Assembly: GCA_038062615.1 (NCBI GenBank) | Contig: JBBTWV010000002.1 | Coordinates: 1 to 56,491 of the forward strand | Reading direction: 5' to 3' | Length of the DNA: 56,491 nt | DNA from: Patescibacteria group bacterium | GTDB lineage: Bacteria; Patescibacteriota; Gracilibacteria; UBA1369; UM-FILTER-53-11 | In this document: in pieces, positions 1 through 56,491 of the stretch | How the letters are laid out: every line of letters starts with the position of its first letter | Position numbering within the stretch: the stretch's first letter is position 1 | Notes under the pieces: model-generated | Seen by the model: the letters and a program-made list of their open reading frames with translations, nothing else | What the model was told of the DNA's origin: nothing | The model's database searches: none | Position numbers and translations under genes: made by a program

Positions 1-63
1 CCTAACACCCATCAAAGGTGTTAGGACTGTTCCATCTGCTTTACATTACCCAGAGAATAGTAC

Positions 64-99
64 TTGACAGATATGCTAATTTATATTAGCATATCTGTC
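64..99 (+). promoter_or_regulatory. Putative promoter (TTGACA 64-69, 17-nt spacer, TAGCAT 87-92) overlapped by a perfect 15-bp inverted repeat (candidate operator)
   Basis: GACAGATATGCTAAT (66-80) and ATTAGCATATCTGTC (85-99) are exact reverse complements separated by 4 nt. The ATG of the 311-aa ORF lies 9 nt after the -10. Confidence 0.5.
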
Positions 100-101
100 T
101 T

Positions 102-1037
102 ATGCAAAATCTAGCATTACAACCAGGAGCAACAGTGGTTGAGCTCGATCCAGCTCTCTTTGCCGGAGTGGATGGCGATCGAGATAATTTTGATCTTGGT
201 GATTTTGGAGGGCAAGGAGATGATACCGGCGTGGTATTCGACTTACATTCTCCTGGAGAACACGAAGGAACGCCTCTGGTGGCCCATGATCTTGAAACAA
301 TTTTATCGGTATCTCAAATTTTGGATGGAATTAACGCAAGTCTTAATGAGCACCAAGAAGCCCTTCAGGGTGCTTATGCTCAAATGGGTGATGAACTTGG
401 AGTAAAAAGAGCTGAAGTTTTTGCAACTCAGCAATTGTCCGCGCTTCATACTGCCCTTTTGGACTTAAGAAGTTTTGTGCATAAGCTTATACAGGCGGCT
501 CAAGGAAGTCCGCAAGACTTAAGGCCTGGTTCGGCCATGGAATCTCTGGCGCATTTTCAATGTGAGGCCATGAAAATGTCTATTTTCTTAGGTAATAATG
601 GTGCCTCCATTCATCAAGAAGTTTTTAATCTTCCGGAACGTCTACTAAGGGCCGCGCATGAAACGGCTCAGTTACTGAGTGCAGAAAGGGATAATAATAT
701 AGTCATTAATGCGCGACAAGAATTTATTTTCTTTTTGCGGAATACATTCCAGCAATTGAGCAAAGTGGCACTTGCTATAGCGGAAGAACCCCGTATGACG
801 GGAGAAAAAGCCATAAGCATCAACCGCCAATGCGGTATTTTTGCTATGGCGATTATTGATATTTTGGGTGCCTCTCAACTCAGAGGACACGTAAACTTCA
901 TCCCCGAAGCTCATGTAGTCAATCTTAGAGTTGCCGCGGAAAATTTGTTACCGGAAACAAGGCCATGCCTTGAAATGGCAACCATCCTTGGAAAGATAGA
1001 AGCGGTTCAGCGTGCCATCCAAGTTGCCGTTTTCTAA
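102..1037 (+). CDS. Hypothetical protein, acidic N-terminus then helical; no recognisable domain
   Basis: 311-aa ORF with an ATG start and its own promoter-like sequence. It converges on and overlaps the dinG-like gene by 4 nt. Confidence 0.6.
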   Translation: MQNLALQPGATVVELDPALFAGVDGDRDNFDLGDFGGQGDDTGVVFDLHSPGEHEGTPLVAHDLETILSVSQILDGINASLNEHQEALQGAYAQMGDELGVKRAEVFATQQLSALHTALLDLRSFVHKLIQAAQGSPQDLRPGSAMESLAHFQCEAMKMSIFLGNNGASIHQEVFNLPERLLRAAHETAQLLSAERDNNIVINARQEFIFFLRNTFQQLSKVALAIAEEPRMTGEKAISINRQCGIFAMAIIDILGASQLRGHVNFIPEAHVVNLRVAAENLLPETRPCLEMATILGKIEAVQRAIQVAVF

Positions 1038-3349
1038 ATAAAGAATCTACCATACGTCCTGTTTTTCAGCCGGCTGTCTAAAAGGTAGCAGGTTTTTGGT
1101 GTGGAGCTACTGCCCAGTTCTGCTAGGATTTCACGGAACTTGGTGACGGCGCGGGGGAGCGTGTACTGCTCAAAGCCGTTATCAAAAAACTTACTGCGAG
1201 CGCTTAAAATGGGATCATCAGGCGGATCAAAGGGGATTTTTTGAAACACGATCACCTCGAGTTGGTCTTCCACCTCAGGCAGGTGCGGCAGAATTTGGTT
1301 GGTGCTGAGGAGGATGGAGTTTGCCGGATCTTCACAAAAGAGTGCCAAAGATTTTCCCATACCGCCGGATGGACCAATTCCGAGGAGTCGCACATCCAGT
1401 TTTTTCATTTTTGGCGAGAGTGCTTGATACACGGCCTCTACGGCTTTTTTGGAGCTCATAAGGAACAAACTTTTGCCGCGTTTCTGTTCGATAATTTCTA
1501 GAAAAAGTTTAATACAGCGCTTAAAATAGCCCTCGCTGTAGGGGTCCGGAAAATCCTTGGGGATGTGGGTTTGAAGGTTAGACGAGTCCGGCGCTGGCGT
1601 TTCTTTGATTTCTTTCCACGATGAATCAAGCTCTAGAATTTCGCGTATGAGGGCAAAACTTCCGTCGCCGCTTAAGGCAGGACTTTGCAGGACGATATTT
1701 TTAAAGGGCGCTGCGCACTGGTTCCATAATTTTCCAAGAGAAATGGGCGCCGCAGAAAGAGATACTTCATTGGCCCAAGAACTTACCCACTGCACGATAT
1801 TTTCTTGTGGAACGATGGCCGCCAGCAGTTCGTCTTTTTTAGGATGATTGGGGAAATTGGCGAGCGCATCTTGCACGCGTTGCCACGGCACTTCTCGGCG
1901 TGCGGCTTCCGTCAAAAGGGCGTTACCACGGAACCCGCCGCTGTCCACGGAAGAAAAATGCTCGTGAAAAATTCCTAAGAGTCCAAAAAAGAGGGAAGCG
2001 CGATCTCCAAAAATTGGCCGCAAGTCGCTTTCGGTAAAGCGTTTTTTGAGAGCGAAGGTGAGATTGTCTTCAAGCCGGCCGGCGTCTAAAACAATGAGCG
2101 AACGTGGTGTTGGCTCTGTCAGTTTCTCTGCTATTAGGCGTGCCAATCCAAAATGGTGGATGAGAATAATATCTTTGGAGCTGGAATCTTGCAGGGATTT
2201 TTTTACAAAATCGCCCGTGCCTTCGTGGTCCGCAAGCGCATCAAATTTCCCGTATTCCTCGCGCTCTAATGTCAGTTCACTGCGGTCACCCGTAGCGGTT
2301 TCGTCTTTCCAAAGCAGCAGTTTGAGGAGGAATGGAACATCTTCAGCTGGGATTTTCTTGGCGGCCAGCGCTTGTTCTAATTTTTCTGATGAAAGGTAGA
2401 ATTGAGATTCTTTGATCTCACCGATAGAAAGTCCTGCCGCCTGCCTGCCGGTAGGCATGGCCTTTGCCTGCTCCATAATTTGGGTACGCGTGCGCGGCGA
2501 ACTATAAGCAATAATAAGCGGATGATTTTTGAGTTCAGAAAAGGGGATTTGAGACGAGGATTCGAGGAGGATTTTTTCATTATTGAGGAAATTTTTTGTA
2601 ACTTCCTGCGGCCAATAAGGTTTCGCGCAGGCAAGTCCGGTGTGCCCACTCGGGGGCACGGCGTCCTTTGTCCCAGCGGCCAAAGGCGCCTGTGCCTCGG
2701 CTTTGCCAGTCCGCTTCGGCGGACACCATGCTGTCAAAGCCTGCGGCGCTCCCCCTCGGAGCACACACGGACTTGCCTGCGCTTCAAATACCTGTTTCCC
2801 AGCCCAATCACTTTTCGCCAAAATTACTTCCACTTCTTTCCACATTTTTTCCGGAATCTCGCCAATTTTCCCCAGCAAAAATTCAAAAAATTCTACGGTG
2901 GTTTCTGTATCTGCCATGGCACGATGCGAAGGCCTTACTTCCAGCCCGTGCTTTTTCATTAAAACTTCCAGTGCGTACGAGGCTTCTTTCCGCAGCAAAA
3001 TCCGCGCTAAAGAAACGGTGTCAATTTGCGCATTGGGTAAATCAAAATGGCCTCCTCTCAAAAATCCGATATCAAAGGCAATGTTGTGCCCAATAATCGG
3101 CAAATCGCCCATAAATGTCGCAAATTTTTCTTTCACCTCGCTCACCTTTGGCGCGTCCTTCACCATCTCATCGTCAATTCCTGTTAAAAGCTCAACCTCC
3201 TGCGGAATAAGCACCGGTGGCCTTACCAAGCTCTCCAGCCGATCAAGAATTTTCCCGTCCTTCCAAATAAGACAGGCGATTTCCAGGAGGTGATCACGAC
3301 TGGCGTCCAAGCCCGTAGTTTCTGTATCGAGAAATATAAATGGCCCCAT
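1034..3349 (-). CDS. dinG: DnaQ-type 3'-5' exonuclease fused to a DinG/Rad3-like helicase scaffold with degenerate ATPase motifs
   Basis: Exo motifs FLDTETTG, HNIAFDIGFL and HRAMADTETT are in the first ~170 aa. The C-terminus is helicase_C_2-like (VIVFQKIPFDPPDDP). Walker A is replaced by LLESSSQ and DEAH by LDAGR. Confidence 0.8.
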   Translation of the reverse strand: MGPFIFLDTETTGLDASRDHLLEIACLIWKDGKILDRLESLVRPPVLIPQEVELLTGIDDEMVKDAPKVSEVKEKFATFMGDLPIIGHNIAFDIGFLRGGHFDLPNAQIDTVSLARILLRKEASYALEVLMKKHGLEVRPSHRAMADTETTVEFFEFLLGKIGEIPEKMWKEVEVILAKSDWAGKQVFEAQASPCVLRGGAPQALTAWCPPKRTGKAEAQAPLAAGTKDAVPPSGHTGLACAKPYWPQEVTKNFLNNEKILLESSSQIPFSELKNHPLIIAYSSPRTRTQIMEQAKAMPTGRQAAGLSIGEIKESQFYLSSEKLEQALAAKKIPAEDVPFLLKLLLWKDETATGDRSELTLEREEYGKFDALADHEGTGDFVKKSLQDSSSKDIILIHHFGLARLIAEKLTEPTPRSLIVLDAGRLEDNLTFALKKRFTESDLRPIFGDRASLFFGLLGIFHEHFSSVDSGGFRGNALLTEAARREVPWQRVQDALANFPNHPKKDELLAAIVPQENIVQWVSSWANEVSLSAAPISLGKLWNQCAAPFKNIVLQSPALSGDGSFALIREILELDSSWKEIKETPAPDSSNLQTHIPKDFPDPYSEGYFKRCIKLFLEIIEQKRGKSLFLMSSKKAVEAVYQALSPKMKKLDVRLLGIGPSGGMGKSLALFCEDPANSILLSTNQILPHLPEVEDQLEVIVFQKIPFDPPDDPILSARSKFFDNGFEQYTLPRAVTKFREILAELGSSSTPKTCYLLDSRLKNRTYGRFFI
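2625..2782. repeat. 158-bp GC-rich palindromic element with perfect 15-bp terminal inverted repeats, embedded in the dinG-like ORF
   Basis: GCGCAGGCAAGTCCG (2625-2639) is the exact reverse complement of CGGACTTGCCTGCGC (2768-2782). The interior is an imperfect long hairpin that looks much more GC-rich than its flanks. The reading frame stays open. Confidence 0.7.
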
Positions 3350-3355
3350 AGACGA

Positions 3356-3382
3356 GAATCAAGAAGCAGGAATCAAGAAGCA
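3356..3382 (+). repeat. Purine-rich tandem direct repeat GAATCAAGAAGCA x2 (family E copy 1)
   Basis: GAATCAAGAAGCAG GAATCAAGAAGCA. It shares the exact 13-mer CAGGAATCAAGAA (3367-3379) with 41507-41519 on the opposite strand. Confidence 0.55.
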
Positions 3383-3432
3383 AAAATGCTTTCCCCCTCA
3401 GCATTATTCATGTAGAGTGAGGATACCTTTTT

Positions 3433-4959
3433 ATGCAAAAAATACCTAAACGACTTGTTTTACCACTCGTAGTACTTTTCATTTTGGCTTTTGGGTCACT
3501 GCCAATTTTGGCCCAGCTGACGGGCTTTATTGATGTTACGGCGGATCATCCCGATTATTCCGCCATCAGCTATTTGCGTGCACGAGGCATTATTAGCGGC
3601 TACGGCGATGGATCATTTAGACCTTCCGGCCAAATTAATCGTGCTGAATTTATAGCCATTGTGGTAAAAGCAAAAAGCGTAAACACAAATACAGGAACCT
3701 ATAAAAATTGTTTTCAAGATGTGAAACAGGAATGGTTTGCCGATGAAGTTTGCTATGCCAAAGCAAAAGGATGGGTCGTCGGCTATGGAAAAGTATTTTA
3801 TCCAGCACTGCCCGTATCGTATGCACAGGCAGCTGCCATCGCGGCCAAAGCTTTTGGTGGCAACGCTCTCAATATTAATAGAGGACAAGCCGCCCAACTG
3901 ATTTACGAAAACATGCCGAAGACAAATCTTCCTGTGCCACCTGCTGCCTATGTTCCTCCGCCCACACCGCCGGCTCCGGCACCAGTTCCGCCAGTTGTGG
4001 TTGTTCCTCCGCCACCACCTCCGGCTCCACCACCACCAGCTCCTGTCACTACATCGGGAGGTTTTCCTGCTCACGTTTTTGCACCGTACGTAGATGTTTT
4101 GCTTGGCGATTTTGATCAATTTAAATTAGCTCAAAATTCAGACAATATCGGTAAATATATGACATTGGCCTTCATTGTGAGCCGAGGTTGTGAAGCGCAC
4201 TGGGGTGGCATTCTCCCATTGAGCGCGGATACTCCACTTTATAATGATATTGCCGCCTTGCGTGCCAAAGGTGGAGACGTGATTATTTCTTTTGGTGGAG
4301 CCAATGGTATTGAACTCGCCCAAGCCTGCAGCACCGATGATGCACTGCTTGCTCAGTATCAAGCCGTGGTCACAAGGTACGCTCTCAAACGAATTGATTT
4401 TGATATTGAAGGTGCCGCCGTGGCAGATCCCACTTCTCGCGAACGCCGAAATCGCGTTTTAGTGAGACTTAAAGCCGCTAATCCGGGTCTCCAAATTCAA
4501 TACACCTTACCGGTTTTGCCAACGGGTCTTACTAACGGCGTAGCGCTTTTACAAGATGCCGCGGCCAAAGGTTTCGTTCCAGATATCGTGAATATTATGG
4601 CGATGGATTACGGAACCTACTTCTCTAACGACATGGGCAAAAACGCCACGGATGCTATTACCGCCACAGTGGCTCAGCTCAAAACTATTTTTACCGGCAA
4701 GACGGATGCTCAACTCAAAGCCATGGTTGGCGTGACACCGATGATCGGCGCCAATGATGTGGCTCCGGAAGTCTTTACTCTAGCGGATGCCACCACGCTC
4801 CTCAACTTTGCCAATCAAAATGGAACGGCCTTTATTGCTATGTGGTCCGCCAATCGCGATAAACAGTGTACGCAGTCTTGGGATGCGCTCTACTTGTGCA
4901 CCAAGATAACTCAGCAGCCATTTGATTTCGCCAAGGTCTTTAAGGCCTTTACGCAGTAG
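3433..4959 (+). CDS. Secreted SLH-domain protein with proline-rich linker and C-terminal GH18 (chitinase/endo-beta-N-acetylglucosaminidase-like) domain
   Basis: N-terminal signal/TM segment. SLH-like motif GIISGYGDGSFRPSGQINRAEF. A PPPPPAPPPP linker. GH18 catalytic DxDxE in RIDFDIEG, plus MAMDYG. Confidence 0.8.
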   Translation: MQKIPKRLVLPLVVLFILAFGSLPILAQLTGFIDVTADHPDYSAISYLRARGIISGYGDGSFRPSGQINRAEFIAIVVKAKSVNTNTGTYKNCFQDVKQEWFADEVCYAKAKGWVVGYGKVFYPALPVSYAQAAAIAAKAFGGNALNINRGQAAQLIYENMPKTNLPVPPAAYVPPPTPPAPAPVPPVVVVPPPPPPAPPPPAPVTTSGGFPAHVFAPYVDVLLGDFDQFKLAQNSDNIGKYMTLAFIVSRGCEAHWGGILPLSADTPLYNDIAALRAKGGDVIISFGGANGIELAQACSTDDALLAQYQAVVTRYALKRIDFDIEGAAVADPTSRERRNRVLVRLKAANPGLQIQYTLPVLPTGLTNGVALLQDAAAKGFVPDIVNIMAMDYGTYFSNDMGKNATDAITATVAQLKTIFTGKTDAQLKAMVGVTPMIGANDVAPEVFTLADATTLLNFANQNGTAFIAMWSANRDKQCTQSWDALYLCTKITQQPFDFAKVFKAFTQ

Positions 4960-4967
4960 GACGTATA

Positions 4968-4976
4968 TGGTATAAT
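4968..4976 (+). promoter_or_regulatory. Extended -10 promoter TGgTATAAT, 7 nt upstream of the ATG at 4984 (leaderless-type)
   Basis: TG at 4968-4969 and TATAAT at 4971-4976, then ATATAAA, then ATG. Confidence 0.45.
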
Positions 4977-4983
4977 ATATAAA

Positions 4984-5772
4984 ATGAAAATAAACAAAAA
5001 AATACTCATTCCGTTTTTTGCCGCCATACTTTTGGTCGCCTTTCTTGGCCGTTCCACGCTGTATAAAGGTTTTTTAAAAATCAATAATTTTGTAGAAATT
5101 CCAAAACTCCAGTACGGAACTCCTACTGTTCCTGAGAAAATCCCAGATCAGAATAAGAAACAACTGCTTCTCAGGCTTTTACCTCCGGATGGAAATCAGC
5201 CTTGCCAACTACAGCAGTGGTTCGATGCCCTGCCGCTTGCCATCACGGCCGTCGGTTCTGATATCAGGATTGAATCCATTGGATATAAACCTCGGTCGCT
5301 TTTTGACCGAGATGCATCCATCCCGATTACCATATCGTTAACTTGGCTCGTTGATAAAGTGAGCCTCTTTGCCAATGGCCAAGAAATTAAACCGCCTCAA
5401 CCGCTTGGAACTCCATTCGCCCAGACCACCGATGTTTATTTTGGTTCCATTCATCGAACTATTCCTTCTGGAAAAACAGAAATATGGCGCATGAAAGCCT
5501 ATTTGAATCCAAGGTTACCATGGTATATGCCACACGATATTTACTTTAACATCACCCAGGATATGCCATTGGTACATCCTGAGTATTTCGTCGCTTTTGA
5601 TGATGAGGGAAATAAAATTCTCCCCACGAGCGCTGATTATGGCGAGTATCCCGGCGATGAAGCCATGAATGACGGCCTCTTGAATCTTTATGAGAACGGA
5701 TTACGATCCACGCCTCCGGAAAATAGGCGCGATATGGAAGTTCAGTGCCATATTCCCTTTGCGAATAATTAA
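4984..5772 (+). CDS. Hypothetical membrane-anchored protein
   Basis: 262-aa ORF with an N-terminal hydrophobic helix (ILIPFFAAILLVAFL). No recognisable domain. Confidence 0.6.
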   Translation: MKINKKILIPFFAAILLVAFLGRSTLYKGFLKINNFVEIPKLQYGTPTVPEKIPDQNKKQLLLRLLPPDGNQPCQLQQWFDALPLAITAVGSDIRIESIGYKPRSLFDRDASIPITISLTWLVDKVSLFANGQEIKPPQPLGTPFAQTTDVYFGSIHRTIPSGKTEIWRMKAYLNPRLPWYMPHDIYFNITQDMPLVHPEYFVAFDDEGNKILPTSADYGEYPGDEAMNDGLLNLYENGLRSTPPENRRDMEVQCHIPFANN

Positions 5773-5782
5773 GCTCCCGCTC

Positions 5783-6730
5783 CTAGAACTTTACCTCTAA
5801 AAGCGCCACTTCTGGTGGCACCAAGAGCCTGGCTCGCGGCCCCATCTCTCCAGCGCCGCTGGTAATAAAGAGCTGCGTTTTTCCAAATGCAAAAAGTCCG
5901 CGGTCGTATTTTCTACCTAACTCATCGGGAATTGGTGGCACTGATCCAAGAAATGGCAGACGAATCTGCCCGCCATGCGTGTGTCCCGCTAGCACCAAAT
6001 CAATCTCTTCGCTTTGCGCCTGGATGACAAGATCCGGATTGTGAGTTACCAAGATGCTGGGGTGTGGAATTTTATTTAAATGAAAAGACTCCAATGCTTG
6101 TTCAATGTTGGCTCGTTTTGTCCAAAGTTCATCCGTTCCAAGCAAGAAAATATCCTTACTGCCTTTGTGAATTTTTACGCCTTCATTGATGAGGATTTTA
6201 ATTCCCATGGAAGTGAGCGTACTTCTCACGGTGCTGGCTCGTACATCTGCCGGTGCGCCAGTTACAACCTCGTGATCCCCATAATCATGATTTCCCATGA
6301 TCGCAAAAACTCCATACGGCGCCTGGAGTTTTTTGAGTGGCGCTAAATATTCCGTTTGATTCTGATTATCATAAACAAAATCACCGGCCAGTAAAATAAT
6401 ATCCGGCTTCAGCGAAAGCGTTTTGGCCACGACCTTCTCAATGTAGTCCGCTTTTTTATAAGGGCCAACGTGCAAATCGGAGATCAATGCCACGCTTAAT
6501 GTCTCCGTCGGAGCTGAGCCCAGTTTAATTTCTTCTCTGGCAACCAAAAGCAGACGCGGTTCAATAAAACTTCCATAAAAAATCACGAGCCACGCCAAGA
6601 GAGCAAGCACCAGCCAGCCTTTATAAAACCACAACCTTTGCCAGCCATCCCAGAACTGCAGGGCCACCAACATGCCAACCCCATCGGCTGTTAAAAACGC
6701 GATGATGAGGGCGTCAAATAAATAATTCAT
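5783..6730 (-). CDS. Membrane-anchored calcineurin-like metallophosphoesterase
   Basis: Two N-terminal TM helices followed by the motifs DLHVGP, GDFV, GNHD and GHTHGG. Confidence 0.8.
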   Translation of the reverse strand: MNYLFDALIIAFLTADGVGMLVALQFWDGWQRLWFYKGWLVLALLAWLVIFYGSFIEPRLLLVAREEIKLGSAPTETLSVALISDLHVGPYKKADYIEKVVAKTLSLKPDIILLAGDFVYDNQNQTEYLAPLKKLQAPYGVFAIMGNHDYGDHEVVTGAPADVRASTVRSTLTSMGIKILINEGVKIHKGSKDIFLLGTDELWTKRANIEQALESFHLNKIPHPSILVTHNPDLVIQAQSEEIDLVLAGHTHGGQIRLPFLGSVPPIPDELGRKYDRGLFAFGKTQLFITSGAGEMGPRARLLVPPEVALLEVKF

Positions 6731-9153
6731 GGAAGACGCAGAAGGTCACTGCCGCCGGGAAGCAATTTTTCAGAAAAATCGCCAAGCGATGTTGTCCCCT
6801 CAGCCTCTAAATCAACATCTTTTTCTATGGATCTTAGAATCATCACCGCTGCTTCACCGCGTGTCAGTTTATCGTTAGGATTAAAGGTGTTGGAGGTTTT
6901 TCCCTTCGTGATGCCATTATTGTAGCCATTGGCAACCGCGGCGCAGAACCAATCTTTTTCTGAAACATCATCAAATGGAACGTCGGCGCAGGAGGCTTCT
7001 TTGCGAGTTTGAGAAAGCGCTTTGGAGGCTTTATTTAAAATGGTTAAGGCTTCTGCGCGGGTAATTTGATCACCCGGACGGAAGATAACTTCACCGGTGT
7101 TTTTATCCACGCTTCCGGAGACAAACCCTGCGGCGTAGGCTTTGGCAACCGGTGAGTAGTACCATGCACCCTCTTGTACATCCACAAAAGGTACAGTTTT
7201 TGCCCCAAATTCAATGTCTACACCCAAATAACTGGAAGTATTTTTTTCAAAAGCCTTCACTACCATAGTGGTAAACTCCGCACGATTCACCAAGTTGCCC
7301 GGACGGAAGGTTCCATCGTCATAACCCTTAATGGCACCGCGCTGGTAGAGGAGAGAAGCTTCATCCGTATAGTAAGACCCTTCATCAACATCTTTAAAGA
7401 GTTGGCCTTTGCCCTTAGGGTTAGAGCCTTTTTGCAATTCCACTAAATCCGAAACGCCGTCTTTATCGCTATCGCCAACATTCACCGGCGTATGATAGAG
7501 GTATTCTTCATCGTAATCACTCACGTTATCATCATCGGTATCCTGTGATTTAAGGTTTTCAAGCAGGTCATCGTAACTTACATGTTTGGCATCATCTATT
7601 TTTACCGTTCCTTCCAGCATGGCTTCGGCTTGGCCGGCGCGTGCAACCAATAAAATGTCCTTCACGCCGTATATTTTTTCCAAAACGGAATAATAACCCT
7701 GATAAAAAGAAAGATCAGGGGCGTGCTGCGGGTCTTTTTGCTTTATCCAGTCGGTAAAATCGTCTACCAGCTTCCAGACGTTGCGCACATTCAAATAGAA
7801 AATCCCCGCGCTCTCTTTGGCTTCAACCGTAAAAGGCATACCCGTTCGCGCAGAAGCATTTTCGATATTTGGGTAGTTGGAGACAATCAGCATGCCGTCG
7901 GAAGTCACACCAAAGGCGAGGGTGATTTTGGCAAACGGCGGACCATCATAATTTTCCGTAACGGTTGGGTCAATTTTAATTTTGGTGATATCGCCTTCGG
8001 AGGTAATAGTAACCCACTCGCCGGAAATATTCTCTTTGGCCAGTTCGGCAAATTTGGCAACCTGTTTTTTGGCGGCCTCCCGGTTATTGTTCACGTTCGC
8101 CATGAAAGTGAAGTAGGGGAGAGGTGATTTTGAATCCGACTGCAGAGCAAAAGCCGATTCTTCATCCAGTAAGTCAAAAATTTCATCCAGATTTATTCCC
8201 GTTTCTTTTTTAAGCTCTGCAAAAATATCTAAATCACTCATGCCGGGAAAGCTTTCTTGTAACTGTTGACTCAACTGCTTGGATTGCGCGCGGTTGGCCT
8301 TGTAATTAAACGACTCGGCATAAGCGATAGGACTGGCATTCGGGAATTTTTTGTAAAGATTGGGCGTGAAACCTCCGCCAGGGTTAAACGAAAATCCTTT
8401 CGTCTGCATTTTGGCCAGATTGCCCGTCAGCTTAAAATTAAACTTATAGCCATCCGCTACTTCGGCCACGCTTCCACCTTCAAACTGGAACATCTCTAAA
8501 ATATCAAAGAGAACGGCTGCGCCTGGTTCGTTGAGGGTTTCATTTTGCATAAAAGGCCGAGCGAGCTTGATGAGTGCTTCAATGTCCGCTGTAAAGCTAA
8601 AAAGCCGCGGGGAGAGGTAGGATTTTACCATATTTTGATACCCCGAATTATTGCTCAGCGATGGTGACGCCTCCGCTTTGCCGTCCACAATATCGCCTAT
8701 TTTTTGAAGTTGCTGTTCCGTCTCTGAAAAAACAAGAAAATTACCGATTTTGGTAAAAACACCCGTGGAATCCTTGTAGATGTCCAGGGAGCCATATGTA
8801 CTTTTTTCTGAACCCTGTATAAATGTATTCCACTCCTCATCGCTTAATGCAAAAGCGGCAGAGGATCCGCTATCGGATATACCCACAAAAAAGCGCTCAC
8901 CACTCAAGATTTTATCGAGTACGATTTTGTTCTGCTCAACTTCATCTTCGGTCAGCCGAGCAGAAGGATTCTCCATCTTCTCTCTCAAAAAAGGCTCAAT
9001 CGCATTCTTAAGTTTTCCCGTGAGATTAAAATCAAGCGTAAGGAACTGATCGCCTGGAATAAAATCTTCCGGCGCCGTTATGGTAAAAGATTGAAGGGTC
9101 GCGGGAAAAAGAAGAACGGCGATGGTAACAAGCGCCAAAATTTTGCGTTTCAT
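6727..9153 (-). CDS. Large secreted protein with three C-terminal SLH-like repeats and an acidic calcium-binding-like repeat
   Basis: Signal peptide MKRKILALVTIAVLLFPATLQS. Three repeats with ...G(Y/F)..G.F(R/N)P...(L/I)(N/T)R(A/G)E(A/F). A DSDKDGVSD thrombospondin-type-3-like stretch. Confidence 0.75.
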   Translation of the reverse strand: MKRKILALVTIAVLLFPATLQSFTITAPEDFIPGDQFLTLDFNLTGKLKNAIEPFLREKMENPSARLTEDEVEQNKIVLDKILSGERFFVGISDSGSSAAFALSDEEWNTFIQGSEKSTYGSLDIYKDSTGVFTKIGNFLVFSETEQQLQKIGDIVDGKAEASPSLSNNSGYQNMVKSYLSPRLFSFTADIEALIKLARPFMQNETLNEPGAAVLFDILEMFQFEGGSVAEVADGYKFNFKLTGNLAKMQTKGFSFNPGGGFTPNLYKKFPNASPIAYAESFNYKANRAQSKQLSQQLQESFPGMSDLDIFAELKKETGINLDEIFDLLDEESAFALQSDSKSPLPYFTFMANVNNNREAAKKQVAKFAELAKENISGEWVTITSEGDITKIKIDPTVTENYDGPPFAKITLAFGVTSDGMLIVSNYPNIENASARTGMPFTVEAKESAGIFYLNVRNVWKLVDDFTDWIKQKDPQHAPDLSFYQGYYSVLEKIYGVKDILLVARAGQAEAMLEGTVKIDDAKHVSYDDLLENLKSQDTDDDNVSDYDEEYLYHTPVNVGDSDKDGVSDLVELQKGSNPKGKGQLFKDVDEGSYYTDEASLLYQRGAIKGYDDGTFRPGNLVNRAEFTTMVVKAFEKNTSSYLGVDIEFGAKTVPFVDVQEGAWYYSPVAKAYAAGFVSGSVDKNTGEVIFRPGDQITRAEALTILNKASKALSQTRKEASCADVPFDDVSEKDWFCAAVANGYNNGITKGKTSNTFNPNDKLTRGEAAVMILRSIEKDVDLEAEGTTSLGDFSEKLLPGGSDLLRLP

Positions 9154-9203
9154 AAAAGGGGAGCTTAAAGGCTAAACAGGGCCAAGTATACCACGAACAG
9201 GCC

Positions 9204-9851
9204 CTATTGTTTGAAAGCCCCCAGGCCTTTAAGGCTGGCAATCGGAGCACCTTCGCAATAAGCGCTGTAGCCCTTGAGCGTCACCGCAACCGGATTTTTT
9301 TCAGAAGCCTTCTTGAGCTTTGCTTCCAAATCCGCCGGGACATCTACCACTCGCAGAGTTTTATTAAACTCAGGGTAGGTGGAGACAAGATTTTGCAAAG
9401 GAAGCTCTTTTACATCTTCGGCAATAACCTTCAACATCCATGTTTCTGTTCCTTCTACATAAGCTGCTTCCCAGACATACCATCCGCGAACCGTTGCCTC
9501 TCCTGCAAATGTGGGTTTTGAACAGGTGTCTTCCACGTCACCACTCACCAGCTTCCATTTTTGGTTTATCGTAGGCTTTGAAGTTTCGCTGGTATCAGTA
9601 TTACCGGCTTCGGGCTCGTCTTTCTCCTCTTGCTTGGCAGTGGCATTTTGTTGAAGAGTGAGGACTTGCTGCTTGAGTGATGCAACTTGAGACTGAAGCG
9701 TCGTACTCATTTTTTCCTGTTCACTCTGTTGCCAGAGGTAGACGGCACCTGCTGCAAAACTTCCACCAAGAAGAACGGCCAGTATTACGAAAATGCCAAA
9801 TTTTAGAGATTTTGATTCGGACGGAGCGGGGCTAAGCGGAGCTGGATCCAT
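9204..9851 (-). CDS. Hypothetical membrane-anchored protein with coiled-coil segment
   Basis: 215-aa ORF with a TM helix (FGIFVILAVLLGGSFAAGAVYLW) followed by a Q/L-rich heptad region. Confidence 0.6.
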   Translation of the reverse strand: MDPAPLSPAPSESKSLKFGIFVILAVLLGGSFAAGAVYLWQQSEQEKMSTTLQSQVASLKQQVLTLQQNATAKQEEKDEPEAGNTDTSETSKPTINQKWKLVSGDVEDTCSKPTFAGEATVRGWYVWEAAYVEGTETWMLKVIAEDVKELPLQNLVSTYPEFNKTLRVVDVPADLEAKLKKASEKNPVAVTLKGYSAYCEGAPIASLKGLGAFKQ

Positions 9852-9879
9852 AAATTTGGATTATGAATAAAAGGTTATT

Positions 9880-10953
9880 TTAAAGCATTTTAATGAATTC
9901 ATCAAACAAGAAGCCAGTATCGGCAGGGCCGGGAGTGGCTTCTGGATGAAACTGCACGGCCATGAAAGGAAGTTTTTTATGACGAATGCCTTCCACGGTT
10001 CCGTCATTGAGATTTTCCATCCAAACTACCCAGCCTTTTGGCAGCGTATTGGCCTTCACCGCAAAACCGTGATTTTGAGAGGTCAAGTAACAGCGTTTTG
10101 TTTGGACGTCTATCACGGGTTGATTCTGAGCGCGATGTCCATATTTAAGTTTGAAGGTTTTGGCGCCTGCGGCAATCGCCATAATTTGGATGCCGAGGCA
10201 GATGCCAAACGTGGGGATTTTTTTGGCGAGGGATTGTCTTACAATTTCATGAGTGGCGTGGAGCATAGCGGGATTTCCTGGTCCGTTAGCAATGAAAACG
10301 CCATCAAATTTAAATTTGGACTTCCAAATATCATAATTCCACGGCACGCGAATAAAGGTTACGTCGCGTTCCAAAAAACTTCGCACGATGTTATTTTTCA
10401 TGCCGGTATCAATGGCGATAATGCGTTTTTTCCCTCTGCCCTCGTTGTAGACAATAGGTTTTTTAATAGAGACCTGCTCCACCAAATTTTCTTCATTGGG
10501 ATCTTGAATTTCTTTTGCCGGCGTCTTGCCGTTTTGTACAATCTGGCCCAGCATGACGCCGTGCTCCCGGAGTTTTTGCGTTAACGCACGCGTATCTACG
10601 CCCGTTAGCCCGGGAATATTGTACTGCTCCATCCATTTACTCAGGCTGCGTTTGGCGTTCCAGTGGTGATACTCATCGCAATATTCCGAGACAATGAGCC
10701 CGCGAACTTGAATCTCATTACTCTCAAAATGTTTTTTGATCTTCCACTGGTCGCGAGAATCATCCGGCACGCCGTAATTGCCCACCAGCGGATAGGTGAA
10801 TACCAAGATTTGTCCTTTATAAGAAGGATCGGTAAGGCTCTCCGGGTAGCCCACCATGCCGGTATTAAAAACAACTTCTCCCTCGGCACCCGTGAGTGCG
10901 CCGAATGATTTTCCTTCAAATGTTGTGCCGTCCTTAAGAATCAAACGAGCCAT
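9880..10953 (-). CDS. carA: Carbamoyl-phosphate synthase small (glutaminase) subunit
   Basis: GEVVFNTGMVGYPESLTDPSYKGQILVFTYPLVGNYGVP, with the GATase triad context GICLG ... HGF ... FHPE. Confidence 0.9.
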   Translation of the reverse strand: MARLILKDGTTFEGKSFGALTGAEGEVVFNTGMVGYPESLTDPSYKGQILVFTYPLVGNYGVPDDSRDQWKIKKHFESNEIQVRGLIVSEYCDEYHHWNAKRSLSKWMEQYNIPGLTGVDTRALTQKLREHGVMLGQIVQNGKTPAKEIQDPNEENLVEQVSIKKPIVYNEGRGKKRIIAIDTGMKNNIVRSFLERDVTFIRVPWNYDIWKSKFKFDGVFIANGPGNPAMLHATHEIVRQSLAKKIPTFGICLGIQIMAIAAGAKTFKLKYGHRAQNQPVIDVQTKRCYLTSQNHGFAVKANTLPKGWVVWMENLNDGTVEGIRHKKLPFMAVQFHPEATPGPADTGFLFDEFIKML

Positions 10954-11006
10954 TGGAAGCAGCCTACTATGGATTTCATGAAAAGTTTAGTGATACTATT
11001 CAGGCA

Positions 11007-11936
11007 ATGGATTTTAAAGGCGCTGACATCTTAAGTGCCAAACAGTTTAATCGGGGTGATATTGAAGCGGTGCTGAAAATGGCTAAAAAGATGGAGCCGT
11101 TTGCCACCAAGCAAAAGTGGGGCGATTTGCTGAAGGGAAAGCTGTTGGCGTCGCTTTTTTATGAACCTTCTACGCGCACGCGCATGTCTTTTGAGACGGC
11201 CATGCAGCGGCTGGGCGGAAGGGTGGTTTCTGCCGTGGGGATGCAGTTTTCTTCTCTTACCAAGGGCGAAACTTTATATGACACGGGCAAAATTGTGGAA
11301 AATTATGCGGACGTCATTGTTATGCGGCACCCAGATGATTTTGCCGCGGAAAAATTGGCGGTTGGTGCCAACGTGCCGGTAATGAACGCGGGTGATGGCA
11401 GCAATGAGCATCCAACACAGTCGCTTTTGGATCTTTATACCATCGAAAAGGAGATAGGGAAGATTGATGGCCTCACCATTTCCATGGTGGGGGATTTAAA
11501 GTTTGGCCGCACGGTGCATTCGCTTTCTACCATGCTTTCTCATTTTGATACGCAGCTGATTTTTGTCTCTCCTCCGGAACTTAAAATGCCGGAGTCAGTG
11601 TGCCGCCTTTTAAAGGAGAAAAATATTAAGTACCGCGAAACAGAAGACATGAGCGAGGCTATGAAGAGCTCGCAAGTCCTTTATATGACGCGCATTCAGC
11701 AAGAGCGGTTTACGGATATGAAGGAGTACGAAAAACACCGGAATCGTTATGTGCTCACGCGCGATTTGATTGAAGAAAAAAATCCCAAGCTCGTGGTGAT
11801 GCATCCGCTGCCGCGCATTTGGGAAATTCAGCAGGATGTGGATCAGGTAGCTGGCGCCGCTTATTTTAGGCAGATTCCCAATGGCGTTGCGGTGAGGATG
11901 GCGCTATTGGCGTTGGTTTTGGGAAAAAATCCTTAA
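11007..11936 (+). CDS. pyrB: Aspartate carbamoyltransferase catalytic subunit
   Basis: STRTR, HPTQ and HPLPR motifs. The tracked ORF begins at a TTG (10953) that overlaps the carA start. The first ATG at 11007 (MDFKGADIL) is the more likely start. Confidence 0.9.
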   Translation: MDFKGADILSAKQFNRGDIEAVLKMAKKMEPFATKQKWGDLLKGKLLASLFYEPSTRTRMSFETAMQRLGGRVVSAVGMQFSSLTKGETLYDTGKIVENYADVIVMRHPDDFAAEKLAVGANVPVMNAGDGSNEHPTQSLLDLYTIEKEIGKIDGLTISMVGDLKFGRTVHSLSTMLSHFDTQLIFVSPPELKMPESVCRLLKEKNIKYRETEDMSEAMKSSQVLYMTRIQQERFTDMKEYEKHRNRYVLTRDLIEEKNPKLVVMHPLPRIWEIQQDVDQVAGAAYFRQIPNGVAVRMALLALVLGKNP

Positions 11937-11963
11937 GGAGCCTTAGAACGTAGCCGATTTTTC

Positions 11964-13271
11964 ATGATTTTTGATCTTATTATAAGGAAGGCCAAAATTG
12001 TGACGCCAACAGGTGTTATTGAGGGTGATATTGGCGTACATAAGGGCATTATAAGCAAAATTGGCGGGACGATTCCGCAAAAGGCACCGGTAGAAAAAGA
12101 TGGCACGGGACTTTTTGCGTTGCCAGGCACCATTGATATGCATGTGCATTTTCGGGATCCGGGGAATCCGGAGAAGGAAGATTTTGGAACGGGATCGGCG
12201 GCGGCCGCGGCGGGCGGGGTTACCACTATTATTGATATGCCGAACACGACTCCGTCTACCACTACCTGCCAAGCCTTAGAAGAAAAGCGCGCCGCGGCCG
12301 CCTTAAAATCCCACGTAAACTACGGATTTTTCTTTGGCCTCACGCATGACAATCTCCACGAAATCAAAAATGCTAAAAACATTGCCGGCGTAAAAGTTTT
12401 CTTAGCGCAATCAACCGGCGGGCTTATGGTTCATGATTCTGCCACTATTGAAAAACTTTTTGAACTGGGCAAATTCACCATTTTTCACGCCGAAGATGAG
12501 CGGATTATCAGTGAGCATCAAAAAAAATATAAAGGTTCCGTTGACCCAAGCATTCATTCCCTCATCCGTTCTTCGGGCGCCGCTTTTGAAGCCGTAAAGT
12601 TGGTTCTTCACTTAGCCAAAAAACATAACGCACGCGTCCACATTACGCACGTCTCTTCTCAGGAAGAAGTTAAGGAACTTCGCAAATTCCACGGTCCACT
12701 CGTGAGTGCCGACTGCACGCCGCATCATCTTTTTCTCACGCAGTCCGCCTACCACGACCGTGGAAACTACGTAAAAATGAATCCGCCACTGCGCACAAAT
12801 GAAGATCGTCAAGCGCTTTGGAAAGGCCTTAAGGACGGCATTATTCAGGCTGTGGCCAGTGACCACGCACCTCACACAAAAACTGAAAAAGAAAAATCTT
12901 ATGAGCTGGCACCGGCTGGTGTTCCTGGCGTGGAAACTCTGCTGCCGCTTCTCTTAGACTCCGTAAACCACGGCGAGATTTCTTTGCGAGAAGTAGCTCG
13001 TTTTACATCCCAAAATCCTGCCGCACTCCTTGGCATTCAAAAAAAAGGAAAAATAGAAGCTGGTTTTGACGCCGACTTAGTGCTTGTAGACATGGAAAAA
13101 GAAATGGAGGTCGGCAAGCATGGGTTTTTCACAAAGTGCGGCTGGTCGCCATTTAGCGGCTGGAAGCTTAAAGGCTGGCCCATAATGACCTTCGTTGGCG
13201 GGCAAATCGTTTACGAAAACAACGCGGTGCACAAAAATATCCGAGGCAAGGAAGTTTACTTTAGCTCCTAA
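11964..13271 (+). CDS. pyrC: Dihydroorotase
   Basis: DMHVHFRDPG metal-binding motif, ASDHAPH, and a ~430-aa amidohydrolase length. Confidence 0.9.
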   Translation: MIFDLIIRKAKIVTPTGVIEGDIGVHKGIISKIGGTIPQKAPVEKDGTGLFALPGTIDMHVHFRDPGNPEKEDFGTGSAAAAAGGVTTIIDMPNTTPSTTTCQALEEKRAAAALKSHVNYGFFFGLTHDNLHEIKNAKNIAGVKVFLAQSTGGLMVHDSATIEKLFELGKFTIFHAEDERIISEHQKKYKGSVDPSIHSLIRSSGAAFEAVKLVLHLAKKHNARVHITHVSSQEEVKELRKFHGPLVSADCTPHHLFLTQSAYHDRGNYVKMNPPLRTNEDRQALWKGLKDGIIQAVASDHAPHTKTEKEKSYELAPAGVPGVETLLPLLLDSVNHGEISLREVARFTSQNPAALLGIQKKGKIEAGFDADLVLVDMEKEMEVGKHGFFTKCGWSPFSGWKLKGWPIMTFVGGQIVYENNAVHKNIRGKEVYFSS

Positions 13272-14023
13272 CTCGCCACACCAATTATCCCGCTCCCAAT
13301 TGTGGTTCCGGCGTTTGTAACAAATTCATAGGTATACATACCCGGTGAAACCGGCGTACTACTCGCATTTCGCCCATTCCAAGTGGCATAAATACTCTCG
13401 TTTGCGGGTAGAGATGTGGTCGCCGAATTGAGATTCTTCACAATGCGGCCTTGGCGATCAACTATCCTGAGTATATATCCGCCGGAAAAATCGGTATTAA
13501 ACCAATACCTGATGGTTGCCACGCTATTGGGCGATGAAAGGGAAATAGCATTGGTATCAACACTATGAGTGAGCAAGGAGGCGATGGCGATTTTCCCCGT
13601 GAGAAAAGAATTTGTTTGAGAACCGACAAAAAAACTATAGGTATATTGTCCGGCTCCATATGTTCTTCCTGCGGCGTTTTTGCCATTCCATTGAACGGTG
13701 TAATTCCCCGGCTCTACAGGAAGGTTCTTGCTCTCCACCAGAGATGCCGCTACTACTGCACCATACCTATCCATTACATCCAACCTTAAAGATGAAACGC
13801 GGCTAAGCACTTCATATTTGATTGTCACCGATTCGCCGGCCTGCGGGTAAAAAGTCGCCGGGTTGGCGCTGTGGCTTATGGAAGAAACTCTTGGCAGTAT
13901 CGGAATAGGCCGCAGTGCGCCTTTTTGTGATTTTGAACTTCCCAAATAAACGGCGGCGCCAATAACGGCGACAACAAGAATCCCCACAACTATTTGAATC
14001 ACATTTTTTGTATTTTGAGGCAT
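13268..14023 (-). CDS. Membrane-anchored protein with two beta-sandwich (FlgD-Ig-like) repeats
   Basis: N-terminal TM helix and two repeats (YTVQWNGKNAAGRTYGAGQYTYSF; ATWNGRNASSTPVSPGMYTYEF). It lies on the opposite strand between pyrC and pyrD. Confidence 0.6.
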   Translation of the reverse strand: MPQNTKNVIQIVVGILVVAVIGAAVYLGSSKSQKGALRPIPILPRVSSISHSANPATFYPQAGESVTIKYEVLSRVSSLRLDVMDRYGAVVAASLVESKNLPVEPGNYTVQWNGKNAAGRTYGAGQYTYSFFVGSQTNSFLTGKIAIASLLTHSVDTNAISLSSPNSVATIRYWFNTDFSGGYILRIVDRQGRIVKNLNSATTSLPANESIYATWNGRNASSTPVSPGMYTYEFVTNAGTTIGSGIIGVAS

Positions 14024-14122
14024 GCTCTTTTTATTAAGACAGTTTTACTATTTATATTCTACGCCATAATATGCAAATAGTCAAATTTGATCATTCCCAT
14101 GAATCACCCTACTCTGTAACAG

Positions 14123-15091
14123 ATGGTAAATCTTTCGGTAGAATTTTGCGGAGTGAAATTCAAAAATCCGCTTGTGCTGGCCTCGGGCATTTTGGGAATC
14201 ACCGCTTCTTCTTGGCGCAATGCCGTAAAACATGGCGCCGGCGGCGTAACCACCAAGTCGCTCTGGCTGCATGAGCACAAAGGGCATCGCAATCCGGTGA
14301 TTATTGCCAACGAACATTACATGCTCAATGCGGTGGGTGTTCCTGATGCCGGTACGCAAAAAGCGCAGGAAGAAATCGGGAAATTTTTGAAGTGGGGCGA
14401 GGCACCCATCATCGCCAATATTATTGCCGGGAGTGTTCATGATTTTGGTGAAACCGCAGAAGAAATTGCCCAAATTAAGCCAGATATTTTGGAGGTCAAT
14501 ATTTCTTGCCCCAATGTGGAAGATGAGTTTGGCAAGCCGTTTGCCTGTGTTGCGGGGGATGCGGCGCGTGTAACAAAAGAAGTCAAAAATCGCTTAGCCA
14601 AAATGAAGCTGAAAATTCCGGTGAGCGTAAAATTGTCACCAAATGTGGAAGACATTACCGAGATTGCCAAAGCGGTTGCGGATGCTGGTGCTGATGCACT
14701 TACGGTGATGAATTCTGCTGGGCCGGGCATGGCCATCAATATTGAAACCCGCATGCCGATTTTAGCCAATAAAGTTGGCGGCCTAACAGGGCCGGCCTTA
14801 AAACCGCTTGCGGTAAAGCTTATTTACGATATTCGCCGCGCCGGAATTAAAATTCCTATTATTGGAACCGGCGGCATACTTACCGGCCGTGATGCCATTG
14901 AGATGATGATGGTTGGAGCCACGCTTATTGGTATCGGCACCGGAGTTCATTATCGCGGCGTCGAAATCTTCAAAAAAATAACCGACGAGATGGAGGAGTG
15001 GTGCCAAGAAAATAAAGTTAAAAAAATTACCGATATTATCGGTTCGGTTCATGTCATTGCGAGCGCCGCAAAGCGGAGCGAAGCAATCTAG
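14123..15091 (+). CDS. pyrD: Dihydroorotate dehydrogenase, class 1B catalytic subunit
   Basis: NISCPN, GGLTGPALKP and IIGTGGI motifs. The last ~12 codons (VIASAAKRSEAI) and the stop codon lie inside repeat A1. Confidence 0.9.
   Translation: MVNLSVEFCGVKFKNPLVLASGILGITASSWRNAVKHGAGGVTTKSLWLHEHKGHRNPVIIANEHYMLNAVGVPDAGTQKAQEEIGKFLKWGEAPIIANIIAGSVHDFGETAEEIAQIKPDILEVNISCPNVEDEFGKPFACVAGDAARVTKEVKNRLAKMKLKIPVSVKLSPNVEDITEIAKAVADAGADALTVMNSAGPGMAINIETRMPILANKVGGLTGPALKPLAVKLIYDIRRAGIKIPIIGTGGILTGRDAIEMMMVGATLIGIGTGVHYRGVEIFKKITDEMEEWCQENKVKKITDIIGSVHVIASAAKRSEAI
15053..15091 (+). repeat. Family A repeat, left-half copy (A1)
   Basis: GTCATTGCGAGCG..AGCGAAGCAATCTAG matches the left arms of A2 and A3, with an extra CCGC-AAA-GCGG hairpin. 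Confidence 0.65.
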
Positions 15092-15112
15092 CTCGTCTCT
15101 AACACTTTTAGC

Positions 15113-15913
15113 TTGGATAACTTTCCTCACGCCGTTCGGATCAAAAAAATCATTAAAGAAACGCCGTTGGTGCGTTCCTACATTTTTGACTACCCGGTGC
15201 GCGCTCTGCCCGGCCAGTTTATTAATATTTGGATTCCGGGAGTTGATGAAAAACCGATGAGCGTAGCTTTTGATGATGGGAAAAGTTATACCCTGGCAAT
15301 TGCCGGAATTGGACATGGAACCCAGGAATTAGAAAAAAAGAAGGTGGGGGACTACATCGGCATTCGCGGTCCGTATGGAACGCACTTCACATGGAAGAAA
15401 AAAGAGCGCATCGCCATGCTAGCAGGAGGATACGGTGCTGGACCTCTCTATTTTGCCGCGGAGTTAGCGGTGGAAGAGGGGTGCCATGTGGATTTTTTCT
15501 TAGGAGCCCGCAGTAAAACGCATCTGCTTTTTGCCGACCGAATTCGCAAACTTAAAAACACGCGTTTTTTGCCATCTACTGATGATGGCTCCGCCGGTTT
15601 TAAAGGCTTCAACGTCGCCTGTTGGACGGAAAAAATGGAGGAAGGCGCCAAGTATGATCGCATTCTTACCTGCGGCCCGGAGCTTATGATGAAGAGCGTT
15701 TCGGATATCTCCTGGGGGAAAAAAATCCCCGCGCAAGTTTCTATTGAGCGCTATATGAAGTGCGGGTTTGGCATTTGCGGTAACTGCTGCGTGGATGATT
15801 TAGGTATTACCACCTGCCAAAACGGCACGGTGATGGATAATGCCGTGGCGCGTAAAATTAAGGAGTTTGGAGTTTATCATCGAGATTCCCTAGGCCGCAA
15901 ACATCAATTTTAG
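15113..15913 (+). CDS. pyrK: Dihydroorotate dehydrogenase electron-transfer subunit
   Basis: Ferredoxin-reductase-like fold and a C-terminal 2Fe-2S cysteine cluster, CGFGICGNCC. Apparent TTG start. Immediately follows pyrD. Confidence 0.85.
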   Translation: MDNFPHAVRIKKIIKETPLVRSYIFDYPVRALPGQFINIWIPGVDEKPMSVAFDDGKSYTLAIAGIGHGTQELEKKKVGDYIGIRGPYGTHFTWKKKERIAMLAGGYGAGPLYFAAELAVEEGCHVDFFLGARSKTHLLFADRIRKLKNTRFLPSTDDGSAGFKGFNVACWTEKMEEGAKYDRILTCGPELMMKSVSDISWGKKIPAQVSIERYMKCGFGICGNCCVDDLGITTCQNGTVMDNAVARKIKEFGVYHRDSLGRKHQF

Positions 15914-15921
15914 CAGGTACT

Positions 15922-15947
15922 TAGAGGGCTTAACGCATGCCCTTTAG
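15922..15947 (+). terminator. Possible intrinsic terminator after pyrK
   Basis: TAGAGGGC-9 nt-GCCCTTTA stem (one G-U pair) followed by a T-rich stretch. It sits between convergent genes. Confidence 0.35.
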
Positions 15948-15955
15948 AGAATTTT

Positions 15956-17773
15956 CTATTTTCTCTTTCTACGCTTTTTTTCCAAAGCAAGCTGGTCTTC
16001 TTGTTCTCTTCTGCGAATTTCTGCCCACGCTTCACTCGCTATTCCCTCTATTGGGAGCCTATCACCACGATTAATATGGGAATTACTAGAAAATCGGTAA
16101 CTCACCCTATTAAGTTCTTCCATAGTGAGATGGGTTTCAATAATATGGGTTTCCCAAAGATGATAGGCAACCGGAAAACTTCGCGTCCTCAAGAGTACAC
16201 CTAAAAGTGTCTTGTCAGCCTCCTCATCTGAATTTGCACAAGCTCTGATTCTGGCAACCGTGTTATCTATAAAAACGTTGTCGTGGTAACCGTCTGCCAA
16301 TTCTGCGGCAAGGTCGCGAGTTTTTTGCCATCCTCGTTCTTGGGCTTCTCGTCTCTGCACATCTTTGTGAGCTTCAAGAGATTTTGCGCGTCTTTGCAAA
16401 ATACTCGTAACATCTAATCCTCTTGCTCCACATGCTGTAACTGCTTCTTGCACAACACGTTCACTCGCCGCATACCGAGCGATTTCCGGCAACAATTCAT
16501 TCGTCAAAACGGCAGGGTAAATATTTTGAAGCACCATCCAAACCACTTCGCATGTTTCATCATCATCGCAATCTGCAAAAAAACTTTTCAGCATATGCAA
16601 ATTATCGGCACCTTGGCCAGTACACTCTATAATGGTGCCTAAAAGGTCGCACGCGGTAGCAGGGTGAGTAGCACGGATGAATTGTTTTACCAAGAAAGCA
16701 AGATGTATACCGGCATGTTCTGCGGTAGCATTTGCATACAATCTTCTGTTGATTGCCATATCATAATCAAAGGTCGGTTCGGTTCTTATTCTTTCGGCAC
16801 GGGCAAGGATAAAACTTCGGTAAACTGGAGATGCATCTCTCAAAACTCTTGTAACTTCCCTTTTACCGGTTCTCACTAATGCAGCACTTTTACTCACTGC
16901 CGCAACAGCTCTGTCGCCGGTATCATCCGCAACTGTCATAATATGAGGCGTTTCATCTGGAGCATCTCCCGGAGGATCCAGTCCCTGTTCGTAAAAACTT
17001 TCTTGGTAAGCAACCTCATCTTGCAAAGCTAAAAGATCTTTAAGCCGTGGAAAGTCCTGCATGTCACTGCCAACTTTTCTCAAAATTTGTTCGCCAACCT
17101 CTCTTTGTTCCTCATCAGGAAGTTGGAATTTATATTGTACTTTAATGGTGCCAAGTCTAGGACTCTCACCCAAATTGAGCGTTTCTTCAATCTCTTTCAA
17201 TAAATCAACAAATGCTTGAATCAGACGCTCTTCAAAATCTCTTCCTGGGGCTTTAGATTCCATGAGCATTCCCATGCTTATAACTGCCTGCGGAGGAACA
17301 GAAGTGTCACGTTTTACTGTTACCAGTTCTACAAATTTTGCTGGTATGGCGGTGGCTAAATCGCCTGCTTGGCGCTCACCGATGATATTGATAAGTTTTT
17401 CCAGAGTTATAATATCGTGTGTGGACAATACTTTCCCCCCTCTTTTGTCCCATTCAACCGTTTCGGTTTTTTCCATGGGTAAATGGAGTATCTCGCTTAT
17501 AGCGTAGTGTCCAGCAAGTTCACTGAACACAACACCATAATCAATTATGAGTAAGTCTATTTTTCGCATGGTTTCTCTATATGCCTCTAAAGAAGTCGGA
17601 TGTTTTTTTTGCTGTGCAACGAGTACTTGTATCTTGGTGGTAATTTCAACAATATTGCGGAGTGCCAGCATTAAGTACTCCAGCAGCAGTTGGAGCCGGT
17701 CGGGTATCTGATTTTCAAAAATGACTAAACGAGTCGCTCCAGATGGCGGGCTTTTATCGAGGCTTTTTCCCAT
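15956..17773 (-). CDS. Orphan 605-aa protein, cassette copy 1 (paralog of 21073-22731); function unknown
   Basis: Long ORF with a leaderless-type promoter. It shares conserved blocks with its paralog (TVEWDK, QAFVDLLK, YQESF, LHMLK.FF, ETCE.VW, FIDNTVARIRAC). I recognise no known catalytic motif. Confidence 0.75.
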   Translation of the reverse strand: MGKSLDKSPPSGATRLVIFENQIPDRLQLLLEYLMLALRNIVEITTKIQVLVAQQKKHPTSLEAYRETMRKIDLLIIDYGVVFSELAGHYAISEILHLPMEKTETVEWDKRGGKVLSTHDIITLEKLINIIGERQAGDLATAIPAKFVELVTVKRDTSVPPQAVISMGMLMESKAPGRDFEERLIQAFVDLLKEIEETLNLGESPRLGTIKVQYKFQLPDEEQREVGEQILRKVGSDMQDFPRLKDLLALQDEVAYQESFYEQGLDPPGDAPDETPHIMTVADDTGDRAVAAVSKSAALVRTGKREVTRVLRDASPVYRSFILARAERIRTEPTFDYDMAINRRLYANATAEHAGIHLAFLVKQFIRATHPATACDLLGTIIECTGQGADNLHMLKSFFADCDDDETCEVVWMVLQNIYPAVLTNELLPEIARYAASERVVQEAVTACGARGLDVTSILQRRAKSLEAHKDVQRREAQERGWQKTRDLAAELADGYHDNVFIDNTVARIRACANSDEEADKTLLGVLLRTRSFPVAYHLWETHIIETHLTMEELNRVSYRFSSNSHINRGDRLPIEGIASEAWAEIRRREQEDQLALEKKRRKRK

Positions 17774-17917
17774 AGGGTGTATTAAACACTAAATTGGCTA
17801 ATTAGTCAACTGGTCGTTTAACCTGTTAAATCTCGTCAAAATAGATCACCTGTGCAGAATTTATTGACGCTCAAACGCATAAGGGAGTAACATAAGGGTG
17901 TAATATTATTACACCCT
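17774..17917. promoter_or_regulatory. Divergent promoter/operator region of cassette copy 1
   Basis: Minus strand: TTGACT (17809-17804), 17 nt, TTTAAT (17786-17781), 7 nt, ATG. AGGG(T/A)GTAA-like motif at 17774-17783, 17882-17891 and 17895-17904, and inverted at 17908-17917. The last two form a 10-bp perfect palindrome that abuts the RHH ATG. Confidence 0.55.
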
Positions 17918-18253
17918 ATGAAGACCCCTTACCGTAAAAAAGTAAAATCAAAATACGCTATTAAGCTGAAGCATATTCCCGTTCTGCCTCCGCTTGGGTC
18001 GGGGTTGTTGTTAGGTAAGAAAGGGCCGCGCAAAAAAGTAAATTTCATGGTGGATCTCAATATTTTAGAAGGCATGAAAATTTTTGTGCCTTTTGGAGAT
18101 AGAAGCGACTTTGTGAATGATGCGGTGGCTTATGCGCTCAAAAAGGCTGCTCAGCGAGAAGCCATGGAATTTATGGATAAAGTTCGGAAAGAAGGGAAGT
18201 TACAGATGACCGACAAGGAGATTAAAGAAGCGATTAATTATGGCCGAAAATAA
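17918..18253 (+). CDS. Ribbon-helix-helix (CopG/VapB-like) antitoxin, copy 1
   Basis: RHH signature KKVNFMVDLNILEGM...GDRSDFVNDAVAYAL. Overlaps the downstream PIN gene by 14 nt. Confidence 0.8.
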   Translation: MKTPYRKKVKSKYAIKLKHIPVLPPLGSGLLLGKKGPRKKVNFMVDLNILEGMKIFVPFGDRSDFVNDAVAYALKKAAQREAMEFMDKVRKEGKLQMTDKEIKEAINYGRK

Positions 18254-18680
18254 ATCTCTCTTCGTCGTAGATGCCTCGGTTCTTTTGAAGTGGTATCTCA
18301 AAGAAGAAAATGATCAAGAACCCGCTTTGCAGCTGCAAACAGACTACCACTACGATAAGATTTCTCTCGCGATTCCGCACTATGCTTGGTCGGAGGTATT
18401 GAATACATTGGGAAGAAAAAAATCCTTTGATGAAGTACTTGCCTATTTTTCGCGTTATTTAGCCTTTGAAATACAGGAATATTCCATCACGCTTGAAATT
18501 GCAGCCGTGGCCATTGAACTTATGGAAAAGTTCCCTAATATAACCTTTTACGATGCCGGTTATCATGCTTTGGCGCTCCAAGAAGGAGGTACTTTTGTAA
18601 CCGCTGATGAAAAATATTTCCAAAAAACAAAAAAGCATGGCGGCATCATGCTCTTGAAAGACTACGGCAAGAAACGCTAG
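18240..18680 (+). CDS. vapC: PIN-domain (VapC-like) toxin, copy 1
   Basis: LFVVDASVLLKW, FYDAGYHALA and TADEKY supply the acidic PIN residues. 146 aa, translationally coupled to the RHH gene. Confidence 0.85.
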   Translation: MAENKSLFVVDASVLLKWYLKEENDQEPALQLQTDYHYDKISLAIPHYAWSEVLNTLGRKKSFDEVLAYFSRYLAFEIQEYSITLEIAAVAIELMEKFPNITFYDAGYHALALQEGGTFVTADEKYFQKTKKHGGIMLLKDYGKKR

Positions 18681-18700
18681 ACTGCCGCAGATGGGTAAGG

Positions 18701-18841
18701 AGTTCTCTAACAGGCCAAGCCGCAGCTCGAGCCAAGGCGAAGATGCCGAATCAAGAAGATTCGGCTTGGCTAAGCAATTAACTCGCCCAAATGATGCTAA
18801 GGCATCAAGCAGAGCAAGCGGCGATGAGGGCGAAACTTCGG
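18701..18841 (+). repeat. Family B nested-hairpin repeat (B1), inserted into a duplicated pyrE 5' fragment
   Basis: TAACAGGCCAAGCCG...CGGCTTGGCTAAGCAATTAACTCGCCC...GAGGGCGAAAC matches the reverse complement of B2-B4. It is absent from the otherwise identical site at 24035/24036. Confidence 0.7.
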
Positions 18842-18874
18842 CTCAAGAAATCGCCGTGTCTCCTTTGGAAAATT

Positions 18875-20317
18875 ATGAATCCTATTTCTCTCGCCGATTT
18901 TAAAACGGCCCATGAGCCAAGAGCTTACGTTAATTCGAGCATTCGCTTTCATCATGAATTCTCGCAGCGCGAACGTCTTAAAGCCGCGCAAAAAGCCGGC
19001 TGGAATGTTTTTCAATTTCCTTCAGAAATGCTGAAAGGAGGTGATCTGCTCTCCGATTCGGGAACAACGACCATGACGGTGGAACAAGTTGCCGCGATGT
19101 TTCTTGGCGATGAAGCTTACGGAAGCAATTACGGCTATTTCCAGCTTCTTGAAACTTTTGAAGAAGTATTCGGAATTCCTTCCCAACAAACTGAAGTTTT
19201 TTTCTTCCATCAAGGCCGGGCGGCCGAACATGCTCTCTTTTCACAAATTGGAAAATTTGGCGAGCACCTCATTATTCCCAGCAACGGTCATTTTGATACC
19301 ACCCGTGCCAACATAGAAAATAATCGCATTGCGGCAAAAGATTGTTTTTCGCCACAACTTCATTCAAAGCAAACGGCACCTTTTAAAGGAAATATGGATT
19401 TGGCGGTTTTAGAGCGGATTCTGCAGGAAAATTCCCAAAATATTCCTCTTGTTTATGTCACTATCACCAACAACAGCGGCGGCGGGCAGCCGGTTTCGCT
19501 GGCCAATATAAAGGCTGTAAGAAAACTTTGCGACCACTATGCTAAGCCGTTATTTTTGGATGCCTGCCGTTTTGCCGAAAACTCTTGGTTTATTAAAGCT
19601 CGCGAAAAAGAATACGCCGGCAGAACCGTCCGAAATATTGTAAAAGAAATTTTCGCCCTCTGCGACGGATTTACCATCTCTCTCAAAAAGGACGGCTTGG
19701 CCAACATGGGAGGTGCGCTTGTCATCAAAAAAAAGAGTCCGCTTGTAGGTGAGCATCCGCGCCTTTTAAATGATATTCGGGATCATCAAATTCTCACCGA
19801 AGGTCATCCCACCTACGGCGGCCTTTCCGGCCGTGACATTATGACGCTTTGTGTGGGGCTTAAAACGGCCGTTACCGAGCAGTATCTCAAAAGCCGCATC
19901 GGTTTGGTGCATGAATTCGGACGCATGCTTAAAAAGGCAAAAGTTCCCGTACTGGAACCTTTTGGCGGACATGCCATATATTTAGATATGGACAAATTTT
20001 TTGTTAAAACCAAGCATCAGCGTGCGGATTTTGGCGGTATTGCTTTCACCGGTTTGTTGCTCCTCAAGGGCGTTCGTCTTTGCGAACTCGGCGCTTTTGC
20101 TTTTGGGGAAAATCATCCTCATAATTTTGTCCGCGCGGCGGTTCCCCGCAATAAATACGAACTGGAAGATCTTGCCTATGTTGCCGATTGCATCCAGGGG
20201 CTTTATGAAAAACGCCGCGAAATTCCGCGGGCCGTTCCGGTATATGGCCGCGACTTAACACTTCGCCATTTTAAGGCGAGGTTTAAGCTGGAGGCTTTTT
20301 CCTCATTAGTTAGCTGA
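18875..20317 (+). CDS. Beta-eliminating lyase (tryptophanase / tyrosine phenol-lyase family), PLP-dependent
   Basis: DLLSDSGTTTM, GDEAYGS, HQGRAAEH, and a PLP-lysine context SLKKDGLANMGGAL resembling TnaA. The tracked ORF start (18791) runs through repeat B1, so the ATG at 18875 (MNPISLADF) is preferred. Confidence 0.85.
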   Translation: MNPISLADFKTAHEPRAYVNSSIRFHHEFSQRERLKAAQKAGWNVFQFPSEMLKGGDLLSDSGTTTMTVEQVAAMFLGDEAYGSNYGYFQLLETFEEVFGIPSQQTEVFFFHQGRAAEHALFSQIGKFGEHLIIPSNGHFDTTRANIENNRIAAKDCFSPQLHSKQTAPFKGNMDLAVLERILQENSQNIPLVYVTITNNSGGGQPVSLANIKAVRKLCDHYAKPLFLDACRFAENSWFIKAREKEYAGRTVRNIVKEIFALCDGFTISLKKDGLANMGGALVIKKKSPLVGEHPRLLNDIRDHQILTEGHPTYGGLSGRDIMTLCVGLKTAVTEQYLKSRIGLVHEFGRMLKKAKVPVLEPFGGHAIYLDMDKFFVKTKHQRADFGGIAFTGLLLLKGVRLCELGAFAFGENHPHNFVRAAVPRNKYELEDLAYVADCIQGLYEKRREIPRAVPVYGRDLTLRHFKARFKLEAFSSLVS

Positions 20318-20414
20318 TTTCTCCCTGTTAGGCTCTTAGGGAATCTCTGAAAAACATCTTGCAAGCTGCGATTATTGTATTTTGGCCGCAAACACCTATT
20401 CGCAAAATAAAAGT

Positions 20415-20443
20415 TTGCACTAACGCTGCTAGTGCGCTATAAT
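20415..20443 (+). promoter_or_regulatory. Promoter TTGCAC-17 nt-TATAAT with inverted repeat GCACTA/TAGTGC in the spacer; ATG 6 nt after the -10
   Basis: TTGCAC at 20415-20420, TATAAT at 20438-20443, ATG at 20450. Confidence 0.55.
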
Positions 20444-20449
20444 ACGCCT

Positions 20450-20677
20450 ATGTCGAATCTTACCATCCGTATCAATGAAAATTTAAAGAAGAAGGCTGCA
20501 AAAGAAGCAGGCAAGCTTGGCATATCCCTTACGTTTGTGGTGATTAATGCCCTTAACCATTTTATTGAATCACCTAAAATTACCATTGGCGAACCGGAAG
20601 ATGTTATGGTGACCCCTGATCTTCAAAAGAGCATGGATACCATTGGCAGGCTGATATCCAAAAAGCAGCGTAAATGA
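20450..20677 (+). CDS. RelB/DinJ-type ribbon-helix-helix antitoxin
   Basis: MSNLTIRINENLKKKAAKEAGKLGISLTFVVINAL is typical of an RHH N-terminus. Its stop overlaps the next ATG (ATGA). The tracked GTG start at 20432 lies inside the promoter. Confidence 0.7.
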   Translation: MSNLTIRINENLKKKAAKEAGKLGISLTFVVINALNHFIESPKITIGEPEDVMVTPDLQKSMDTIGRLISKKQRK

Positions 20678-21054
20678 GACTCATCCTTACTGATTCAATC
20701 AAAAAGAGTGAGCTCTCGCCGCTGGAGAAGGTTTTTCCGTTGAAAGTCATTCAAATTGCTGCACGGAAAGCGCTTTTAGGGCTGGGGGAATCCATAAAAA
20801 ATCCCATGAAAGTTCCTTTTACTTGCCTCAAAAAACTTTATCTGACAGGAACAAGCGGCGCAGGGCGCGTCATCTTTTTACTGCTTACCAATGAACAGCA
20901 ATCTGTCTTGGTAATGCTCAGGCACAAAAATGACAAAAAAATCGGGGCAAACATGGCGATACAAAATCCGCGATTTAAGGGACTTTTGGAACGGAATTTA
21001 AACCTTATTGCCAAGGATCTTCAAAACGGTAAATTTGAAGCCAGCGAAATTTGA
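20674..21054 (+). CDS. Putative RelE/ParE-superfamily toxin
   Basis: 126 aa, coupled to the antitoxin. GAGRVIFLLLTNEQQSVLVMLRHKND resembles the RelE/ParE beta-strand plus hR(K) pattern. The assignment is tentative. Confidence 0.55.
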   Translation: MRLILTDSIKKSELSPLEKVFPLKVIQIAARKALLGLGESIKNPMKVPFTCLKKLYLTGTSGAGRVIFLLLTNEQQSVLVMLRHKNDKKIGANMAIQNPRFKGLLERNLNLIAKDLQNGKFEASEI

Positions 21055-21072
21055 TTATCTCGGCCTTCTTTT

Positions 21073-22731
21073 TCAGGAAGCTTTTGGCTTTCGCCTGTCA
21101 ATTTCCGCACTTGCTTCTTTCCATATCTCATCGCACGGATGCTTACCACCCCAAGGATTAAATCTTTCTGTGACTTTATCAAGTTCTTCATCGCTCATGT
21201 GTGATTCAATGATATGCTTTGACCACAAATACCAGGCCGTGTACAGGTTGGTATGCAGCAATACATTTACAAGAATTTTTCTGGCTTCTTCCTCGGAAGT
21301 TGTGCAAGCCCTTATTCTTGCCACCGTGTTATCAATGAATTTTCCGTCAGGTTCCTTGTCCCTCAACTCGGCGGTAAGGTCGCGAATTTTTTTATAATTT
21401 CTATCTCGAGCTTCCTGGCTCTTAACCTCACGGTGTGCCACAAGTGATCCTGCACGTTTTTCTAAAATGCTCTCGGCGTCCAGTCCTCTTGTCCGACATT
21501 CGGCGATGGCGGCCTGGGCAACGCGATCGCTCGTGGTATATAGGGCTATCTCTGCCAACAGCTCGTTCGTCAAAACAGGCTCATAATTTTGCAATTCATC
21601 CCAGACTGCCTCACACGTTTCTAGATCTTCACACCAAACAAAGAAAGTTTTTAGCATGTGCAGAAAGTCCGTGCCTTCATCAAAAGATTCCATGATCATG
21701 TGGAGGAGCGCACATGCGGAATAGGCATGGGTCGCGGCATGGAACTGGTCTACTAAGAATGTCCGATGTAAGCCTACATGCTCCTCGGTTGCTGTGGCAT
21801 GCCATTCTCTCGCTACTCCTCGATAATAATCAAAGGTGATTTCAGTTCTGATGCTTTGTGCACGGGCTAACATGAACCTTTGATATGGAGGAGATACGGC
21901 GGCGAGCACTTCAAGGACTTGTCTTCTCCCATGATTCACCAAGGCAGAGCTTTTATCCACAACCGCAAGAGCGCTCTCGCCAACTCCTTCCGTCATGGAT
22001 GCAATATCGGCGGTTTCATAAGTGGGCTCCGCAGGAGGTTCCATCCCTTGCTCCAAAAAACTTTCCTGGTAGGTAAGGCTATCTCTCAAATCCAAAAGAT
22101 CGCCTATCCTTGGAAATTCCTCAGTATTGCTACCAACTTTTTGTAAAATTCTTTCGGCAACGCGTCTTCGCTCATCATCATCCATTTTAAATTTATAGCG
22201 CGTTTCTATAATTCCTATCGCCGGTCTCCTACTATGGAGGTTGTTCTCAATCTGCTTGAGTAAATCAACAAATGCTTGAGTGAGCCGTTCCGCAAAATCT
22301 TTTTCTGGAGTGTAAGGTTTCATATCCATATCGGTGGATAGTGGTCTAAGCTTTTGGCGGTGCACAGCCAAGTCCACAAAGTCTTGCGGTGCATGGACCG
22401 TAAGGTTGGAAACCTGCTGCTCACTTATTAATTTCAAAACAGTTCCGATAGTTGAAATATCTTTTGTAGATATTACTTTTTCGCCTATTTTGTCCCATTC
22501 AACGGTTCGAATTTCTTCCATTTGCAAATTCAGTATTTCGCCAACAGCGTAATGTCCCACCAGCATGCTCATTTCGAGGCTATAATCAGCTATTAGGTTA
22601 TTAATTTCCAATATGGTTTTTTGATATGCAGTTAAGGTAGTTGGGTGTTCTCTTTGCTCTGTTACAAGTTTTTGTGCGGTCGTAGAGATTTCGATGAGTT
22701 TTCTCATCCCTCTTATTAAATAATTCAGCAA
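21073..22731 (-). CDS. Orphan protein, cassette copy 2 (paralog of 15956-17773), N-terminally disrupted by a frameshift
   Basis: 552-aa ORF from an internal TTG. The homologous ATG is at 22781 in another frame. One extra C in the C5 run (22755-22759) would restore MDKPSGETPQIPDKLEPLLNYL, which aligns with copy 1. Confidence 0.7.
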   Translation of the reverse strand: MLNYLIRGMRKLIEISTTAQKLVTEQREHPTTLTAYQKTILEINNLIADYSLEMSMLVGHYAVGEILNLQMEEIRTVEWDKIGEKVISTKDISTIGTVLKLISEQQVSNLTVHAPQDFVDLAVHRQKLRPLSTDMDMKPYTPEKDFAERLTQAFVDLLKQIENNLHSRRPAIGIIETRYKFKMDDDERRRVAERILQKVGSNTEEFPRIGDLLDLRDSLTYQESFLEQGMEPPAEPTYETADIASMTEGVGESALAVVDKSSALVNHGRRQVLEVLAAVSPPYQRFMLARAQSIRTEITFDYYRGVAREWHATATEEHVGLHRTFLVDQFHAATHAYSACALLHMIMESFDEGTDFLHMLKTFFVWCEDLETCEAVWDELQNYEPVLTNELLAEIALYTTSDRVAQAAIAECRTRGLDAESILEKRAGSLVAHREVKSQEARDRNYKKIRDLTAELRDKEPDGKFIDNTVARIRACTTSEEEARKILVNVLLHTNLYTAWYLWSKHIIESHMSDEELDKVTERFNPWGGKHPCDEIWKEASAEIDRRKPKAS

Positions 22732-22781
22732 TGGCTCAAGCTTGTCTGGGATTTGGGGGTTTCACCAGATGGCTTGTCCAT

Positions 22782-22935
22782 AAGGTGCATATTAAACACT
22801 AAATTAACAGATAAGTCAACAGGTTCGTAACCTGTTATGTCTGATGGTAGGTTTTAAAACTGGGTTGGCGACTCAGAATCAATTGATGTTCAAAATCGTA
22901 TGGAGTAACATAAGGGTGTAACAATCTTACTCCCT
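22782..22935. promoter_or_regulatory. Divergent promoter/operator region of cassette copy 2
   Basis: Conserved TTGACT (22819-22814), 17 nt, TTTAAT (22796-22791). Operator-like motifs at 22902-22909 and 22913-22922, and inverted at 22926-22935. Confidence 0.5.
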
Positions 22936-23268
22936 ATGAACACCCCCCGCAAAAAAGTAAAAGCCAAATACGCTATCAAACTCAAACATTTTCCTGTTTG
23001 TCCTCAATTTGGATCTGCGTTTTTTGGCTCAGGGAAAAGACCTCGGAAGAAAGTAAATTTTATGGTGAATATGGATCTTTTGGAAGCCATAACATTTTTG
23101 GTCCCTTCGGGTAGCAGGAGCGAATTTGTAAATGAAGCCGTGGAAGAAGCTCTCAGGGATTTTGCCCGAAGAAAAGCAATAGAGGCGATGGATGAATTTC
23201 GTAGGAAAAATAAATGGAAAATGACGGACGAAGAAATTCGTAAAGCTATCAATTATGGTCGCAAATAG
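22936..23268 (+). CDS. Ribbon-helix-helix (CopG/VapB-like) antitoxin, copy 2
   Basis: Paralog of 17918-18253 (KKVNFMVNMDLLEAI...GSRSEFVNEAVEEAL). Intact. Confidence 0.8.
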   Translation: MNTPRKKVKAKYAIKLKHFPVCPQFGSAFFGSGKRPRKKVNFMVNMDLLEAITFLVPSGSRSEFVNEAVEEALRDFARRKAIEAMDEFRRKNKWKMTDEEIRKAINYGRK

Positions 23269-23695
23269 GCCGCTCTTCATTGTTGATGCCTCTGTGATTT
23301 TAAAGTGGTTCCTCTTTGAGCCGGATTCCCAGGAACAGTCACTCCATCTCCGGCGAGATTATTTTGAGAGGAAGGTGGAGCTAGCTGTTCTTAACTATAC
23401 TTATGCTGAAATTTTGAATACTTTAGGGCGAATTCTCCCCCAAGAGAAAGCGCTTTCGGCCTTTTCTCAGCTGTTGATGTATCAATTGCAGTAATACCAT
23501 ACCACTATGGAATTAGCTTCGATGGGTTGCGAACTCATGAAGAATTTTTCTGGTGTCACCTTTTATGATTCTGGTTATCATGCCTTGGCTCTACAGGAAG
23601 GTGGCACATTTATAACCGCCGATGAAAAATATTTCCAAAAAACAAAGAAACAAGGCGGGGTAATGCTCTTGAAAGACTACGGCAAGAAACGCTAG
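23255..23695 (+). pseudogene. vapC: PIN-domain toxin, copy 2, interrupted by an in-frame TAA at 23492-23494
   Basis: The two ORFs 23255-23494 and 23507-23695 are in the same frame and align collinearly with copy 1. The TAA aligns with GAA (Glu) of copy 1. Confidence 0.75.
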
Positions 23696-24011
23696 GAGCT
23701 GTACGCCTTTTGCAATAATTATTTTTTATTTAATAATCCACAGGCGATAGCAAAACCTGCGCTTATTATGGCTATTCCTATGCTTGCACTTGCTGGTGCA
23801 TTTTCCCAAAGCCAAAGCGGAGCCGTTACTATATTTGCTGCAAAAAATATTGAAAGGAAAAAATAAATTTTGTGCATAAATTTAATGAAATAAAATACAA
23901 CAGTTGGTATTTTATCCTTTTTTACTATGGCGTACAACATCCGCGCCACTCGTGCCTAGAATCCAGATCTGCTAGAATACAACCATCCCAAGCTCGTTAT
24001 GCTAACAGCTC
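23696..24011. mobile_element. 316-bp insertion with 7-bp terminal inverted repeats (GAGCTGT/ACAGCTC) flanked by duplicated CTAG
   Basis: Copy 1 reads ...GAAACGCTAG|ACTGCCGCAGATG. Copy 2 reads ...GAAACGCTAG|GAGCTGT...ACAGCTC|CTAG|ACTGCCGCAGATG. Confidence 0.55.
23719..23949 (-). CDS. Small two-TM hydrophobic protein carried on the 316-bp insertion
   Basis: 76-aa ORF with two hydrophobic helices (IYFFLSIFFAANIVTAPLWLW; IGIAIISAGFAIACGLL) in a region that looks AT-rich by eye. Confidence 0.45.
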   Translation of the reverse strand: MARMLYAIVKKDKIPTVVFYFIKFMHKIYFFLSIFFAANIVTAPLWLWENAPASASIGIAIISAGFAIACGLLNKK

Positions 24012-24025
24012 CTAGACTGCCGCAG

Positions 24026-24676
24026 ATGAACAAGGCTCAAGAAATCGCCAAAATCCTACTCGACATCGGGGCTGTGAAGGTGAGCATGGATCCGCCGTTT
24101 ACGTGGACCTCTGGCATAAAATCTCCGGTATATTGTGATAACCGCAAACTTATTTCGCATCCCAAAGAGCGGCAGGCGGTGGTAAAAGCATTCGCTGATT
24201 TGGTGCGCGAAAAAAAACTGGATCCGGAATATATTGGCGGAACCGCCACGGCGGCCATTCCTTGGGCGGCATTTTTGGCTTATGAGCTCAACTTACCCAT
24301 GGTGTATATTCGTCCGGAAAAAAAGGAACACGGTGCGGGCCGGCAAGTGGAAGGGGATCTGCCGCCTGGCAAACGCGTCCTCATTGTGGAGGATCTTATT
24401 TCTACCGGTGGATCTTCGGTAAATGCGGCTAAAGCCGTACAGCAAGAATGCCAAGGCGTGGTTACGGATGTGCTTGCGATTGTTACTTACGAATTAGATG
24501 AAGCTCAGCAAAAATTCCAGGAATCCGGTTTGCATATTTCTACGCTTACGAATTTTTCAAATATTATCGGTTTGGCGCTTGAGCGCGGGAATATTACACA
24601 AGAACAATGGGGAAAAATTTTGGAATTTAGAAAAAATCCAAGAAGTTGGTTTTCAGTTTTTGGGCTGGAATCATAG
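24026..24676 (+). CDS. pyrE: Orotate phosphoribosyltransferase
   Basis: PRPP-binding motif VLIVEDLISTGGS and TSGIKSPVYCDNR. The ATG at 24026 (MNKAQEIA) is preferred over the tracked start at 23999, which lies inside the insertion. Confidence 0.9.
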   Translation: MNKAQEIAKILLDIGAVKVSMDPPFTWTSGIKSPVYCDNRKLISHPKERQAVVKAFADLVREKKLDPEYIGGTATAAIPWAAFLAYELNLPMVYIRPEKKEHGAGRQVEGDLPPGKRVLIVEDLISTGGSSVNAAKAVQQECQGVVTDVLAIVTYELDEAQQKFQESGLHISTLTNFSNIIGLALERGNITQEQWGKILEFRKNPRSWFSVFGLES

Positions 24677-24690
24677 GGACCTCTCGTATT

Positions 24691-25065
24691 TTACCCTGGA
24701 ACATTTTCACTATCAGAAAATGCTGGTGTGCCAGGCAGATCTTCTGTGTCTATATTTTGTTCTCGCCGGAGATGGGGAACTGTTGTAGGCAGGTTTGGAG
24801 GCAGCGTTGGTGATGGCGATGGTTGCGGTCCAAAACCGGATGATGGTGTCTGCGGCGGCTTAAAATGGTCCCATGCGTGTGCGGCACCCAGTGCGGTTCC
24901 AGCACTAAATAATATAAGAGCCAGGGTATTTCTTCGGACCCAATTCCCAATATCACGAAGAGGTGTTGCACGCTTAACACGCTGCAATATGGGTGATTTT
25001 CGGTGTAACACGCCGTATGGTAACGCGTGGCGCTCCACCTCAAGGGCTGAGTTCCTTCCCTCCAT
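24691..25065 (-). CDS. Hypothetical single-TM, proline-rich protein
   Basis: 124-aa ORF with the TM helix LALILFSAGTALGAAHAW and a P/S/T-rich tail. Competing ORFs overlap it on both strands, so this is uncertain. Confidence 0.4.
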   Translation of the reverse strand: MEGRNSALEVERHALPYGVLHRKSPILQRVKRATPLRDIGNWVRRNTLALILFSAGTALGAAHAWDHFKPPQTPSSGFGPQPSPSPTLPPNLPTTVPHLRREQNIDTEDLPGTPAFSDSENVPG

Positions 25066-25188
25066 AAATAGATAGGATATAAGTCTTCATCATCCGTGAT
25101 TTTTCCGGTTTCTGTCAAGAAAATGAACAAATTATGGCATTCTCTCGGTTCGGATTATTTGACGTGATAAATAATATATTGTAGATAT

Positions 25189-26154
25189 ATGCATGGGGAA
25201 ATGAGTATAATGCAACCAATGCCAAAACAATCACTCAATTTTGCAGACCGGCTGGTAGCCGCAATCAAACAAAAAGGTACGCCTGTTTGCGTGGGTTTGG
25301 ATCCACGGCTGGAAAATATTCCATCTTTTTTGAAGACGAAACATATTCATGAAAAAGGCAGAAGTTTTGTGGCGGCGGCGGATACATTTTTAGAATTTAA
25401 TAAAGGTATCATTGATGCGATTCATGACTTGGTCCCAGCGGTAAAGCCGCAGTTTGCTTTTTATGAGCAGTATGGATTTTCGGGCGTTTGGGCTTTTGAA
25501 GAGACGTGTAAGTATGCGCAAGAAAAAGGACTCATGGTTATTGCGGACGCAAAGTGCAATGATATTGGGACGACCGCCGAGGCTTATGCCAATACTTTTT
25601 TGGGTGAGACGGATGTGTTTGGTGAAAAAGTTTCCGTGATGGACTGTGACGCCGTTACGGTGAATCCTTATTTGGGATACGATGGCGTGAAGCCGTTTAT
25701 GGAGGTTTGTAAAAAACGTGGGAAAGGAATTTTTGTGCTCGTGAAAACTTCCAACCCGTCATCCGGAGATTTGCAAGATCGCATGACGGAGGACAAGTTG
25801 CGCAACTATGAAGTGACGGCACACTTGCTGGAAGCTTGGGGGGCTGATGAAATTGGGAAGTGCGGGTATAGCTCTATTGGCGCGGTGGTTGGAGCCACGT
25901 ATCCAGATGAAGCGGCGCGACTGCGAAAAGTAATGCCGCATGTTTATTTTTTAGTCCCGGGTTATGGGGCACAAGGTGCCAAGGCTAAAGATGTAAAAGC
26001 CTGCTTTAATGAAGATGGACTTGGAGCGCTTATTAACAACGGTCGCGATATTATTTTTGCTTGGGAAAAATCAGAGACTTCCGAGAAGGATTATGCGGCG
26101 GCAGCGCGTGTGGCGGTTCTAGAAATGAAAAAGAAGTTGGCGGAATTGTTTTAA
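25189..26154 (+). CDS. pyrF: Orotidine-5'-phosphate decarboxylase, type 2
   Basis: VCVGLDP and VIADAKCNDIG (the DxKxxD motif), with a ~320-aa long-form length. The exact start among several early Met codons is uncertain. Confidence 0.85.
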   Translation: MHGEMSIMQPMPKQSLNFADRLVAAIKQKGTPVCVGLDPRLENIPSFLKTKHIHEKGRSFVAAADTFLEFNKGIIDAIHDLVPAVKPQFAFYEQYGFSGVWAFEETCKYAQEKGLMVIADAKCNDIGTTAEAYANTFLGETDVFGEKVSVMDCDAVTVNPYLGYDGVKPFMEVCKKRGKGIFVLVKTSNPSSGDLQDRMTEDKLRNYEVTAHLLEAWGADEIGKCGYSSIGAVVGATYPDEAARLRKVMPHVYFLVPGYGAQGAKAKDVKACFNEDGLGALINNGRDIIFAWEKSETSEKDYAAAARVAVLEMKKKLAELF

Positions 26155-26954
26155 AGGGAAGAGAAATGCGCGAGCTTTTCCCACTCTTCAATACTCAGTG
26201 TTTCCGCGCGGCGTGTTAGTTCAATTCCGGCTTTTTTTAAAAGTTCTACGTCAAAAACGCCGCGAAGCATTTTTCGTTTGTGTGAGAATCCGCGGTGTAT
26301 ATTTTCGAAATAAGTTTTTTGCGCGACACTCGTCGTAGCTTGGTCGTGCGTCGCCGCCGGAAATTCAATTTTCAAAATAGCGGAATCCACTTTAGGCACC
26401 GGTTTAAAATTCCTGCGGGAAACAATCTTCATAATTTTAGGCACGCCAAATGTCTGTACATGAAGGGCTAAGACGTTCATGTGCGGCGGCGACGCGCATA
26501 TTTTTTCGGCAACTTCCTTTTGCACCAAAAGAACGGCACGCTGCGGAAGATTATTACTTTTACGAATAAAATGATCCAGTAGCGGAGAAGTAATGGAATA
26601 GGGAATATTGGCCACCCAGTAATAGGGGACTTGCGGTGGAGGCACATCCAGCGCATCGGCATGAATCAATTCCAAATTCCGATGCGTGTCGCGGCAAGCG
26701 GCCGCGGCTAAATTCTTCTGCATGCCAAATTCGGCTTGGAGGTGCGCAAAAAGATGGTTATCCTTTTCAATCGCTTTCACTTTCACGTTGCGCGCAAGAA
26801 GAGCCGAGGTAAGAATCCCAAATCCTGGCCCCACCTCCACCACCAATGCTCCCGCAGGAAGATCGGCGTACTGCAAAATTTTCTCCACGATCATGGGTTG
26901 GATAAGAAAATTTTGACCGAAAGATTTTTTAGGATGAAATTCGCGCAGTTGCAT
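26151..26954 (-). CDS. rsmA: 16S rRNA (adenine1518/1519-N6)-dimethyltransferase
   Basis: KKSFGQNFL, VEVGPGFG (SAM site) and NIPYSITSP. Confidence 0.9.
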   Translation of the reverse strand: MQLREFHPKKSFGQNFLIQPMIVEKILQYADLPAGALVVEVGPGFGILTSALLARNVKVKAIEKDNHLFAHLQAEFGMQKNLAAAACRDTHRNLELIHADALDVPPPQVPYYWVANIPYSITSPLLDHFIRKSNNLPQRAVLLVQKEVAEKICASPPHMNVLALHVQTFGVPKIMKIVSRRNFKPVPKVDSAILKIEFPAATHDQATTSVAQKTYFENIHRGFSHKRKMLRGVFDVELLKKAGIELTRRAETLSIEEWEKLAHFSSL

Positions 26955-29727
26955 AATTCCTTTGAAAAAACTTGCGAACTTCTTCTACAAAAAGCATAGA
27001 AAAAGAAATAATCGCCAGTACTCCCCACTGGCTCCACGTCAGTGCCATCGTCTTAAAATACGTGTGAAAGAATGGGATCTGCACGATAGCTACCGTGGCC
27101 CCAATAGAAAACGAAATTGCCGCTAGGAGACTTGGGTTTTCAAAGAACTTCATTTTAAAGACGGATATGGTTTCGCTGCGGCTGTTGAAAACATGAACCA
27201 TTTGTAGCAAGGTAAGGACCACAAAGGCCATCGTTGCTGACTCAAAATAAAGCGTGCTTTCAATATCCACATTCCCACCAAAACTCCAGCCGTTTGCGAT
27301 GAGATTTCCTACGAACACCGCTGCCGTGGTAAGCCCAATCCAAAGCCCGCTTAACATGAATCGGCGGACAAAAGCCCCTTCCATAATTCTAACGTTTGTT
27401 TTGCGCGGAGGGCGTTCAAGAATATCTTTGTGTACGGGTTCCACGCTCAAGGCAAGAGAAGGGAAGACGTCGGTAAGCGTGTTAATCATGAGGATGAGGA
27501 CGGCCGTGAGAGGTGCCGGTAGTGCCAGCAGAATGGTAGAAAAAATAGCGATGAGCTCGCCGATGTTGGAAGAAAAAATAAAGAAAATAAATTTTCGCAT
27601 ATTTTCGTAAATGGTTCGTCCTTCAATGATCGCCGTTACGATAGTTTTAAAACTGTCATCCGCTAAAACCATATTGGCAGCTTCTTTGCTCACATCGGTG
27701 CCGGTAATACCCATGGCGATGCCAATGTCTGCTCGCGCGAGCGACGGCGCGTCATTTACGCCGTCGCCGGTTACCGCCACCACTTCGCCGGCACGCTTGA
27801 GGGTGTCCACAATACGGAGTTTATGTTCCGGGCTCACGCGTGCAAAAATAGTTTCTTGCCCTTTTGCCACAAAGTCCAAAAGTTTCTCATCAGAAATTTT
27901 ATCCAGCATTTCTCCGGTAAGAATGTGCACTCCAAACGATTTCACGAGCCCCAGTTCTTTAGCAATGGCATGAGCAGTGAGTCCGTGATCACCGGTAATA
28001 ATAAATACGCGAATGCCGGCTTTGTGGGTCAATTTAATGGCTTCTTTAACCTCTTCTCGGGGAGGGTCAATCATAGCCATAACTCCCAAAAAAATGAGGT
28101 TCGACTCAATTTCTTTCTCCTCATAATGTTTTTTATTCGGCACGGAAATTTTCTTATAAGCCACGGCAATAGTTCTCAGGGCACGATTGGCCATGAGATC
28201 CGTTCGCTTGAGGAGCTCCTCCCGAAGAGTGGCATCGAGCGGAACCATTTTATCGCCCTTCATCATATGGCTGCAGAGGGGTAAAAGCCCATCCGGAGCA
28301 CCTTTGGTAAAAGCCAAAACTTCTCCCGTTGCCCGTTCTTTTACGACAAGAGACATGCGTTTGCGCCCGGCATCAAACGGAATCTCTTGAATCCGCTCAT
28401 ATTTTTTATGTATTTCTTCAGTCACAAAACCGGCTTTCTCAGCCGCTGTAAGTAGTGCCCCTTCGGTAGGATCTCCCAAAATGGACCAGGTATCATCCTT
28501 ATTCACCAGCTTGGCATTATTGTTAAGGATGTTTGTGGTCATGGCCAGTTCCAGATGTTGGTAAAATGCGGGCTGTTCCTTTGTAAGTTTTTTTTGATTT
28601 TCATGATCGAATTCAAAATATTCCAATAGGCCGAGCCGTGGCGAGGCTAAGCCAATACTGCCCCGACCTGATGTCGGGGAAACCTTCTCTTTGGCTCCTG
28701 AATGATGAACAGAAAAGCCTCCCTTGGGTTCATAGCCGATTCCGCGGACCGTAACATCATAATCTCCCAAAAAGATCTCCTGGACCGTCATCTCATTTTT
28801 GGTGAGAGTGCCTGTTTTATCGCTGCAAATAACCGTTGTGGAGCCAAGCGTTTCTACGGAAGAAAGCTGTTTAACAATGGCATTTTCTTTAGCCAGCCGC
28901 TGTACTCCGAGCGCTAGCGCCACCGTAATGGTTGCCGGAAGGCCTTCTGGTACCGCCGCCACAGCGACGGCAACCGCAAAGAGAATGGTATCAATCAGTT
29001 CTCGACCTTGTATAAAAAACCCAATGAGAAAAAGAACGAGCGAAAGTACAAGCGTAATTTTCCCTACAAAAACTCCAAGATGGATTAGTTCTTTTTGCAA
29101 AGGACTCTTATCCTTTTCTGTTTCACTCGTGAGGCGGGCAATCTTTCCAAATTCAGTATGCATGCCAGTTTGCATCACCACCGCCTGGCCGTTGCCATGC
29201 GTCACCTGCGTTCCCATAAATATTTTTTTATTTTTCTGAGAATCTTTCCTTACCGGCACCGACTCACCCGTTAAAATGGCTTCATCAACGCGAATATCGT
29301 GATCCTCAAGAATATGCCCATCCGCCGGTATTTTATCGCCTTCATTTAAAATAATGATATCGCCGGGTACAAGTTGAGTGGCATCAATGAGGATCTCGGT
29401 GCCGTCGCGCTTCACTCGCGCTTTGGGTGAGAGCAATTTTTTAAGAGCGCTAATGGCTTTCTCTGCTTTATATCCCTGAATAAACCCAATACTGGCATTC
29501 AAAATAACGATGCCGATGATAATGGAACCATCAATTTTTTCTCCGGCGATGTAAGCAAAAGCGGCCGCCACGATCAAAATAATTACGAGCAGATCTTTAA
29601 ATTGCGCAAAAAATTGCAGAATGAGCGGAGTCCTCCGCTTTTCTTGTATAAGATTGAGACCGAATTTCTTAAGAAGCGAGGCGGCTTCAACCGAGGTAAG
29701 TCCGGTCGTCAGATTTTTTTCTTTCAT
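26929..29727 (-). CDS. P-type (P2, Ca2+/cation-transporting) ATPase
   Basis: TGES, the DKTGTLT phosphorylation site and the TGDGVNDAP hinge. 932 aa with about 10 TM segments. Confidence 0.9.
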   Translation of the reverse strand: MKEKNLTTGLTSVEAASLLKKFGLNLIQEKRRTPLILQFFAQFKDLLVIILIVAAAFAYIAGEKIDGSIIIGIVILNASIGFIQGYKAEKAISALKKLLSPKARVKRDGTEILIDATQLVPGDIIILNEGDKIPADGHILEDHDIRVDEAILTGESVPVRKDSQKNKKIFMGTQVTHGNGQAVVMQTGMHTEFGKIARLTSETEKDKSPLQKELIHLGVFVGKITLVLSLVLFLIGFFIQGRELIDTILFAVAVAVAAVPEGLPATITVALALGVQRLAKENAIVKQLSSVETLGSTTVICSDKTGTLTKNEMTVQEIFLGDYDVTVRGIGYEPKGGFSVHHSGAKEKVSPTSGRGSIGLASPRLGLLEYFEFDHENQKKLTKEQPAFYQHLELAMTTNILNNNAKLVNKDDTWSILGDPTEGALLTAAEKAGFVTEEIHKKYERIQEIPFDAGRKRMSLVVKERATGEVLAFTKGAPDGLLPLCSHMMKGDKMVPLDATLREELLKRTDLMANRALRTIAVAYKKISVPNKKHYEEKEIESNLIFLGVMAMIDPPREEVKEAIKLTHKAGIRVFIITGDHGLTAHAIAKELGLVKSFGVHILTGEMLDKISDEKLLDFVAKGQETIFARVSPEHKLRIVDTLKRAGEVVAVTGDGVNDAPSLARADIGIAMGITGTDVSKEAANMVLADDSFKTIVTAIIEGRTIYENMRKFIFFIFSSNIGELIAIFSTILLALPAPLTAVLILMINTLTDVFPSLALSVEPVHKDILERPPRKTNVRIMEGAFVRRFMLSGLWIGLTTAAVFVGNLIANGWSFGGNVDIESTLYFESATMAFVVLTLLQMVHVFNSRSETISVFKMKFFENPSLLAAISFSIGATVAIVQIPFFHTYFKTMALTWSQWGVLAIISFSMLFVEEVRKFFQRNYATARISS

Positions 29728-29758
29728 GTATCAATTTTACCATGTACAAAGGCATTTT

Positions 29759-31864
29759 TTATACAAAGCAATTTCGTTCGCTTTCGGTTGAATTATTTGA
29801 TTCGTCGGTTTCGATAATTCGATTTTCCGGATCTACAATGGCGCGGAAGGATGCATACGAAGAGAGATCAAGCTGCTCATATCGCGTCCAAGGAGTTCCG
29901 GGTAGAAGCTCGGTGATTTGTTCTTCAAAAATGACGGTTGCACTTCCGTCTTCACGAATGCCGATAATGCGCACCGTGAACGGCGACGTCACCCCCATCT
30001 CGGAATTGTTCATAACCATCAGCTCGGATGATCTTGTGAAGTGGCAAAGGTCTATCATGCTGAATTGTATGGTGAGATCCGGTGCTTGAGAAACTCTCTG
30101 CTCATCAAGGTTGATGTTGACGTCGGCTCCGCCGCGAGTATTAGGGGAAAAAGAGAAGGAAGTATTCAGAGCTGAAAGTTGGAAAGACGTATTTTTGTTT
30201 ATGCACGAAACCGTAAAATCAGAGATAGCAGAATCGAAGGTATATTCCACGTGAGGAGAGGCATCGAGAAGGAGAGATTGCCCGCTTATTTGTGGCGCCA
30301 TCGGACAAATGGTTGCAAAAAGACACCCTTCAGCAGGCAACGTCATGCGGTTCAAAATATCCTGTGAGTGGCTGGCGTCAGGAAAAGACTTATTGGCAAA
30401 ATCATCGAGCCCGATTGGTTTTCGGTACTCTATACAAAGAGGATTTTCGCGATAAGGAATGCGCAGTACCTGTGAGCCAGAAGATTTTGTCTCAAGAACA
30501 TCGAGAGGATACGTTCCGTCTTGAGTGATAGTCGTAGAAGTAACCCAGTTCAACATCTTTTTTCTCCATCCGTTGATGTGACCTTCAAAATATGCACCTC
30601 CCATGACATCAAAAGGATTCAAATATTCTATTGGGTAACAACCTTCATCGCTGAATGATGCATCACCACACTCCAATCCATTGGCATGCCCAAGGAAGCT
30701 GTCGAATGCCCCATGTCCAAGTTCATGTTCAATGATCGCACTCGTGAAGGTAGCGATAGAGGCAATGCTCGTGGTAGCTTCGCCGTCTTGACTGATAAAT
30801 TGCCATTTACCAAAGCTTAAACCGCCACCTGTTGTTTGTGTCGAGGGATAGATGACCAATGCATCCACATCTTGAAAATTTACCGAAGGATCACAGGTTT
30901 CAATTGCTGCTGCTGTTTCGCTGCCGCCGTCAGTTGGATACGGACCAGTCCAAACGGTATTTCCTGCATATTGCGTTTGGATACTTACTTTATTATAAGA
31001 AACTTCACGGTAATAATCATTGACTCTCTGCATGACAGGCCGAAGCGTATTAATGGAAATTTCTGGATCATTCGAGTTCCATCGCATGATGCAAACAAGC
31101 ACCTTTAAAGGTGTTCCGCTTTGAGCTCTCGGTGGCGCAGGCACTCTATTGCGATCTTCAGCGAGTGGGTATGGGAGTTCAAACAATAAAAACCATTTGA
31201 GTTTCATTACGACATTGAGCAGTTCCTGTTGAACAGCTCCGCTTTGCGGGCTTGTTTGTGACCGGATGACGTTTTGCAAGACCGGGAGTGCAGTAGTGCG
31301 AATTTCACTAATGCGTTTGGCTACTTCCTGATACTGTTCTTTATCATACAAAGCTTGAATTTTAGGTATTGATGACTTCATATTATTGAGCGTTTCTCGA
31401 AGTGGGTCACTTAAAGAAAACAATTCAATCTGACTTATTTGCTTAGACCAGGATATTAATAAGCTGGGAAGAAGAGCCATTTTTTTCGTGTACGCAAGTT
31501 TGTCATTTAATTGTTCATGATTAAAAAGATGCAGGAGGTTATCTTTGTTCACCATGGAAGCTCCGGAAAATTTTTGCTCAAATTCTTGAAGTTTTTTCTC
31601 CACTTCTTTATCGAAAAAAGAATGTAGCAACTTTTTGTTAGAAGGTATCATTTTTTTAGACTCATCTTTTTTCTTAAGAAGGTCTTTGAAGTTCGGTAAC
31701 TGCGCGGCTTCTTGTCTTGGAGGAGATGGTAAACGAGGGGAAGGGATTTTTTTCTTGCCAAAAGGATCAAATGCCCCTTTAAAAAGTTCCGTATTCGGAA
31801 TAACCATGACAAGGAACAAGGTTAAACCCAACACAACCAGAATAATTTTAATTTTTTTGAGCAT
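29759..31864 (-). CDS. Secreted putative zinc metalloprotease (HEXXH) with C-terminal CARDB-like domain
   Basis: N-terminal signal/TM segment, the IIEHELGHGAFD motif, and a C-terminal PDL...VDPENRIIETDESNN signature typical of CARDB. Confidence 0.65.
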   Translation of the reverse strand: MLKKIKIILVVLGLTLFLVMVIPNTELFKGAFDPFGKKKIPSPRLPSPPRQEAAQLPNFKDLLKKKDESKKMIPSNKKLLHSFFDKEVEKKLQEFEQKFSGASMVNKDNLLHLFNHEQLNDKLAYTKKMALLPSLLISWSKQISQIELFSLSDPLRETLNNMKSSIPKIQALYDKEQYQEVAKRISEIRTTALPVLQNVIRSQTSPQSGAVQQELLNVVMKLKWFLLFELPYPLAEDRNRVPAPPRAQSGTPLKVLVCIMRWNSNDPEISINTLRPVMQRVNDYYREVSYNKVSIQTQYAGNTVWTGPYPTDGGSETAAAIETCDPSVNFQDVDALVIYPSTQTTGGGLSFGKWQFISQDGEATTSIASIATFTSAIIEHELGHGAFDSFLGHANGLECGDASFSDEGCYPIEYLNPFDVMGGAYFEGHINGWRKKMLNWVTSTTITQDGTYPLDVLETKSSGSQVLRIPYRENPLCIEYRKPIGLDDFANKSFPDASHSQDILNRMTLPAEGCLFATICPMAPQISGQSLLLDASPHVEYTFDSAISDFTVSCINKNTSFQLSALNTSFSFSPNTRGGADVNINLDEQRVSQAPDLTIQFSMIDLCHFTRSSELMVMNNSEMGVTSPFTVRIIGIREDGSATVIFEEQITELLPGTPWTRYEQLDLSSYASFRAIVDPENRIIETDESNNSTESERNCFV

Positions 31865-31873
31865 GGGAGTACG

Positions 31874-32230
31874 TTATTTCTTCATGTATACCGTAGCGGT
31901 ACCTGTGCCTTCTGAAATGCCGCGGAAACTTCTTGGAAGGAAATGAGTACCCTCGCCTTGAGGAGTGCTTACATCAGTGGTCACATATACCCCATCAACA
32001 TCTTGCGAGAAAACAATCTCTGGAGCAAAAACATAATCGGCATCTGATCCTGAGATTCCGCGCTCACCGCCTCCATATCGGCAAGAAAATAAATTCTTCA
32101 TGACGCTCATGGAAGTACAGTTAAAGACTTCGGTGATGAATGCTTTTTGAAAACGATGCATGACAAAAATATCTCGCTCAGTATAACATATTTCACTCAA
32201 CGAACTCACCGTACCTGCCCTTTTCTCCAC
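31874..32230 (-). CDS. Hypothetical protein (start uncertain; alternative ATG at 32161)
   Basis: 118-aa ORF between trmD and the protease gene. It overlaps the trmD 3' end if the long form is used. No domain recognised. Confidence 0.35.
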   Translation of the reverse strand: MEKRAGTVSSLSEICYTERDIFVMHRFQKAFITEVFNCTSMSVMKNLFSCRYGGGERGISGSDADYVFAPEIVFSQDVDGVYVTTDVSTPQGEGTHFLPRSFRGISEGTGTATVYMKK

Positions 32231-32853
32231 TCGGCTATTTTTTTGTGATCACCATTCAGCAGTACATCGGGAACCTTGAGTCCTTTAAATTCGCGCGGTT
32301 TGGTGTAATGCGGATATTCTTTTTTGCCTCCCAAGGCCTCGGTAAAGGAATCTTCACGCGCAGATTCTTTGTTCCCCAGAGCCTTGGGCAACAGCCTTGT
32401 AACCGCATCAATAAGCACCATGGCGGGTAACTCGCCGCCGGTGAGTACATAATTGCCAATGGAGATTTCCTCGTCAACACACAGTTCTTTGATCCTTTCA
32501 TCAATGCCTTCATATCGGCCGCAAAGCAAAATGAGGCCGCGTTTTTTAGAAAGCTTTTTTGCCAATTTGTAATCCAACATTTTCCCTTGAGGAGAAAGAT
32601 AGATCACCGGCGCTCCTTTATTTTTTTTCTTCACCGCTTTTACACAGTCATAAATGGGCTGAGGCGTCATCACCATGCCGGCTCCTCCGCCGTAAGGAGT
32701 TCCGTCCACTTTTTGATGCCGATCTTTGCTGTACCGGCGTATATCATGAAAACGAATTTTGATAGTCTTTTTTTTGATTTCACGGCCAAGAATACTACCT
32801 GCGAGATAGGAATCAAGGAGATGAGGAAAGATAGTGAGAACGTCAAACACCAT
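32206..32853 (-). CDS. trmD: tRNA (guanine37-N1)-methyltransferase
   Basis: FDVLTIFP, DGTPYGGGAGMVM and CGRYEGIDER. Confidence 0.9.
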   Translation of the reverse strand: MVFDVLTIFPHLLDSYLAGSILGREIKKKTIKIRFHDIRRYSKDRHQKVDGTPYGGGAGMVMTPQPIYDCVKAVKKKNKGAPVIYLSPQGKMLDYKLAKKLSKKRGLILLCGRYEGIDERIKELCVDEEISIGNYVLTGGELPAMVLIDAVTRLLPKALGNKESAREDSFTEALGGKKEYPHYTKPREFKGLKVPDVLLNGDHKKIAEWRKGQVR

Positions 32854-32865
32854 GGAGCGGCGTTT

Positions 32866-33480
32866 TTAACGTTTACTGAATTGAGGTGCGCGGCGTGCTC
32901 GTTTAAGACCGTACTTCTTGCGTTCTTTAATGCGGGAATCTCGAGTCAAAAAGCCCATTGGCTTAAGCGTGGTTCTTAAATTACTGTCATGTTCCAAAAG
33001 AGCTTTGGAGACGCCATGACGAACCGCTTCGGCTTGGGAGTGAATGCCTCCACCATGGACTTGGACCACAATGTCAAAAGTTTTGAGAGTGTTGGCCATG
33101 CGCAGCGGCGCCATAATCTTGTCTTGATCCGTAAAAACCGGGAAGTAGTTTTCAAATGTACGTCCATTAATGGTAATGACACCCTTTCCATTCTGGTAAA
33201 GTCTCACACCGGCAACGGATGTTTTTCGTTTACCGTTAGCGTAAAAATACGTTCCGCTCCGTTTTGGAATAATGCCTTGGTGAACCTCTTCTTTTTTGGG
33301 CGAAGCGGATGGCACATTAGAAGCATCTTCAAACGAAGCAACGGTTTTAATAATTTGTGGGGTTTTTTTAGTCGCAACTGCTTTAGCCGGCGCCTTTGGA
33401 GCTGCCTTTTTTACCGGTGGTTTTTTTGTGACTTCCTTTGCCACTGCCGGTTTTGCTTTCTTTGCTGGGGTTTTAGCCAT
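32866..33480 (-). CDS. rpsI: 30S ribosomal protein S9 with ~70-aa Lys/Ala/Pro-rich N-terminal extension
   Basis: C-terminal GGGIHSQAEAVRHGVSKAL...RDSRIKERKKYGLKRARRAPQFSKR. Confidence 0.9.
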   Translation of the reverse strand: MAKTPAKKAKPAVAKEVTKKPPVKKAAPKAPAKAVATKKTPQIIKTVASFEDASNVPSASPKKEEVHQGIIPKRSGTYFYANGKRKTSVAGVRLYQNGKGVITINGRTFENYFPVFTDQDKIMAPLRMANTLKTFDIVVQVHGGGIHSQAEAVRHGVSKALLEHDSNLRTTLKPMGFLTRDSRIKERKKYGLKRARRAPQFSKR

Positions 33481-33485
33481 AGATC

Positions 33486-33932
33486 TTAGAGTTTAAGAGG
33501 CTCCGGAGATTGAGCTTTCACATTGTGAGTGTCTTCCGGGAAGATGTGGAGCTTACGCATAAGATGTTTGCGAGTTTTGTTGCGCGGGAGCATTCCCCAA
33601 ACCGCGTCATAAATAATTTTTTCCGGTTTGGTCTCAGATATTTCTCTGGCGGTGCGCGTTCTAAAACCACCTGGATACCGAGTATGCCAGTGGTACATCT
33701 TCGTGTCCATTTTATTTCCGGCTAGGCGAACGGACTTGGCGTTGATGACGACCACATAATCCCCGCAATCTGTCTGAGGTGTAAAGAAAACCTTGTTTTT
33801 ACCGCGCAGAATATTGGCAATTTTCGTAGCAATCGGTCCAAGCGTTTTGCCTTTTACATCAACCAGGAACCACTTTTGCTTAAGTTCTTGCTCGGTGGGT
33901 ACGTGCGTTTGCTGTGATGGTTTGAGTTTCAT
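33486..33932 (-). CDS. rplM: 50S ribosomal protein L13
   Basis: KQKWFLVDVKGKTLGPIATKIANILRGK...GDYVVVINA. Confidence 0.9.
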   Translation of the reverse strand: MKLKPSQQTHVPTEQELKQKWFLVDVKGKTLGPIATKIANILRGKNKVFFTPQTDCGDYVVVINAKSVRLAGNKMDTKMYHWHTRYPGGFRTRTAREISETKPEKIIYDAVWGMLPRNKTRKHLMRKLHIFPEDTHNVKAQSPEPLKL

Positions 33933-33938
33933 AAAATA

Positions 33939-34292
33939 TTAAAGAAGTTCAATTTGAACGAGACAGGCACTATCACCTTTGCGCAGTCCAATGCGTGTAA
34001 TGCGGGTGAATCCGGAAGTTCGTTTTTCGTACTTGGGCTTGAGTTCGTCCATCAATTTGCGCTGAGCAGCTGGAACCGAACAGAAACGAGGCAAAATGCG
34101 AATGGCCTCGCGTTTTTCTTTCCTCTGAGCAAAGTTCATGAGTCTGCCGAATCTTGCAGCAACTGCCTTAGCTCGGGTTTCCGTAGTGCGAATGCGGCCA
34201 TGGAGAATCAAAGACGATACGAGATTCTTGAGGAGTGAGTCGCGGTGAGGCTTCGCAAGTCCAAGTTTTTTAAGTTTTTTCTGGTGGCGCAT
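33939..34292 (-). CDS. rplQ: 50S ribosomal protein L17
   Basis: MRHQKKLKKLGLAKPHRDSLLKNLVSSLILHGRIRTTETRAK. Confidence 0.9.
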   Translation of the reverse strand: MRHQKKLKKLGLAKPHRDSLLKNLVSSLILHGRIRTTETRAKAVAARFGRLMNFAQRKEKREAIRILPRFCSVPAAQRKLMDELKPKYEKRTSGFTRITRIGLRKGDSACLVQIELL

Positions 34293-34313
34293 AAAAATAA
34301 GGGTAAAACCCTA

Positions 34314-35288
34314 TCACACATCGGAAAGTTTCAAACTACGAGCCTCAAGAGCGGCGGCGACTTCGTTAAGCGCTTTTCTTCCAAATCCGCGAAGGTTAGT
34401 AAGTTTGCTCTCTGTGCATTTTGTAAGCATCTCAATAGAACCAATTTCGCCATTAATGAGAGCATTAAGGGTTCTTGGGGAAAGTCCCAGAATTTCAATA
34501 GGCGTATAAGATTCTTGCGTTGGCTTTTTGGATTCCTCTTGCTCCGCCTTTGCCGTGATCTTGTTCACATCCGTCATGAAGTCAGGCTCCACAGAGACAT
34601 CTGCCACATTGAAGAGTCCAAAGTAGGATTTGAGAACATTGGAAGCAAATTTAAGGGCATCTTCCGGGCTAAGAGCACCGTTTGTCTCAATTTCCATGGT
34701 GAGTTTATCTAAATTCGTGAGGGAACCCACACGAGTGGACTCCACATCGTACTTAACTTTTTTGACAGGGGAGAAGAAGGCATCAATCCAAATAATGTTT
34801 ACAGTGTCATCTGTTTTTTGAGCCTGAGCAACTGGACGGTAACCAACGCCTTTTTCAATTCGCAGTTCCATATTGAGTTTGCCGCCTTTATCTAAAGTCG
34901 TAATGTAAAGTTCTGGATTGAGAATTTCCACGTCGCTTGGAACCTCAATATGTTTGGCCAGGATAACGCCTTCTTTGTTTACTTTCAAAGTTCCGACGGC
35001 TGGTTCTTTGGAACCTTTCTTAAGCTGAAGGAGTTTCAAATTCAACATAATATCGAGTGCGCTCTCTTTCACACCTTTCACCGTAGCGTATTCATACGTC
35101 ACACCCTCAATGCGAACGCCCGTAACGGCTGCGCCAGGAAGGGATGAAAGCAAGACTCGGCGAAACGCATTACCCACCGTCATGCCGTAGCCCGTAGGAA
35201 GAGGACTCACCGTGAAGATGGCGTGTGTGGCAGAAATGCGTTGAATGCGAATCTTTGGAATCCCAATTTCTTCTTGAATCTGATGCAT
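34314..35288 (-). CDS. rpoA: DNA-directed RNA polymerase alpha subunit
   Basis: GYGMTVGNAFRRVLLSSLPGAAV in the N-terminal domain and a C-terminal HhH domain (LGLSPRTLNALINGEI). Sits in the alpha-operon position. Confidence 0.9.
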   Translation of the reverse strand: MHQIQEEIGIPKIRIQRISATHAIFTVSPLPTGYGMTVGNAFRRVLLSSLPGAAVTGVRIEGVTYEYATVKGVKESALDIMLNLKLLQLKKGSKEPAVGTLKVNKEGVILAKHIEVPSDVEILNPELYITTLDKGGKLNMELRIEKGVGYRPVAQAQKTDDTVNIIWIDAFFSPVKKVKYDVESTRVGSLTNLDKLTMEIETNGALSPEDALKFASNVLKSYFGLFNVADVSVEPDFMTDVNKITAKAEQEESKKPTQESYTPIEILGLSPRTLNALINGEIGSIEMLTKCTESKLTNLRGFGRKALNEVAAALEARSLKLSDV

Positions 35289-35335
35289 AAGAGTGGTGGA
35301 AAGGAATAAAAGTGTAGGAATTCTAGGCGAGCGGT

Positions 35336-35941
35336 TTACCTCGAGTAGAATTCAATAATCATTTGAGGTTCAACGGATGCCTCCAAATCTTGCTTTGCGG
35401 CTTTTCCGATGACTTGTCCCGTAAAATTCTCAGCATCTACTTTGAGCCAAGCCGGTGGGGTAGTAGCCCGCTTTGAGAGATTTTCAAAAGCTGGCATCGT
35501 CTTATTTTTTGGACGCACAGTGAAACTATCGCCTTCTTTAAGTTGAATGGACGGCACATTGGCACGCTTGCCGTTGAGGGTAAAGATACCGTGAGCCACA
35601 AACTGACGAGCCTGACGTCGCGTGGTGGCAAAACCAGAACGGAACACGATATTATCAAAGCGATTTTCTAACTGGCGAATAAGCTCTTCACCAGAAACTT
35701 CTGGACTGGAAATCGCATTTTTGTAATATTTTTGAATCTGTTTTTCTGAAACTCCAAAAATACGCCTCGTCTTTTGCTTCTCGCGAAGCTGTTTGGCGTA
35801 GTCGGATTTTTTGCCATGCGTATCTTTTCCGTGCATGCCCGGCGGATAATTTCGGCGCACCGTAGCACACTCGTGTTTATCGCACAGTTTCATGCCTTCG
35901 CGGCGGCAGAGACGACAGATTGGTCCTAGATAACGACCCAT
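35336..35941 (-). CDS. rpsD: 30S ribosomal protein S4
   Basis: MGRYLGPICRLCRREGMKL...YAKQLREKQK, plus an S4 RNA-binding domain. Confidence 0.9.
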   Translation of the reverse strand: MGRYLGPICRLCRREGMKLCDKHECATVRRNYPPGMHGKDTHGKKSDYAKQLREKQKTRRIFGVSEKQIQKYYKNAISSPEVSGEELIRQLENRFDNIVFRSGFATTRRQARQFVAHGIFTLNGKRANVPSIQLKEGDSFTVRPKNKTMPAFENLSKRATTPPAWLKVDAENFTGQVIGKAAKQDLEASVEPQMIIEFYSR

Positions 35942-35963
35942 AAAAAAATAAAAATTAGATGTT

Positions 35964-35983
35964 TGTCGCCCATGCAGGCGACA
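35964..35983 (-). other. Intercistronic hairpin (TGTCGCC-6 nt-GGCGACA) between rpsK and rpsD, followed on the mRNA strand by a U-rich run
   Basis: Perfect 7-bp stem. On the minus strand the downstream sequence is AACATCTAATTTTTATTTTTTT, then the ATG of rpsD. Confidence 0.4.
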
Positions 35984-35994
35984 TGATGCGAAGG

Positions 35995-36522
35995 CTAGAC
36001 GCGGCGTGCCTTACGAGGACGGCAGCCATTGTGAGCAATAGCTGTTTTATCACTAATAGTTTCAATAGAAACTCCAGAAGCACTTACGGCTCTTACCGCT
36101 TGGTCGCGTCCGGATCCCGTGCCTTTTACAGAAACATGAACTCGTTCCACGCCTAATGCCTTGGCTTTTGTAAGCGCTGTTTCAGCTGCCACCGAAGCAG
36201 CATAAGGCGTCGCTTTTCTCGTGCCTTTAAATCCGCATGAACCCGAAGATGCCCAGCAGACCACATTCCCATTCATCTCAGTCACCGTTACAATCGTATT
36301 GTTGTAACTGGCCTGAACCGTAACCATAGCCTCGGTAAGGCTATGCTTTTTGGACTTCTTCTTGCGCTTCTTGGCACCAGCTTCATCCTCGCCGCTTGCT
36401 CGGTTTGATGCCTGAGCATCATCGCCTCCTTCGGCTGCAGCACCTTCCGTGGTTGCGGATGGCGCATCTTTTGCAGGGGCATCAGCTGGAGCAACACTTG
36501 GTTTTTTGGGTTCTTCTGCCAT
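35995..36522 (-). CDS. rpsK: 30S ribosomal protein S11 with ~50-aa Ala/Glu/Lys-rich N-terminal extension
   Basis: Core VQASYNNTIVTVTEMNGNVVCWASSGSCGFKGTRKATPYAA... Confidence 0.9.
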   Translation of the reverse strand: MAEEPKKPSVAPADAPAKDAPSATTEGAAAEGGDDAQASNRASGEDEAGAKKRKKKSKKHSLTEAMVTVQASYNNTIVTVTEMNGNVVCWASSGSCGFKGTRKATPYAASVAAETALTKAKALGVERVHVSVKGTGSGRDQAVRAVSASGVSIETISDKTAIAHNGCRPRKARRV

Positions 36523-36535
36523 AAAAAATTTGAGT

Positions 36536-36627
36536 GGTTGCGCCCTTCAGGCGCAGTTATTGGTTTAGCCTCGCTAGAGTCATCTATGCAGATGACATGA
36601 TGCTGAGGCATCAGGCTCGGCCTGTTA
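36536..36627 (-). repeat. Family B nested-hairpin repeat (B2) filling the rpsM-rpsK spacer
   Basis: GGTTGCGCCCTTCAGGCGCAGTTATTGGTTTAGCCTCGC...GGCTCGGCCTGTTA. The TTA at 36625-36627 is the complement of the rpsM stop codon. Confidence 0.7.
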
Positions 36628-36999
36628 CTTCGTTACCTTTTTCTTGTTGGCTACCGTTACGCGTTTGCCTTTTCTTGTGCGGGCATTCGTTTTTGTTCGC
36701 TGGCCGCGCACCGGCAGACGTCTTCGATGGCGAAGTCCGCGGTAGCATCCAATCTCCTGGAGTCGTTTGATATCCAGTTGAACTTTGCGGCGAAGATCTC
36801 CCTCAACCGGCATTTTGGCAATATATTCACGCACCTTATTAAGATCTACTTCATTGAGATCCTTCATCTTCACATCCTTATTGATGTTTAAATCCGTAAG
36901 AATGCGCTTAGAGACGGACCTCCCAATGCCATAGACGAGCGTCAGTCCTGCTTCAATGCGTTTGTTGTCTGGAATATTTACACCTGCGATTCGAGCCAT
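36625..36999 (-). CDS. rpsM: 30S ribosomal protein S13
   Basis: [28 protein letters not shown]... Confidence 0.9.
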
Positions 37000-37014
37000 A
37001 AGGAGAGAGATAGA

Positions 37015-37128
37015 TTAACCTTGTCGTTGCTTATGTTTAGGAGTTTTGCAGATAACGCGGACGACTCTTCGTCGTCGAATAATCTTGCATTTAGGACATA
37101 TGGGTTTTACGGAAGCTCGGACTTTCAT
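37015..37128 (-). CDS. rpmJ: 50S ribosomal protein L36 (not in the supplied ORF track)
   Basis: The reverse complement translates to [37 protein letters not shown] plus a stop. Its ATG overlaps the infA TGA (ATGA). Confidence 0.85.
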
Positions 37129-37406
37129 ACCGGATTAGATGGCGGACTTGGCCGCGACGAATCAAAATTATCTTTATAACGGAAGGTAATACGACCGACT
37201 CCTTGCAAATCACTTGAATCAAGTTCAATCCGGACACGATCGCCCGGAATGATTCTTATATAGTGGAGGCGCATTTTACCTGAGATTTTTCCCCGAACGA
37301 CCATGTTCTCAGGGAAGCTAGGGTCAGTGATCTTAATGTTAAAGAATGCACTCGGAAGATTTTGGAGGACCACACCGTCAACCTCCCATTTGTTGCCTTT
37401 TGGCAT
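37125..37406 (-). CDS. infA: Translation initiation factor IF-1 with short Ser/Pro-rich C-terminal tail
   Basis: S1-like fold sequence [36 protein letters not shown]. Confidence 0.85.
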
Positions 37407-37490
37407 AATTTATCGTGAAACAGTCTTTTTTAAGAAAGCAGAGGGATATTAACCAAAATCATGCTTCTCCTGCAAGGAAATTAAAAAAAT

Positions 37491-38267
37491 CTATTGCGGA
37501 TAAACGGCGTTTATTGTGTCGTTATATTTTGTCAAAACTTCGCAACCTGATGGCGTTATGGCAATAGTATGCTCCACTTGGCACGCCATGGAATGATCGC
37601 GGGTAACCACCGTCCAATCATCGCTTAGAGTGTCCACAAAACGTGCACCCATGTTAATGATGGGTTCCACTGCAATAACCATGCCTGGGACGAGCAGAGG
37701 GCCTTTGCCTTTTTTGCCCATATTGGGAACCTCCGGCTCTTCGTGCAGCTGGCGGCCAACCCCGTGCCCAATGTAATCGCGCACCACAGAATATCCGTGT
37801 GATTCAATCCATTGCTGGACGGCAAATCCAATGTCTCCCGTATGGGCTCCAGGCTTTATAGCAGCCAAACCTTTTTCAAAGGACTGCTGAACCGTTTTTA
37901 CAAATGTCACTATTTCGGGCTTCACATTTCCAATGAGCACCGTTACAGCCGCATCGGTATGAAATCCTTTGTGAATAACACCGCCGTCAATGCTTATGAT
38001 GTCACCGTCTTGCAGCACTCGCGGACCAGGAATGGTGTGTACCACTTCATCGTTTATCGAGGTGCAAATAACCGCAGGGAAGCCGCGATAGCCTTTAAAG
38101 GAAGGTGCCACATCGTATTTTGCCATCATTGCCTCTGCCTTGAGGTTGAGGTCGCCCGTCGTCATGCCAGCTTTTGTCTGAATGGCTAACTCATGCAAAA
38201 TTTCTGCGAGGATTTTGCCGCCCTCGCGCATGGCTTGGATTTCTTCGTTGGTTTTAATGTGAATCAT
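37491..38267 (-). CDS. map: Methionine aminopeptidase type I
   Basis: FKGYRGFPAVICTSINDEVVHTIP, DIISIDGG, HGVGRQLHEEP and AVEP. The ATG at 38267 is preferred over the tracked GTG at 38282. Confidence 0.9.
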   Translation of the reverse strand: MIHIKTNEEIQAMREGGKILAEILHELAIQTKAGMTTGDLNLKAEAMMAKYDVAPSFKGYRGFPAVICTSINDEVVHTIPGPRVLQDGDIISIDGGVIHKGFHTDAAVTVLIGNVKPEIVTFVKTVQQSFEKGLAAIKPGAHTGDIGFAVQQWIESHGYSVVRDYIGHGVGRQLHEEPEVPNMGKKGKGPLLVPGMVIAVEPIINMGARFVDTLSDDWTVVTRDHSMACQVEHTIAITPSGCEVLTKYNDTINAVYPQ

Positions 38268-38287
38268 AGAATTTGTGTGCACAGGCC

Positions 38288-38944
38288 CTAACCAAGTTTT
38301 TCAAAAAGATTTTTACTGACTTCTTCAATGGTGCCTGTGCCGTTTACCGTGATCATTTTTTCACGCGTTTTCCATTCTTCAATCACCGGCAGCGTTTCTT
38401 TATAAAAAATATCAATACGCGTGCGGATACTCTCCGGGTTATCATCGGTCCGTCTGAATAACGTCCCACTACATTTTTCACAAACCGGGTGGGAATAAGC
38501 AAACGGATAGGTTGCCTTGCAATCCATACATATGCGTCGCCAAATCAATCTTTTTTCAGCTTCATGTCGTGAAATATCAAAATAAATACCAATATATTCT
38601 CGGTTCATTTTCTGTAGTAATGCTTCAAAAGTTCCGCTTTGTTCTTGATTCCGGGGAATACCATCAAAGATAATTGGCATTTCTGGATGATTTTTTGGCA
38701 CGAGAGTAGTGATGCAATTTTCAACGATCCTCATTACAACTTCATTGGACACTAAGTGTCCCGCATCAATTATGGATTTAATTTCTTTTCCTAGTGGTGA
38801 ATCTTCTTTCGAGAGTATTCTAAGCTGTTCTCCGGTTTCGAAATAAATTGGAAAGGAATTATTTTTATCAACTAATTTCTTAATTAATATTTTCCCTTGG
38901 GTTCCTTTTCCCGCACCTTGTATTCCAAAAAGCACATAATCCAT
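38288..38944 (-). CDS. adk: Adenylate kinase (zinc-lid type)
   Basis: P-loop GIQGAGKGTQ and lid cysteines CMDC...CEKC. Confidence 0.85.
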   Translation of the reverse strand: MDYVLFGIQGAGKGTQGKILIKKLVDKNNSFPIYFETGEQLRILSKEDSPLGKEIKSIIDAGHLVSNEVVMRIVENCITTLVPKNHPEMPIIFDGIPRNQEQSGTFEALLQKMNREYIGIYFDISRHEAEKRLIWRRICMDCKATYPFAYSHPVCEKCSGTLFRRTDDNPESIRTRIDIFYKETLPVIEEWKTREKMITVNGTGTIEEVSKNLFEKLG

Positions 38945-38946
38945 AG

Positions 38947-38983
38947 CAGGGTACAGGGTACAGGGCCCAGGGTATGAGGGTCA
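38947..38983 (+). repeat. Tandem heptad CAGGGTA x ~4.5 giving five GGG tracts (G-quadruplex-type motif on the plus strand)
   Basis: GGG at 38949-51, 38956-58, 38963-65, 38970-72 and 38978-80, with 4-5 nt loops. It starts 2 nt from the adk start codon. Confidence 0.6.
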
Positions 38984-39056
38984 ATCCCGGAAAATATTTT
39001 CTTCTTATAGGTAGCACGGCCTGGCGGCCCTGTCCGAAAAAAATACGCAATCGCCA

Positions 39057-40352
39057 CTACACTAACTTCTCGTAATCATGCATGATGAGCTGCGCGTTGA
39101 TTTGTCGCACCAGCTCCAGCACCACGCCTACGATAATAATTAACCCGGCGCCGGAAATGAGGCTTGGTACCGAACCCAATTGTGATCCGGAAAATGCAAT
39201 TTGAAGAAGAATGGGCGCCACGGCAATGAGTGCTAAGAAAACACCGCCAAAGAGATTTAAGCGATTAGAGATTTTTCCAAGATATTCCACGGTTTGGCTT
39301 CCTGGTCGAATACCGGGAATATAACCACCTCGTTTTTGAATGTTCTCCGCCACCTGCTTGGCATTGAAGGTGATGCTCACGTAGAAGTACGTGAAGAGAA
39401 TAATCAATAAGAAGTAGAGGATGAGGTAGAGAGTACTATTTGGAGCAAAATAAACCGAGAGAAATTCGCCGGTGCTCTTGAGCCACTCGGTGCCTGAGCG
39501 TTGGAAGAATTGAGCCAATAAACTTGGGAAGCTTACGAGTGAAACGGCAAAAATGATCGGAATCATGCCTGCCTGATTAATACGAATCGGTAAAGCGGAT
39601 TGCTCGCCGCGGCCTTGGAACTTGTGGCCCGCGTAGGTAATGGGAATTTTTCGCTCGCCTTCGGCAACCAACACAATGACTACCAATAAAATAATCGTGA
39701 AAAGAATGGTGCCAACAAATGGAATGAGGGCCTGCGTATCGGTTTGGCCAAGATACAGGGTTTGAGCCACAATTGCCGGCATGCCGGCAATAATATTCGT
39801 GAAGATGATGAGCGAGATGCCGTTGCCAATGCCTTTTTCGGTTATGATTTCACCTAACCACATGAGCCACAGAGTTCCCGTGGTGATGGTCAGCATAATT
39901 GGCAGAATGACTTTTGGATCCTGGATGCTTTCAATAATAGGAATTTGTGACTGAGAATTGAGGAGCAAAATGGTTCCGTAGGATTGGAGCAGGGCGAGCG
40001 GGATGGTGAGCCAACGGGTATATTTGTTGAGGGTTTTTTGACCTTGTTCTCCTTCCTTAGAAAGATTCTCCCATTTTGGAATAATAACGGTGAGTAGCTG
40101 AATAATAATGGATGCATTAATGTAAGGGGACACTCCCATCAGCACGATAGAAAAATTTTCTGCGCTGCCACCCGTAAGCGCCGAGAAAATTCCAAAGAAA
40201 GAATTTTGCTGGAAAATAGCCTGGATTGCCTGGAGATTGGCACCAGAAATAGAAATTTGCGTAGTAAGGCGATAAACCAAAAGTGCGCCTATTGTGAAGA
40301 GGATTTTCTTTCGCAGATCCTTAGAGTGCCAGATTTGCGCAAAGTATTTCAT
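39057..40352 (-). CDS. secY: Preprotein translocase subunit SecY
   Basis: Ten-TM SecY sequence in the spc-operon position. The ATG at 40352 (MKYFAQIWHSKDLRKKILFT) is preferred, because the tracked start at 40472 overlaps rplO. Confidence 0.9.
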   Translation of the reverse strand: MKYFAQIWHSKDLRKKILFTIGALLVYRLTTQISISGANLQAIQAIFQQNSFFGIFSALTGGSAENFSIVLMGVSPYINASIIIQLLTVIIPKWENLSKEGEQGQKTLNKYTRWLTIPLALLQSYGTILLLNSQSQIPIIESIQDPKVILPIMLTITTGTLWLMWLGEIITEKGIGNGISLIIFTNIIAGMPAIVAQTLYLGQTDTQALIPFVGTILFTIILLVVIVLVAEGERKIPITYAGHKFQGRGEQSALPIRINQAGMIPIIFAVSLVSFPSLLAQFFQRSGTEWLKSTGEFLSVYFAPNSTLYLILYFLLIILFTYFYVSITFNAKQVAENIQKRGGYIPGIRPGSQTVEYLGKISNRLNLFGGVFLALIAVAPILLQIAFSGSQLGSVPSLISGAGLIIIVGVVLELVRQINAQLIMHDYEKLV

Positions 40353-40356
40353 GGGT

Positions 40357-40851
40357 TTATTTTGCCTCAGATGGGGCCTTGGAAGCAACAGTCTTTTGAG
40401 ATGCTCCAGAAAGCACGATGGTTCCGTTTTTCGCTTCAATTTTTTGCTTGGCGGATGCGGAACAGGCATCAACTTTTACCGTAAGCTTCTTTTGGACTTC
40501 TCCGTCACCCAAAATTTTAACCGGCAAGTTTTTGCGTGAAACCAGCTTCTGCTCATAAAGAGCGATGAGATCAACCGTCATACCTTCGTCAAACACATTC
40601 AAGTCGGCAACATTCACTACTTGGAAAGGCACGCGGTTAGGATTGTTGAACCCTTTGAGCTTTGGAAGGCGTCGGAGGAGAGGAGTCTGTCCTCCTTCAA
40701 AACCCTGCTTAACACGTCCACCAGAACGAGATTTTTGGCCTTTAACGCCTCGTCCGGAATACGAACCTCTACCAGAACCGTCTCCGCGTCCTGCTGCGCG
40801 GGCGAATCTGTGAGCACCTGCCTGTGGTTTAAGGGTGTGATGTCCAATCAT
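40357..40851 (-). CDS. rplO: 50S ribosomal protein L15
   Basis: GRGDGSGRGSYSGRGVKGQKSRSGG...FEGGQTPLLRRLPK. Overlaps the rpsE stop by 4 nt. Confidence 0.9.
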   Translation of the reverse strand: MIGHHTLKPQAGAHRFARAAGRGDGSGRGSYSGRGVKGQKSRSGGRVKQGFEGGQTPLLRRLPKLKGFNNPNRVPFQVVNVADLNVFDEGMTVDLIALYEQKLVSRKNLPVKILGDGEVQKKLTVKVDACSASAKQKIEAKNGTIVLSGASQKTVASKAPSEAK

Positions 40852-41489
40852 ACAGTGGGTTTTTTCATGGGTTTAAGTTGCCCAAGCGCAATCATCATAG
40901 CTTGTGCATTGGTAATTCGATTTCTGGCGCCGAACATTTTGCTGAGCATATTTTTAATTCCGGCTAGTTCTGCAATTTTACGAACGGCACCGCCGGCAAT
41001 AATTCCTGTACCAGGGCTGGCTGGCATCATAAAAATTTTAGCGCTCTTAAACTTTACCGTGACGTCATGCGGTATAGTGCCGTTTTTGAGCGGAACCACC
41101 ACCATGTCTTTTTTGGCCTGAGTGATAGCTTTTTGGATGGCACCGACGACTTCGTGGGATTTTCCAATACCAATGCCCACTTTACCCTTTCTGTTGCCAA
41201 CAACCACGGTGGCGCGGAAACGCAAACGGCGTCCTCCTTTTACTACGCGCGTTACACGATCAATTTGCAAAACTTCTTCTTCATATTCGGAAGGTTCTCT
41301 TCTGCCTCCACGTCCACCGTGGCCCCCGCCTGGACCTCCGCGTCCTCCTCCGGGTCCTCCGCGTCCATGCCCACCACCCGGACCACCACGCCCGCCGCCA
41401 CCTGGTCCTCCGCGCTTGCCTGCCGGTAGGCTAGTTCCGCGTTGGGGTGCTGCTCCTGCTGCCGGTACATTACTTTTCTGTTGTTCCAT
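40848..41489 (-). CDS. rpsE: 30S ribosomal protein S5 with Gly/Arg/Pro-repeat N-terminal extension
   Basis: Core IDRVTRVVKGGRRLRFRATVVVGNRKGKVGIGIGKSHEV. The N-terminus has GGPGGG(H/R)G repeats. Confidence 0.9.
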   Translation of the reverse strand: MEQQKSNVPAAGAAPQRGTSLPAGKRGGPGGGGRGGPGGGHGRGGPGGGRGGPGGGHGGRGGRREPSEYEEEVLQIDRVTRVVKGGRRLRFRATVVVGNRKGKVGIGIGKSHEVVGAIQKAITQAKKDMVVVPLKNGTIPHDVTVKFKSAKIFMMPASPGTGIIAGGAVRKIAELAGIKNMLSKMFGARNRITNAQAMMIALGQLKPMKKPTV

Positions 41490-41505
41490 AAGATTTTAGA
41501 ATTAC

Positions 41506-41535
41506 ATTCTTGATTCCTGACTCCTGATTCTTGAC
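41506..41535 (-). repeat. Family E purine-rich repeat copy 2, in the rplR-rpsE spacer
   Basis: The minus strand reads GTCAAGAATCAGGAGTCAGGAATCAAGAAT. It shares the exact 13-mer CAGGAATCAAGAA with 3367-3379. Confidence 0.5.
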
Positions 41536-41883
41536 TCAGAACACAAGGCCGCCTTCACGTGCGCCATCGGCGAGTGCTTTTACGCGACCATGATATTTAT
41601 AGCCGTTTCGATCAAATACACAAGTTTTTACGCCTTTTTCGAGAGCCTTTTTAGCCAGTTCCATACCGACTTTTTTAGCACGCTCGGTCTTGGTGCCTTG
41701 CTTAATGAAAGCACTATCGCTCGCAGCAGCAACCACAAGCCCTTTGGCATCGTTCACTAATTGAGCGTAATTTTTCTTAAGACTTCGGAAAACCACGAGC
41801 CGCGGACGAGTTTCTGAGCCTTCTATGCGGGCACGGATTCGGATGTGTCTTCTTTCGCGTTTGAGGAACTTCTTATTGTTCAT
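41536..41883 (-). CDS. rplR: 50S ribosomal protein L18
   Basis: MNNKKFLKRERRHIRIRARIEGSETRPRLVVFRS... The tracked start at 41961 reads through repeat C1. Confidence 0.9.
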   Translation of the reverse strand: MNNKKFLKRERRHIRIRARIEGSETRPRLVVFRSLKKNYAQLVNDAKGLVVAAASDSAFIKQGTKTERAKKVGMELAKKALEKGVKTCVFDRNGYKYHGRVKALADGAREGGLVF

Positions 41884-41961
41884 AATGTTTACGCTCGTCT
41901 GCGCTCGAACCGGCAAAGCCGGATTCTCGCTTGCCTCGCGGCGCCGCTGTGCGGCGCTCAT
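41884..41961 (-). repeat. Family C structured repeat (C1), abutting the rplR start codon
   Basis: AATGTTTACGCTCG...CCGGCAAAGCCGG...GCGCCGCTGTGCGGCGCTCAT aligns with 55789-55868. Confidence 0.7.
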
Positions 41962-41996
41962 AAGGCGCTAGACTGTTAATAAATAGTTAACTTCTT

Positions 41997-42563
41997 CTAC
42001 GCACCGCCTTTAGCGGCGGCTGTAGCGGCTTTTCCGGCCTTGCGGCGGATTTGCTCGCCAAGATAACGAATACCTTTTCCTTTATAAGGTTCTGGTGGAC
42101 GGAGTCCTCGAAGCTCGGAAGCCACTTGGCCCACCAAACTTTTATCAATGCCGGAAACCGTGATGATGTTCTTCTTTTCTTTATCAATTTCAAACAGAAT
42201 GCCTTCCTTAGCGGTGTATTCAATAGGATGAGAGAATCCAAGCGCCAGTTTGAGCTTTTTGCCTGCAATTACTTCAGCGCGGTAACCTACACCTTGAATC
42301 TCAAGTTTTTTGAAGAATCCCTTTGTGACGCCCTCAACCATGTTTGCCACCAGCGTTCGAGTAAGACCGTGGAGGCTTCGATCAAGAATTTCTTCGCTCT
42401 TGCGCTCTACGATGATTTTTCCGTCCTCAATTTTAATAACGACGCGAGCGTGAGGAGCAAAAACAAGCGTGCCCTTTGTCCCTTTTACGTTGAGCTTGCC
42501 CTCTTTAAAGGTAACTTCAACGCCGGAGGGAATGGTAACTGGTTGTTTGCCGATTCGAGACAT
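41997..42563 (-). CDS. rplF: 50S ribosomal protein L6
   Basis: MSRIGKQPVTIPSGVEVTFKEGKLNVKGTKG. The ATG at 42563 avoids overlap with rpsH. Confidence 0.9.
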   Translation of the reverse strand: MSRIGKQPVTIPSGVEVTFKEGKLNVKGTKGTLVFAPHARVVIKIEDGKIIVERKSEEILDRSLHGLTRTLVANMVEGVTKGFFKKLEIQGVGYRAEVIAGKKLKLALGFSHPIEYTAKEGILFEIDKEKKNIITVSGIDKSLVGQVASELRGLRPPEPYKGKGIRYLGEQIRRKAGKAATAAAKGGA

Positions 42564-42574
42564 AAAAAATTTTC

Positions 42575-42958
42575 TTAATATACTTCGCAAAGGAATTCAC
42601 CGCCAACTTTTTGCTTACGGGCTTCTTCGCCAGGCAAGATACCGCGGGAAGTAGAAATAATAGCAATGCCTTGGCCGTTTTTAACGCGCTTGATTTTATC
42701 CCAACCCACATAAATGCGTTGGCCAGGTTTGCTGACGCGCTTGAGCTGAAGAGGTTCACCCTCCGCACGAAGCACAATGTGCAGCTCCTTGGTTTTTTCT
42801 ATGGCGACTTCCTCAACTTTTTCTAAGAAATGCTTATCCATAAGCACCTGTGCAATCGCCTTGATCATGCGAGATGATCGCACCGTAAGCTCGTGCCGTC
42901 TGGCAGAGCTGGCATTACGAATGCGTGTGAGAAAGTCTGAAATAGGATCGGTAAGCAT
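42575..42958 (-). CDS. rpsH: 30S ribosomal protein S8
   Basis: MLTDPISDFLTRIRNASSARRHELTV... Confidence 0.9.
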   Translation of the reverse strand: MLTDPISDFLTRIRNASSARRHELTVRSSRMIKAIAQVLMDKHFLEKVEEVAIEKTKELHIVLRAEGEPLQLKRVSKPGQRIYVGWDKIKRVKNGQGIAIISTSRGILPGEEARKQKVGGEFLCEVY

Positions 42959-42972
42959 ATGGTGAAATAAAA

Positions 42973-43197
42973 TTACCAGGAAGATTTTTTAACGCCTGCA
43001 ATGAGTCCGCGCAGCGCCAGTTCGCGGAAGCAAATTCTGCAGAGATCAAAGTAGCGCATGTAACCACCGATACGTCCGCAAAGCCGGCAGCGATTATATA
43101 CCTTTGTTGGATGATGAGGCTTTTTACCGGCTGCAAGGGAACGGAGGAATTCATCCTTGAGTCGGCGGTGTTTCACTTTTAAGGCTTTTCGAGCCAT
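42973..43197 (-). CDS. rpsN: 30S ribosomal protein S14, zinc-binding (type Z-like)
   Basis: CRLCGRIGGYMRYFDLCRICFRELALRGLIAGVKKSSW, with a CxxC...CxxC pattern. Confidence 0.9.
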   Translation of the reverse strand: MARKALKVKHRRLKDEFLRSLAAGKKPHHPTKVYNRCRLCGRIGGYMRYFDLCRICFRELALRGLIAGVKKSSW

Positions 43198-43211
43198 AAA
43201 TTAAGGAGAGA

Positions 43212-43754
43212 TTAATGTTTAAAGGGGAATCCAAATGCTTTTAAAAGTTCGAGTCCTTGTTTGTCATTTTCTGCCGTGGTCTGAATGGTTATCTGAACGC
43301 CGTGAGTCTTATTAACATCATCGGCCTGAATTTCTGGGAAGACGATGTGCTCAGTAATTCCCACGGAATAATTTCCTTTTCCATCGAATGACTTTTTAGA
43401 GATGCCGCGGAAGTCACGAATACGGGGGAAAACTACATGAACCAGTTTTGTAAGAAAATCATACATGCGTTTTCCGCGGAGCGTAACAATAACGCCTGAG
43501 ACCATATTGATTTTGAGCTTAAAGTTAGAAATGGCCTTTTTGGATTTCACTATCATAGGTTTTTGGCCAGCAATCATCGTAATATTTTTGACGATTTCTT
43601 CGGGATCCTTCCCCTGTGCCACGTGACTTCCAACGCCGACGTTAATTTTGATAGCCTTAATTTTTGGCACAGCATTCCGGTTTTTGAGTCCGAGTACTTT
43701 ACTGAGCTCGGGAACCATTTCGTCGCGATAGAGTTGTTGGAGAGTTTTCTTCAT
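43212..43754 (-). CDS. rplE: 50S ribosomal protein L5
   Basis: NRNAVPKIKAIKINVGVG...RGKRMYDFLTKLV...FDGKGNYSVGI. Confidence 0.9.
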   Translation of the reverse strand: MKKTLQQLYRDEMVPELSKVLGLKNRNAVPKIKAIKINVGVGSHVAQGKDPEEIVKNITMIAGQKPMIVKSKKAISNFKLKINMVSGVIVTLRGKRMYDFLTKLVHVVFPRIRDFRGISKKSFDGKGNYSVGITEHIVFPEIQADDVNKTHGVQITIQTTAENDKQGLELLKAFGFPFKH

Positions 43755-43767
43755 AAGGGATTTAAAT

Positions 43768-43825
43768 GGTCGCGCCCTTCGGGCGCATTACTTGCTTAGC
43801 CTCGCCTCGACGGCTCGGCCTGTTA
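43768..43825 (-). repeat. Family B repeat (B3) filling the rplX-rplE spacer
   Basis: TGGTCGCGCCCTTCGGGCGCATTACTTGCTTAGCCTCGCCTCGACGGCTCGGCCTGTTA. The terminal TTA is the complement of the rplX stop codon. Confidence 0.7.
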
Positions 43826-44164
43826 AACTTTCTTCGTGTGTTTTTTCTCAACGGCTTTATCGAGGCTTTGAGAACATTTTTTGCAGACGCGCTGCTTCTT
43901 TCCTGTCTTAAGAACAATGTGGCCCACGCGCGTTGCTTTAGAACAGTGTGGACAAATCACCATGACGTTAGAGATATCAAACGGAGCTTCAAAAGTGATT
44001 TTCTGGCCAGCTTGATCGGCTTTACGCTTAATATGTTTGACGCGCATGTTGATCTTCTCAACGACGGCTTTACGATGTTTTTCGCTGACACGCATGACCT
44101 TTCCGGATTTTCCGCGATACTTTCCGGCAATTACCAACACATTGTCGCCCGTATGAACTTTCAT
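43823..44164 (-). CDS. rplX: 50S ribosomal protein L24 (with CxxC...CxxC pattern in the C-terminal part)
   Basis: [29 protein letters not shown] motif, and [11 protein letters not shown]...VCKKCSQ. Confidence 0.9.
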
Positions 44165-44529
44165 AAAACTTCAGGAGCTAAAGAAACAATTTTTTGAAAA
44201 CCTTTTTCACGGAGTTCGCGAGCCACTGGGCCAAAGACGCGAGTTCCTTTTGGTTCACCTTCCTTAGTGACAATCACGCAGGCATTGTCGTCAAAGCGAA
44301 TGTAAGATCCGTCCTTGCGTCGGATTTCTTTGTGCGTGCGGACAATAACGGCGCGTTCAATCGCCTTTTTCTTCACTTGGGCGTGTGGTGTAGCTACTTT
44401 TACAGAGACCACAATGGTGTCGCCTACCGAGGCATAACGGCGCTTGGAACCACCGAGCACCTTGATGCACTTCACGAGCTTAGCGCCGGAGTTATCGGCC
44501 ACAACGAGTCTGGTAACTTGCTGAATCAT
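44161..44529 (-). CDS. rplN: 50S ribosomal protein L14
   Basis: [37 protein letters not shown]. Confidence 0.9.
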
Positions 44530-44537
44530 GAGTAAAG

Positions 44538-44774
44538 TTAGGCTTTAGGAAGGGGAGGAACCACCGTCCAACGCTTGAGTTTGGAGAGTGGGCGCGTCTC
44601 ATAAATGGTTACTTTATCGCCGACTTGATACTTGTTCTCTGGATCGTGCGCATAGAACTTTTTAGATGAACTTACGAGTTTTTTATACTTTGGATGAGCT
44701 CTTTTGGAAGTAACTTTAACCACAAGGGTCTTTTCCATTTTGTTGCTCATGACAGTTCCAACTTTAGTTCTCAT
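44538..44774 (-). CDS. rpsQ: 30S ribosomal protein S17
   Basis: [16 protein letters not shown]...HPKYKKLV...[26 protein letters not shown]. Confidence 0.9.
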
Positions 44775-44792
44775 AAGAATTGAGGATAATTA

Positions 44793-45023
44793 CTATTTCG
44801 TTACGGCACTTTTAGCATTCTCTTTGACTTGTTCCATAGAGAGCCAGCGCTTCATGGTTTTAATACGAGCAATGTATTTGCGCAAGCTTTTTAACTTCGA
44901 CGTCTCTTTGCTCTGGCGTCCTGCAACCGAGAGTCGCAGCTTGAGCAAGTTGATCCGGCCTTTGCGGATTTCTTCAACCAGTTCTTTCTCTGTCATCTTT
45001 TTGAGTTCGTCGGGGGTAAGCAT
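44793..45023 (-). CDS. rpmC: 50S ribosomal protein L29
   Basis: LKKMTEKELVEEIRKGRINLLKLRL, in the position between rplP and rpsQ. Confidence 0.85.
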   Translation of the reverse strand: MLTPDELKKMTEKELVEEIRKGRINLLKLRLSVAGRQSKETSKLKSLRKYIARIKTMKRWLSMEQVKENAKSAVTK

Positions 45024-45027
45024 GGGG

Positions 45028-45088
45028 ATTGTTGCGCCCTGCGGGCGCGTTATTGGCTTAGCCGTCGCCTCGACGGCTAAGCCTGTTA
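45028..45088 (-). repeat. Family B repeat (B4) filling the rplP-rpmC spacer
   Basis: ATTGTTGCGCCCTGCGGGCGCGTTATTGGCTTAGCCGTCGCCTCGACGGCTAAGCCTGTTA, with a perfect 10-bp stem TTAGCCGTCG/CGACGGCTAA. The terminal TTA is the complement of the rplP stop. Confidence 0.7.
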
Positions 45089-45499
45089 GTGTGAGATAAC
45101 GAAGCGAGTTCTTACGGGGAGTTTGCTTGCAGCCAGGTACATGGCTCTCTTGGCGAGATCTTGGGTTACGCCATCCATTTCCATAATAATGTGGCCTTTT
45201 CGTACCTGTGAGACATAGAATTCGACGGTTCCCTTACCGGCACCCATGGGTACTTCAGCCGCTTTGCGAGTGATGGGCTGGTGAGGAAAAATTCGAATCC
45301 AGATTTTTCCTCCGCGTTTGAGGCAGTGCGCAACAGCTTTACGTGCGGCTTCCAGCTGACGAGAATTGATCTCGCCGCCACTTTGAGCTTTGAGTCCAAA
45401 AGATCCAAAGCTGAGTTGATGGCCGGAAGTTGCGACACCATACTGGCTGTTTCGCATCCGATGCCACTTCCTATATTTCGTTCGAGCAGGCTGTAACAT
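45086..45499 (-). CDS. rplP: 50S ribosomal protein L16
   Basis: MLQPARTKYRKWHRMR...GGKIWIRIFPHQPITRKAAEVPMGAGKG. Confidence 0.9.
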   Translation of the reverse strand: MLQPARTKYRKWHRMRNSQYGVATSGHQLSFGSFGLKAQSGGEINSRQLEAARKAVAHCLKRGGKIWIRIFPHQPITRKAAEVPMGAGKGTVEFYVSQVRKGHIIMEMDGVTQDLAKRAMYLAASKLPVRTRFVISH

Positions 45500-45507
45500 A
45501 GAAAATC

Positions 45508-46137
45508 TTAATGAAACACTTCACCGCGATAAACCCACACCTTTACTCCGATGGTTCCATAGGTGGTTATGGCCCGGTAGTAACCGTAATCAATATCAGC
45601 ACGGAAAGTTTGAAGTGGAATTTTTCCGGCAGCAAAGAACTCACTGCGAGCAATTTCAACACCATTGAGACGCCCAGCGCAGTTGATCTTTACGCCTTTG
45701 GCGCCCGATTCCATAGAACGTTCAATAGAAATCTTGCAGGCGCGTCGGTAAGGGATGCGCTTTTCGATCTGCTTGCCCACCAGCTCTGCCAAAATGTAGG
45801 CATCTTGGTACGGCTTCTTAATCTCTTTAATGTTGATGATGAATTTGTCATGGAACTTGGCTTCAAGATCCTTGCGAAGATTATCAATGGCGGCTCCTTG
45901 GCTGCCAATGGCAAGACCTGGCCTTGAACTCATAATATTCACCGTAACTTGATTGGCATTGCGGAGAATCTCAATATGAGAGACGCCAGCTTCGGAAAGT
46001 TTTTTCTCAACGAACTTTCGAAGTTGAATATCCTGATGCAGCGTCTTTGCAAAGTTATGCTTGTTGGCATACCACTTTGAGTCCCAGGTGCGGTTGATAC
46101 CGAGACGGAGTCCAATTGGATGTACTTTTTGACCCAT
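45508..46137 (-). CDS. rpsC: 30S ribosomal protein S3
   Basis: MGQKVHPIGLRLGINRTWDSKWYA, plus a KH domain. Confidence 0.9.
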   Translation of the reverse strand: MGQKVHPIGLRLGINRTWDSKWYANKHNFAKTLHQDIQLRKFVEKKLSEAGVSHIEILRNANQVTVNIMSSRPGLAIGSQGAAIDNLRKDLEAKFHDKFIINIKEIKKPYQDAYILAELVGKQIEKRIPYRRACKISIERSMESGAKGVKINCAGRLNGVEIARSEFFAAGKIPLQTFRADIDYGYYRAITTYGTIGVKVWVYRGEVFH

Positions 46138-46151
46138 GGGGAGAGAAATAA

Positions 46152-46553
46152 TTAAGCTTGAATTTTCTGAGTAACTTTTACAGGCTTTTCTTTAATAACT
46201 TTTTTCACTTTTGCATCAGGAGCGGCTGTACGCACGGCCACTTCTACCGTAATGTGGCTTGTTCTTTTGAGGATAGGATGAGCACGTCCTTTTGATACGG
46301 GACGATGCCGTTTAAGAGTGGATCCTTCATTCACAATGATCTTGCTGATGTAGAGATCTTTGCGCTGCTGTTTGAAGTTTTGCTCGGCGTTGGCAACGGC
46401 AGAGCGAATCGTCTCCATAAGAGGCTTGGCACTTTTCTTGGGAGTAAAGCGCAGAAAGTTAATGGCTGTTTCTGCGGATTTGCCGCGAACAAGATCAGCG
46501 ACGAGGTTCACTTTTTTTGGAGAGATGCGGAGATATCTTCGGATAGCTTTCAT
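46152..46553 (-). CDS. rplV: 50S ribosomal protein L22
   Basis: MKAIRRYLRISPKKVNLVADLVRGKSAETAINFLRFTPKK. The tracked TTG start at 46589 reads through a repeat-like GC-rich stretch. Confidence 0.85.
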   Translation of the reverse strand: MKAIRRYLRISPKKVNLVADLVRGKSAETAINFLRFTPKKSAKPLMETIRSAVANAEQNFKQQRKDLYISKIIVNEGSTLKRHRPVSKGRAHPILKRTSHITVEVAVRTAAPDAKVKKVIKEKPVKVTQKIQA

Positions 46554-46652
46554 GAGGCGAGGGAGCGAAGCGACCGAGCCTTTTACCAATTGAGGGTTGT
46601 CGCCGTTAGCTTAGTGAGTGATATAAACTTAGGAGCACAGATTAAAGATTTT

Positions 46653-47030
46653 CTATTTCGCTGGTGCTTTAGTAGGGGCAGCGGCACCGGCAGCAGGTGC
46701 ACCGGTTGCTCCAGGAGCAGGAGCGGCGCCGCCTTCAGCGGCAGAACCAGTACCAACTTCGCGAGCCAAACGGCCACCGTGAGCTCTAAATTTACGAGTA
46801 GGGGAGAATTCACCAAGACGATGTCCCACCATGTTTTCACTTACGAACACCGGGATGTGCTGCTTGCCATTGTGGACTCCAAAGGTGTGGCCCACAAATT
46901 CTGGAGGAATCTGGCAAGAACGTGCCCAAGTCTTGATAATCTTTTTTTGTCCGATGGCATTGAGTGCCGCAACTTTCTTCACAAGTTTGGCATCTACGTA
47001 AGGACCTTTTTTTGAACTGCGATGTGACAT
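46653..47030 (-). CDS. rpsS: 30S ribosomal protein S19 with ~35-aa Gly/Ala/Pro-rich C-terminal extension
   Basis: [14 protein letters not shown]...[34 protein letters not shown], then [33 protein letters not shown]. Confidence 0.9.
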
Positions 47031-47031
47031 A

Positions 47032-47886
47032 TCACTCAGTTTTAATTAATTGCTTGCCCTTGCGGGTGCGGATGATAAAGCGGTTTGTCCATTTTTTGCG
47101 CGTGCGAGTTTTGTGACCCAACGCCGGGGCACCCCATGGAGTTTTAGGATGAATGAGACCGATCGTAGTACTTCCTTCACCACCACCGTGTGGATGATCA
47201 ATCGGGTTCATGGCTTTACCTTGTACTTCCGGACGCAGACCTTTCCAGCGTGCTCGGCCGGCTTTTCCAAGCGAGACCAAGTTGTGGTCAGGATTACTGA
47301 CGCGACCAATGGAAGCGTAGCAGGTTTTATGCACAAATCGAAGTTCCTTAGAAGGCATTTCGACCTGGGCATAACGACCTTCGAGCGAGATAAGCCGTGC
47401 TGCTGAACCAGCAGATCGGATAACTTGCCCGCCCTTACCGGAGGTCATTTCCAGATTATGAATCTCAAAACCAACAGGAATATTTTTAAGTTGAATGCGA
47501 TTGCCAACCTTTATTTTGGCCTTCGCCTTGGTCATAATGGTACCGCCGACCGTAATGCCGTGTGGCGCTAAGTGATAACGTTTTTCACCATCGGCGTAGT
47601 GCACCAACATAATGAAGCAAGTGCGGAAAGGATCATATTCAATGGCGGCAACTTTGCCTGGCACATCCAATTTTTCCGTCTGTTTAAAATCAATCAAGCG
47701 ATACAAAACCTTGTTTCCTCCGCCGCGATGGCGCACCGTGAGGCGACCCTGATTATTACGACCAGCGTGTTTTTGAATGCGTACGCGCAGACGTTTCTCA
47801 GGACGATGTTTCGTGAGTTCTTCGTACGTAAGGCTAACGCGGAAGCGTTGGCCGGGAGTCGTTGGTTTAAATGATTTGACTGGCAT
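47032..47886 (-). CDS. rplB: 50S ribosomal protein L2
   Basis: [17 protein letters not shown]...[16 protein letters not shown]. Confidence 0.9.
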
Positions 47887-47894
47887 AGAGATGG

Positions 47895-47967
47895 GTGTCC
47901 TTGCGAGCGTTAGCGAAGCAATCTAGTGTAGGTTGCTTCGTCCCATGGATGGGACTCGCAATGACAG
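47895..47967 (-). repeat. Family A nested-hairpin repeat (A2) filling the rplW-rplB spacer
   Basis: GTGTCCTTGCGAGCGTTAGCGAAGCAATCTAG...TTGCTTCGTC...CTCGCAATGACAG. The outer arms GTCCTTGCGAG/CTCGCAATGAC and inner arms GCGAAGCAA/TTGCTTCG are complementary. Confidence 0.7.
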
Positions 47968-48267
47968 TTATGACTTAACTTTAGGCTTCATGGCATCAAT
48001 TACCTTGAGACCTTTGGTGGTAATAATAACTTTTTTTAAAGCTGGTCTCTTTGTTACTGGCGTCCGAGCCTTTCCAATCTTAGTCTTTTTAGGCGTTTTG
48101 ATGACGTTCACTTTTGCCGCATCAACTCCGTAAATTTCTTTGAAAGCGGCGCGAATATCAACTTTGGTGGCATAAGGCCGAACAAAGAACTGAAACTTTC
48201 CCTTCTTCTCTGCGGAAGTTGCTTTTTCGGTAATGACTGGACGTAAAAAGAAATCGAAGGTTTTCAT
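47968..48267 (-). CDS. rplW: 50S ribosomal protein L23
   Basis: LRPVITEKATSAEKKGKFQFFVRPYATKVDIRAAFKEIYGV. Confidence 0.9.
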   Translation of the reverse strand: MKTFDFFLRPVITEKATSAEKKGKFQFFVRPYATKVDIRAAFKEIYGVDAAKVNVIKTPKKTKIGKARTPVTKRPALKKVIITTKGLKVIDAMKPKVKS

Positions 48268-48275
48268 GTGAGAAA

Positions 48276-48905
48276 TTATGAGCTAAGGAAGACTTCTTCT
48301 AATTTAGCGATTGAGGCTTTTAAAAAGACAATATCTCTATACTTCAGCAGGTCCACAACATTGAGGTAATTTACCAGGATAGATTTAACTGAAGGAATGT
48401 TGCGGCTGGAACGGTAGAGAGTTTCATCTTTACCTGGGAGTACAAAGAGAACCGTCTTTTTAAATGGAAGTTTTTTGAGCATCTCATTGAACTTCTTGGT
48501 CTTGGGAGTTTCTGAATCGAATGCTTCTAATGCGGAAACGTTGCCGTCTTTGAGCTTTGAAGCGAGGGCAGAGAACAAAGCACCACGGCGTTCTTTTTTA
48601 GAAGCGAAGAGCTCAAAATTTCTGGCGTTACGAGGACCAAAAGCCACACCACCTCCACGGAAGTGCGGGTTGGTAATGGAACCCTGGCGGGCATTACCAG
48701 TGTGCTTTTGTTTGTAAGGTTTTTTACCACCACCACGCACCTCACCTTTGGTCATGGTGTGAGCAATAGGGTGGCGCTTGTTGGATTGCTGCAACACGAG
48801 CATGCGATGCATGAGAGGCTTATTGATAGCGTGCCCAAAAATTTTTTCTGGAACCATTACTTCGCCTTTAGGGCTGCCGTCTTGTGAGTACAGGGGGATT
48901 TTCAT
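48276..48905 (-). CDS. rplD: 50S ribosomal protein L4
   Basis: TKGEVRGGGKKPYKQKHTGNARQGSITNPHFRGGGVAFGP. Confidence 0.9.
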   Translation of the reverse strand: MKIPLYSQDGSPKGEVMVPEKIFGHAINKPLMHRMLVLQQSNKRHPIAHTMTKGEVRGGGKKPYKQKHTGNARQGSITNPHFRGGGVAFGPRNARNFELFASKKERRGALFSALASKLKDGNVSALEAFDSETPKTKKFNEMLKKLPFKKTVLFVLPGKDETLYRSSRNIPSVKSILVNYLNVVDLLKYRDIVFLKASIAKLEEVFLSS

Positions 48906-48907
48906 AA

Positions 48908-49486
48908 TTAACTGTTAACCATTACGAGTCCTCCGCGCGGCCCGGGAACCGGACCCTTGATGAGGAGAATATTTCTTTCAGGGAGAACTTGGATGAGTGG
49001 AATATTTCGAGTGGTGAGACTCTCAAAGCCCATATGGCCGGCCATCTTTTTACCTTTGTGGATGCGGCCTGGGTTTGAACGGGCACCGATGGAGCCTGGT
49101 TCGCGGTTGAAGTGGCTTCCGTGGCTGCCTGGCCCAGAATGGAAGTGGTGGCGCTTCATGAAGCCAGCAAATCCTTTTCCTTTGGAAACGGCTTTTACCG
49201 TTACCAACTTAATTTCTTTGAAGGCCTCCACCGTAACTTGGTCACCGACTTTGTAATCCTCCGGCTTTTCAACATGGAACTCGCGCAGGAACCGGTATTT
49301 TCTGGTTTTGCGCGGTTTTTTCAATGCGTTAAACCCGAGGACTATCGCCGGATATCCATCTTTGTCTACCGTTTTGATCTGAGTAATGACCGAAGGAGAA
49401 CAACTCAGAACGGTGACAGGGATCACACGACCATCGTCTTGGAATATGCGAGTCATGCCCATTTTTGTGCCCAGAATACCTGGCAT
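48908..49486 (-). CDS. rplC: 50S ribosomal protein L3
   Basis: MPGILGTKMGMTRIFQDDGRVIPVTV matches the canonical L3 N-terminus. The tracked ORF extends to 49552 with 22 non-conserved residues. Confidence 0.85.
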   Translation of the reverse strand: MPGILGTKMGMTRIFQDDGRVIPVTVLSCSPSVITQIKTVDKDGYPAIVLGFNALKKPRKTRKYRFLREFHVEKPEDYKVGDQVTVEAFKEIKLVTVKAVSKGKGFAGFMKRHHFHSGPGSHGSHFNREPGSIGARSNPGRIHKGKKMAGHMGFESLTTRNIPLIQVLPERNILLIKGPVPGPRGGLVMVNS

Positions 49487-49610
49487 ACAGGAGAGGTTAG
49501 GAACTACTTTGCGAAACTTTTGGACTTGCTGGGAGTTATCCCGTCTCGACATACGTCGGGACGCCTAGGTTTCAAGCTAACGTGCTGATTTTCTTATTAG
49601 GTGCTTGTAC

Positions 49611-49639
49611 AAGTTACAGATAACCAATTTCGATGTCAA
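49611..49639 (-). promoter_or_regulatory. Putative promoter for rplC and downstream genes: TTGACA (49639-49634), 17 nt, TAACTT (49616-49611)
   Basis: Read on the minus strand within the 49487-49697 spacer created by the opposite-strand gene. Confidence 0.4.
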
Positions 49640-49658
49640 TTTCAGGTTACAGAAGCAC

Positions 49659-49687
49659 TTGACATTATTACTTTAATATAATACAAT
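49659..49687 (+). promoter_or_regulatory. Promoter TTGACA (49659-49664), 17 nt, TACAAT (49682-49687), 10 nt before the ATG at 49698
   Basis: Near-consensus hexamers at ideal spacing directly upstream of the orphan ORF. Confidence 0.5.
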
Positions 49688-49697
49688 CTTCATCCTT

Positions 49698-50687
49698 ATG
49701 AATACTACACCCTCATCGGATAGAAGAAACATAGATCAACTTGTGACGGATTTAAGGAGAGAACCCCTTCAGCTTCCTCCTGCCAATGCCACAGATGTGC
49801 AAGAGCGCCGTTTGGCCATTCGTAACCTTATTTTGGAGGCAACTCGCAATACCCTTTTTCAATTGTGTGATAACCAAGGCAACGGGCTTGTATACGATAA
49901 CGCTTGGCCACCACTTGATGGTGTTTCAACGATAGTTGATGGCCATGACGTACACGATTTTATGGAAGCCTTTCGTCATCATCTTGACCCGCAAAGTCCG
50001 CATTTTGATAATCTTCTTGCCGACCCTGACGTTGGAATTACTCGCCTTATTTCAATTTTTACCAAAATGGCCGTGGAGGTGGCCAGCCGAGGAGGAAGTC
50101 CATCCGCAATCTTTAAATATTTTAGAAGATTAACTGAAGAAGATTTACCAGTTGATGTACTAAGTGTGGGAAGAGTTCCGGAAACAAAATATTATGGTCT
50201 CGAAGAATTGCCCTGGGATAAACCAGAAAGCAGATCTAAGCCATTTACTGCCAAAGGATTATTGCAAGAGAAGCTCGGTGGAGCTTTGGTGCGTTATTGG
50301 TCATTTATGAATGACTATTTCTTAGCGCAAACATTACAAGAACCGAGATTTGCAGAACAAGCTGAATATATAAATACATTTAAAAAAGCTTTTGGAGATT
50401 TGCTCAGTAAAGCTGGTATTACGTCTGACTGGATTATGTGTTGGTTCTTTACTATATCTCATGCACTGGAAACCCAGGTGACTTCTGCAATGACCACGGA
50501 GATGAGCTTGGCCCTTATGCAACTCGGACAGGAAACAGTGGCCATTCTGGGGGGAGGTGACCAAAATAAGCATGCACTCATTGGACAGGCAGTTCAAAAA
50601 TTTGCACAACAAACATTGCCGGCTTTAGTAAACCAAGCGCCGCAAGCAGGACCAGCTTTGCTTCCCATTCGACAAGCTGAGGAGTGA
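49698..50687 (+). CDS. Orphan 329-aa helical protein inserted on the opposite strand between rpsJ and rplC
   Basis: Long ORF with its own promoter. No recognisable domain, signal peptide or TM segment. Confidence 0.65.
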   Translation: MNTTPSSDRRNIDQLVTDLRREPLQLPPANATDVQERRLAIRNLILEATRNTLFQLCDNQGNGLVYDNAWPPLDGVSTIVDGHDVHDFMEAFRHHLDPQSPHFDNLLADPDVGITRLISIFTKMAVEVASRGGSPSAIFKYFRRLTEEDLPVDVLSVGRVPETKYYGLEELPWDKPESRSKPFTAKGLLQEKLGGALVRYWSFMNDYFLAQTLQEPRFAEQAEYINTFKKAFGDLLSKAGITSDWIMCWFFTISHALETQVTSAMTTEMSLALMQLGQETVAILGGGDQNKHALIGQAVQKFAQQTLPALVNQAPQAGPALLPIRQAEE

Positions 50688-50694
50688 CATTCCG

Positions 50695-50706
50695 CTCGCA
50701 ATGACA
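50695..50706 (-). repeat. Family A right-arm fragment (A4)
   Basis: CTCGCAATGACA is identical to the right arm of A2 and A3. It lies in the 22-nt gap between the orphan ORF stop and the rpsJ stop. Confidence 0.45.
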
Positions 50707-50709
50707 TCG

Positions 50710-51051
50710 CTATTTCTTCGTGGGTAACTCGCTGGAGATCATCTTAATTTCGACATCCACACCGGCTGGTAAACTCAGGTTGCTCAGAGATTCAATGGTC
50801 TTTGGCGTTGATTCCGTAATATCAATAAGGCGCTTGTGCTCACGCATCTCAAACTGCTCGCGGCTGTTTTTGTGAACAAACGTAGAGCGGTTTACCGTGA
50901 ATTTTTTGATGCGTGTTGGCAGGGGAATAGGACCGGCAATAATGGCTCCGCTTTTTTCTGCCGTATCAATGATGAGTTTTGTGGACTCATCAGCAACCTT
51001 ATGATCAAAAGCCTTGATCTTAATTCTGATTTTCTGTTGAGCTGTGGCCAT
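50710..51051 (-). CDS. rpsJ: 30S ribosomal protein S10
   Basis: [50 protein letters not shown]. Confidence 0.9.
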
Positions 51052-51060
51052 AGAAAGGAT

Positions 51061-51132
51061 TGTCCTTGCGAGCGTAGCGAAGCAATCTAGACTAGTTTGC
51101 TTCGTCGGCCTTTGGGCCTTCTCGCAATGACA
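51061..51132 (-). repeat. Family A nested-hairpin repeat (A3) filling the tuf-rpsJ spacer
   Basis: TGTCCTTGCGAGCGTAGCGAAGCAATCTAGACTAGTTTGCTTCGTCGGCCTTTGGGCCTTCTCGCAATGACA. It directly abuts the tuf stop codon (51133-51135). Confidence 0.7.
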
Positions 51133-52332
51133 TTACTCGATGATCTTTGTTACAACTCCGGCACCAACCGTCTTACCACCTTCACGAATAGCAAAGCGAA
51201 GACCGGCGTCCATAGCAATAGGTACTCCAAGAACTACCACGAGTTTGACGTTATCACCTGGCATAACCATTTCTGCGCCGGCTGGAAGTTCAATATTTCC
51301 CGTCACATCCGTGGTGCGCATATAGAACTGAGGCTTGTATCCTTTGAAGAATGGAGTATGACGACCACCTTCTTCTTTGGTGAGTACATAAATTTCGCAC
51401 TCAAACTTGGTGTGAGGCTTGATAGTTCCTGGTTTAGCAAGAACCTGTCCGCGTTGGATTTCTTCTTTTTCAATACCGCGGAGGAGGAGACCTACGTTGT
51501 CTCCAGCCTGACCTTGGTCCAAAAGTTTCTTGAACATTTCAACACCAGTAACTACCGTCTTGCGAACGGGAGTAATACCAATGAGCTCAACTTCTTCGTT
51601 AATCTTCACAACGCCTTGTTCGATTCTTCCTGTAGCCACCGTACCGCGTCCTTTAATAGAGAAGACATCTTCTACAGGCATGATGAATGGCTTATCCAAA
51701 GGACGATCAGGCATTGGGATGTAGGTATCGAGCTGTTCGAGGAGGTCAAGAATTGGTTTTGCAGCGGCCTCGTCATTTGGATTTTCCATAGCCTTGAGAG
51801 CGGAGCCTTTAATAATTGGAGTTTTATCGCCTGGGAAGCCGTACTTGGTAAGAAGTTCGCGGATTTCCATTTCCGTAAGCTGGGCAATTTCCGGGTCAGC
51901 CATATCCATCTTGTTCATGAAAACGACGATGTATGGAACGTTTACCTGCTTGGCAAGAAGAATGTGTTCACGAGTTTGCGGCATGGGTCCATCGGCGGCA
52001 GATACCACAAGAATAGCGCCATCCATTTGGGCAGCACCGGTAATCATATTCTTAATATAGTCAGCATGACCAGGACAGTCCACGTGAGCATAGTGGCGGT
52101 TTGGAGTCTCATACTCCTGATGGGAAGTGGCAATGGTAATACCACGAGCCTTTTCTTCTGGAGCGTTATCAATCTGGTCATAGCGCACCGCCTTGTTGGA
52201 AGCGCTTGGCCACCTAGCGGAACACACCATGGTTATGGCGGCCGTTAAAGTTGTCTTTCCATGGTCAACGTGACCGATGGTACCGACGTTGAGATGAGGT
52301 TTCTTACGATCGAACTTAACTTGATCCGCCAT
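51133..52332 (-). CDS. tuf: Elongation factor Tu
   Basis: [26 protein letters not shown] and NKMD motifs. Confidence 0.95.
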
Positions 52333-52376
52333 AGTATTAAAAGTTAGAAGTTAATAAAGCTTAAATAGCGAAGATG

Positions 52377-52405
52377 ATTCTAGAGGAAGAAAAAGGGCTT
52401 TGCAA
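52377..52405 (-). promoter_or_regulatory. Putative tuf promoter: TTGCAA (52405-52400), 17 nt, TAGAAT (52382-52377)
   Basis: Read on the minus strand. The -10 ends 44 nt upstream of the tuf ATG. Confidence 0.45.
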
Positions 52406-52463
52406 GAGAAAAAATGAGGAAATATGGCATTAATATATGGAATGTTCTTGGGCTCCGCCTCTG

Positions 52464-53183
52464 CTATTCCTGTCCCATTTGAGCTAGATCGCCAAAATAT
52501 ATGGAATATTCTTTGGCTCCACGGCTACTCGTTTCGTTATTCCCATCTTTGTTTATGATCTCAAAATGTTCTGCTCCAACAATATTGGAACCTCTCCAGT
52601 GAAGGGTGAACTCGCTCCCTAATCCGCCACCAGATCCTCCATTAAATGATTCATTCTCTGGAAGGGTGACGAGCAATTTACAGGAATCCTTAAGGAGATC
52701 GCAGATATAAAGTGTTCTTTGATCCATTAAGTCGGGAACATAGGCCAATCTTGTGCTATCGGGCGAAGCAGTGAAGTTCATCCATCCGCCAGCCCATATA
52801 GAATTTATTGCCATTTTTTTAAATTTTTTCGTCTGGGTGTTGAATTTATAAAGAGGACCATATCCGGCATCAGTTTCGGGCATCGTAACTGAGAAAAAAA
52901 CTGCGTTGGAGTTATAAGGTTGAGCGATGAGAGTCAAAGATTCAGTCACTTTTAAATCAGGAAGCTGGTCGCGCACATTTTGTAGCACGATGCTTTTCTT
53001 TCCTGTTTTGCGACTGATTTTATAGAGCTTTGAGGTAAATCCATATTCCTCTCGTTCAGACCATTTTATCTCAATACCATAATCAAATAGCTTGGTACTT
53101 TGGGCACTTGCTGGAACAGCAAAAAGTAAAAAAGCCGCGCTGCAAATGGAGACAGAAAAAATGATTTTAATAAATTTTTGCAT
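52464..53183 (-). CDS. Hypothetical secreted protein inserted between fusA and tuf
   Basis: Signal peptide MQKFIKIIFSVSICSAAFLLFAVPASA|QS. Beta-rich sequence with no recognisable domain. Confidence 0.65.
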   Translation of the reverse strand: MQKFIKIIFSVSICSAAFLLFAVPASAQSTKLFDYGIEIKWSEREEYGFTSKLYKISRKTGKKSIVLQNVRDQLPDLKVTESLTLIAQPYNSNAVFFSVTMPETDAGYGPLYKFNTQTKKFKKMAINSIWAGGWMNFTASPDSTRLAYVPDLMDQRTLYICDLLKDSCKLLVTLPENESFNGGSGGGLGSEFTLHWRGSNIVGAEHFEIINKDGNNETSSRGAKEYSIYFGDLAQMGQE

Positions 53184-53223
53184 AGCAAAAAATAAAGCTT
53201 ATATTAAGCCGAGTATATCACAT

Positions 53224-55329
53224 TTATCTGGCTCTCGCCGTACCCGTTCCGCGGGATTCTTTGATCTTTTCGGAAACGTTGGCGGGAACTTTTTGGTAGT
53301 GCCCAAACTCCATGCTGTAGCTGGCTCGGCCTTGGGTCATGGAACGTAAATCGGTGGCGTAGCCAAACATTTCGGAGAGGGGAACGTGAGCCTTAATAAA
53401 CTTGGCCATGCCGCGATCTCCGGTTTCAAAAATTTGTCCGCGGCGAGAACTCAAGTTACCCATAACATCTCCAAAGAAATTTTCAGGAGAAACCACTTCC
53501 ACATTCATGATTGGTTCAAGGAGATGCGGATCGGCTTTGCGAGCCGCGCCTTGGAAGGCGAGTGAACCGGCAATTTTGAAAGCCAATTCAGAAGAGTCAA
53601 CGTCGTGGTAACTTCCATCAAAGAGTTCAACTTGAATATCCACAAGCGGATAACCGGCCACGACTCCACGAGTAAGGGCTTCTCGAATACCTTTATCAAC
53701 GGCTGGGATAAATTCACGCGGAATGCGTCCACCGACGATTTTGTCCAAAAATTCGTAACCTTTTCCTTTTTCTAAAGGACGAACGAGAAGTTTTACGTGG
53801 CCGTACTGACCGTGACCACCTGTTTGCTTCACATATTTTTCCTCACCTTCAGCCTCTTTGCTAATAGTTTCTTTGTAAGCTACTTGCGGTGTACCAACGT
53901 TGGCTTCCACTTTAAATTCGCGGCGCATACGATCCACGATGATATCCAAATGGAGTTCACCCATACCAGAAATAATCGTCTGGCCAGTTTCTTCATTCGA
54001 TTTTACTTGGAAGGTAGGATCTTCTTCAGCCAATTTTTGAAGGGCGATACCCATTTTCTCTTGATCGGCCTTGGTTTTTGGTTCAATGGCAATGGAGATA
54101 ACCGGATCAGGAAACTCAATCGCCTCCAAAATGATGGGATGATCCACGTCGCAAAGCGTATCACCCGTAAATGTCTGTTTAGGGCCAATGAGTGCGGCAA
54201 TTTCTCCGGCGTGAACTTCTTTAATCTCTTCACGCGAGTTGGCATGGAGCCGAACCATACGGCCAACGCGCTCTTTTTGTTCACTCGTGGCATTATAAAC
54301 ATACGAGCCGGTTTCTAATTTTCCGGAATAGACCCTAAAGAAAGCGAGTTTACCAACAAAAGGGTCAGTAGCAATTTTGAAAGCAAGCGCCGTGAAAGGT
54401 TCGCTTGCGTCGGGCTTACGTTCTTCTTGCAGCCCGGTGCGTGGGTTAATACCTTTAATAGGAGGAAGATCAAAAGGAGCGGGGAGGAAGAAACAGACGC
54501 CGTCGAGCACAAACTGAACACCCATGTTTTTGAGTGAGCTTCCGCAAAAAACCGGATACAACTGGCCTTTAATGACACCGCTTCGAAGTCCGCGGCGGAT
54601 TTCGTCTATCGTTAATTCTTTGCCTTCGATGTACTTGGCCATGAGGTCATCGTCAAACTCGGAAGCTTTTTCTAAAACTTTGTGGCGATATTCCGTCACT
54701 TGGTCCTTCATATCTTCTGGAATAGGAATTTCTGTAATTTTTTCGCCGTTTTCACCTTCAAATTTGTAGGCTTTTTGCGTGATCAAATCCACAATGCCGC
54801 TAAAGCTGCTTTCGTAGCCGATGGGAAGCTGCACCGCTACGCCGCTCTTGGAAAGGCGTTCGTGAATAGATGCCAGCGTCATGAAAAAATCCGCGCCGGT
54901 CTTGTCCATTTTATTTACAAAAGCGATACGAGGAACTTCATACTTATCGGCTTGGCGCCAGACGGTTTCGGATTGCGGTTCGACGCCTTGGGATCCATCA
55001 AACACGACAACGCCGCCATCCAGTACGCGCAAACTACGCTCAACTTCCACCGTAAAATCTACGTGGCCGGGAGTATCAATAATGTTGAAGCGATATTTTT
55101 CTCCGCCAATGGTGGGAGTCCAAAAACACGTGGTGGCCGCAGCGGTAATCGTAATGCCGCGTTCTTTTTCCTGTTCCATCCAGTCCATTTCGGCGGCACC
55201 TTCATGCACCTCGCCGATTTTGTGTTTCTTTCCGGTATAAAAAAGAACACGTTCAGTGGTGGTGGTTTTCCCGGCATCAATATGAGCAATAATGCCGATA
55301 TTACGCGTCAGTCGGAGATCTTCAGCCAT
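53224..55329 (-). CDS. fusA: Elongation factor G
   Basis: [28 protein letters not shown] and NKMD. 701 aa. Confidence 0.95.
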
Positions 55330-55335
55330 AAAATT

Positions 55336-55788
55336 TTAATATTTAGCAAAGTGAGCGAACGCCTTGTTGGCCTGAGCCATGCGGTGCGAATCGTCCTTCT
55401 TTTTGACAGCGGGACCTGTGCCTGCAGCGGCTTCAATAAGTACGCCGGCAAGTTTTTTACCCATAGGACGTCCTTTTATGCCACGTGCCGCGGCTATAAT
55501 CCAGCGGAATGCGAGGGAGAGTTGGCGGTTGGATTTTACCTCAACAGGAATTTGATACACCGCGCCGCCGATACGTTTGGGACGGACTTCCATGGTGGGT
55601 TTTACATTATCTACGGCTTTTTCAAACACACGTTCTGGATTTTGTCCGGCCGCCTGTTTGCTGATTTCAAGAAAACTGTCACGCAAAATTCTGCGGGAGG
55701 TAGATTTTTTGCCGCACGACATCATCGTGTTGATGAAGCGTTCTTGGAGCGGATTGGAACCTTCGGGAATGTAGATTGCTTTTTTCAT
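55336..55788 (-). CDS. rpsG: 30S ribosomal protein S7
   Basis: MSCGKKSTSRRILRDSF...MEVRPKRIGGAVYQIPVEV...HRMAQANKAFAHF. Confidence 0.9.
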   Translation of the reverse strand: MKKAIYIPEGSNPLQERFINTMMSCGKKSTSRRILRDSFLEISKQAAGQNPERVFEKAVDNVKPTMEVRPKRIGGAVYQIPVEVKSNRQLSLAFRWIIAAARGIKGRPMGKKLAGVLIEAAAGTGPAVKKKDDSHRMAQANKAFAHFAKY

Positions 55789-55868
55789 AATGTTTACGCT
55801 CGGCCTTGCTCAGACTGGCAGAGCCAGATCTTCGCTGCGGCCTCGCAGCCCCGCTGTGCGGCGCTCAT
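55789..55868 (-). repeat. Family C structured repeat (C2), abutting the rpsG start codon
   Basis: AATGTTTACGCTCGG...CTGGCAGAGCCAG...CCGCTGTGCGGCGCTCAT. It is collinear with C1 and has a compensatory change in the central hairpin. Confidence 0.7.
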
Positions 55869-55894
55869 TAATTAAATAAGATATTTGAAATTCG

Positions 55895-56305
55895 TTACTT
55901 AGGTCTCTTAGCACCATACTGACTACGTCCACGGCGACGAGCCGTAACACCTTGGGTATCAAGAAGTCCGCGGACAATGTGATAGCGCACGCCGGGAAGA
56001 TCCTTCACGCGTCCTCCGCGAATCATGACCACGGAGTGTTCTTGGAGGTTGTGGCCTTCACCCGGAATATAAGCGATAACTTCCATCCCGTTGGTAAGGC
56101 GAACCTTGGCGATTTTACGCAAAGCCGAGTTGGGCTTTTTAGGTGTCATGGTGGTTACCTTAATACAGACACCGCGTTTGAGCGGAGCAGAAAGCGGGAT
56201 CAGTTTGCTCTTGAGGGAGTTCCATCCAAATTGCAACACCGGAGATTTCGACTTCTTAGACGGGGGGTGGCGTTTGTGGCGGACGAGTTGGTTAATGGTT
56301 GGCAT
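55895..56305 (-). CDS. rpsL: 30S ribosomal protein S12
   Basis: [12 protein letters not shown]...[18 protein letters not shown]...[25 protein letters not shown]. Confidence 0.95.
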
Positions 56306-56315
56306 AGTGAGTCAC

Positions 56316-56343
56316 AGTCTAGCGGATAAAGTTATCGAGTCAA
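56316..56343 (-). promoter_or_regulatory. Putative str-operon promoter: TTGACT (56343-56338), 16 nt, TAGACT (56321-56316), 10 nt before the rpsL ATG
   Basis: Read on the minus strand. Confidence 0.45.
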
Positions 56344-56383
56344 GCTATAGGGCCTGTTCGCATATAATTCTTGCGATGGTTGG

Positions 56384-56474
56384 ACAGGAATATGGTTGGA
56401 TTTAAGGCGCGAGGAGCACAGTGTAGCATAGCTACACAAGCGACGAGCAACACGGAAGACAGCCATATTCCTGT
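56384..56474. repeat. ~90-bp imperfect palindrome upstream of the rpsL promoter
   Basis: Outer arms ACAGGAATATGG (56384-56395) and CCATATTCCTGT (56463-56474). Inner hairpin GTGTAGC-ATA-GCTACAC (56421-56437). Confidence 0.55.
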
Positions 56475-56491
56475 GCAACCCGTAGGGAAGG

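Follow-up and report, generated by a model that had tools for sequence, protein, structure and literature searches.

A folded palindromic element of 158 nt (2625..2782, minus strand) lies in frame within a gene for a DnaQ-exonuclease/DinG-like protein, and comparable elements with different stem sequences are present at the same junctions in at least five orthologues from other Peregrinibacteria. Comparison of the orthologous loci shows that what evolution has kept here is the predicted fold of one strand, which combines a T-bulged closing stem (about 25 bp) with CGAG/CGAG-type internal loops and two inner hairpins, and that the base pairs of this putative structure are maintained through compensatory changes. 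The fold of the nucleic acid is conserved and the peptide is not, which points to selection on DNA or RNA; judged from the aligned sequences, such selection would go beyond what the analogy with Rickettsia palindromic elements (RPEs) alone explains. We give about an even chance to the reading that this is a folded palindromic element of the general kind represented by RPEs, MITEs and REPINs, residing in the linker of the DnaQ/DinG-like protein within a subclade of Peregrinibacteria. Below, the whole analysed stretch of DNA (56,491 nt) is called the window.

Sequence and predicted fold of the element

The first-pass annotation of this DNA had described perfect 15-bp inverted termini and a GC content above that of the surroundings, and both descriptions hold. 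The termini GCGCAGGCAAGTCCG (2625-2639) and CGGACTTGCCTGCGC (2768-2782) are complementary at 15 of 15 positions (100%) and are separated by a spacer of 128 nt; on the gene-sense strand GCGCAGGCAAGTCCG makes the 5' arm (2768..2782, minus strand) and CGGACTTGCCTGCGC the 3' arm (2625..2639, minus strand) of the closing stem P1a. The GC content of the element, measured over 120 nt, is 0.70, compared with 0.46 across the full window. When the folding energy was compared with that of shuffled controls, as had been proposed, the self-complementarity proved to be far beyond chance (z about −7.5). As DNA, the plus strand folds at −58.1 kcal/mol (z −7.4); as RNA, the gene-sense strand reaches −105.5 kcal/mol (z −7.5) and the antisense strand −101 kcal/mol (z −7.9), and in each case none of 200 shuffled sequences was as stable. 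A sliding scan of the window in 160-nt segments ranks the element as the top structural outlier. From 2.49 Mb of DNA of the window and related loci, 52 perfect inverted repeats (at least 13 bp, 60–230 nt apart) were collected, and the folds most stable per nucleotide belong to this element and its L002 orthologue.

The interior had been called imperfectly self-complementary; the fold is indeed strong, but the interior is branched rather than one continuous palindrome. In the predicted fold the 15 bp of P1a are followed by a single bulged T (2767..2767, minus strand) and by the 9 bp of P1b, whose 5' arm GTGTGCTCC (2758..2766, minus strand) pairs with the 3' arm GTGGGCACAC (2640..2649, minus strand). 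Then come a 2x2 internal loop CGAG/CGAG (2755..2758, minus strand, with its partner at 2649-2652), where tandem G·A pairs could form, and a two-hairpin junction with a third CGAG at 2696-2699. The inner hairpin P3 (2699..2741, minus strand) has the stem GGCTTTG...CAAAGCC around GTCCGC-CGAA-GCGGAC, and the inner hairpin P4 (2660..2690, minus strand) has the stem GGCGCCTTTG...CAAAGGACGCC with the loop GCTG; compared with L002, they contain five and four compensatory pairs, respectively.

The Rfam 15 search of the window gave no match at the gathering thresholds, and just two chance-level matches (E 6–9) were obtained around the element at E up to 10. ARAGORN predicted neither tRNA nor tmRNA, the terminator scan returned none, and promoter-like matches were at chance level. 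An integron attC site was considered and rejected: by eye, both strands carry GTT in the 5' arm and AAC in the 3', opposite to attC, and the element is intragenic. A GC-skew switch at the element, taken from the 150-nt profile, was also dropped, as no kb-scale replichore signal is present in the window, L002 or L004.

The source is metagenome-type sequence, and an assembly or chimera artefact might be suspected. Nothing specific supports it, and its probability is negligible: the identical element is found in an independent NCBI assembly (GCA_964364405.1), and homologous elements are present at the same site across NCBI, ENA, JGI and Logan assemblies. The artefact reading is effectively refuted already.

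Host gene and reading frame

The host gene (1034..3349, minus strand) encodes a DnaQ-exonuclease/DinG-like protein of 771 aa with RNase_T and DinG-like helicase folds; the DnaQ/RNase_T exonuclease domain spans aa 5–155, and the Helicase_C_2 match covers aa 617–768. The element is read in frame as codons 190–242 between the exonuclease and helicase-like regions, as the annotation had stated. It occupies the entire linker, from the conserved F-E (gene nt 562–567) to some 10 nt short of the conserved W codon. The lack of a stop codon had also been pointed out. The gene frame is indeed open, but five of the six frames across the window element are open too, so this lack is weak evidence when taken alone. 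All 7 orthologous elements leave the gene frame open, compared with 14 of 35 open cases for the other frames. The ribosome must read through the element: the domain downstream continues in the same frame and lacks its own start codon. In the AlphaFold2 model (mean pLDDT 85, pTM 0.82) residues 194–239 have pLDDT below 50, and the 53 encoded residues, which are free of amino-acid constraint, are predicted to form a disordered surface loop. As such a loop between two confidently folded domains, the element is compatible with the protein fold.

Removal or skipping of the segment, be it intron-like, by translational bypass (phage T4 gene 60, yeast mitochondrial 'byps') or through RNase III excision, is highly improbable in our opinion. 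It would be favoured by the very stable hairpin (−105 kcal/mol as RNA) and by the GAA triplets that flank the element on both sides in the window. However, all seven elements keep the gene frame open though other frames have stops, the length, 158 nt, is not divisible by 3, the searches matched neither an intron nor a ribozyme family, and no start codon is found downstream of the element. Bypass between the flanking GAA triplets was rejected by eye, given that landing at the 3' GAA would be off the gene frame, with an apparent stop within about 15 codons. The freedom from reading-frame constraint that is characteristic of introns and bypassed segments is not observed here.

Orthologues, conservation and polarity

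The host lineage is Candidatus Peregrinibacteria, according to the source names of the orthologues. The palindromic element is carried by the window, L001, L002, L004, L007, L166, L167 and, in a short form, L168; L173 contains a 60-nt mini version. In the bearers it starts at gene nt 566–571, with the exception of L004 (588, or about 579 by eye), and in six orthologues the fold has z from −7 to −10. Short unrelated linkers without the element are found in L008, L009, L087, L088, L089, L169, L172, L174 and L175, as well as in all distant relatives. The linkers of element-less orthologues, including several close ones, are about 30 aa long and unrelated, and both the length and the sequence of the linker are hypervariable across all orthologues. 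In the orthologue alignment, which the first-pass annotation had suggested as a check, the segment is insertion-like relative to the distant and to several close orthologues. A homologous linker in orthologues had been named in advance as evidence against a palindromic insert; a homologous element does exist, yet its fold is conserved and its peptide is not. The orthologous copies share little sequence. The identical 53 residues are contained in P0001 (local phmmer E 6e-26).

The phylogenetic tree was built by neighbor-joining with bootstrap. The element is missing from P0016, which is sister to the bearer P0008 (78% bootstrap), and likewise from P0011 (54%) and P0007 (33% or less), whose placement beside bearers is poorly supported. 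P0003 (L004) and P0004 (L002) group as sisters at 100% bootstrap and carry elements of opposite polarity. The deep branches have no resolution, and both a single gain with subsequent losses and several gains fit the tree.

The window was compared with its best-aligned orthologue, L002. The 55 pairs include 25 compensatory and one one-sided change, none is broken, and 100% of cells are paired; slid controls gave 0–4 compensatory pairs and 37–41% pairing. The branched architecture is colinear in the two, though synonymous sites are saturated (pS 0.75). The unpaired features are conserved as well. L002 and L007 have the bulged T at the matching position, and L166 has it on the other strand; the P4 loop GCTG is identical in the window and L002; the CGAG/CGAG loop type occurs twice in L002, with the variants CGAAG/CGAAG and CGCAG/CGAG in L007 and L167. 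Between L007 and L167, the three outermost pairs have changed from AAA/TTT to GGC/GCC. For these two loci dN/dS equals 0.91 in the element (dS 0.27) and 0.08 in the rest of the gene (dS 0.81), and the substitution rate of the element, estimated from this sole close pair, is about three times below that of synonymous sites elsewhere in the gene. Their one-sided changes favour G·U on the gene-sense strand (6 vs 1). On the whole, G·U pairs are scarce (2–5%) and about equally frequent on both strands, and the more stable strand differs from orthologue to orthologue.

The polarity of the element was defined by the strand carrying the CGAG (tandem G·A) motifs, which in the window is the gene-sense strand. 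On that strand the counts of CGAG and CTCG are 3/0 in the window, 7/1 in L002, 5/1 in L168, 2/1 in L007 and 1/0 in L167, whereas the reversed cases are L004 (0/4) and L166 (0/1). The latter two have tandem-GA loops on the antisense strand, of the CGAG type in L004 and in the variant CGAA/TGAG in L166. The covariance model R1 matches only the minus strand of L004; for L166 it scores 35.7 bits on the minus strand vs 13.2 on the plus strand, and the reversal in this locus is moderately supported, with global alignments nearly tied. We infer that polarity is a property of the element itself and that in two lineages, L004 and L166, it is flipped with respect to the gene. Such reversal would mean that what is constrained is the element in DNA or single-stranded form, and not the host mRNA.

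Copy number, origin and known systems

Other copies were searched for using blastn, nhmmer and the covariance model. A search for further copies of the termini, also proposed in the first-pass annotation, found none in the 56-kb window, and no second copy of this or any orthologous element was detected in the window, about 135 kb of close relatives or 2.46 Mb of loci. The element may thus be unique in its genome, which the annotation had likewise named as evidence against its reading. With default filters R1 found only its own training sequences. With the filters off, the dinG-linker site ranked first or among the top few in L166, L167, L007 and L004, with weak scores (8.8e-5 to 1.1); this marks the model as over-fitted and gives its negatives elsewhere little weight. 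When the in-frame peptide was run exhaustively with HMMER against 1.84 billion representatives, only three unrelated repeat proteins came up. Word-index protein searches with the six-frame concatenate and with the in-frame peptide missed even P0001, hence their null results are uninformative. Pattern scans of viral_contigs produced two chance matches, both in coding DNA of high GC, and did not match the element, and the phage and plasmid collections gave no element match. A transposase was not found among 30 window ORFs, and none of the Y1 type was seen. The flanking direct repeats are GAA/GAA in the window and at most TA/TA in L002, where they lengthen the inverted repeat as well; none flank the element in L007 or L166, and a consistent target-site duplication is lacking across these four loci.

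Other palindromes are found in the same material. L002 contains a second, different element (12361-12516, z −8.0), which seems to have been inserted immediately upstream of the ancestral stop codon; this element is missing at the orthologous site of the sister L004, shares the motif CCGAGCGAG with the L002 dinG element and looks like a recent insertion. Another palindrome, intergenic, is located in L088 (4866-4967), and an unrelated 18-bp perfect inverted repeat is found in L088 inside a conserved domain. The window, which also encodes an rpsL-like protein, holds families of small GC-rich hairpin repeats whose loops are of the same style as in the element. One of them, family A, has the 10-mer GAGCGCCGCA and, by eye, GCAARGCCGAG in common with the dinG element; nhmmer gave no significant match, and kinship is not claimed.

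Under the favoured reading, the most likely mechanism is that of a hairpin-dependent repeat, whose single-stranded fold is recognised and kept in the manner of REPINs or IS200-type hairpins. It would have entered, or replaced, the hypervariable linker, where insertion is harmless, and thereafter would have been inherited vertically, with occasional loss and occasional flipping by recombination between the inverted arms. Against a mobile relic counts the expectation that a fixed non-autonomous copy should decay neutrally, yet the element is conserved; this is easier to reconcile with a function for the host, or with continual renewal by master copies, of which none were seen. The terminal stems, moreover, differ wholly in sequence between species, unlike terminal inverted repeats recognised by a transposase. 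A serious rival is a locus-specific functional structure, selected by the host and not selfish, that is, an RNA or ssDNA module in a coding region; we consider it possible, if on the unlikely side. It might be a processing, binding or regulatory site for its own gene, a substrate or landing site of the encoded exonuclease/helicase-like enzyme, or a replication hairpin. Such a structure agrees with the single copy within the window and the 2.46 Mb of loci, the identical junctions in all bearers, the threefold reduced rate at dN/dS of about 0.9 (L007/L167), the 25 compensatory pairs with none broken, the conserved bulged T, CGAG loops and P4 GCTG loop, and the lean of one-sided L007/L167 changes towards gene-sense G·U (6 vs 1). 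On the other hand, a role at the mRNA level would not tolerate the reversed polarity of L004 and, probably, L166. The distribution is patchy (P0016, P0011 and P0007 are without the element), Rfam at E up to 10 offers nothing beyond chance level, promoter and terminator signals are absent, G·U pairs are rare (2–5%) and near-equal on both strands, and the more stable strand varies among orthologues.

The rarity of G·U on either strand, with nearly all pairs being Watson-Crick, and the about equally good folding of both strands would also be expected from a neutral mutational by-product, generated by intrastrand template switching or arm-to-arm conversion in an unconstrained linker. The hypervariable length and sequence of the linker in all orthologues fit this, and the 18-bp repeat in the conserved domain of L088 shows that such repeats can arise in these genomes. 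Nevertheless, we hold a neutral origin to be quite improbable. Arm conversion leaves the rate unlowered, yet the element evolves about three times slower than synonymous sites; CGAG opposite CGAG is kept and not homogenised into Watson-Crick pairs; and the branched architecture of the window and L002 is colinear despite pS of 0.75. A further, unlikely reading, which we put forward tentatively, is a host-selected single-stranded module in the coding region, a branched hairpin with tandem G·A loops, that could lie in either orientation and would act as DNA or as an independent RNA, with its fold conserved across Peregrinibacteria. At the DNA level it could be, for example, a hairpin linked to replication or repair, or the binding site or substrate of the exonuclease/helicase-like enzyme of the interrupted gene itself. 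If true, the candidate phyla radiation (CPR) would have yielded a new class of structured element, the 'coding-embedded' one.

The first-pass annotation knew of no description of in-frame palindromes for such genomes, and no CPR description was found in the literature examined. The behaviour has so far been regarded as peculiar to Rickettsia and a few MITE families; the present case carries it into the CPR. Two layers of selection coincide in one stretch of DNA, a neutral protein layer and a conserved nucleic-acid layer. A selfish element would provide a model for long persistence of hairpin repeats at a fixed site, and a functional one, a rare structured DNA/RNA module embedded in a bacterial ORF. 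In practice, such inserts inflate and distort CPR protein alignments and domain annotation.

GC-rich palindromic mobile inserts in protein-coding genes of lower-GC genomes are known from yeast mitochondria, namely the GC clusters and 'byp' elements. Both are organellar; the byps are skipped by the ribosome, and the reading frame need not be kept in them. In contrast, the element described here is bacterial, and its frame is kept in every orthologue. With the REPIN/RAYT system (PMC3116915, PMC3337134) it shares the inverted hairpin doublet (about 100 nt in REPINs), predicted folding as ssDNA or mRNA, long vertical inheritance, selection on the hairpin unit and strand-specific features. It does not belong to REPINs or REP-RAYT, however: REPINs are extragenic, occur in hundreds of copies, carry a conserved REP core and need a RAYT gene, whereas our element is intragenic, single-copy in the data examined and without a core conserved between species, and no Y1 transposase was seen in the window. 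MITEs (ERIC, BOX, Correia, QMITE1, Anabaena MITEs; PMC10969869) resemble it in terminal inverted repeats, the length of 100–200 bp, a stable transcript hairpin and occasional in-frame fusion to host ORFs. Unlike in MITEs, its terminal repeats are not sequence-conserved between species, no consistent target-site duplication is observed, no cognate insertion sequence or transposase was seen among 30 window ORFs, and the apparent copy number is one.

According to the summaries of Ogata et al. (2000, 2002) given in PMC1779305 and PMC10969869, RPEs insert in frame into protein-coding genes and are translated through; the former source describes them as families of interspersed repeats, each genome holding tens of copies, both genic and intergenic. 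Of the RPE likeness noted in the first-pass annotation, the palindromic, GC-rich, insertion-like and translated character stands, but the multi-copy character was not found in the 56-kb window and the 2.46 Mb of loci. RPE families, furthermore, are defined by sequence (HMMs) and have conserved peptides, while this element keeps its fold as sequence and peptide diverge. It is GC-rich relative to its genome, its fold is branched and contains G·A loops, and its polarity is reversed between sister lineages. Its host belongs to an unrelated phylum, Patescibacteria/CPR, and not to Rickettsiales; judged from the Peregrinibacteria host and the low sequence sharing, it falls outside RPE-1 to RPE-10 and their occurrence in Rickettsiales. 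We would therefore call it an analogue of RPEs and not a member, multi-copy mobility being unproven. RPEs and this element are both palindromic and of the class of about 100–150 bp (here 158 nt), both lie in frame in housekeeping genes and are translated as an extra surface segment, both are devoid of classical transposon hallmarks, and in both an insert may be common to the orthologues of a clade, as when all Rickettsia carry an RPE-7-like insert in pheT.

Host gene and fold of the element

The GC-rich palindromic element (window 2625–2782) occupies codons 190–242, in frame, of a minus-strand ORF (1034–3349, 771 aa) encoding a DnaQ-exonuclease/DinG-like protein. Pfam matches in this protein are RNase_T at residues 5–155 and Helicase_C_2 at residues 617–768, and the position between the exonuclease and helicase-like regions named in the first-pass annotation is thus borne out. 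NCBIfam DnaQ-exonuclease/DinG models are matched partially, well under their equivalog cut-offs. The nearest proteins come from Candidatus Peregrinibacteria MAGs. The AlphaFold2 model (23-sequence alignment) is confident (mean pLDDT 85, pTM 0.82), and its sole long low-confidence stretch, residues 194–239 with pLDDT 23–46, is the element. An assembly artefact is excluded, since the gene recurs in GCA_964364405.1 at 99.8% identity, and its element there is unchanged.

In the helicase-like part (window 1034–2620) only Helicase_C_2 was detected by Pfam. At the Walker A site, the relatives L011 and L012 have AGTGTGKT and GVGTGKY, respectively, and the host subfamily has LLESSSQIPF. Judging by these residues, the 'helicase' half is probably ATPase-dead despite its confident predicted fold.

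The terminal 15-bp repeats (2625–2639, GCGCAGGCAAGTCCG, and 2768–2782, CGGACTTGCCTGCGC) are perfectly complementary and separated by 128 nt, and the GC content of the element is 70% compared to the window mean of 46%, both in agreement with the annotation. The element is far more stable than dinucleotide shuffles, be it folded as plus-strand DNA (−58.1 kcal/mol, z −7.4), as gene-sense RNA (−105.5 kcal/mol, z −7.5) or as antisense RNA (−101 kcal/mol, z −7.9), and is the top structural outlier of the entire window in a 160-nt sliding scan. Only 52 perfect inverted repeats (13 bp or longer, spaced by 60–230 nt) occur in 2.49 Mb of fetched DNA, and this element and its orthologue from locus L002 rank highest among them by folding energy per nucleotide. 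The interior, previously described as self-complementary, indeed folds strongly, but its architecture is branched and not that of a simple palindrome: a closing stem (15 bp, a bulged T, then 9 bp) is followed, on the gene-sense strand, by a 2x2 internal loop (CGAG opposite CGAG, with tandem G·A pairs possible), a short G5/C5 helix and a junction with two hairpins, P3 (2699–2741) and P4 (2660–2690).

Distribution among orthologues and conservation of the fold

Orthologue DNA was compared at 20 loci. The linker between the exonuclease and the helicase is hypervariable across all orthologues. In the bearers, a strongly folding palindromic element at the same junctions as in the window constitutes the entire linker, with no remnant of the non-bearers' Lys/Glu-rich linker beside it. 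It starts directly past the conserved F-E (gene nt 566–571; in L004, gene nt 588, or about 579 by eye) and in the window, L002 and L007 ends about 10 nt ahead of a conserved W codon. The length is 158 nt in the window and in L001, 203 nt in L002 (17-bp perfect termini, z −10.2), 183 nt in L007, 171 nt in L167, 180 nt in L166 and 148 nt in L004 (perfect AT-rich 14-bp outer stem); L168 has a 96-nt element with a weaker fold, and L173, a 60-nt mini version. The distribution is patchy, with non-bearers adjoining bearers among lineages. The linkers of non-bearers (L169, L087, L088, L089, L172, L174, L175, L008, L009) are unrelated, unstructured and about 30 aa long, as are those of all Peribacteria and Chloroflexi relatives. 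Hence the suggested insertion is apparent relative to non-bearers, but several orthologues carry a comparable element, in which the fold is kept and the peptide is not.

Two short features were seen in other genes. In non-bearer L169 (protein P0007), the site of the relatives' palindrome (gene nt about 525–565) holds a short tandem repeat, GAGGGCTGAGGGCAGAGGGCTGAGGGCAGAGGG. The Peribacteria dinG-like gene L016 contains a short GC-rich insert (nt about 760–810), absent from the near-identical L014 and L015, that encodes RDAPQQGCPLGG at a protein position different from that of the element.

With an extra 39-nt hairpin of L002 left out, its element aligns colinearly with that of the window. RNAalifold predicted 55 pairs with 25 two-sided changes, one one-sided change and none broken. 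In an explicit count 100% of cells were paired with 25 compensatory pairs, against 36.5–41% and 0–4 for control structures slid by 1–3 columns; none of 500 shuffles matched the observed values. In L007/L167, a close pair, AAA/TTT has given way to GGC/GCC at the three outermost base pairs. The element of these two orthologues has dN/dS of 0.91 and dS of 0.27, compared to 0.08 and 0.81 for the remainder of the gene, so its peptide is neutral, and its nucleotides evolve about threefold slower than synonymous sites. In the comparison of the window with L002, 55% of element columns are identical despite saturation at synonymous sites (pS 0.75). What is conserved in the element is the fold, neither the sequence nor the peptide. 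The gene frame is stop-free in all seven elements, and other frames are open in 14 of 35 cases; given this open-frame frequency, the chance of seven open gene frames is about 0.4^7, roughly 0.002. Therefore the element is translated through, not skipped.

Copy number, strand polarity and other palindromic repeats

Further copies of the 15-bp termini, which the first-pass annotation had proposed searching for, are absent from the window with up to three mismatches allowed. No second copy of any element was found by blastn and nhmmer in 2.46 Mb of loci, by the covariance model R1 (run on 0.62 Mb under default filters and, unfiltered, on the window plus six close loci), via the in-frame peptide in an exhaustive HMMER search of 1.84 billion representative proteins, or in phage, plasmid and viral collections. 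None of the 30 window ORFs encodes a transposase. Of the source genomes these searches covered individual loci, and the element may belong to a low-copy family.

Non-Watson–Crick loops define one strand of the element. In the window, L002, L007 and L167 they are on the gene-sense strand (CGAG/CGAG, CGAAG/CGAAG and CGCAG/CGAG); in L168 CGAG motifs are mostly gene-sense, and the predicted fold is devoid of such a loop. In L004 and L166 equivalent loops (CGAG/CGAG, CGAA/TGAG) appear to be on the antisense strand, the sense strand having CTCG/CTTCG and CTCA/TTCG instead. Motif counts and purine content agree with this assignment, and in unfiltered runs of model R1 the minus strand of L166 scores 35.7 bits and its plus strand 13.2, L004 being matched on the minus strand only. 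Proteins P0003 (L004) and P0004 (L002) are sisters (100% bootstrap) with elements of opposite polarity; therefore the flip or replacement is more recent than their divergence, and a recombination joining the inverted arms would turn the interior around. Few pairs are G·U (2–5%), with similar shares on both strands, the better-folding strand differs among orthologues, and one-sided changes in L007/L167 lean weakly to the sense strand (6 vs 1).

L002 (GCA_016186205.1) has a second, different palindromic element, E2 (12361–12516; RNA MFE −92.2 kcal/mol, z −8.0; termini TTATTCTGGGG/CCCCAGAATAA), just past the dinG-like gene and 1.6 kb away. It was apparently inserted directly ahead of the ancestral stop codon (…TTT ATT | element | TAA…) and supplies a new TAA, adding two residues; the orthologous site in the sister L004 is empty. 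E2 and the L002 dinG-linker element have a common motif, CCGAGCGAG/GAGCGAGG. L088 contains a 102-nt intergenic palindrome (4866–4967; 17-bp perfect AT-rich termini, GC-rich inner hairpin) and an 18-bp perfect inverted repeat (11721–11831), whose arms encode VGGLAG and SGKTAD in what by eye is a seemingly conserved transketolase-type C-terminal domain. In L034, an Anaerolineae MAG, a stretch of 10 kb contains three palindromic elements with strong folds (826–988, 5996–6217, 9744–9936), which are probably a true multi-copy MITE family of a Chloroflexi genome.

GC-rich hairpins also form three small families in the window, of which two are directly 5' of ribosomal-protein start codons. Family A (55781–55868 and 41876–41961, minus-strand sense) comprises hairpin leaders of about 85 nt abutting one ATG each: that of an S7-like gene, and that of a second minus-strand gene within the ribosomal-protein cluster. 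Identity between the two copies is 81%, with a compensatory change in the central hairpin (CTGGC/GCCAG vs CCGGC/GCCGG) and CGAG/CGAG loops in the style of the element; a 32-nt core shares 91% identity with E2, and weak matches occur directly 5' of the L004 DUF4015 gene and in the corresponding L002 intergenic spacer. Family A has no Rfam match and could be a conserved 5'-leader element. Family B (47884–47966 and 51049–51132; leaders of about 85 nt, TGTCATTGCGAG ... CTCGCAAGGACA) is directly 5' of L2-like and S10-like start codons, its copies having 80% identity and an inner hairpin kept by compensatory change; its 11-mer GTCATTGCGAG also opens the L168 dinG element. Family C (45028–45088, 43766–43825, 28625–28666; two to three copies) is an adjacent pair of GC-rich hairpins, GCGCCC...GGGCGC and GGCTTAGCCGTCG...CGACGGCTAAGCC. 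A perfect 15-bp AT-rich hairpin with a 4-nt loop (66–99, GACAGATATGCTAAT/ATTAGCATATCTGTC) directly 5' of ORF 102–1037 could be an operator or terminator. Window GC peaks at 41311–41430, 46659–46778 and 3930–4049 consist of low-complexity coding sequence rich in Gly, Pro and Ala and are not palindromic. Two paralogous stretches, some 2.4 kb long (16218–18680 and 21284–23695, 63% identity), each contain a large ORF without a Pfam match (15956–17773; 21073–22731), and the S9-like (32866–33480) and S11-like (35995–36522) proteins are extended N-terminally, ahead of the Pfam domain, by about 82 and 66 residues.

Origin of the element and known systems

A hairpin repeat of the RPE (Rickettsia palindromic element), MITE or REPIN kind, conserved in its fold because recognition acts on the fold, is ranked first, with about even chances of being correct, because of the reversed polarity, the patchy distribution beside bearers and the lineage-specific insertion in L002 1.6 kb away. 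Such a repeat would be tolerated in the disordered linker and would now and then be flipped or lost. A locus-specific functional structure comes second and is possible, if doubtful: it is supported by the single-copy status in the searched data, by junctions that are identical and by purifying selection at the nucleotide level. A structure working in either orientation would be difficult to explain by a function in the host mRNA, against which the rarity of G·U pairs on both strands and the changing identity of the better-folding strand also speak. Of greatest interest would be a functional DNA or RNA module embedded in coding sequence, although we consider it rather unlikely. The conservation of the element excludes a decaying relic of a single old insertion. 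Complementarity of purely mutational origin, by template switching between the arms, is improbable, as this would neither lower the substitution rate nor preserve the G·A loops. Removal of the element from the mRNA is hardly credible, being excluded by the reading-frame constraint.

We found no description of such elements in the consulted literature on the candidate phyla radiation, consistent with the annotators knowing of no report for such genomes. Unlike classical MITEs, the element lacks sequence-conserved termini and a consistent target-site duplication, and in contrast to REPINs (PMC3116915) the element is intragenic and apparently single-copy. Membership in the RPE does not hold: the host belongs to another phylum, the elements form no sequence family, and the searched loci gave no second copy. 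The likeness in behaviour suggested by the earlier comparison stands: RPE are in frame, palindromic and common to orthologues (PMC1779305, PMC10969869), and so is this element.

Follow-up and report, generated by a model that had tools for sequence, protein, structure and literature searches.

The pyrK-pyrE interval of a Peregrinibacteria bacterium: a probable in-place build-up around an old toxin-antitoxin pair

In the Candidatus Peregrinibacteria (CPR) bacterium represented by the Hainich groundwater contig considered here, the pyrimidine genes pyrK and pyrE are separated by 8.1 kb, and the question is whether this DNA landed as a block or accumulated where it lies. A preliminary description of the window (the whole 56,491-nt stretch analysed) had taken it for a horizontally acquired, addiction-stabilised island. 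Testing of the gene calls between carA and pyrF with Pfam/NCBIfam supported carA (9880-10953, minus strand), pyrB (10953-11936, plus strand), pyrC (11964-13271), pyrD (14123-15091) and pyrF (25189-26154); carA is divergent from pyrB and thus not collinear with the other pyr genes, contrary to what had been stated. The left border is pyrK, the DHODH B electron-transfer subunit (15113-15913, plus strand; Pfam NAD_binding_1 and DHODB_Fe-S_bind), which shares 84% identity with pyrK of the relative L132. The right border is pyrE, encoding orotate phosphoribosyltransferase (24026-24676, plus strand; Pfam Pribosyltran). An alternative pyrE start lies at 23999; the alignment with the pyrE of relatives (72-78% identity) starts at the Met of 24026.

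Two neighbouring boundaries also hold additional DNA. Between pyrC and pyrD, the minus-strand gene at 13268-14023 is real and encodes a membrane-anchored, FlgD Ig-like surface protein of 251 aa, with an N-terminal TM helix, two FlgD_ig domains (Pfam E=3.3e-12) and a CHU_C-like match (E=4e-5). The same position is empty in L132 and has other genes, including HicAB, in L001. Between pyrE and pyrF lies a lineage-specific spacer of 512 nt (24677-25188), as against only 7-38 nt in L132, L002 and L004. The minus-strand gene proposed there (24691-25065) looks non-coding: its codon-usage score of -0.04 is in the non-coding range (confident genes score 0.27+/-0.07, shadow ORFs at most 0.135), two further ORFs overlap it, gene calling in two separate assemblies of this DNA (L082/L085) does not report it, and a homologue search returned none.

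The inventory of the 8.1-kb segment survived scrutiny: two cassettes of ORFan, RHH-like and PIN genes, a tryptophanase-family lyase, a RelB-like/RelE-fold pair and a small insertion bounded by terminal inverted repeats (TIRs), giving three type II-like toxin-antitoxin (TA) pairs in 8 kb. Synteny across more than 15 related Peregrinibacteria shows that the pyrK-pyrE boundary is a variable slot. The two genes are adjacent, 15-322 nt apart, in six genomes (L002, L007, L008, L011, L014 and L015), so that the segment is accessory. An RHH-PIN pair lies directly 5' of pyrE in L001, L004, L005/L090, L089 and L101, by our count at least six other lineages, and its 3' remnant alone is found in one more, L132, where the order is pyrK, lyase, a PIN remnant of 36 codons (3' end only) and pyrE. 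Both nearest relatives, L132 and L001, have the lyase at this locus. Specific to the window are the ORFans, the RelB/HigB-like pair and the duplication of ORFan, RHH, PIN and the start of pyrE. We consider it likely, with a probability of roughly 0.7, that the filling grew in place, layer by layer, and that the slot tolerates cargo by way of the pyrE promoter.

The cassettes are a diverged direct duplication, in which DNA at 16218-18680 aligns to 21284-23695 with only about 63% identity. ORFan A (15956-17773, minus strand) encodes an all-alpha protein of 605 aa, or 571 aa if a downstream Met is used, and its paralogue ORFan B (21073-22731, minus strand; 552 aa) is 50% identical to it over 561 aa. 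Pfam, NCBIfam, PADLOC and PHROG searches gave no match for either, and among about 15 billion proteins each had only the other as a homologue. ORFan A has a codon score (0.18) above that of every shadow ORF, and the dN/dS between the two is 0.22. Putative antitoxin A (17918-18253, plus strand; 111 aa) has a 96-nt internal duplication at its N-terminal end (repeat family D8, spacing 96), and its orthologues in relatives, also placed before PIN, have 80-83 aa. Putative antitoxin B (22936-23268, plus strand; 110 aa) is 59% identical to it (dN/dS 0.15). The RHH label of these two proteins has weak matches only (RHH_6, E=0.055; 56B_RHH, E=0.004 in an orthologue). The VapC-like toxin PIN_A (18240-18680, plus strand; Pfam PIN, E=5.6e-13), whose start antitoxin A overlaps by 14 nt, appears intact, and inspection of its translation found the acidic residues that a PIN domain should have. 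Its counterpart PIN_B (23255-23695, plus strand) is a pseudogene: its read-through translation shows an in-frame TAA (23492-23494) at the position of a GAA in PIN_A; the two are 46% identical in the N-terminal part and 76% in the C-terminal part.

Copies A and B are mutual closest relatives (58-59% identity, versus 38-52% to orthologues), and all three cassette genes give dN/dS of 0.13-0.22 and dS of 1.8-2.4 between copies. A scar of the event lies beside PIN_A, where the 5' end of pyrE recurs at 18677-18855 (plus strand) in two pieces, 18677-18700 and 18840-18855, interrupted by a 138-nt insert (18701-18838). Positions 18677-18693 equal 24012-24028 (17/17) and 18840-18855 equal 24034-24049 (16/16); contigs from three runs diverge at 18829. 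The second cassette is thus an ancient segmental duplication in place, comprising ORFan, RHH and PIN together with the 8 initial pyrE codons, "ancient" referring to the saturation of synonymous sites between the copies. The dS is saturated for orthologues too, which limits the timing of events. Had the duplication been simply tandem, another copy of lyase, RelB and toxin would be expected upstream of ORFan A; as that copy is missing, the model requires either a further deletion or copying by a non-tandem event.

Since the three cassette genes were duplicated together, with similar dS, they could be one module, such as a tripartite TA or defence system, co-regulated divergently and copied whole. 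A repeat motif resembling an operator or promoter, GGAGTAACATAAGGGTGTAATATTATTACACCC, lies at 17884-17917 (plus strand), immediately 5' of the RHH_A start codon, and an additional GGGTGTATTA copy at 17775-17784 adjoins the start of ORFan A. The operator-like motif, unlike the sequence on either side of it, is conserved in both window copies (winA, winB) and in L001, L004 and L005. Of the six GGGTGTAATA-like sites in the window, four fall in the two cassette intergenic regions, and a promoter-like TTGACG-18-TAACAT is present upstream of RHH_A at 17864-17893. Conserved blocks (D5, D6) remain in the divergent intergenic region, and both ORFans are under purifying selection. However, six relatives have RHH-PIN but no ORFan, there are no ORFan homologues elsewhere that could give a co-occurrence signal, ORFan B is intact despite the broken PIN_B, PADLOC gave no match, and the fold predicted for the ORFan is of poor quality and has no structural match. 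A three-gene module is on balance improbable.

As in chromosomal type II VapBC systems, a small gene overlaps the start of the PIN-domain gene that follows it, the PIN domain is recognised by Pfam, and a repeat or palindromic motif lies over the promoter, an arrangement known from autoregulated TA operons. One cassette copy is decaying, and decay is common among redundant chromosomal TAs. Unlike in VapBC, the antitoxin fold is weakly RHH-like, the module is syntenic in several species directly upstream of pyrE, and its 3' end runs into a conserved promoter-like motif belonging to that gene; we know of no described case of the latter arrangement.

Between the cassettes, the gene at 18875-20317 (plus strand) encodes a PLP lyase of the tryptophanase/tyrosine-phenol-lyase family (480 aa). 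It scores 466 bits against NF009709 (tryptophanase subfamily; cut-off 285) and falls under the TnaA and TPL equivalog cut-offs of NCBIfam. It is 75% identical to the same-locus copies in L132 and L001, and its dN/dS against these two nearest relatives (0.07-0.10) is similar to that of the pyr genes; the lyase is thus common to them and under strong purifying selection. Its distribution across CPR/DPANN is patchy, and it is 72% identical to a copy in a MAG with pyrK only 47% identical. Downstream, a RelB/DinJ/Arc-like RHH antitoxin (20450-20677, plus strand; 75 aa from the Met at 20450) matches NCBIfam RelB/DinJ under the cut-off (E=2.4e-5) and a PHROG Arc-like repressor (E=1.6e-4). As in RelBE/HigBA, it overlaps by 4 nt a partner of roughly 120 aa, here a putative 126-aa toxin (20674-21054, plus strand) with a predicted RelE/HigB-like fold. 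The AF2 model of the latter (pLDDT 80) best matches HigB2 in the PDB (5jaa_D; prob 0.99, E=5e-3, TM 0.47/0.55), BrnT and ParE2 ranking below it. The toxin has four homologues (50-70% identity), and a 70-aa gene precedes the homologue in both contexts looked up (P0005, P0006); the pair thus recurs, and moves as a unit, in unrelated contexts. The toxin differs from known RelBE/HigBA toxins in matching no Pfam model and no NCBIfam RelE/ParE/HigB model, in its modest fold similarity (TM about 0.5) and in an additional C-terminal helix and strand.

The small TIR-bounded insertion is a MITE-like element of 312 nt (23696-24007) that has short TIRs and shows a TA/CTAG target duplication. Its perfect 11-nt inverted repeat, CTAGGAGCTGT/ACAGCTCCTAG, lies at 23692-23702 and 24005-24015, and the uninterrupted empty-site sequence CGCTAGACTGCC is present in unit A. 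It resembles MITEs in its TIRs, short target duplication and non-autonomous nature, and in having at least one more partial copy in the same metagenome; a second contig of run X1 contains its right end, with differing flanks. Unlike in MITEs, the TIRs are very short (7-8 nt past the palindromic CTAG), no parent transposase was found, and there is a 76-codon ORF of doubtful status. The ORF at 23719-23949 (minus strand) within the insert looks non-coding, with a codon score of -0.07, behaving like the ORF between pyrE and pyrF.

Might the whole segment nevertheless be an acquired island that landed in a housekeeping operon and was kept by addiction? We consider this unlikely, though the least so of the alternatives. 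It would accord with the absence of the segment from six related genomes, the three TA-like pairs, the occurrence of the lyase and the RelB/toxin pair in unrelated contexts, and the lower codon scores of the ORFans and the 126-aa toxin (0.14-0.18 vs 0.27). The GC content (43.4% vs 46.4%) is 3 points lower and the lowest among all 8-kb intervals, and the tetranucleotide distance reaches z=2.4 at 8 kb. However, that distance is equalled by an unrelated region and the segment is no outlier at 2.5 kb; its composition is nearly native, only marginally AT-shifted. No integrase, transposase, tRNA or att site was found in the segment. Relatives have RHH-PIN and the lyase at the same locus, with orthologue-like or housekeeping-like divergence, and present graded intermediates (L004, L101, L132, L001) instead of one block present or absent, and the second cassette is an in-place duplicate with the first codons of pyrE itself. 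Of the preliminary description, the accessory and TA-rich character stands; a single acquired block is not supported, and the conservation in relatives that would speak against it holds for part of the gene content. No population variants without the segment were seen, depth being even at about 8x and 6.5x (two runs, low-depth contigs). An assembly artefact that joined strain variants or a mis-sized repeat at the 33-nt identical PIN 3' ends is very improbable: Logan contigs of both runs do end exactly at 18651-18677 and 23666-23692, depth is low (6-8x) and the window contig alone supports the PIN_A-to-lyase junction across this exact repeat, but depth is even over all pieces in two runs, cassettes so diverged cannot be alleles merged in assembly, independent assemblies include the PIN_B-insert-pyrE junction, one from ENA extending over tox126-ORFanB-RHH_B-PIN_B-insert-pyrE-pyrF, and the pyrE remnant beside the lyase is a natural duplication scar.

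The motif TTGAAA-N18-TAGACT before pyrE is conserved and overlaps the PIN 3' end. It lies 7-10 nt 5' of the pyrE ATG in L001, L002, L004, L089 and L132, persists in L002 without the TA pair, within a 51-nt spacer, and in L132, where the toxin is deleted, is carried by the PIN 3' remnant that was left. In alignment, ATGCTCTTGAAAGA is invariant in six of eight loci, including two six-fold-degenerate Leu codons, with one change (AAG) in L101 and divergence in L005. The duplicate at 18654-18683 (plus strand), overlapping the PIN_A stop codon and facing the lyase, is the sole match in the window (0.17 expected); a generic promoter scan gave 24 sites vs 22.3+/-5.1 in shuffled sequence, no excess. 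From its sequence conservation, we infer that the motif is pyrE's own sigma70-like promoter, and its distance from the ATG suggests a leaderless or near-leaderless transcript. Alternatively, the conserved PIN 3' end could be due to constraint on the protein, or to gene conversion between cassettes A and B.

The in-place history would thus have begun with an old VapBC-like pair, a small RHH-like gene and PIN, next to pyrE, to which the lyase shared with the two nearest relatives was added. The RelB-like/RelE-fold pair and a 550-600-aa ORFan would have followed in the window only, then the segmental duplication, and later decay through the PIN_B nonsense codon, the MITE-like insertion and the 138-nt insertion. 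If pyrE is read from its own promoter, DNA inserted upstream would not be polar on it, which would explain the tolerance of the slot for cargo. Since the last PIN codons and stop overlap the promoter, deletions removing the toxin would have to spare the PIN 3' end, which the L132 remnant and the L002 spacer would fit. The TA pair would then be held twice, through addiction of the usual kind and because it overlaps a promoter on which a needed gene depends. The duplication would have put a second promoter copy before the lyase, while at the native pyrE copy the MITE-like insert, located inside the -10, would have separated -35 from -10, so that transcription of pyrE now probably starts either further upstream or inside the insert.

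The locus is overall of an ordinary kind, with some unusual details. As in genomic islets and integration hotspots, content differs among related genomes at set positions flanked by conserved neighbours, and the cargo is rich in TA modules, surface proteins and genes without assigned function. It differs from them in lacking a detectable recombinase, tRNA or att signature, in growing mainly by local duplication and small insertions, and in the vertical conservation of some of its cargo (lyase, RHH-PIN). The segment is probably an in-place build-up over a long period around an old TA pair, not a recently imported mobile island. The pyr genes here are a conserved neighbourhood rather than a single operon, and the pyrC-pyrD, pyrK-pyrE and pyrE-pyrF boundaries act as slots whose accessory DNA differs between species.

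The interval between pyrK and pyrE marks a boundary between transcription units and is a slot of variable content, which was filled stepwise around an old, syntenic toxin-antitoxin (TA) pair, partly by local duplication, and which is now decaying. The preliminary description had read it as a horizontally acquired, addiction-stabilised island. That is only partly right: the slot is variable and TA pairs are present in it, but it has no mobility genes, tRNA or att site and its filling was local and stepwise. The kind of locus is ordinary, and only two features of it are unusual, namely the overlap of a toxin gene with a putative promoter and a pair of paralogues without relatives.

The window is one entire contig of 56,491 nt, and its source population belongs to Candidatus Peregrinibacteria (CPR/Patescibacteria) from Hainich groundwater. 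Identical pieces of the window DNA are found in the ENA assembly Hain_PNK108_H32_02um and in run ERR3858122, and the closest relatives of its pyrK are without exception in Peregrinibacteria or Peribacteria MAGs. Complete nucleotide synthesis is a recognised peculiarity of this CPR group (PMC4736985). All seven pyr genes were confirmed with Pfam and NCBIfam, but they are not all collinear as had been described, for carA (9880-10953) is on the minus strand, divergent from pyrB (10953-11936); the others are pyrC (11964-13271), pyrD (14123-15091), pyrK (15113-15913), pyrE (24026-24676) and pyrF (25189-26154). The minus-strand gene between pyrC and pyrD (13268-14023) encodes a 251-aa FlgD_ig surface protein by the same searches. 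Its proposed counterpart between pyrE and pyrF (24691-25065, minus strand) is doubtful, having a non-coding-like codon score, no call in other assemblies and no homologue when one was sought; a second ORF (23719-23949, minus strand) likewise has a non-coding-like score and is uncalled elsewhere. The pyrE-pyrF spacer showed no homology to the slot-filling 154-aa and 137-aa genes of the related loci L001 and L089. An 808-aa protein with three S-layer homology (SLH) domains adjoins carA (6727-9153), a further SLH-repeat region lies at about 3511-3792 (window 3500-3800), and SLH proteins flank the same side of the cluster in relatives. Sequencing runs X3 and X4, from another study, carry a 2-nt TG insertion after position 15069, close to the pyrD end, and substitutions clustered in the FlgD_ig gene (13727-13997), which points to a related strain in that data set.

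Between pyrK and pyrE (15914-24025) lie two ORFan-RHH-PIN units, which we call A and B. Unit A comprises ORFan A (15956-17773, minus strand), a 111-aa RHH-like gene (17918-18253) and PIN_A (18240-18680). It is followed by a 480-aa tryptophanase-family lyase (18875-20317), a RelB/DinJ/Arc-like gene (20450-20677) and a 126-aa gene (20674-21054), and then by unit B, with ORFan B (21073-22731, minus strand), a 110-aa RHH-like gene (22936-23268) and PIN_B (23255-23695). A 312-nt insert (23696-24007) comes last. PIN_B is broken by an in-frame TAA at 23492-23494. Apart from this lesion, the strand of carA and the two doubtful ORFs, the gene content first described is essentially right.

The history of the slot is best seen in the pyrK-pyrE neighbourhoods of related Peregrinibacteria and Peribacteria loci (L numbers), where its content is polymorphic: it is empty in six genomes and partly filled in seven. 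In the empty ones (L002/L088, L007, L008, L011, L014 and L015) pyrK and pyrE are adjacent, 15-322 nt apart, as expected of an inserted island, but other relatives have RHH-PIN and the lyase at the same locus. The order is pyrK-RHH-PIN-pyrE in L004, L101 and L005/L090 (the last with a different pyrE type), pyrK-273aa-RHH-PIN-pyrE in L089, and pyrK-424aa-lyase-RHH-PIN-pyrE in L001, whose pyrK is 78% identical to that of the window. The closest relative, L132 (pyrK 84% identical), has pyrK, an 8-nt spacer, the lyase, a 36-codon remnant of the PIN 3' end, pyrE and pyrF. RHH-PIN has therefore long resided beside pyrE, and the subclade of the window, L132 and L001 inherited the lyase from its ancestor. 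What the window alone has are the ORFans, the RelB/toxin pair, the duplication and the small inserts. More distant Peribacteria carry unrelated cargo in this slot, a 1357-aa protein in L010 and a HAD hydrolase in L012 and L013. TA pairs turn up repeatedly in different pyr-cluster slots of this phylum. For example, L017 has another, unrelated RHH-PIN pair between pyrE and pyrF, and the pyrC-pyrD slot, empty in L132, holds 3.7 kb including HicAB in L001, with the HicA/HicB pair immediately upstream of pyrD (8427-9010). In the more distant Peribacteria L005/L090, L006, L009, L012, L013 and L017 the window-type pyrE has been replaced, with the neighbourhood unchanged, by a non-orthologous orotate phosphoribosyltransferase of the E. 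coli type (pyrK-pyrF gap).

Direct signs of mobility were sought in the gap. No ORF of 15956-24011 matched an integrase, recombinase or transposase in Pfam, NCBIfam, PADLOC or PHROGs, tRNA and Rfam scans of the whole window found nothing, and the only border repeat in a search for att sites and flanking direct repeats was the 5' remnant of pyrE left by the duplication. Composition can be read both ways: GC content is 43.4% in the gap against 46.4% and the tetranucleotide deviation of the 8-kb gap is z=2.4, but the 44-52 kb segment reaches the same value and no 2.5-kb segment exceeds z=1.9 (maximum 1.8). The ORFan codon scores are 1.3-1.7 SD under the mean. A search for population variants lacking the island saw none in the low-depth Logan contigs that were available, and contig depth was even over 12500-27000 in two runs (about 8x and 6.5x). 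One low-depth contig of X3 joins 15840, at the pyrK 3' end, to 18647, at the PIN_A 3' end, skipping 2806 nt; its shorter side is just 22 nt, which we judged too weak to interpret, and it may match by chance or come from a relative in which the PIN end with the promoter-like motif directly follows pyrK. An origin of the gap from a phage or plasmid was rejected, as no PHROG or mobility match turned up.

Local growth of the slot is recorded in the DNA itself. Positions 16218-18680 align to 21284-23695 with 63% identity, and the alignment runs on into the first 8 codons of pyrE (18677-18693 = 24012-24028, 17/17), with a second exact block to the pyrE start (18840-18855 = 24034-24049, 16/16), so the copied unit ended inside pyrE. 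The paralogues are 50% (ORFans), 59% (RHH) and 58% (PIN) identical, with dN/dS of 0.22, 0.15 and 0.13, respectively. The copying took in all three genes at once, long ago, and purifying selection has acted on them since. The dS values (1.8-2.4) are all saturated and thus cannot date the duplication relative to speciation. No orthologue is as close to either copy as the other copy is, which makes the duplication lineage-specific. The copying may have been a plain tandem event with later loss of the second lyase, RelB and toxin copies, or a non-tandem one. Downstream of PIN_A, the pyrE remnant is split by a 138-nt insert (18701-18838) containing a GCCGAATC/GATTCGGC hairpin; contigs of three runs agree with the window as far as 18829 and continue into other sequence, so part of this insert is repeated elsewhere in the community. 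The 312-nt insert is, as had been noted, bounded by terminal inverted repeats; these and a target-site duplication are visible against the empty site in unit A, and the insert is a candidate MITE. Run X1 gave one more partial copy; the rest of the window has none, and an exact-match scan of assembled genome contigs for the end of the insert found nothing.

The old resident of the slot is a VapBC-like pair in which toxin and antitoxin activities are putative. PIN_A matches Pfam PF01850 (E=5.6e-13, 50 bits against a cut-off of 23.6), its translation has the acidic residues typical of PIN domains, and, as in VapBC type II systems, a small gene lies directly upstream, here with a 14-nt overlap. 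A possible RHH fold of this putative antitoxin is suggested by weak matches (RHH_6, E=0.055; 56B_RHH, E=0.0043 for the L005 orthologue). In PIN_B the premature TAA precedes the last two acidic residues, so this copy does not qualify as a PIN toxin. In each of the two RHH-like genes an N-terminal RKKV segment is duplicated internally and in frame, over 96 nt (17930-18042 and 22945-23057); this accounts for their 110-111 aa compared with 80-83 aa in all relatives and is older than the cassette duplication. Immediately 5' of the RHH start, a motif of about 35 nt, made of two GGnGTAAyATwA repeats and an inverted TTACnCC, is kept in both window copies and in L001, L004 and L005, while its flanks are not conserved. 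It overlaps a promoter-like TTGACG-18-TAACAT, which fits a candidate autoregulatory operator. Of the six GGGTGTAATA-like sites in the window, four are located in the intergenic regions of the two cassettes, and one abuts the start of ORFan A, the sole, weak hint that the ORFans might be co-regulated.

The other end of the pair may explain its persistence. The last 35 nt of the PIN gene, including its TAG stop, take the form TTGAAA-N18-TAGACT, with the pyrE ATG 7-10 nt further on; we infer that this is a candidate pyrE promoter. The block ATGCTCTTGAAAGA is invariant in DNA at six of the eight aligned loci, has one change (AAG) in L101 and is divergent in L005; it includes two six-fold-degenerate Leu codons, and the remaining PIN protein is only about 45% identical. 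L001, L004, L089, L132 and window unit A all have the motif in this position, and so does L002, a locus free of TA genes, within the 51 nt that separate its pyrK from pyrE. In L132, RHH and most of PIN are deleted and the motif-bearing PIN end is kept exactly. The window has one match against 0.17 expected; a generic promoter scan gave no enrichment over shuffled sequence. If pyrE has its own promoter here, upstream DNA could pile up without silencing it, and the PIN 3' end would resist deletion. As a result of the duplication, a second copy of the motif (18654-18683) is now directed towards the lyase. The 312-nt insert went into the -10 element (CGCTA/GACT) of the native pyrE copy, where TAGACT is restored through the target duplication; with the -35 element shifted 312 nt away, pyrE would now have to rely on read-through or on a promoter within the insert.

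The lyase was correctly assigned at the family level. It matches NF009709 over its full length (466 bits, cut-off 285) and Pfam Beta_elim_lyase (E=2.5e-56), placing it in the tryptophanase/tyrosine phenol-lyase family, below the equivalog cut-offs for TnaA (339 < 750) and TPL (293 < 721). The copies in the window, L132 and L001 are 75% identical, with dN/dS of 0.07-0.10 against 0.06 for the pyr genes. In L132 (10798-12360) 8 nt separate pyrK from the start of the lyase, pyrE and pyrF come next on the same strand, and the lyase has the appearance of belonging to the pyr transcription unit. Outside these three loci it is never beside pyr genes. Its patchy occurrence in CPR and DPANN (72% identity to a copy in a MAG whose pyrK is only 47% identical, 51-54% in archaea) points to horizontal transfer in the more distant past.

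A RelB/RelE-like pair is likewise reasonable at the fold level. The first gene has a RelB/DinJ match below the cut-off (E=2.4e-5) and an Arc-like PHROG match (E=1.6e-4). The 126-aa protein has no family or sequence-profile match; its AlphaFold2 model (pLDDT 80, pTM 0.78) best matches the HigB2 toxin in Foldseek (5jaa_D, probability 0.99, E=5e-3, TM 0.47/0.55), followed by an S. pneumoniae TA module (6af4), BrnT and ParE2, making it a reasonable candidate for a RelE/ParE-superfamily fold. Its homologues in the two contexts looked up (P0005 and P0006) have a 70-aa gene before them in unrelated neighbourhoods, and such a recurring partnership of the toxin gene with a small RHH antitoxin gene in different genomes resembles RelBE/HigBA type II systems.

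Neither a word-indexed search, which covered 5.8 billion clusters, nor an exhaustive profile search with HMMER against 1.84 billion representatives gave the ORFans (552 and 605 aa) any homologue other than each other. Pfam, NCBIfam, PADLOC and PHROGs gave no match, nor did a sequence profile against the PDB. They are predicted to be all-alpha; the AlphaFold2 model (pLDDT 52) is confident only in the C-terminal 250 residues (350-605), and Foldseek searches of the PDB and BFVD returned only generic alpha-solenoid matches (TM <0.2). Their length, the dN/dS of 0.22 and a codon score over that of every shadow ORF show that they are real genes. A further reading would make them a new family, without detectable relative among about 15 billion predicted proteins, in a lineage-specific three-gene module with RHH-PIN and a divergent, operator-bearing region, in parallel with a PIN gene entrenched by the pyrE promoter; we consider this unlikely, at roughly one chance in eight.

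The main value of these results is to correct an over-reading: a TA-rich gap in a biosynthetic cluster is not necessarily a mobile island that arrived recently. The series from an empty slot through TA only, lyase and TA, and lyase with a TA remnant to the full duplicated arrangement documents how, in a reduced CPR genome, a slot grew locally step by step and decayed. Current understanding stays unchanged by the promoter overlap and the paralogue pair unless they are experimentally confirmed. If the promoter-like motif on which the last codons of the toxin gene lie does serve pyrE, this would be a simple route by which a TA module could come to resist deletion, and a long paralogue pair under purifying selection, without relatives in any public data, adds to the lineage-restricted genes of CPR bacteria.

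Follow-up and report, generated by a model that had tools for sequence, protein, structure and literature searches.

The 56,491-nt stretch of DNA analysed here, referred to as the window, carries four copies (A1 to A4) of a short hairpin-forming sequence, family A, in a ribosomal protein operon and at the end of pyrD. An earlier note, made by reading the sequence, had drawn attention to these copies. What kind of element they are, and how they came to lie where they do, is the question that this locus raises.

A dispersed family of hairpin half-units

We counted exact matches to the 11-mer arm of the repeat and found 47 in the whole 1.38-Mb genome, against ~0.7 expected, and 6 arm matches in the window, against 1.06 expected. 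Family A is a real dispersed hairpin repeat family that lies far above chance, and this genome-wide census bears out the earlier note, in which a true repeat family had been proposed and the four copies had been placed correctly, within 1–2 nt. The basic unit is a 24–50-nt half-unit and not a 70-nt palindrome. It is laid out as (T/C)GTCATTGCGAG, a tip hairpin of variable length and CGAAGCAATCTAG, and its parts from 5′ to 3′ are a (C/T)GTC tag, a stem (ATTGC/GCAAT), a G/A-rich internal loop (GAG...CGAA), the tip and a CTAG tail; the predicted fold comprises the tag, a 5-bp stem, the internal loop, the tip hairpin and the tail. The tips are 1–27 nt or more in length and mostly self-complementary, and they fold better than shuffled tips (mean z −1.9 here and −1.35 for units of other genomes). 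All 47 copies read (T)GTCATT...GCAATCTAG, and they are arranged as 16 inverted doublets (the A2 and A3 type) and solos (the A1 type). In the doublets the heads point outward and the CTAG tails are shared at the centre, and the 70-nt copies are such doublets. Genome-wide, 27/47 half-units are intergenic (p = 5e-19), mostly 1–10 nt off gene ends.

Outside this genome, the exact motif was found beside unrelated genes in many phyla, at 120 loci or more, which agrees with an earlier suggestion that it gives rise to spurious peptides in metagenomic annotations. Of 241 units from other phyla, 92% have C or T at position −1 (59% C, 33% T), giving a CGTC/TGTC tag.

Copies in ribosomal spacers and at the end of pyrD

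The full copies A2 (47897..47965) and A3 (51062..51131) are inverted doublets that occupy two ribosomal spacers, rplW|rplB and tuf|rpsJ, as had been noted. They lie, together with A4, in an operon segment on the minus strand (tuf-rpsJ-(orphan, opposite strand)-rplC-rplD-rplW-rplB, 47032..52332), and their cores are given here on the strand opposite to the ribosomal genes. Each combines a short-tip half on the plus strand (47897-47926 in A2, 51062-51090 in A3) with a long-tip half on the minus strand (47928-47965 and 51092-51131, respectively), and in A2 the TGTC heads point outward and the CTAG tails meet centrally. The left halves of the two copies are near-identical, with one indel, and the tips of the right halves differ; overall identity is roughly 75–80%, close to the roughly 80% estimated before. 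On the mRNA strand, A3 begins 1 nt past the tuf stop and ends 10 nt upstream of the rpsJ ATG, and A2 begins 2 nt past the rplW stop and ends 10 nt upstream of the rplB ATG, the close fit between stop and start that the earlier note had reported. The nested stems described there were predicted for both copies, at −34.6 and −31.8 kcal/mol (z = −3.3 and −4.0), and 0/200 shuffles were as stable. In both spacers the operon is intact, there is no U-tract and the native short leader is retained. A GTCCTTGCGAG variant is confined to A2 and A3, and in both it is equally far from the start codon.

Strong predicted folds, exact placement from the stop codon to ~10 nt ahead of the next start, and a variant common to these two copies alone could indicate that A2 and A3 have been selected as RNA elements in the ribosomal operon, serving as mRNA processing sites, in stabilisation of the upstream cistron or in tuning of rpsJ/rplB translation, with the DNA repeat family only as their source. 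Both copies are necessarily transcribed, since they lie inside the operon without a terminator-like U-tract, and REPs of E. coli stabilise upstream cistrons. We nevertheless consider this reading improbable, and the operon-specific RNA structure implied by the earlier note is not supported. The relatives compared for the tuf|rpsJ and rplW|rplB junctions (25–28, and up to 30 over all sites) lack the element: a family A copy is present in 0/25 relatives at tuf|rpsJ, where the spacer is short, and the rplW|rplB spacer measures 1–13 nt in most same-family relatives, compared to 81 nt here. The half-unit also occurs within ORFs and in spacers between convergent or divergent genes, in both orientations, and solo units in co-directional contexts are divided into 7 sense and 3 antisense to transcription, a count that is not informative by itself. 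The occurrence of the motif beside unrelated genes across phyla likewise speaks against a role specific to this operon, and a search of Rfam gave no family match anywhere in the window.

We also considered the variant arm of A2 and A3 (CTCGCAAGGAC when read on the mRNA, 11 nt upstream of the ATG of rplB and of rpsJ) as a ribosome-binding site. Its AAGGA is not readable as a Shine-Dalgarno sequence: any Shine-Dalgarno 4-mer is found upstream of only 98/1326 genes (7%), the other ribosomal genes have CT-rich leaders without one, and the spacers of 1–13 nt in relatives oppose this reading as well. The variant common to A2 and A3 is more simply explained by the two being sister copies.

A4 (50664..50706, minus strand) consists of an exact 12-nt head box, TGTCATTGCGAG, at 50695-50706, 4 nt past the rpsJ stop, and a possible degenerate tail box, GAAGCAAAGCTGG, 30 nt beyond the head, which coincides in part with the final codons of the plus-strand orphan gene. 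It had been described as a right-arm fragment at the end of the orphan gene. A4 is a decayed or truncated half-unit.

A1 (15053..15091, plus strand) is a complete solo half-unit, GTCATTGCGAG-cgccgcaaagcggagc-GAAGCAATCTAG, and forms the in-frame end of pyrD, which encodes the catalytic subunit of a class 1B dihydroorotate dehydrogenase (14123..15091, plus strand) and is followed by pyrK at 15113. It encodes PyrD residues 311-322, VIASAAKRSEAI, and its CTAG provides the TAG stop. The earlier note was right about the last 12 residues and the stop, and was mistaken in taking A1 for a partial left half. It had also set a comparison of PyrD C-termini beforehand as a test that could refute it, and the outcome favoured it, with the VIASAAKRSEAI tail in 0/22 PyrD orthologs of relatives, most of which end 0–5 residues from the position of residue 310. 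A1 has displaced the native pyrD stop and added a 12-residue repeat-encoded tail. In-silico deletion of A1 restores no native stop and the frame runs on into pyrK, so the original junction has been remodelled beyond reconstruction. Five further copies lie in frame in other housekeeping genes, those for an RfbA-like protein, MnmA, PcrA/UvrD, LigA and FolP; set against solved PcrA, the insert in PcrA amounts to exactly 23 aa.

Since the spacers are short and free of these insertions in relatives, apart from separate insertions in relative G003, and the PyrD orthologs are tail-less, the insertions are lineage-specific. By this sequence evidence, the copies in the window look like tolerated lineage-specific insertions rather than a new system.

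A GIY-YIG nuclease gene bracketed by half-units

Hairpin repeats linked to Ssn nucleases were first described in 2025, NTS being the Neisseria Ssn-related motif (SRM), and nucleases of the Ssn type have been shown to bind these hairpins in single-stranded DNA and to cleave them there (Chenal et al. 2025, Nat Commun, PMC11893778). The present genome holds a single Ssn-like gene, which encodes an 87-aa single-domain GIY-YIG protein and lies in the atpA|atpG spacer (contig C32, 25961-26221). It is bracketed by inverted half-units at 25882-25922 (plus strand) and 26221-26257 (minus strand), and it is the sole gene in the genome that is bracketed in this way. The spacer is 389 nt long here, compared to 104 nt or less in 22/23 relatives. 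The protein matched PF01541 only (1.7e-12); its nearest PDB match was a UPF0213 protein with a weak E = 0.044, and NCBIfam holds no model that matches it. We found 7465 homologs, and those listed are 85–129 aa long and named only 'GIY-YIG nuclease family protein' or 'putative endonuclease'.

The motif is physically linked to the Ssn-type GIY-YIG nuclease gene, both here and in other phyla. Of 120 motif loci hit at random in other phyla, seven include an Ssn homolog, where at most ~1 would be expected (P ~6e-5). The motif flanks the gene on both sides in six of these seven (L102, L097, L062, L011, L006 and L008), and the seventh is cut by a contig end. Within the phylum, Ssn homologs are directly abutted by the motif in at least seven genomes (G128, G146, G107, G094, G089, G138 and G062). 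A strong Ssn homolog is present in 16/20 motif-rich genomes, defined as those with at least three motif copies, compared to 46/181 other genomes (201 same-phylum genomes; odds ratio 11.7, Fisher p = 2.5e-6). The earlier statement that the function of the motif is undefined is therefore outdated, as the motif carries the tags of SRMs and CGTC-tagged REPs and is linked to an Ssn-type gene. The units that flank Ssn genes are inverted here and direct in several other genomes, and this non-uniform orientation makes a simple terminal-inverted-repeat transposon a poor fit.

Short tagged hairpins, inverted doublets and intergenic enrichment are also the form of classical REPs, and family A could in principle be a REP/REPIN family mobilised by a RAYT (Y1 transposase), or consist of ordinary MITEs of an IS. 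This is highly improbable: the genome is 95.5% complete and gave no Y1_Tnp/RAYT (PF01797) match while controls were detected, the tag is CGTC/TGTC and not GTAG, and units bracket no gene other than that for the GIY-YIG protein.

Known repeat systems and the origin of family A

Family A shares its oriented tags with SRM/NTS repeats (including dRS3), NTS being CGTCATT-stem-loop-stem-AATCYRG and family A (C/T)GTCATT...AATCTAG, as well as a hairpin core and tens of dispersed, mostly intergenic copies. Both systems have a ~90-aa single-domain GIY-YIG gene with the motif on both sides, and motif and gene co-occur across genomes and phyla. They differ in the stem, which is CCCGCG/CGCGGG in NTS (PMC11893778) and TTGC/GCAA followed by a GA-rich loop in family A; in the tip, 1–27 nt or more compared to a published loop of 0–5 nt; in the frequent doublets with a shared central CTAG; and in the many in-frame copies inside genes, where only 2% of NTS are found (PMC11893778). 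The published SRM string, HGTCWYN(0-2)YYVSBRHN(0-5)WNVSBRGN(0-2)RNCYNB, was hand-built from 29 genomes as an operational search tool (PMC11893778). It matched 0/47 family A units, because the stem letters and tip length differ; its two matches in the genome are not family A, and shuffled genomes give 3–13. The published pattern thus misses a very widespread branch, whose 23 conserved bases are common to many bacterial phyla.

CGTC-tagged REPs are defined by a CGTC (or TGTC/CCTC) tag that stays unpaired at one end, by a stem whose first pairs are A-T and by a short tail, likewise unpaired (Di Nocera, De Gregorio & Rocco 2013, PMC3733652). Family A resembles them, including RPE-4/RPE-6 of Rickettsia, in all three features (with CGTC/TGTC as the tag), in common opposite-orientation dimers, in having no dedicated RAYT and in its intragenic in-frame copies, notably in replication/repair genes (here PcrA/UvrD and LigA). 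However, the described families CGTC-1 to -4 have an 8–9-bp stem, a 4–5-nt loop and a CCA-like tail, and family A, with its 5-bp Watson-Crick stem, internal loop, variable tip and CTAG tail, belongs to none of the four. CGTC-tagged REPs have been described mainly in Alphaproteobacteria, whereas family A occurs in a small-genome Patescibacteria-type lineage. The REP/REPIN-RAYT systems and BIMEs of Gammaproteobacteria are built on similar lines, with short hairpins that carry a tag, form inverted doublets and are recognised as ssDNA, and with one enzyme gene that has copies of the repeat on its flanks. They differ in their GTAG tag and Y1 (HUH) transposase, in place of which we find CGTC/TGTC and a GIY-YIG nuclease without a RAYT. 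Literature searches on the literal motif strings returned only unrelated primer matches, and nothing specific was found on palindromic repeats with GIY-YIG genes in Patescibacteria.

Taken together, we propose, with a probability of roughly 0.8, that family A forms a lineage within the Ssn-related hairpin repeats (SRM; CGTC/TGTC-tagged REP superfamily), selfish or domesticated, with gene-less units dispersed by an Ssn-type nuclease. By analogy with characterised Ssn/NTS pairs, the 87-aa nuclease would recognise the folded half-unit in ssDNA and nick just upstream of the tag, and the gene-less units would be its dispersed non-autonomous copies. Copies have piled up at the few permissive sites of a compact genome, such as short spacers after stops and ~10 nt before starts, or in frame at tolerant protein positions. 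Binding and cutting of the motif by its own Ssn is a prediction from likeness to SRMs; we further infer that copies were spread by Ssn or by host ssDNA repair and are near-neutral for the host. Besides the mismatch to the published SRM string and the non-uniform orientation of units around Ssn genes, two observations count against this explanation. Among the remaining motif-rich genomes, two have no Ssn match and two a weak one. Furthermore, each unit of a doublet is in the Ssn-readable sense on one strand only, and two cuts on the same strand are hard to derive from this.

The repeats and Ssn might instead benefit the host as a Neisseria-like ssDNA restriction system, in which incoming motif-bearing ssDNA is cut, recombination around rpsJ or the atp operon is modulated and copies are kept for that purpose rather than as selfish units. 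An ssDNA restriction role has been demonstrated for SsnA/NTS in N. meningitidis (PMC11893778), the genome contains a homolog of the ComEC competence channel, and copies bracket particular operons, with A3 and A4 around rpsJ and seven units in the atp operon. However, the ComEC match contains in-frame stops, the presence of the motif is patchy and lineage-specific (it was found in no other sampled member of the order or class), and the in-frame insertions in essential genes look like collateral of spread. Half-units do cluster around the Ssn gene and atp operon (7 on contig C32 compared to 1.0 expected), but local spread would lead to such clustering near the nuclease gene just as well. On balance, we regard host-beneficial restriction as unlikely, though less so than a selected RNA role.

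Within dispersal by an Ssn-type nuclease, a bolder version can be put forward only tentatively. The arrangement half-unit + ssn + half-unit (376 bp here) might be a minimal autonomous mobile element, in which the 87-aa GIY-YIG nuclease mobilises itself and the gene-less doublets and solos via ssDNA hairpin recognition, with a preference for nucleotides beside the stop and start codons of highly expressed operons. If true, GIY-YIG would count as a transposase-like class that acts on hairpin repeats of prokaryotes, and the conservation of one 23-nt signature across Patescibacteria, Proteobacteria and Bacteroidota would be explained.

The comparison with relatives provides filled and empty sites, a compact set linked to Ssn, that could be used for testing whether Ssn nucleases mobilise their own repeats. 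Relative G003 has separate insertions and carries a different Ssn/SRM pair (39% identity, other hairpins) in its atpA|atpG spacer; two different pairs thus occupy the same spacer independently.

Gene ends beside family A units call for caution in annotation, as seen in the tails of PyrD and the RfbA-like protein and in a false MSLRAKRSNL... start called for atpH. Peptides such as VIASEAKQS, SLRAKRSNL, DCFASLAMT and LLRFARNDK in protein databases arise when one and the same Ssn-type hairpin repeat is read through.

Units and genomic distribution of family A

We re-located the four family A hairpin repeats of the window where the earlier note had placed them. On the minus strand, the coding strand of the window's ribosomal genes, A3 (51062-51131) begins 1 nt past the tuf stop and stops 10 nt short of the rpsJ ATG, and A2 (47897-47965) begins 2 nt past the rplW stop and stops 10 nt short of the rplB ATG. 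The predicted folds of these two doublets have z-scores of -4.0 (A2) and -3.3 (A3). The head box A4 lies at 50695-50706. Translation bore out that A1 (15053-15091) provides in-frame codons for PyrD's final 12 residues, its CTAG supplying the TAG stop. At up to one mismatch, the arm CTCGCAATGAC occurs six times in the window (1.06 expected).

The host genome, G000 (1.38 Mb, 46% GC, 100 contigs, 95.5% complete), holds 47 exact copies of the 11-mer arm, compared to ~0.7 expected from sequence length, so the further copies anticipated by the earlier note do exist. Copies listed across G000 share the structure (T)GTCATTGCGAG, a variable segment and (C)GAAGCAATCTAG. This half-unit, rather than the 70-nt palindrome, is the family A unit. 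We counted 47 half-units at up to three mismatches; 16 pairs form inverted doublets with TGTC heads outward and CTAG tails meeting, often in one common CTAG, and the remaining half-units are solos. A1, previously described as a left-half copy, is therefore a complete unit and no fragment. Each half-unit is predicted to fold into a tag, an ATTGC/GCAAT stem, a GA-rich internal loop, a tip hairpin and a tail. Within doublets, one tip is usually short (cgtagc, caaagc) and the other long and self-pairing. Tips fold better than shuffled tips (mean z -1.9 in G000, -1.35 in 125 units of other genomes).

Against a crude gene call that is 92.7% coding, 27 of the 47 half-units are intergenic (p = 5e-19), and most have a stop or start codon 1-10 nt away. 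In-frame copies are also found outside PyrD: as the C-terminal tail VIASKAKQSS of an RfbA-like protein, as a doublet near the C-terminus of MnmA, as inserts in LigA and FolP, and as a doublet in PcrA/UvrD, where the 23-aa insert is a clean insertion in the alignment to solved PcrA structures. These copies match the CGTC REPs and Rickettsia RPEs previously described within genes (Di Nocera et al. 2013, PMC3733652). At C32:23928-24344, the atpH ORF call begins within a half-unit (MSLRAKRSNLLMKITPRKY...); the real start is probably the methionine of MKITPRKY, a case of start mis-annotation induced by the repeat. Elsewhere, in a divergent spacer, two inverted half-units (C12:28810-29049) are separated by 180 nt. 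Their similarity continues inward for ~40 more nt in inverted orientation (ggaacctctgaaaaaca...ctttacaaattt), and the pair may be what is left, without a gene, of a larger cassette.

A linked GIY-YIG nuclease gene

G000 has three GIY-YIG matches. A 738-aa protein is presumably UvrC, and a small UPF0213/YhbQ-type protein (C59:4131-4445, minus strand) is without flanking family A units. The third, an 87-aa single-domain protein (C32:25961-26221), is encoded within the atpA/atpG spacer and has a half-unit on either side, at 25882-25922 (+) and 26221-26257 (-). Its contig, C32, carries seven half-units versus 1.0 expected.

This association recurs in other genomes. The exact motif GTCATTGCGAG-N(0-30)-GAAGCAATCTAG occurs at no fewer than 120 loci in a species-representative collection; those listed include Alpha- and Gammaproteobacteria, Bacteroidota, Chloroflexota, Verrucomicrobiota, Spirochaetota, Campylobacterota, Omnitrophota, Melainabacteria, Fibrobacter and several Patescibacteria groups. 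Genes homologous to that of the C32 protein lie within 7 of the 120 arbitrary motif loci listed (generous expectation ~1, P ~6e-5), with the motif on both gene sides in six; the seventh ends at a contig end. Among 201 same-phylum genomes, all small (0.4-2.1 Mb), 31 contain the motif, and a reversed control pattern gave zero matches. A strong homolog is present in 16 of 20 genomes with three or more motif copies versus 46 of 181 others (p = 2.5e-6), and no fewer than seven of these genomes have the gene directly next to the motif. Homologs of the C32 protein number 7465 at E <= 1e-10; those listed range from 85 to 129 aa, and their annotations go no further than "GIY-YIG nuclease family protein" or "putative endonuclease".

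A comparable pairing is described in Neisseria, whose version of the Ssn-related motif (SRM), the NTS, is defined as CGTCATTCCCGCGMAVGCGGGAATCYRG (Chenal et al. 2025, PMC11893778). [quoted passage not shown] The NTS and family A have the same oriented tags (GTCATT, AATCTAG) but different stems. Family A-type units also share the CGTC/TGTC tag of CGTC-tagged REPs (Di Nocera et al. 2013, PMC3733652); GTC is preceded by C in 59% and by T in 33% of 241 units from other phyla. A search of G000 (95.5% complete) for a RAYT, the Y1 transposase linked to REP repeats, found none. Family A has the SRM tags, flanked nuclease gene and co-occurrence, but the published degenerate SRM search string does not match its units, and the four described CGTC families differ in stem and loop sizes. 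It is thus a further member, or a branch, of the SRM/CGTC-REP kind.

The best-supported reading takes the family A copies as non-autonomous Ssn-type hairpin repeats that are tolerated at gene borders and go with the flanked ssn gene. By analogy with Neisseria, Wolbachia and related enzymes, Ssn would cleave the units and spread copies. A simple transposon fits poorly with the non-uniform orientation of flanking units around Ssn genes in other genomes and with the single readable unit per doublet strand. A Neisseria-like role in restricting ssDNA is a less likely alternative. A ComEC homolog is present in G000, though one TGA and one TAA fall inside the aligned part of this match (PF03772, C38:20469-21194), which may reflect an interrupted gene or an alignment extended too far.

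Insertion into permissive spacers

Judged by comparison with relatives, the window's copies are insertions. The PyrD tail that the earlier note ascribed to the repeat is missing from all 22 relatives' orthologs, which mostly end 0-5 residues from the position matching G000 residue 310; VIASAAKRSEAI occurs in none. The tuf/rpsJ spacer is without the element in 25 of 25 scorable relatives. The rplW/rplB spacer measures 1-13 nt in most same-family relatives versus 81 nt in G000, and without the element the G000 spacer comes down to an 11-nt CT-rich leader that resembles theirs. At atpA/atpG, 22 of 23 relatives have at most 104 nt versus 389 nt in G000.

The copies are unlikely to owe their existence to a selected RNA role in the ribosomal operon, because relatives lack them, family A copies are found regardless of context and orientation, and an Rfam search of the whole window matched no family. 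Effects of the copies on mRNA folding are plausible. The AAGGA variant common to A2 and A3 fails as a Shine-Dalgarno site, since G000 barely uses such sites; GGAG, GAGG or AGGA lies at -20 to -3 in 98 of 1326 crude gene calls. Ribosomal-protein genes of G000 have short, CT-rich leaders.

One relative, G003, carries elements at the same places (loci L227, the atpA/atpG spacer, L201 and L156). Its rplW/rplB spacer has a solo family A half-unit with a GTCATCCTGAGC-type second repeat nested in the tip, and its tuf/rpsJ spacer a different hairpin repeat. At atpA/atpG lies a different, possibly decayed Ssn-like gene (39% identity) with different hairpins, GTCATGGTGAGC... (also given as GTCATGGTGAGCTTGTCGAACCATGAC) and GTCATCCTGAAC...ATCTAG. 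These separate events at the sites used in G000 suggest that the same permissive spacers were hit repeatedly, not that the elements were inherited.

An orphan 329-aa gene (window 49553-50687) lies between rpsJ and rplC on the strand opposite the S10 operon. Its one homolog among the relatives, in G006, is weak (23% identity), and an rpsJ-rplC gap of at least 1.2 kb is common to same-family relatives. The gene has its own predicted promoter, a near-consensus TTGACA-17-TACAAT ~13 nt upstream of the ATG.

Follow-up and report, generated by a model that had tools for sequence, protein, structure and literature searches.

Here, we describe a toxin-antitoxin (TA) pair and an orphan gene that lie within the pyrimidine operon of a Patescibacterium from groundwater. 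Within the window, i.e., the whole 56,491-nt stretch of DNA that was analyzed, a gene for a large protein (large1, large2) lies head to head with a gene pair for an antitoxin-like protein, probably of the ribbon-helix-helix (RHH) type, and a PIN nuclease (Table 1). This block is present twice in direct orientation with a copy 1 to copy 2 spacing of 5010 to 5066 nt, and all six ORFs were found at or near the coordinates given in an earlier note on this DNA, which had described a duplicated three-gene architecture with copies ∼5 kb apart. The large proteins, estimated there at ∼40 to 50% identity, align over 561 aa with 50% identity and 67% similarity (E = 0); RHH1 and RHH2 are 59% (E = 4e-46) and PIN1 and PIN2 58.6% identical. 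The neighborhood consists of core housekeeping genes rather than a defense island, and no defense-system model in PADLOC matched.

Table 1. Features of the two gene blocks and their flanks (positions in the window).
Feature	Position	Strand	Description
large1	15956–17773	−	605-aa ORFan, predicted all-alpha, C-terminal half helical-repeat-like
Operator-like half-site AGGGTGTAT	17774–17782	+	Abuts large1 start codon
Inferred large1 promoter	17781–17809	−	TTGACT (17804–17809), 17 nt, TTTAAT (17781–17786); consensus match only
RHH1-PIN1 promoter	17864–17893	+	TTGACG, 18 nt, TAACAT
Direct half-site AGGGAGTAA	17882–17890	+	Adjoins −10 hexamer of RHH1-PIN1 promoter
Putative palindromic operator/5′ leader hairpin	17895–17917	+	AGGGTGTAAT-ATT-ATTACACCCT; ends at RHH1 ATG
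RHH1	17918–18253	+	111-aa antitoxin-like protein, probable RHH
PIN1	18240–18680	+	146-aa VapC-like PIN nuclease, appears intact; 14-nt overlap with RHH1
PIN-pyrE junction relic and first ∼24 nt of pyrE	18677–18855	+	Two pieces downstream of PIN1
large2	21073–22731	−	large1 paralog; 552-codon ORF from TTG, open to 22761
Inferred large2 promoter	22791–22819	−	TTGACT (22814–22819), 17 nt, TTTAAT (22791–22796)
RHH2 promoter and operator palindrome	22883–22935	+	TTGATG, 17 nt, TAACAT; AGGGTGTAA-CAATC-TTACTCCCT
RHH2	22936–23268	+	110 aa, intact ORF
PIN2	23255–23695	+	Pseudogene or split gene; catalytic residues otherwise retained
AT-rich insertion, 316 bp	23696–24011		Separates PIN2 from ancestral PIN-pyrE junction

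The RHH-PIN pair is, by its sequence features, a VapBC-like two-gene TA module. PIN1 matches the Pfam PIN family at 5.6e-13 with 50 bits (cut-off, 23.6 bits), its nearest solved PIN is the archaeal PAE0151 (8e-5), and, as in VapBC, four acidic residues are conserved (D11, E52, D105, and D123, invariant among 56 sequences). As in VapBC modules with RHH antitoxins, e.g., FitAB of Neisseria gonorrhoeae, the antitoxin gene overlaps the downstream PIN gene; the antitoxin shows a β-strand and two helices in its N-terminal part and ends in a conserved tail (NYGRK); repeats, both palindromic and direct, overlap the promoter of the antitoxin gene itself; and the family is multicopy in genomes carrying members. 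Unlike in VapBC, these antitoxins have an extra basic insertion of ∼27 aa, which is lineage-specific and located near the N terminus; several diverged genomes have the module at a fixed place within the pyrimidine operon; its divergent ORFan neighbor occurs in this lineage only; and matches to RHH profiles are weak (RHH_6, E = 0.055; 56B_RHH, 0.0043; RHH_1, 0.029; HicB RHH region in the PDB, E = 0.8). Profiles therefore back the RHH half of the pair named in the earlier note only weakly. The antitoxin would neutralize the PIN ribonuclease encoded by the overlapping gene via its C-terminal tail.

RHH-PIN is widespread in Peribacteria/Peregrinibacteria as a two-gene pair, in many cases located between pyrK and pyrE. 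The large protein lacks homologs beyond a narrow lineage, and the co-occurrence test suggested in the earlier note could therefore be run only in reverse, i.e., from the PIN side. We collected loci with PIN relatives from GTDB (80 loci) and from metagenomic contigs (9), most of which also have RHH. The outcome was negative: a large-protein relative was found in 0 of the 80 and 0 of the 9 (tblastn at 1e-4; hmmsearch --max at E ≤ 10). RHH-PIN without the large gene is present at L005, L006, L008, L009, L011 to L013, and nearly all Peribacteria loci among L014 to L046; L007 has PIN only. PIN is tightly spaced with pyrE, with a gap of 1 to 10 nt at L007, L008, L011, L016, and L018 and of 32 nt at L006. 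The upstream neighbors of RHH-PIN that were inspected are diverse, and the one read through encodes the housekeeping protein PurH (L046). The pyrK-pyrE interval of relatives encodes a 290-aa protein (L005), a FecR-like 307-aa protein (L008), or a 424-aa protein (L011), and in this genome it also holds a lyase and a RelB-like pair. We suggest that RHH-PIN is a long-standing chromosomal resident, in the order pyrK ... RHH-PIN-pyrE, of a clade of Peribacteria-like Patescibacteria. Since the three large genes trace to one ancestral juxtaposition, their co-occurrence with RHH-PIN amounts to one independent event. Functional analogs beside other RHH-PIN pairs could escape detection by sequence because the large protein evolves fast, a point that counts against a two-gene reading.

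The large protein is, across the collections searched, a true ORFan restricted to a narrow lineage. It matched no family in Pfam, NCBIfam, PADLOC, or PHROGs. HMMER run exhaustively against 1.84 billion representatives and searches through GTDB, JGI, and viral contigs brought up no homolog besides the two paralogs and one fragment. The fragment (130 aa), the third instance of the gene, lies on a 1.3-kb contig of a relative (L002). An AF2 model of large1 has a pLDDT of 51.7 over its full length and of 82.5 over the C-terminal 266 aa. PDB sequences and Foldseek gave no informative relative, the Foldseek matches being generic HEAT/PUF/TPR folds (E ≥ 0.015, TM < 0.3), and neither a transposase, integrase, or nuclease fold or family nor a TA-like or defense-like domain was found in the family and Foldseek searches. 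The family, structure, and metagenome searches thus bear out the earlier description of an orphan without a recognizable catalytic family. By contrast, the absence of a conserved HEPN Rx4-6H motif, also claimed there, does not hold: an Rx6H read from the alignment is conserved in both paralogs (RAKSLEAH in large1, R462 to H469; RAGSLVAH in large2), although no HEPN fold backs it. His/Cys residues are conserved in the C-terminal half. The large protein is probably not an enzyme but a binding or scaffold protein. Purifying selection acts on its gene (dN/dS ∼0.2), which evolves ∼2.4 times faster than PIN (dN versus L002, 0.36 and 0.15, respectively); this fast evolution would also suit a role in conflict or defense and, to that extent, speaks against a two-gene reading. 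Genomes of the Candidate Phyla Radiation (CPR)/Patescibacteria contain many genes without detectable homologs. The large protein resembles such ORFans in its narrow distribution, purifying selection, and fast evolution but differs from them in being duplicated with a TA pair and in having a conserved head-to-head control region.

In this control region, the large and RHH promoters lie back to back within 145 to 205 bp. As the earlier note had stated, the intergenic region is conserved, with 77% column identity between the copies, both promoters kept, and the motif AGGGTGTAA clustered there. The TTGACT-N17-TTTAAT element of the large promoter recurs in copy 2 and, as read from the sequence, in L002. 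With only 7 nt from the predicted −10 of large1 to the ATG, the mRNA would be leaderless or nearly so. On the opposite side, the RHH1 leader hairpin has a predicted RNA folding energy of −13.1 kcal/mol, and the arms of its palindrome covary in L002 (AAGGGGTAA/TTACCCCTT). We suggest that the RHH antitoxin represses its own promoter by binding the AGGGTGTAA half-sites, which, as a direct repeat together with a palindrome, would cover the −10 as well as the transcription start and the start codon. The RHH promoter and operator are kept in nine further loci, some without the large gene and some outside the pyr operon. Since relatives devoid of the large gene keep them as well, these elements would serve RHH-PIN autoregulation, not a link to the large gene. 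The earlier note had taken the conservation as a sign of co-regulation, which may still hold, given the back-to-back promoters and the operator-like half-site abutting the large start codon. This half-site matches at 8/9 positions in copy 1 and is weaker in copy 2 and L002 (∼6/9 by our reading). It is spanned by an exact 11-mer, TACACCCTATG, which is also found at the RHH1 start codon and, in the window, occurs only at 17771 to 17781 (−) and 17910 to 17920 (+). The half-site and the 11-mer common to both starts fit poorly with a two-gene reading. At most, the large promoter may be under partial RHH control via one half-site at its start.

The block appears to have been duplicated long ago, and one copy seems to be decaying. 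Nucleotide divergence between the copies is 40 to 45%, and synonymous sites are saturated (dS ∼1.8). A neighbor-joining tree of PIN without bootstrap, in which (PIN1, L002) is sister to (PIN2, P0008), is consistent with an old duplication inside the lineage. The head-to-head order and the intergenic region are kept in both copies despite this divergence, while other genes of the interval vary among relatives, an observation that runs counter to a two-gene reading. In copy 2, the earlier note missed two defects. PIN2 is not an intact ORF and has an in-frame TAA at 23492 to 23494 where PIN1 has Glu. The large2 ORF reported in the earlier note exists, but it lacks the N terminus present in large1 and the L002 ortholog: the conserved, leaderless-type ancestral ATG (22779 to 22781) opens an 18-codon frame (MDKPSGETPKSQTSLSHC*), with the main ORF in another frame. 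Because the ancestral ATG is out of frame, large2 is 5′-truncated or starting to decay. The same sequence, at 100% identity over 22579 to 23692, is present in ENA contig L094 and in Logan contig L095, which stems from a different run (ERR3858126); neither defect is therefore an assembly error. That PIN2 and large2 are damaged and RHH2 is intact could reflect the joint loss of a functional unit, again at odds with a two-gene reading. A signal of gene conversion between the PIN copies is seen in PIN1, whose last 138 nt are 87% identical to PIN2 and 68% to its ortholog, while the preceding 150 nt have the reverse pattern (54% versus 79%). The pyrE 5′ relic behind PIN1 adds to this signal.

Altogether, we favor, with a probability of roughly 60%, a two-gene TA core with a neighboring lineage-specific ORFan, in a block that was duplicated and of which copy 2 is decaying. 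In this model, the fast-evolving ORFan (∼570 to 605 aa, all-alpha, with its own leaderless-type promoter) came head to head with RHH-PIN in the lineage of this MAG. The large-RHH-PIN block would then have been duplicated between pyrK and pyrE, at a time before the L002 organism had split off, and gene conversion between the two copies would have followed. In the pyrE-proximal copy, decay would now be under way, with a nonsense codon in PIN2, a 5′ frameshift in large2, and RHH2 intact. We infer this order of events, as well as RHH repression, leaderless transcription, and a scaffold role of the large protein.

The earlier proposal of a tripartite TA or defense system is unsupported, as is an obligatory role of the large gene as third TA component: the gene is absent from the related RHH-PIN loci examined, the operator is also kept where it is missing, and no PADLOC model matched. 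In known tripartite TA systems, e.g., TAC (HigBA with a SecB-like chaperone), omega-epsilon-zeta, PaaR2-PaaA2-ParE2, and PasABC, the third component comes from a small gene of the same operon, its fold is recognizable as that of a chaperone or regulator, and homologous systems keep it together with the pair. The locus described here is similar in having three neighboring genes including a TA pair and a possible shared control region; however, its third gene encodes ∼600 aa without a recognizable fold family, is divergently transcribed, and is missing from all other RHH-PIN family members examined. A genuine three-component system, in which RHH co-regulates the large protein through the shared divergent region and the large protein acts as a partner of RHH-PIN, e.g., as a sensor or trigger releasing PIN, a scaffold directing PIN to its substrate, or a second effector, is unlikely. 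It would account for the arrangement and intergenic region being kept in all three known instances, for the start-site motifs, for the purifying selection on and conflict-like fast evolution of the large gene, and for the shared damage to PIN2 and large2. It is difficult to reconcile with relatives that are almost always two-gene, with instances that trace to a single juxtaposition, with the degenerate half-site in copy 2 and L002, and with the housekeeping context.

It is quite improbable, at the other extreme, that the large gene is unrelated to the TA pair, e.g., encoding a lineage-specific host-interaction or structural protein of a type usual in Patescibacteria, with passive segmental duplication explaining the two copies and coincidence or a local translation-initiation preference explaining the likeness at the start codons. 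The variable pyrK-pyrE slot, with different unrelated genes in relatives, the large gene's own promoter in the opposite direction, and its lack of a TA-like or defense-like domain fit this idea, but an exact 11-mer restricted to two start codons is unlikely by chance, and three diverged copies share the head-to-head spacing and the central part of the intergenic sequence. We consider it highly improbable that the cassette is a small mobile element inserted twice in the pyr operon, with the large protein as a novel recombinase or transposase and RHH-PIN as addiction module. TA modules often ride on mobile elements, two copies lie within one 8-kb interval, and the conserved His/Cys residues would be compatible with such an enzyme; yet the cassette ends have no repeats or target-site duplications, no transposase, integrase, or nuclease match was obtained, no third copy was found in the window or in any collection, relatives devoid of the large gene have RHH-PIN at the same place in the chromosome, and the divergence of the copies is unlike that of recent transposition.

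The 316-bp insertion has no other copy in the window and is at most a candidate mobile element. A CTAG duplication and 7-bp inverted ends (GAGCTGT/ACAGCTC) flank it, and its minus strand contains a hydrophobic ORF of 76 aa. Downstream of PIN1, the relic of the pyrE junction consists of a 17-mer at 18677 (= 24012) and a 16-mer at 18840 (= 24034), which are 146 nt apart (∼141 nt inserted relative to pyrE) and separated by strongly structured sequence.

Here, we find that the duplicated three-gene block between pyrK and pyrE is most plausibly built from a two-gene VapBC-type module (an RHH antitoxin and a PIN toxin) and a neighboring ORFan, the divergent large gene, that is at most transcriptionally co-opted, a reading to which we give a probability of about 0.6. 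The duplication, on which the earlier note had based its proposal of an uncharacterized tripartite module, is borne out. The two large proteins, large1 and large2, align over 561 residues with 50% identity and 67% similarity (E = 0), RHH1 and RHH2 are 59% identical and PIN1 and PIN2 58.6% identical, and repeat analysis places the two copies 5010-5066 nt apart, start to start, in direct orientation. This is far beyond chance, and the duplication is real. Although the finding itself stands, the locus is far less unusual than that note had proposed.

Coordinates of the duplicated block, its regulatory elements and related loci (positions refer to the window unless a locus handle, L, for another contig or genome is given)
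Feature	Position or locus	Strand	Details
large1	15956-17773	-	605 aa, ORF listing
RHH1	17918-18253	+	111 aa, ORF listing
PIN1	18240-18680	+	146 aa, ORF listing
large2	21073-22731	-	552 aa from TTG, ORF listing
RHH2	22936-23268	+	110 aa, intact
PIN2 reading frame	23255-23695	+	interrupted by in-frame TAA
RHH1 promoter, sigma-70-like	17864-17893	+	TTGACG-18-TAACAT
RHH2 promoter, sigma-70-like	22883-22911	+	TTGATG-17-TAACAT
Palindrome	17895-17917	+	AGGGTGTAAT-ATT-ATTACACCCT; ends exactly at RHH1 ATG
Large-gene -10/start region	17771-17786, 22779-22796; L002 365-390
~27-aa basic insertion in antitoxin	17918-18030, 22936-23045; L005 3301-3400
Gene-conversion tract	18543-18855 vs 23558-24049
RHH-PIN in pyr operon	15113-24676; L007, L008, L011/L023, L016, L018, L005, L006, L034
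Gene order	L007		pyrD-pyrK-PIN-pyrE-pyrF-ksgA-ATPase
Gene order	L008		pyrK-FecR-like-lyase-RHH-PIN-pyrE
Gene order	L011 (GCA_016186205.1)		pyrD-pyrK-424 aa-lyase-RHH-PIN-pyrE...pyrF-ksgA-ATPase-trmD-rpsI
Gene order	L016		pyrD-pyrK-RHH-PIN-pyrE-pyrF
Gene order	L018, L005, L006		similar to pyrK...PIN-pyrE loci
Gene order	L034		RHH-PIN between pyrC and pyrD

The RHH-PIN pair shares with VapBC modules a PIN toxin with conserved acidic active-site residues, a small upstream antitoxin gene that overlaps the toxin gene, and repeats and a palindrome at the predicted promoter of the antitoxin itself. PIN1 matches the Pfam PIN family (PF01850) at 5.6e-13 with 50 bits (cut-off 23.6), the acidic residues D11, E52, D105 and D123 are invariant across 56 family members including PIN2, and a profile of 37 family members matches PAE0151 (PDB 2fe1) at 8e-5. 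Against the NCBIfam VapC equivalog, PIN1 scores 20 bits, under the cut-off of 80. RHH1 and PIN1 overlap by 14 nt, as do their counterparts in copy 2, and the pairing is kept in most related loci. For the antitoxin, all profile matches are sub-threshold (RHH_6, 0.055; 56B_RHH, 0.0043; RHH_1, 0.029; the RHH region of HicB in the PDB, 0.8); the pattern KKVNFMID...ERSDFVNEALEEAL is compatible with a strand-helix-helix arrangement, and the C-terminal tail is conserved. The antitoxins of the window and of the related locus L005 have an extra basic stretch, about 27 aa long with the pattern KKVK.KYAIKLKH.PV..., that separates the conserved M-x-T-P/S start from the RHH strand and is absent from most antitoxin relatives (80-84 aa).

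A direct half-site, the short operator-like motif, abuts the -10 hexamer of each RHH promoter, and the combination of half-site and palindrome at this promoter is kept in both copies and in nine further loci. Folded as RNA, the palindrome forms a 5' hairpin of -13.1 kcal/mol; it may work at the DNA level as an operator, at the RNA level as a hairpin, or in both ways. Because the palindrome fills the whole leader, no Shine-Dalgarno sequence precedes the RHH start at the usual spacing. Scanning the window for Rfam families and tRNAs gave no match. The same promoter-operator layout is kept in five relatives that all lack the large gene (L005, L008, L009, L011 and L016) and also outside the pyr operon (L025, L026 and L029). 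On the other side of the divergent region, the promoter-like -10 element of the large gene (TTTAAT) lies 7-9 nt before the ATG in 3/3 instances, so close that a leaderless or near-leaderless mRNA is implied.

The search for relatives gave 55 PIN homologs, and we examined nine of their contigs together with 80 GTDB loci retrieved via a PIN alignment, all of which carry PIN relatives and most of which also carry an RHH gene. The window belongs to a Patescibacteria MAG with locus tags AAB588_, and its relatives are labelled Candidatus Peribacteria or Peregrinibacteria. None of the 80 loci and none of the nine metagenomic contigs encodes a relative of the large protein (tblastn at 1e-4; hmmsearch --max at E<=10), which speaks against the suggestion that the large gene is a third component co-occurring with RHH-PIN; the only orthologue is in L002, a fragment with the same three genes. 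A 564-aa divergent gene beside the pair in L046 was considered as an analogue of the large gene and discarded, as its sequence reads as PurH. Because the large gene is absent from these loci and the promoter-operator layout persists without it, RHH-PIN is a self-contained two-gene module that brings its own predicted autoregulatory region; judged from its distribution, the large gene appears to be a late, lineage-specific addition. The locus exemplifies what is common in Patescibacteria, a VapBC-type module in the chromosome beside an orphan gene specific to the lineage, and does not establish a new class of system.

RHH-PIN occupies the position pyrK...RHH-PIN-pyrE in at least eight diverged Peribacteria/Peregrinibacteria genomes, and the slot from pyrK to the pair contains varying, unrelated genes. 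A position this stable is unusual for a toxin-antitoxin (TA) module; other members of the RHH-PIN family occupy unrelated housekeeping positions, several per genome. In five relatives only 1-10 nt separate PIN from pyrE, which suggests co-transcription of pyrE with the pair or translational coupling between them. The positional stability also hints that TA autoregulation and pyrE expression may be linked, and a TA module fixed at one spot in a biosynthetic operon across diverged genomes makes it worth asking whether the two are tied. A gene for a beta-eliminating lyase (18875-20317; Pfam, 2.5e-56) is likewise a conserved part of the pyrK-pyrE interval and adjoins the pair on its upstream or downstream side (L002, L008 and L011-L013), with relatives 71-74% identical; it probably starts at the ATG at 18875 and not at 18791. 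A second candidate TA pair lies between the two copies (20432-21054), in which the gene for an 81-aa RelB/DinJ-like protein (NCBIfam, 2.4e-5, under the cut-off; weak HicB match) overlaps that for a 126-aa protein without a family match, whose GRVIFLLLTNEQQSVLVMLRHKND segment is RelE/ParE-like by eye.

The earlier note was right in calling the large protein an orphan. Profile searches of Pfam, NCBIfam, PADLOC, PHROGs and PDB sequences gave zero matches; a word-indexed search of 5.8 billion clusters retrieved only the protein itself; exhaustive profile HMMER against 1.84 billion representatives returned copy 2 as the sole match, in a library clustered at 50% identity in which the paralogs merge into one match; pattern scans of 185,579 GTDB species representatives, JGI metagenomes (twice) and IMG/VR were empty; and tblastn against phages and plasmids found none. 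The sole extra instance, reached via the RHH search, is L002, a 1312-bp Logan contig (SRR22388013). It encodes an N-terminal fragment of 130 aa with 53-55% identity to the two large proteins, divergent from an RHH gene (70% identity across 74 aligned aa) and a PIN gene (74%), after which the same beta-eliminating lyase gene begins as in copy 1. The large gene has a dN/dS of about 0.2 with a saturated dS of about 1.8 and is certainly protein-coding, because frames of >550 codons are kept across this divergence. It evolves ~2.4x faster than PIN (dN 0.36 vs 0.15 between the window and L002), which helps to explain the lack of visible distant homologs.

AlphaFold2 prediction of the full-length large protein from a two-sequence alignment was poor and uninformative for residues 1-350, and the C-terminal half folded alone gave 13 helices (pLDDT 82.5, pTM 0.48). 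Foldseek returned only generic HEAT/PUF/TPR and designed-repeat matches (E>=0.015 in the PDB, best 0.0018 in BFVD, TM<0.3), and we dropped these alpha-solenoid matches as indicators of homology. We read the protein as a predicted alpha-helical, repeat-like protein of no recognizable family and, because of this prediction, very tentatively favor a binding or scaffold role over catalysis. The conserved His/Cys residues in which metal binding had been suspected are present in the alignment, and nothing structural backs them. The alignment also contains a conserved Rx6H motif (RAKSLEAH, R462-H469, in large1; RAGSLVAH in large2), contrary to the statement that no conserved HEPN Rx4-6H exists. Because Pfam gave zero HEPN matches for the large protein and Foldseek zero HEPN structures, this motif is most likely due to chance.

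What remains of the proposed partnership is the divergent intergenic region. Its conservation, including both promoters and the operator-like motif, is confirmed in three instances (copy 1, copy 2 and L002), which all keep the head-to-head order, both promoters and the central block AACCTGTTA. Coupling of the large gene to the pair is further favored by the AGGGTGTAA motif, 6/15 of whose matches in the 56 kb (<=1 mismatch) fall in the two intergenic regions, by the half-site that abuts the large1 start codon, and by the exact 11-mer TACACCCTATG, which occurs only at the start codons of large1 and RHH1. However, copy 2 and L002 have only a degenerate half-site, all three instances amount to one evolutionary event, the pair occurs everywhere else without the large gene, the large protein matches no recognizable defense or TA family, nor the fold of a chaperone or regulator, and the neighborhood consists of core metabolism and ribosomal genes. 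PADLOC-DB 2.0 gave no match for the six proteins at E<=1. In the tripartite TA systems TAC, omega-epsilon-zeta and PaaR-PaaA-ParE, the third gene co-occurs across homologs, lies in the same operon and has a chaperone or regulator fold; here, by contrast, it is missing from all 80 loci and nine contigs, is transcribed divergently from its own promoter and has no match to SecB, HTH or any other family or fold. Our search of the literature on PIN and TA in Patescibacteria and on tripartite VapBC found nothing specific. We regard a true three-component system as unlikely.

In the most novel form of this idea, the RHH antitoxin would control the divergent large gene via the half-site at its start codon, and the predicted alpha-helical repeat ORFan, made from a leaderless mRNA, would serve as a third VapBC partner in a TA or defense system specific to this lineage of Patescibacteria, binding PIN or its RNA target or acting as a sensor that frees PIN. 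We hold this to be rather unlikely; such an RHH-controlled alpha-helical third PIN partner would be moderately interesting if true, and it would represent a new three-component architecture, so far in two organisms only. That the large gene is wholly independent of the pair in function we consider quite improbable. A mobile cassette with a novel recombinase is highly improbable, as the cassette ends carry no repeats, the large protein has no recombinase family or fold, and there are no other copies. A two-gene VapBC-type module beside an ORFan is the reading we retain, and it makes the locus a test case of whether an antitoxin operator can be co-opted to control a neighboring gene.

Copy 2 is decaying (23255-23695 and 22731-22790), with RHH2 intact. 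PIN2 and large2 had been taken for plain ORFs, overlooking a stop codon in the former and a damaged N-terminus in the latter. Because of an in-frame TAA (23492-23494) at the position of a Glu codon in PIN1, PIN2 is a pseudogene or a split gene. In copy 1 and L002, a conserved ATG 7-9 nt downstream of a promoter-like element (TTGACT-N17-TTTAAT) starts a frame (MGK.../MDK...) that leads into the conserved IPDxL..LL.YL block; the equivalent ATG of copy 2 (22779-22781) opens a frame of 18 codons only, and the main ORF of large2 lies in another frame. Over 22579-23692 the window agrees at 100% identity with two independent contigs (L094 from ENA and L095 from Logan, a different run), so these defects are population features and not assembly errors. 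The pattern reads as that of an orphan antitoxin remaining after toxin loss.

A neighbor-joining tree without bootstrap places PIN1 and the L002 PIN as sister to PIN2 and P0008, and this grouping together with the saturated dS argues for an old, in-lineage duplication before the split from L002. The copies have exchanged sequence since. Over its last 138 nt, PIN1 matches PIN2 at 87% identity and the L002 orthologue at 68%; over the preceding 150 nt the values are 54% for PIN2 and 79% for the orthologue, and a sliding window over the two cassettes gives the same rise in identity toward the 3' end of PIN. The PIN1 stop is immediately followed by a two-piece relic, which covers the PIN-pyrE junction and the initial 24 nt of pyrE. 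The pieces, a 17-mer at 18677 (matching 24012) and a 16-mer at 18840 (matching 24034), are separated by 146 nt, a distance that exceeds the one in pyrE by about 141 nt; the sequence between them is strongly structured (137 nt, 18701-18837, -48 kcal/mol). Because the 3' tract of PIN1 is nearer to PIN2 than to its own orthologue, we infer gene conversion between the copies with copy 2 and pyrE as donor. We rejected the relic as the original tandem-duplication junction: at 35/38 nt by count it is too similar to pyrE for a saturated dS, the orthologous junction in L002 lacks it, and it continues the PIN1-PIN2 tract, all of which is better explained by later gene conversion. Altogether, the locus documents the life cycle of a TA paralog that is duplicated, undergoes gene conversion, loses its toxin and keeps its antitoxin.

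An AT-rich insertion of 316 bp (37% GC, 23696-24011) separates PIN2 from the ancestral PIN-pyrE junction. With a 4-bp CTAG duplication at its borders and 7-bp inverted ends (GAGCTGT/ACAGCTC), it looks like a miniature IS5-type element; the window has no second copy. The minus strand of the insertion contains an ORF (23719-23949) for a 76-aa, two-helix hydrophobic protein, promoter-like hexamers at 23709-23737 point toward pyrE, and the real start of pyrE is probably at 24026 and not at the listed ATG at 23999.
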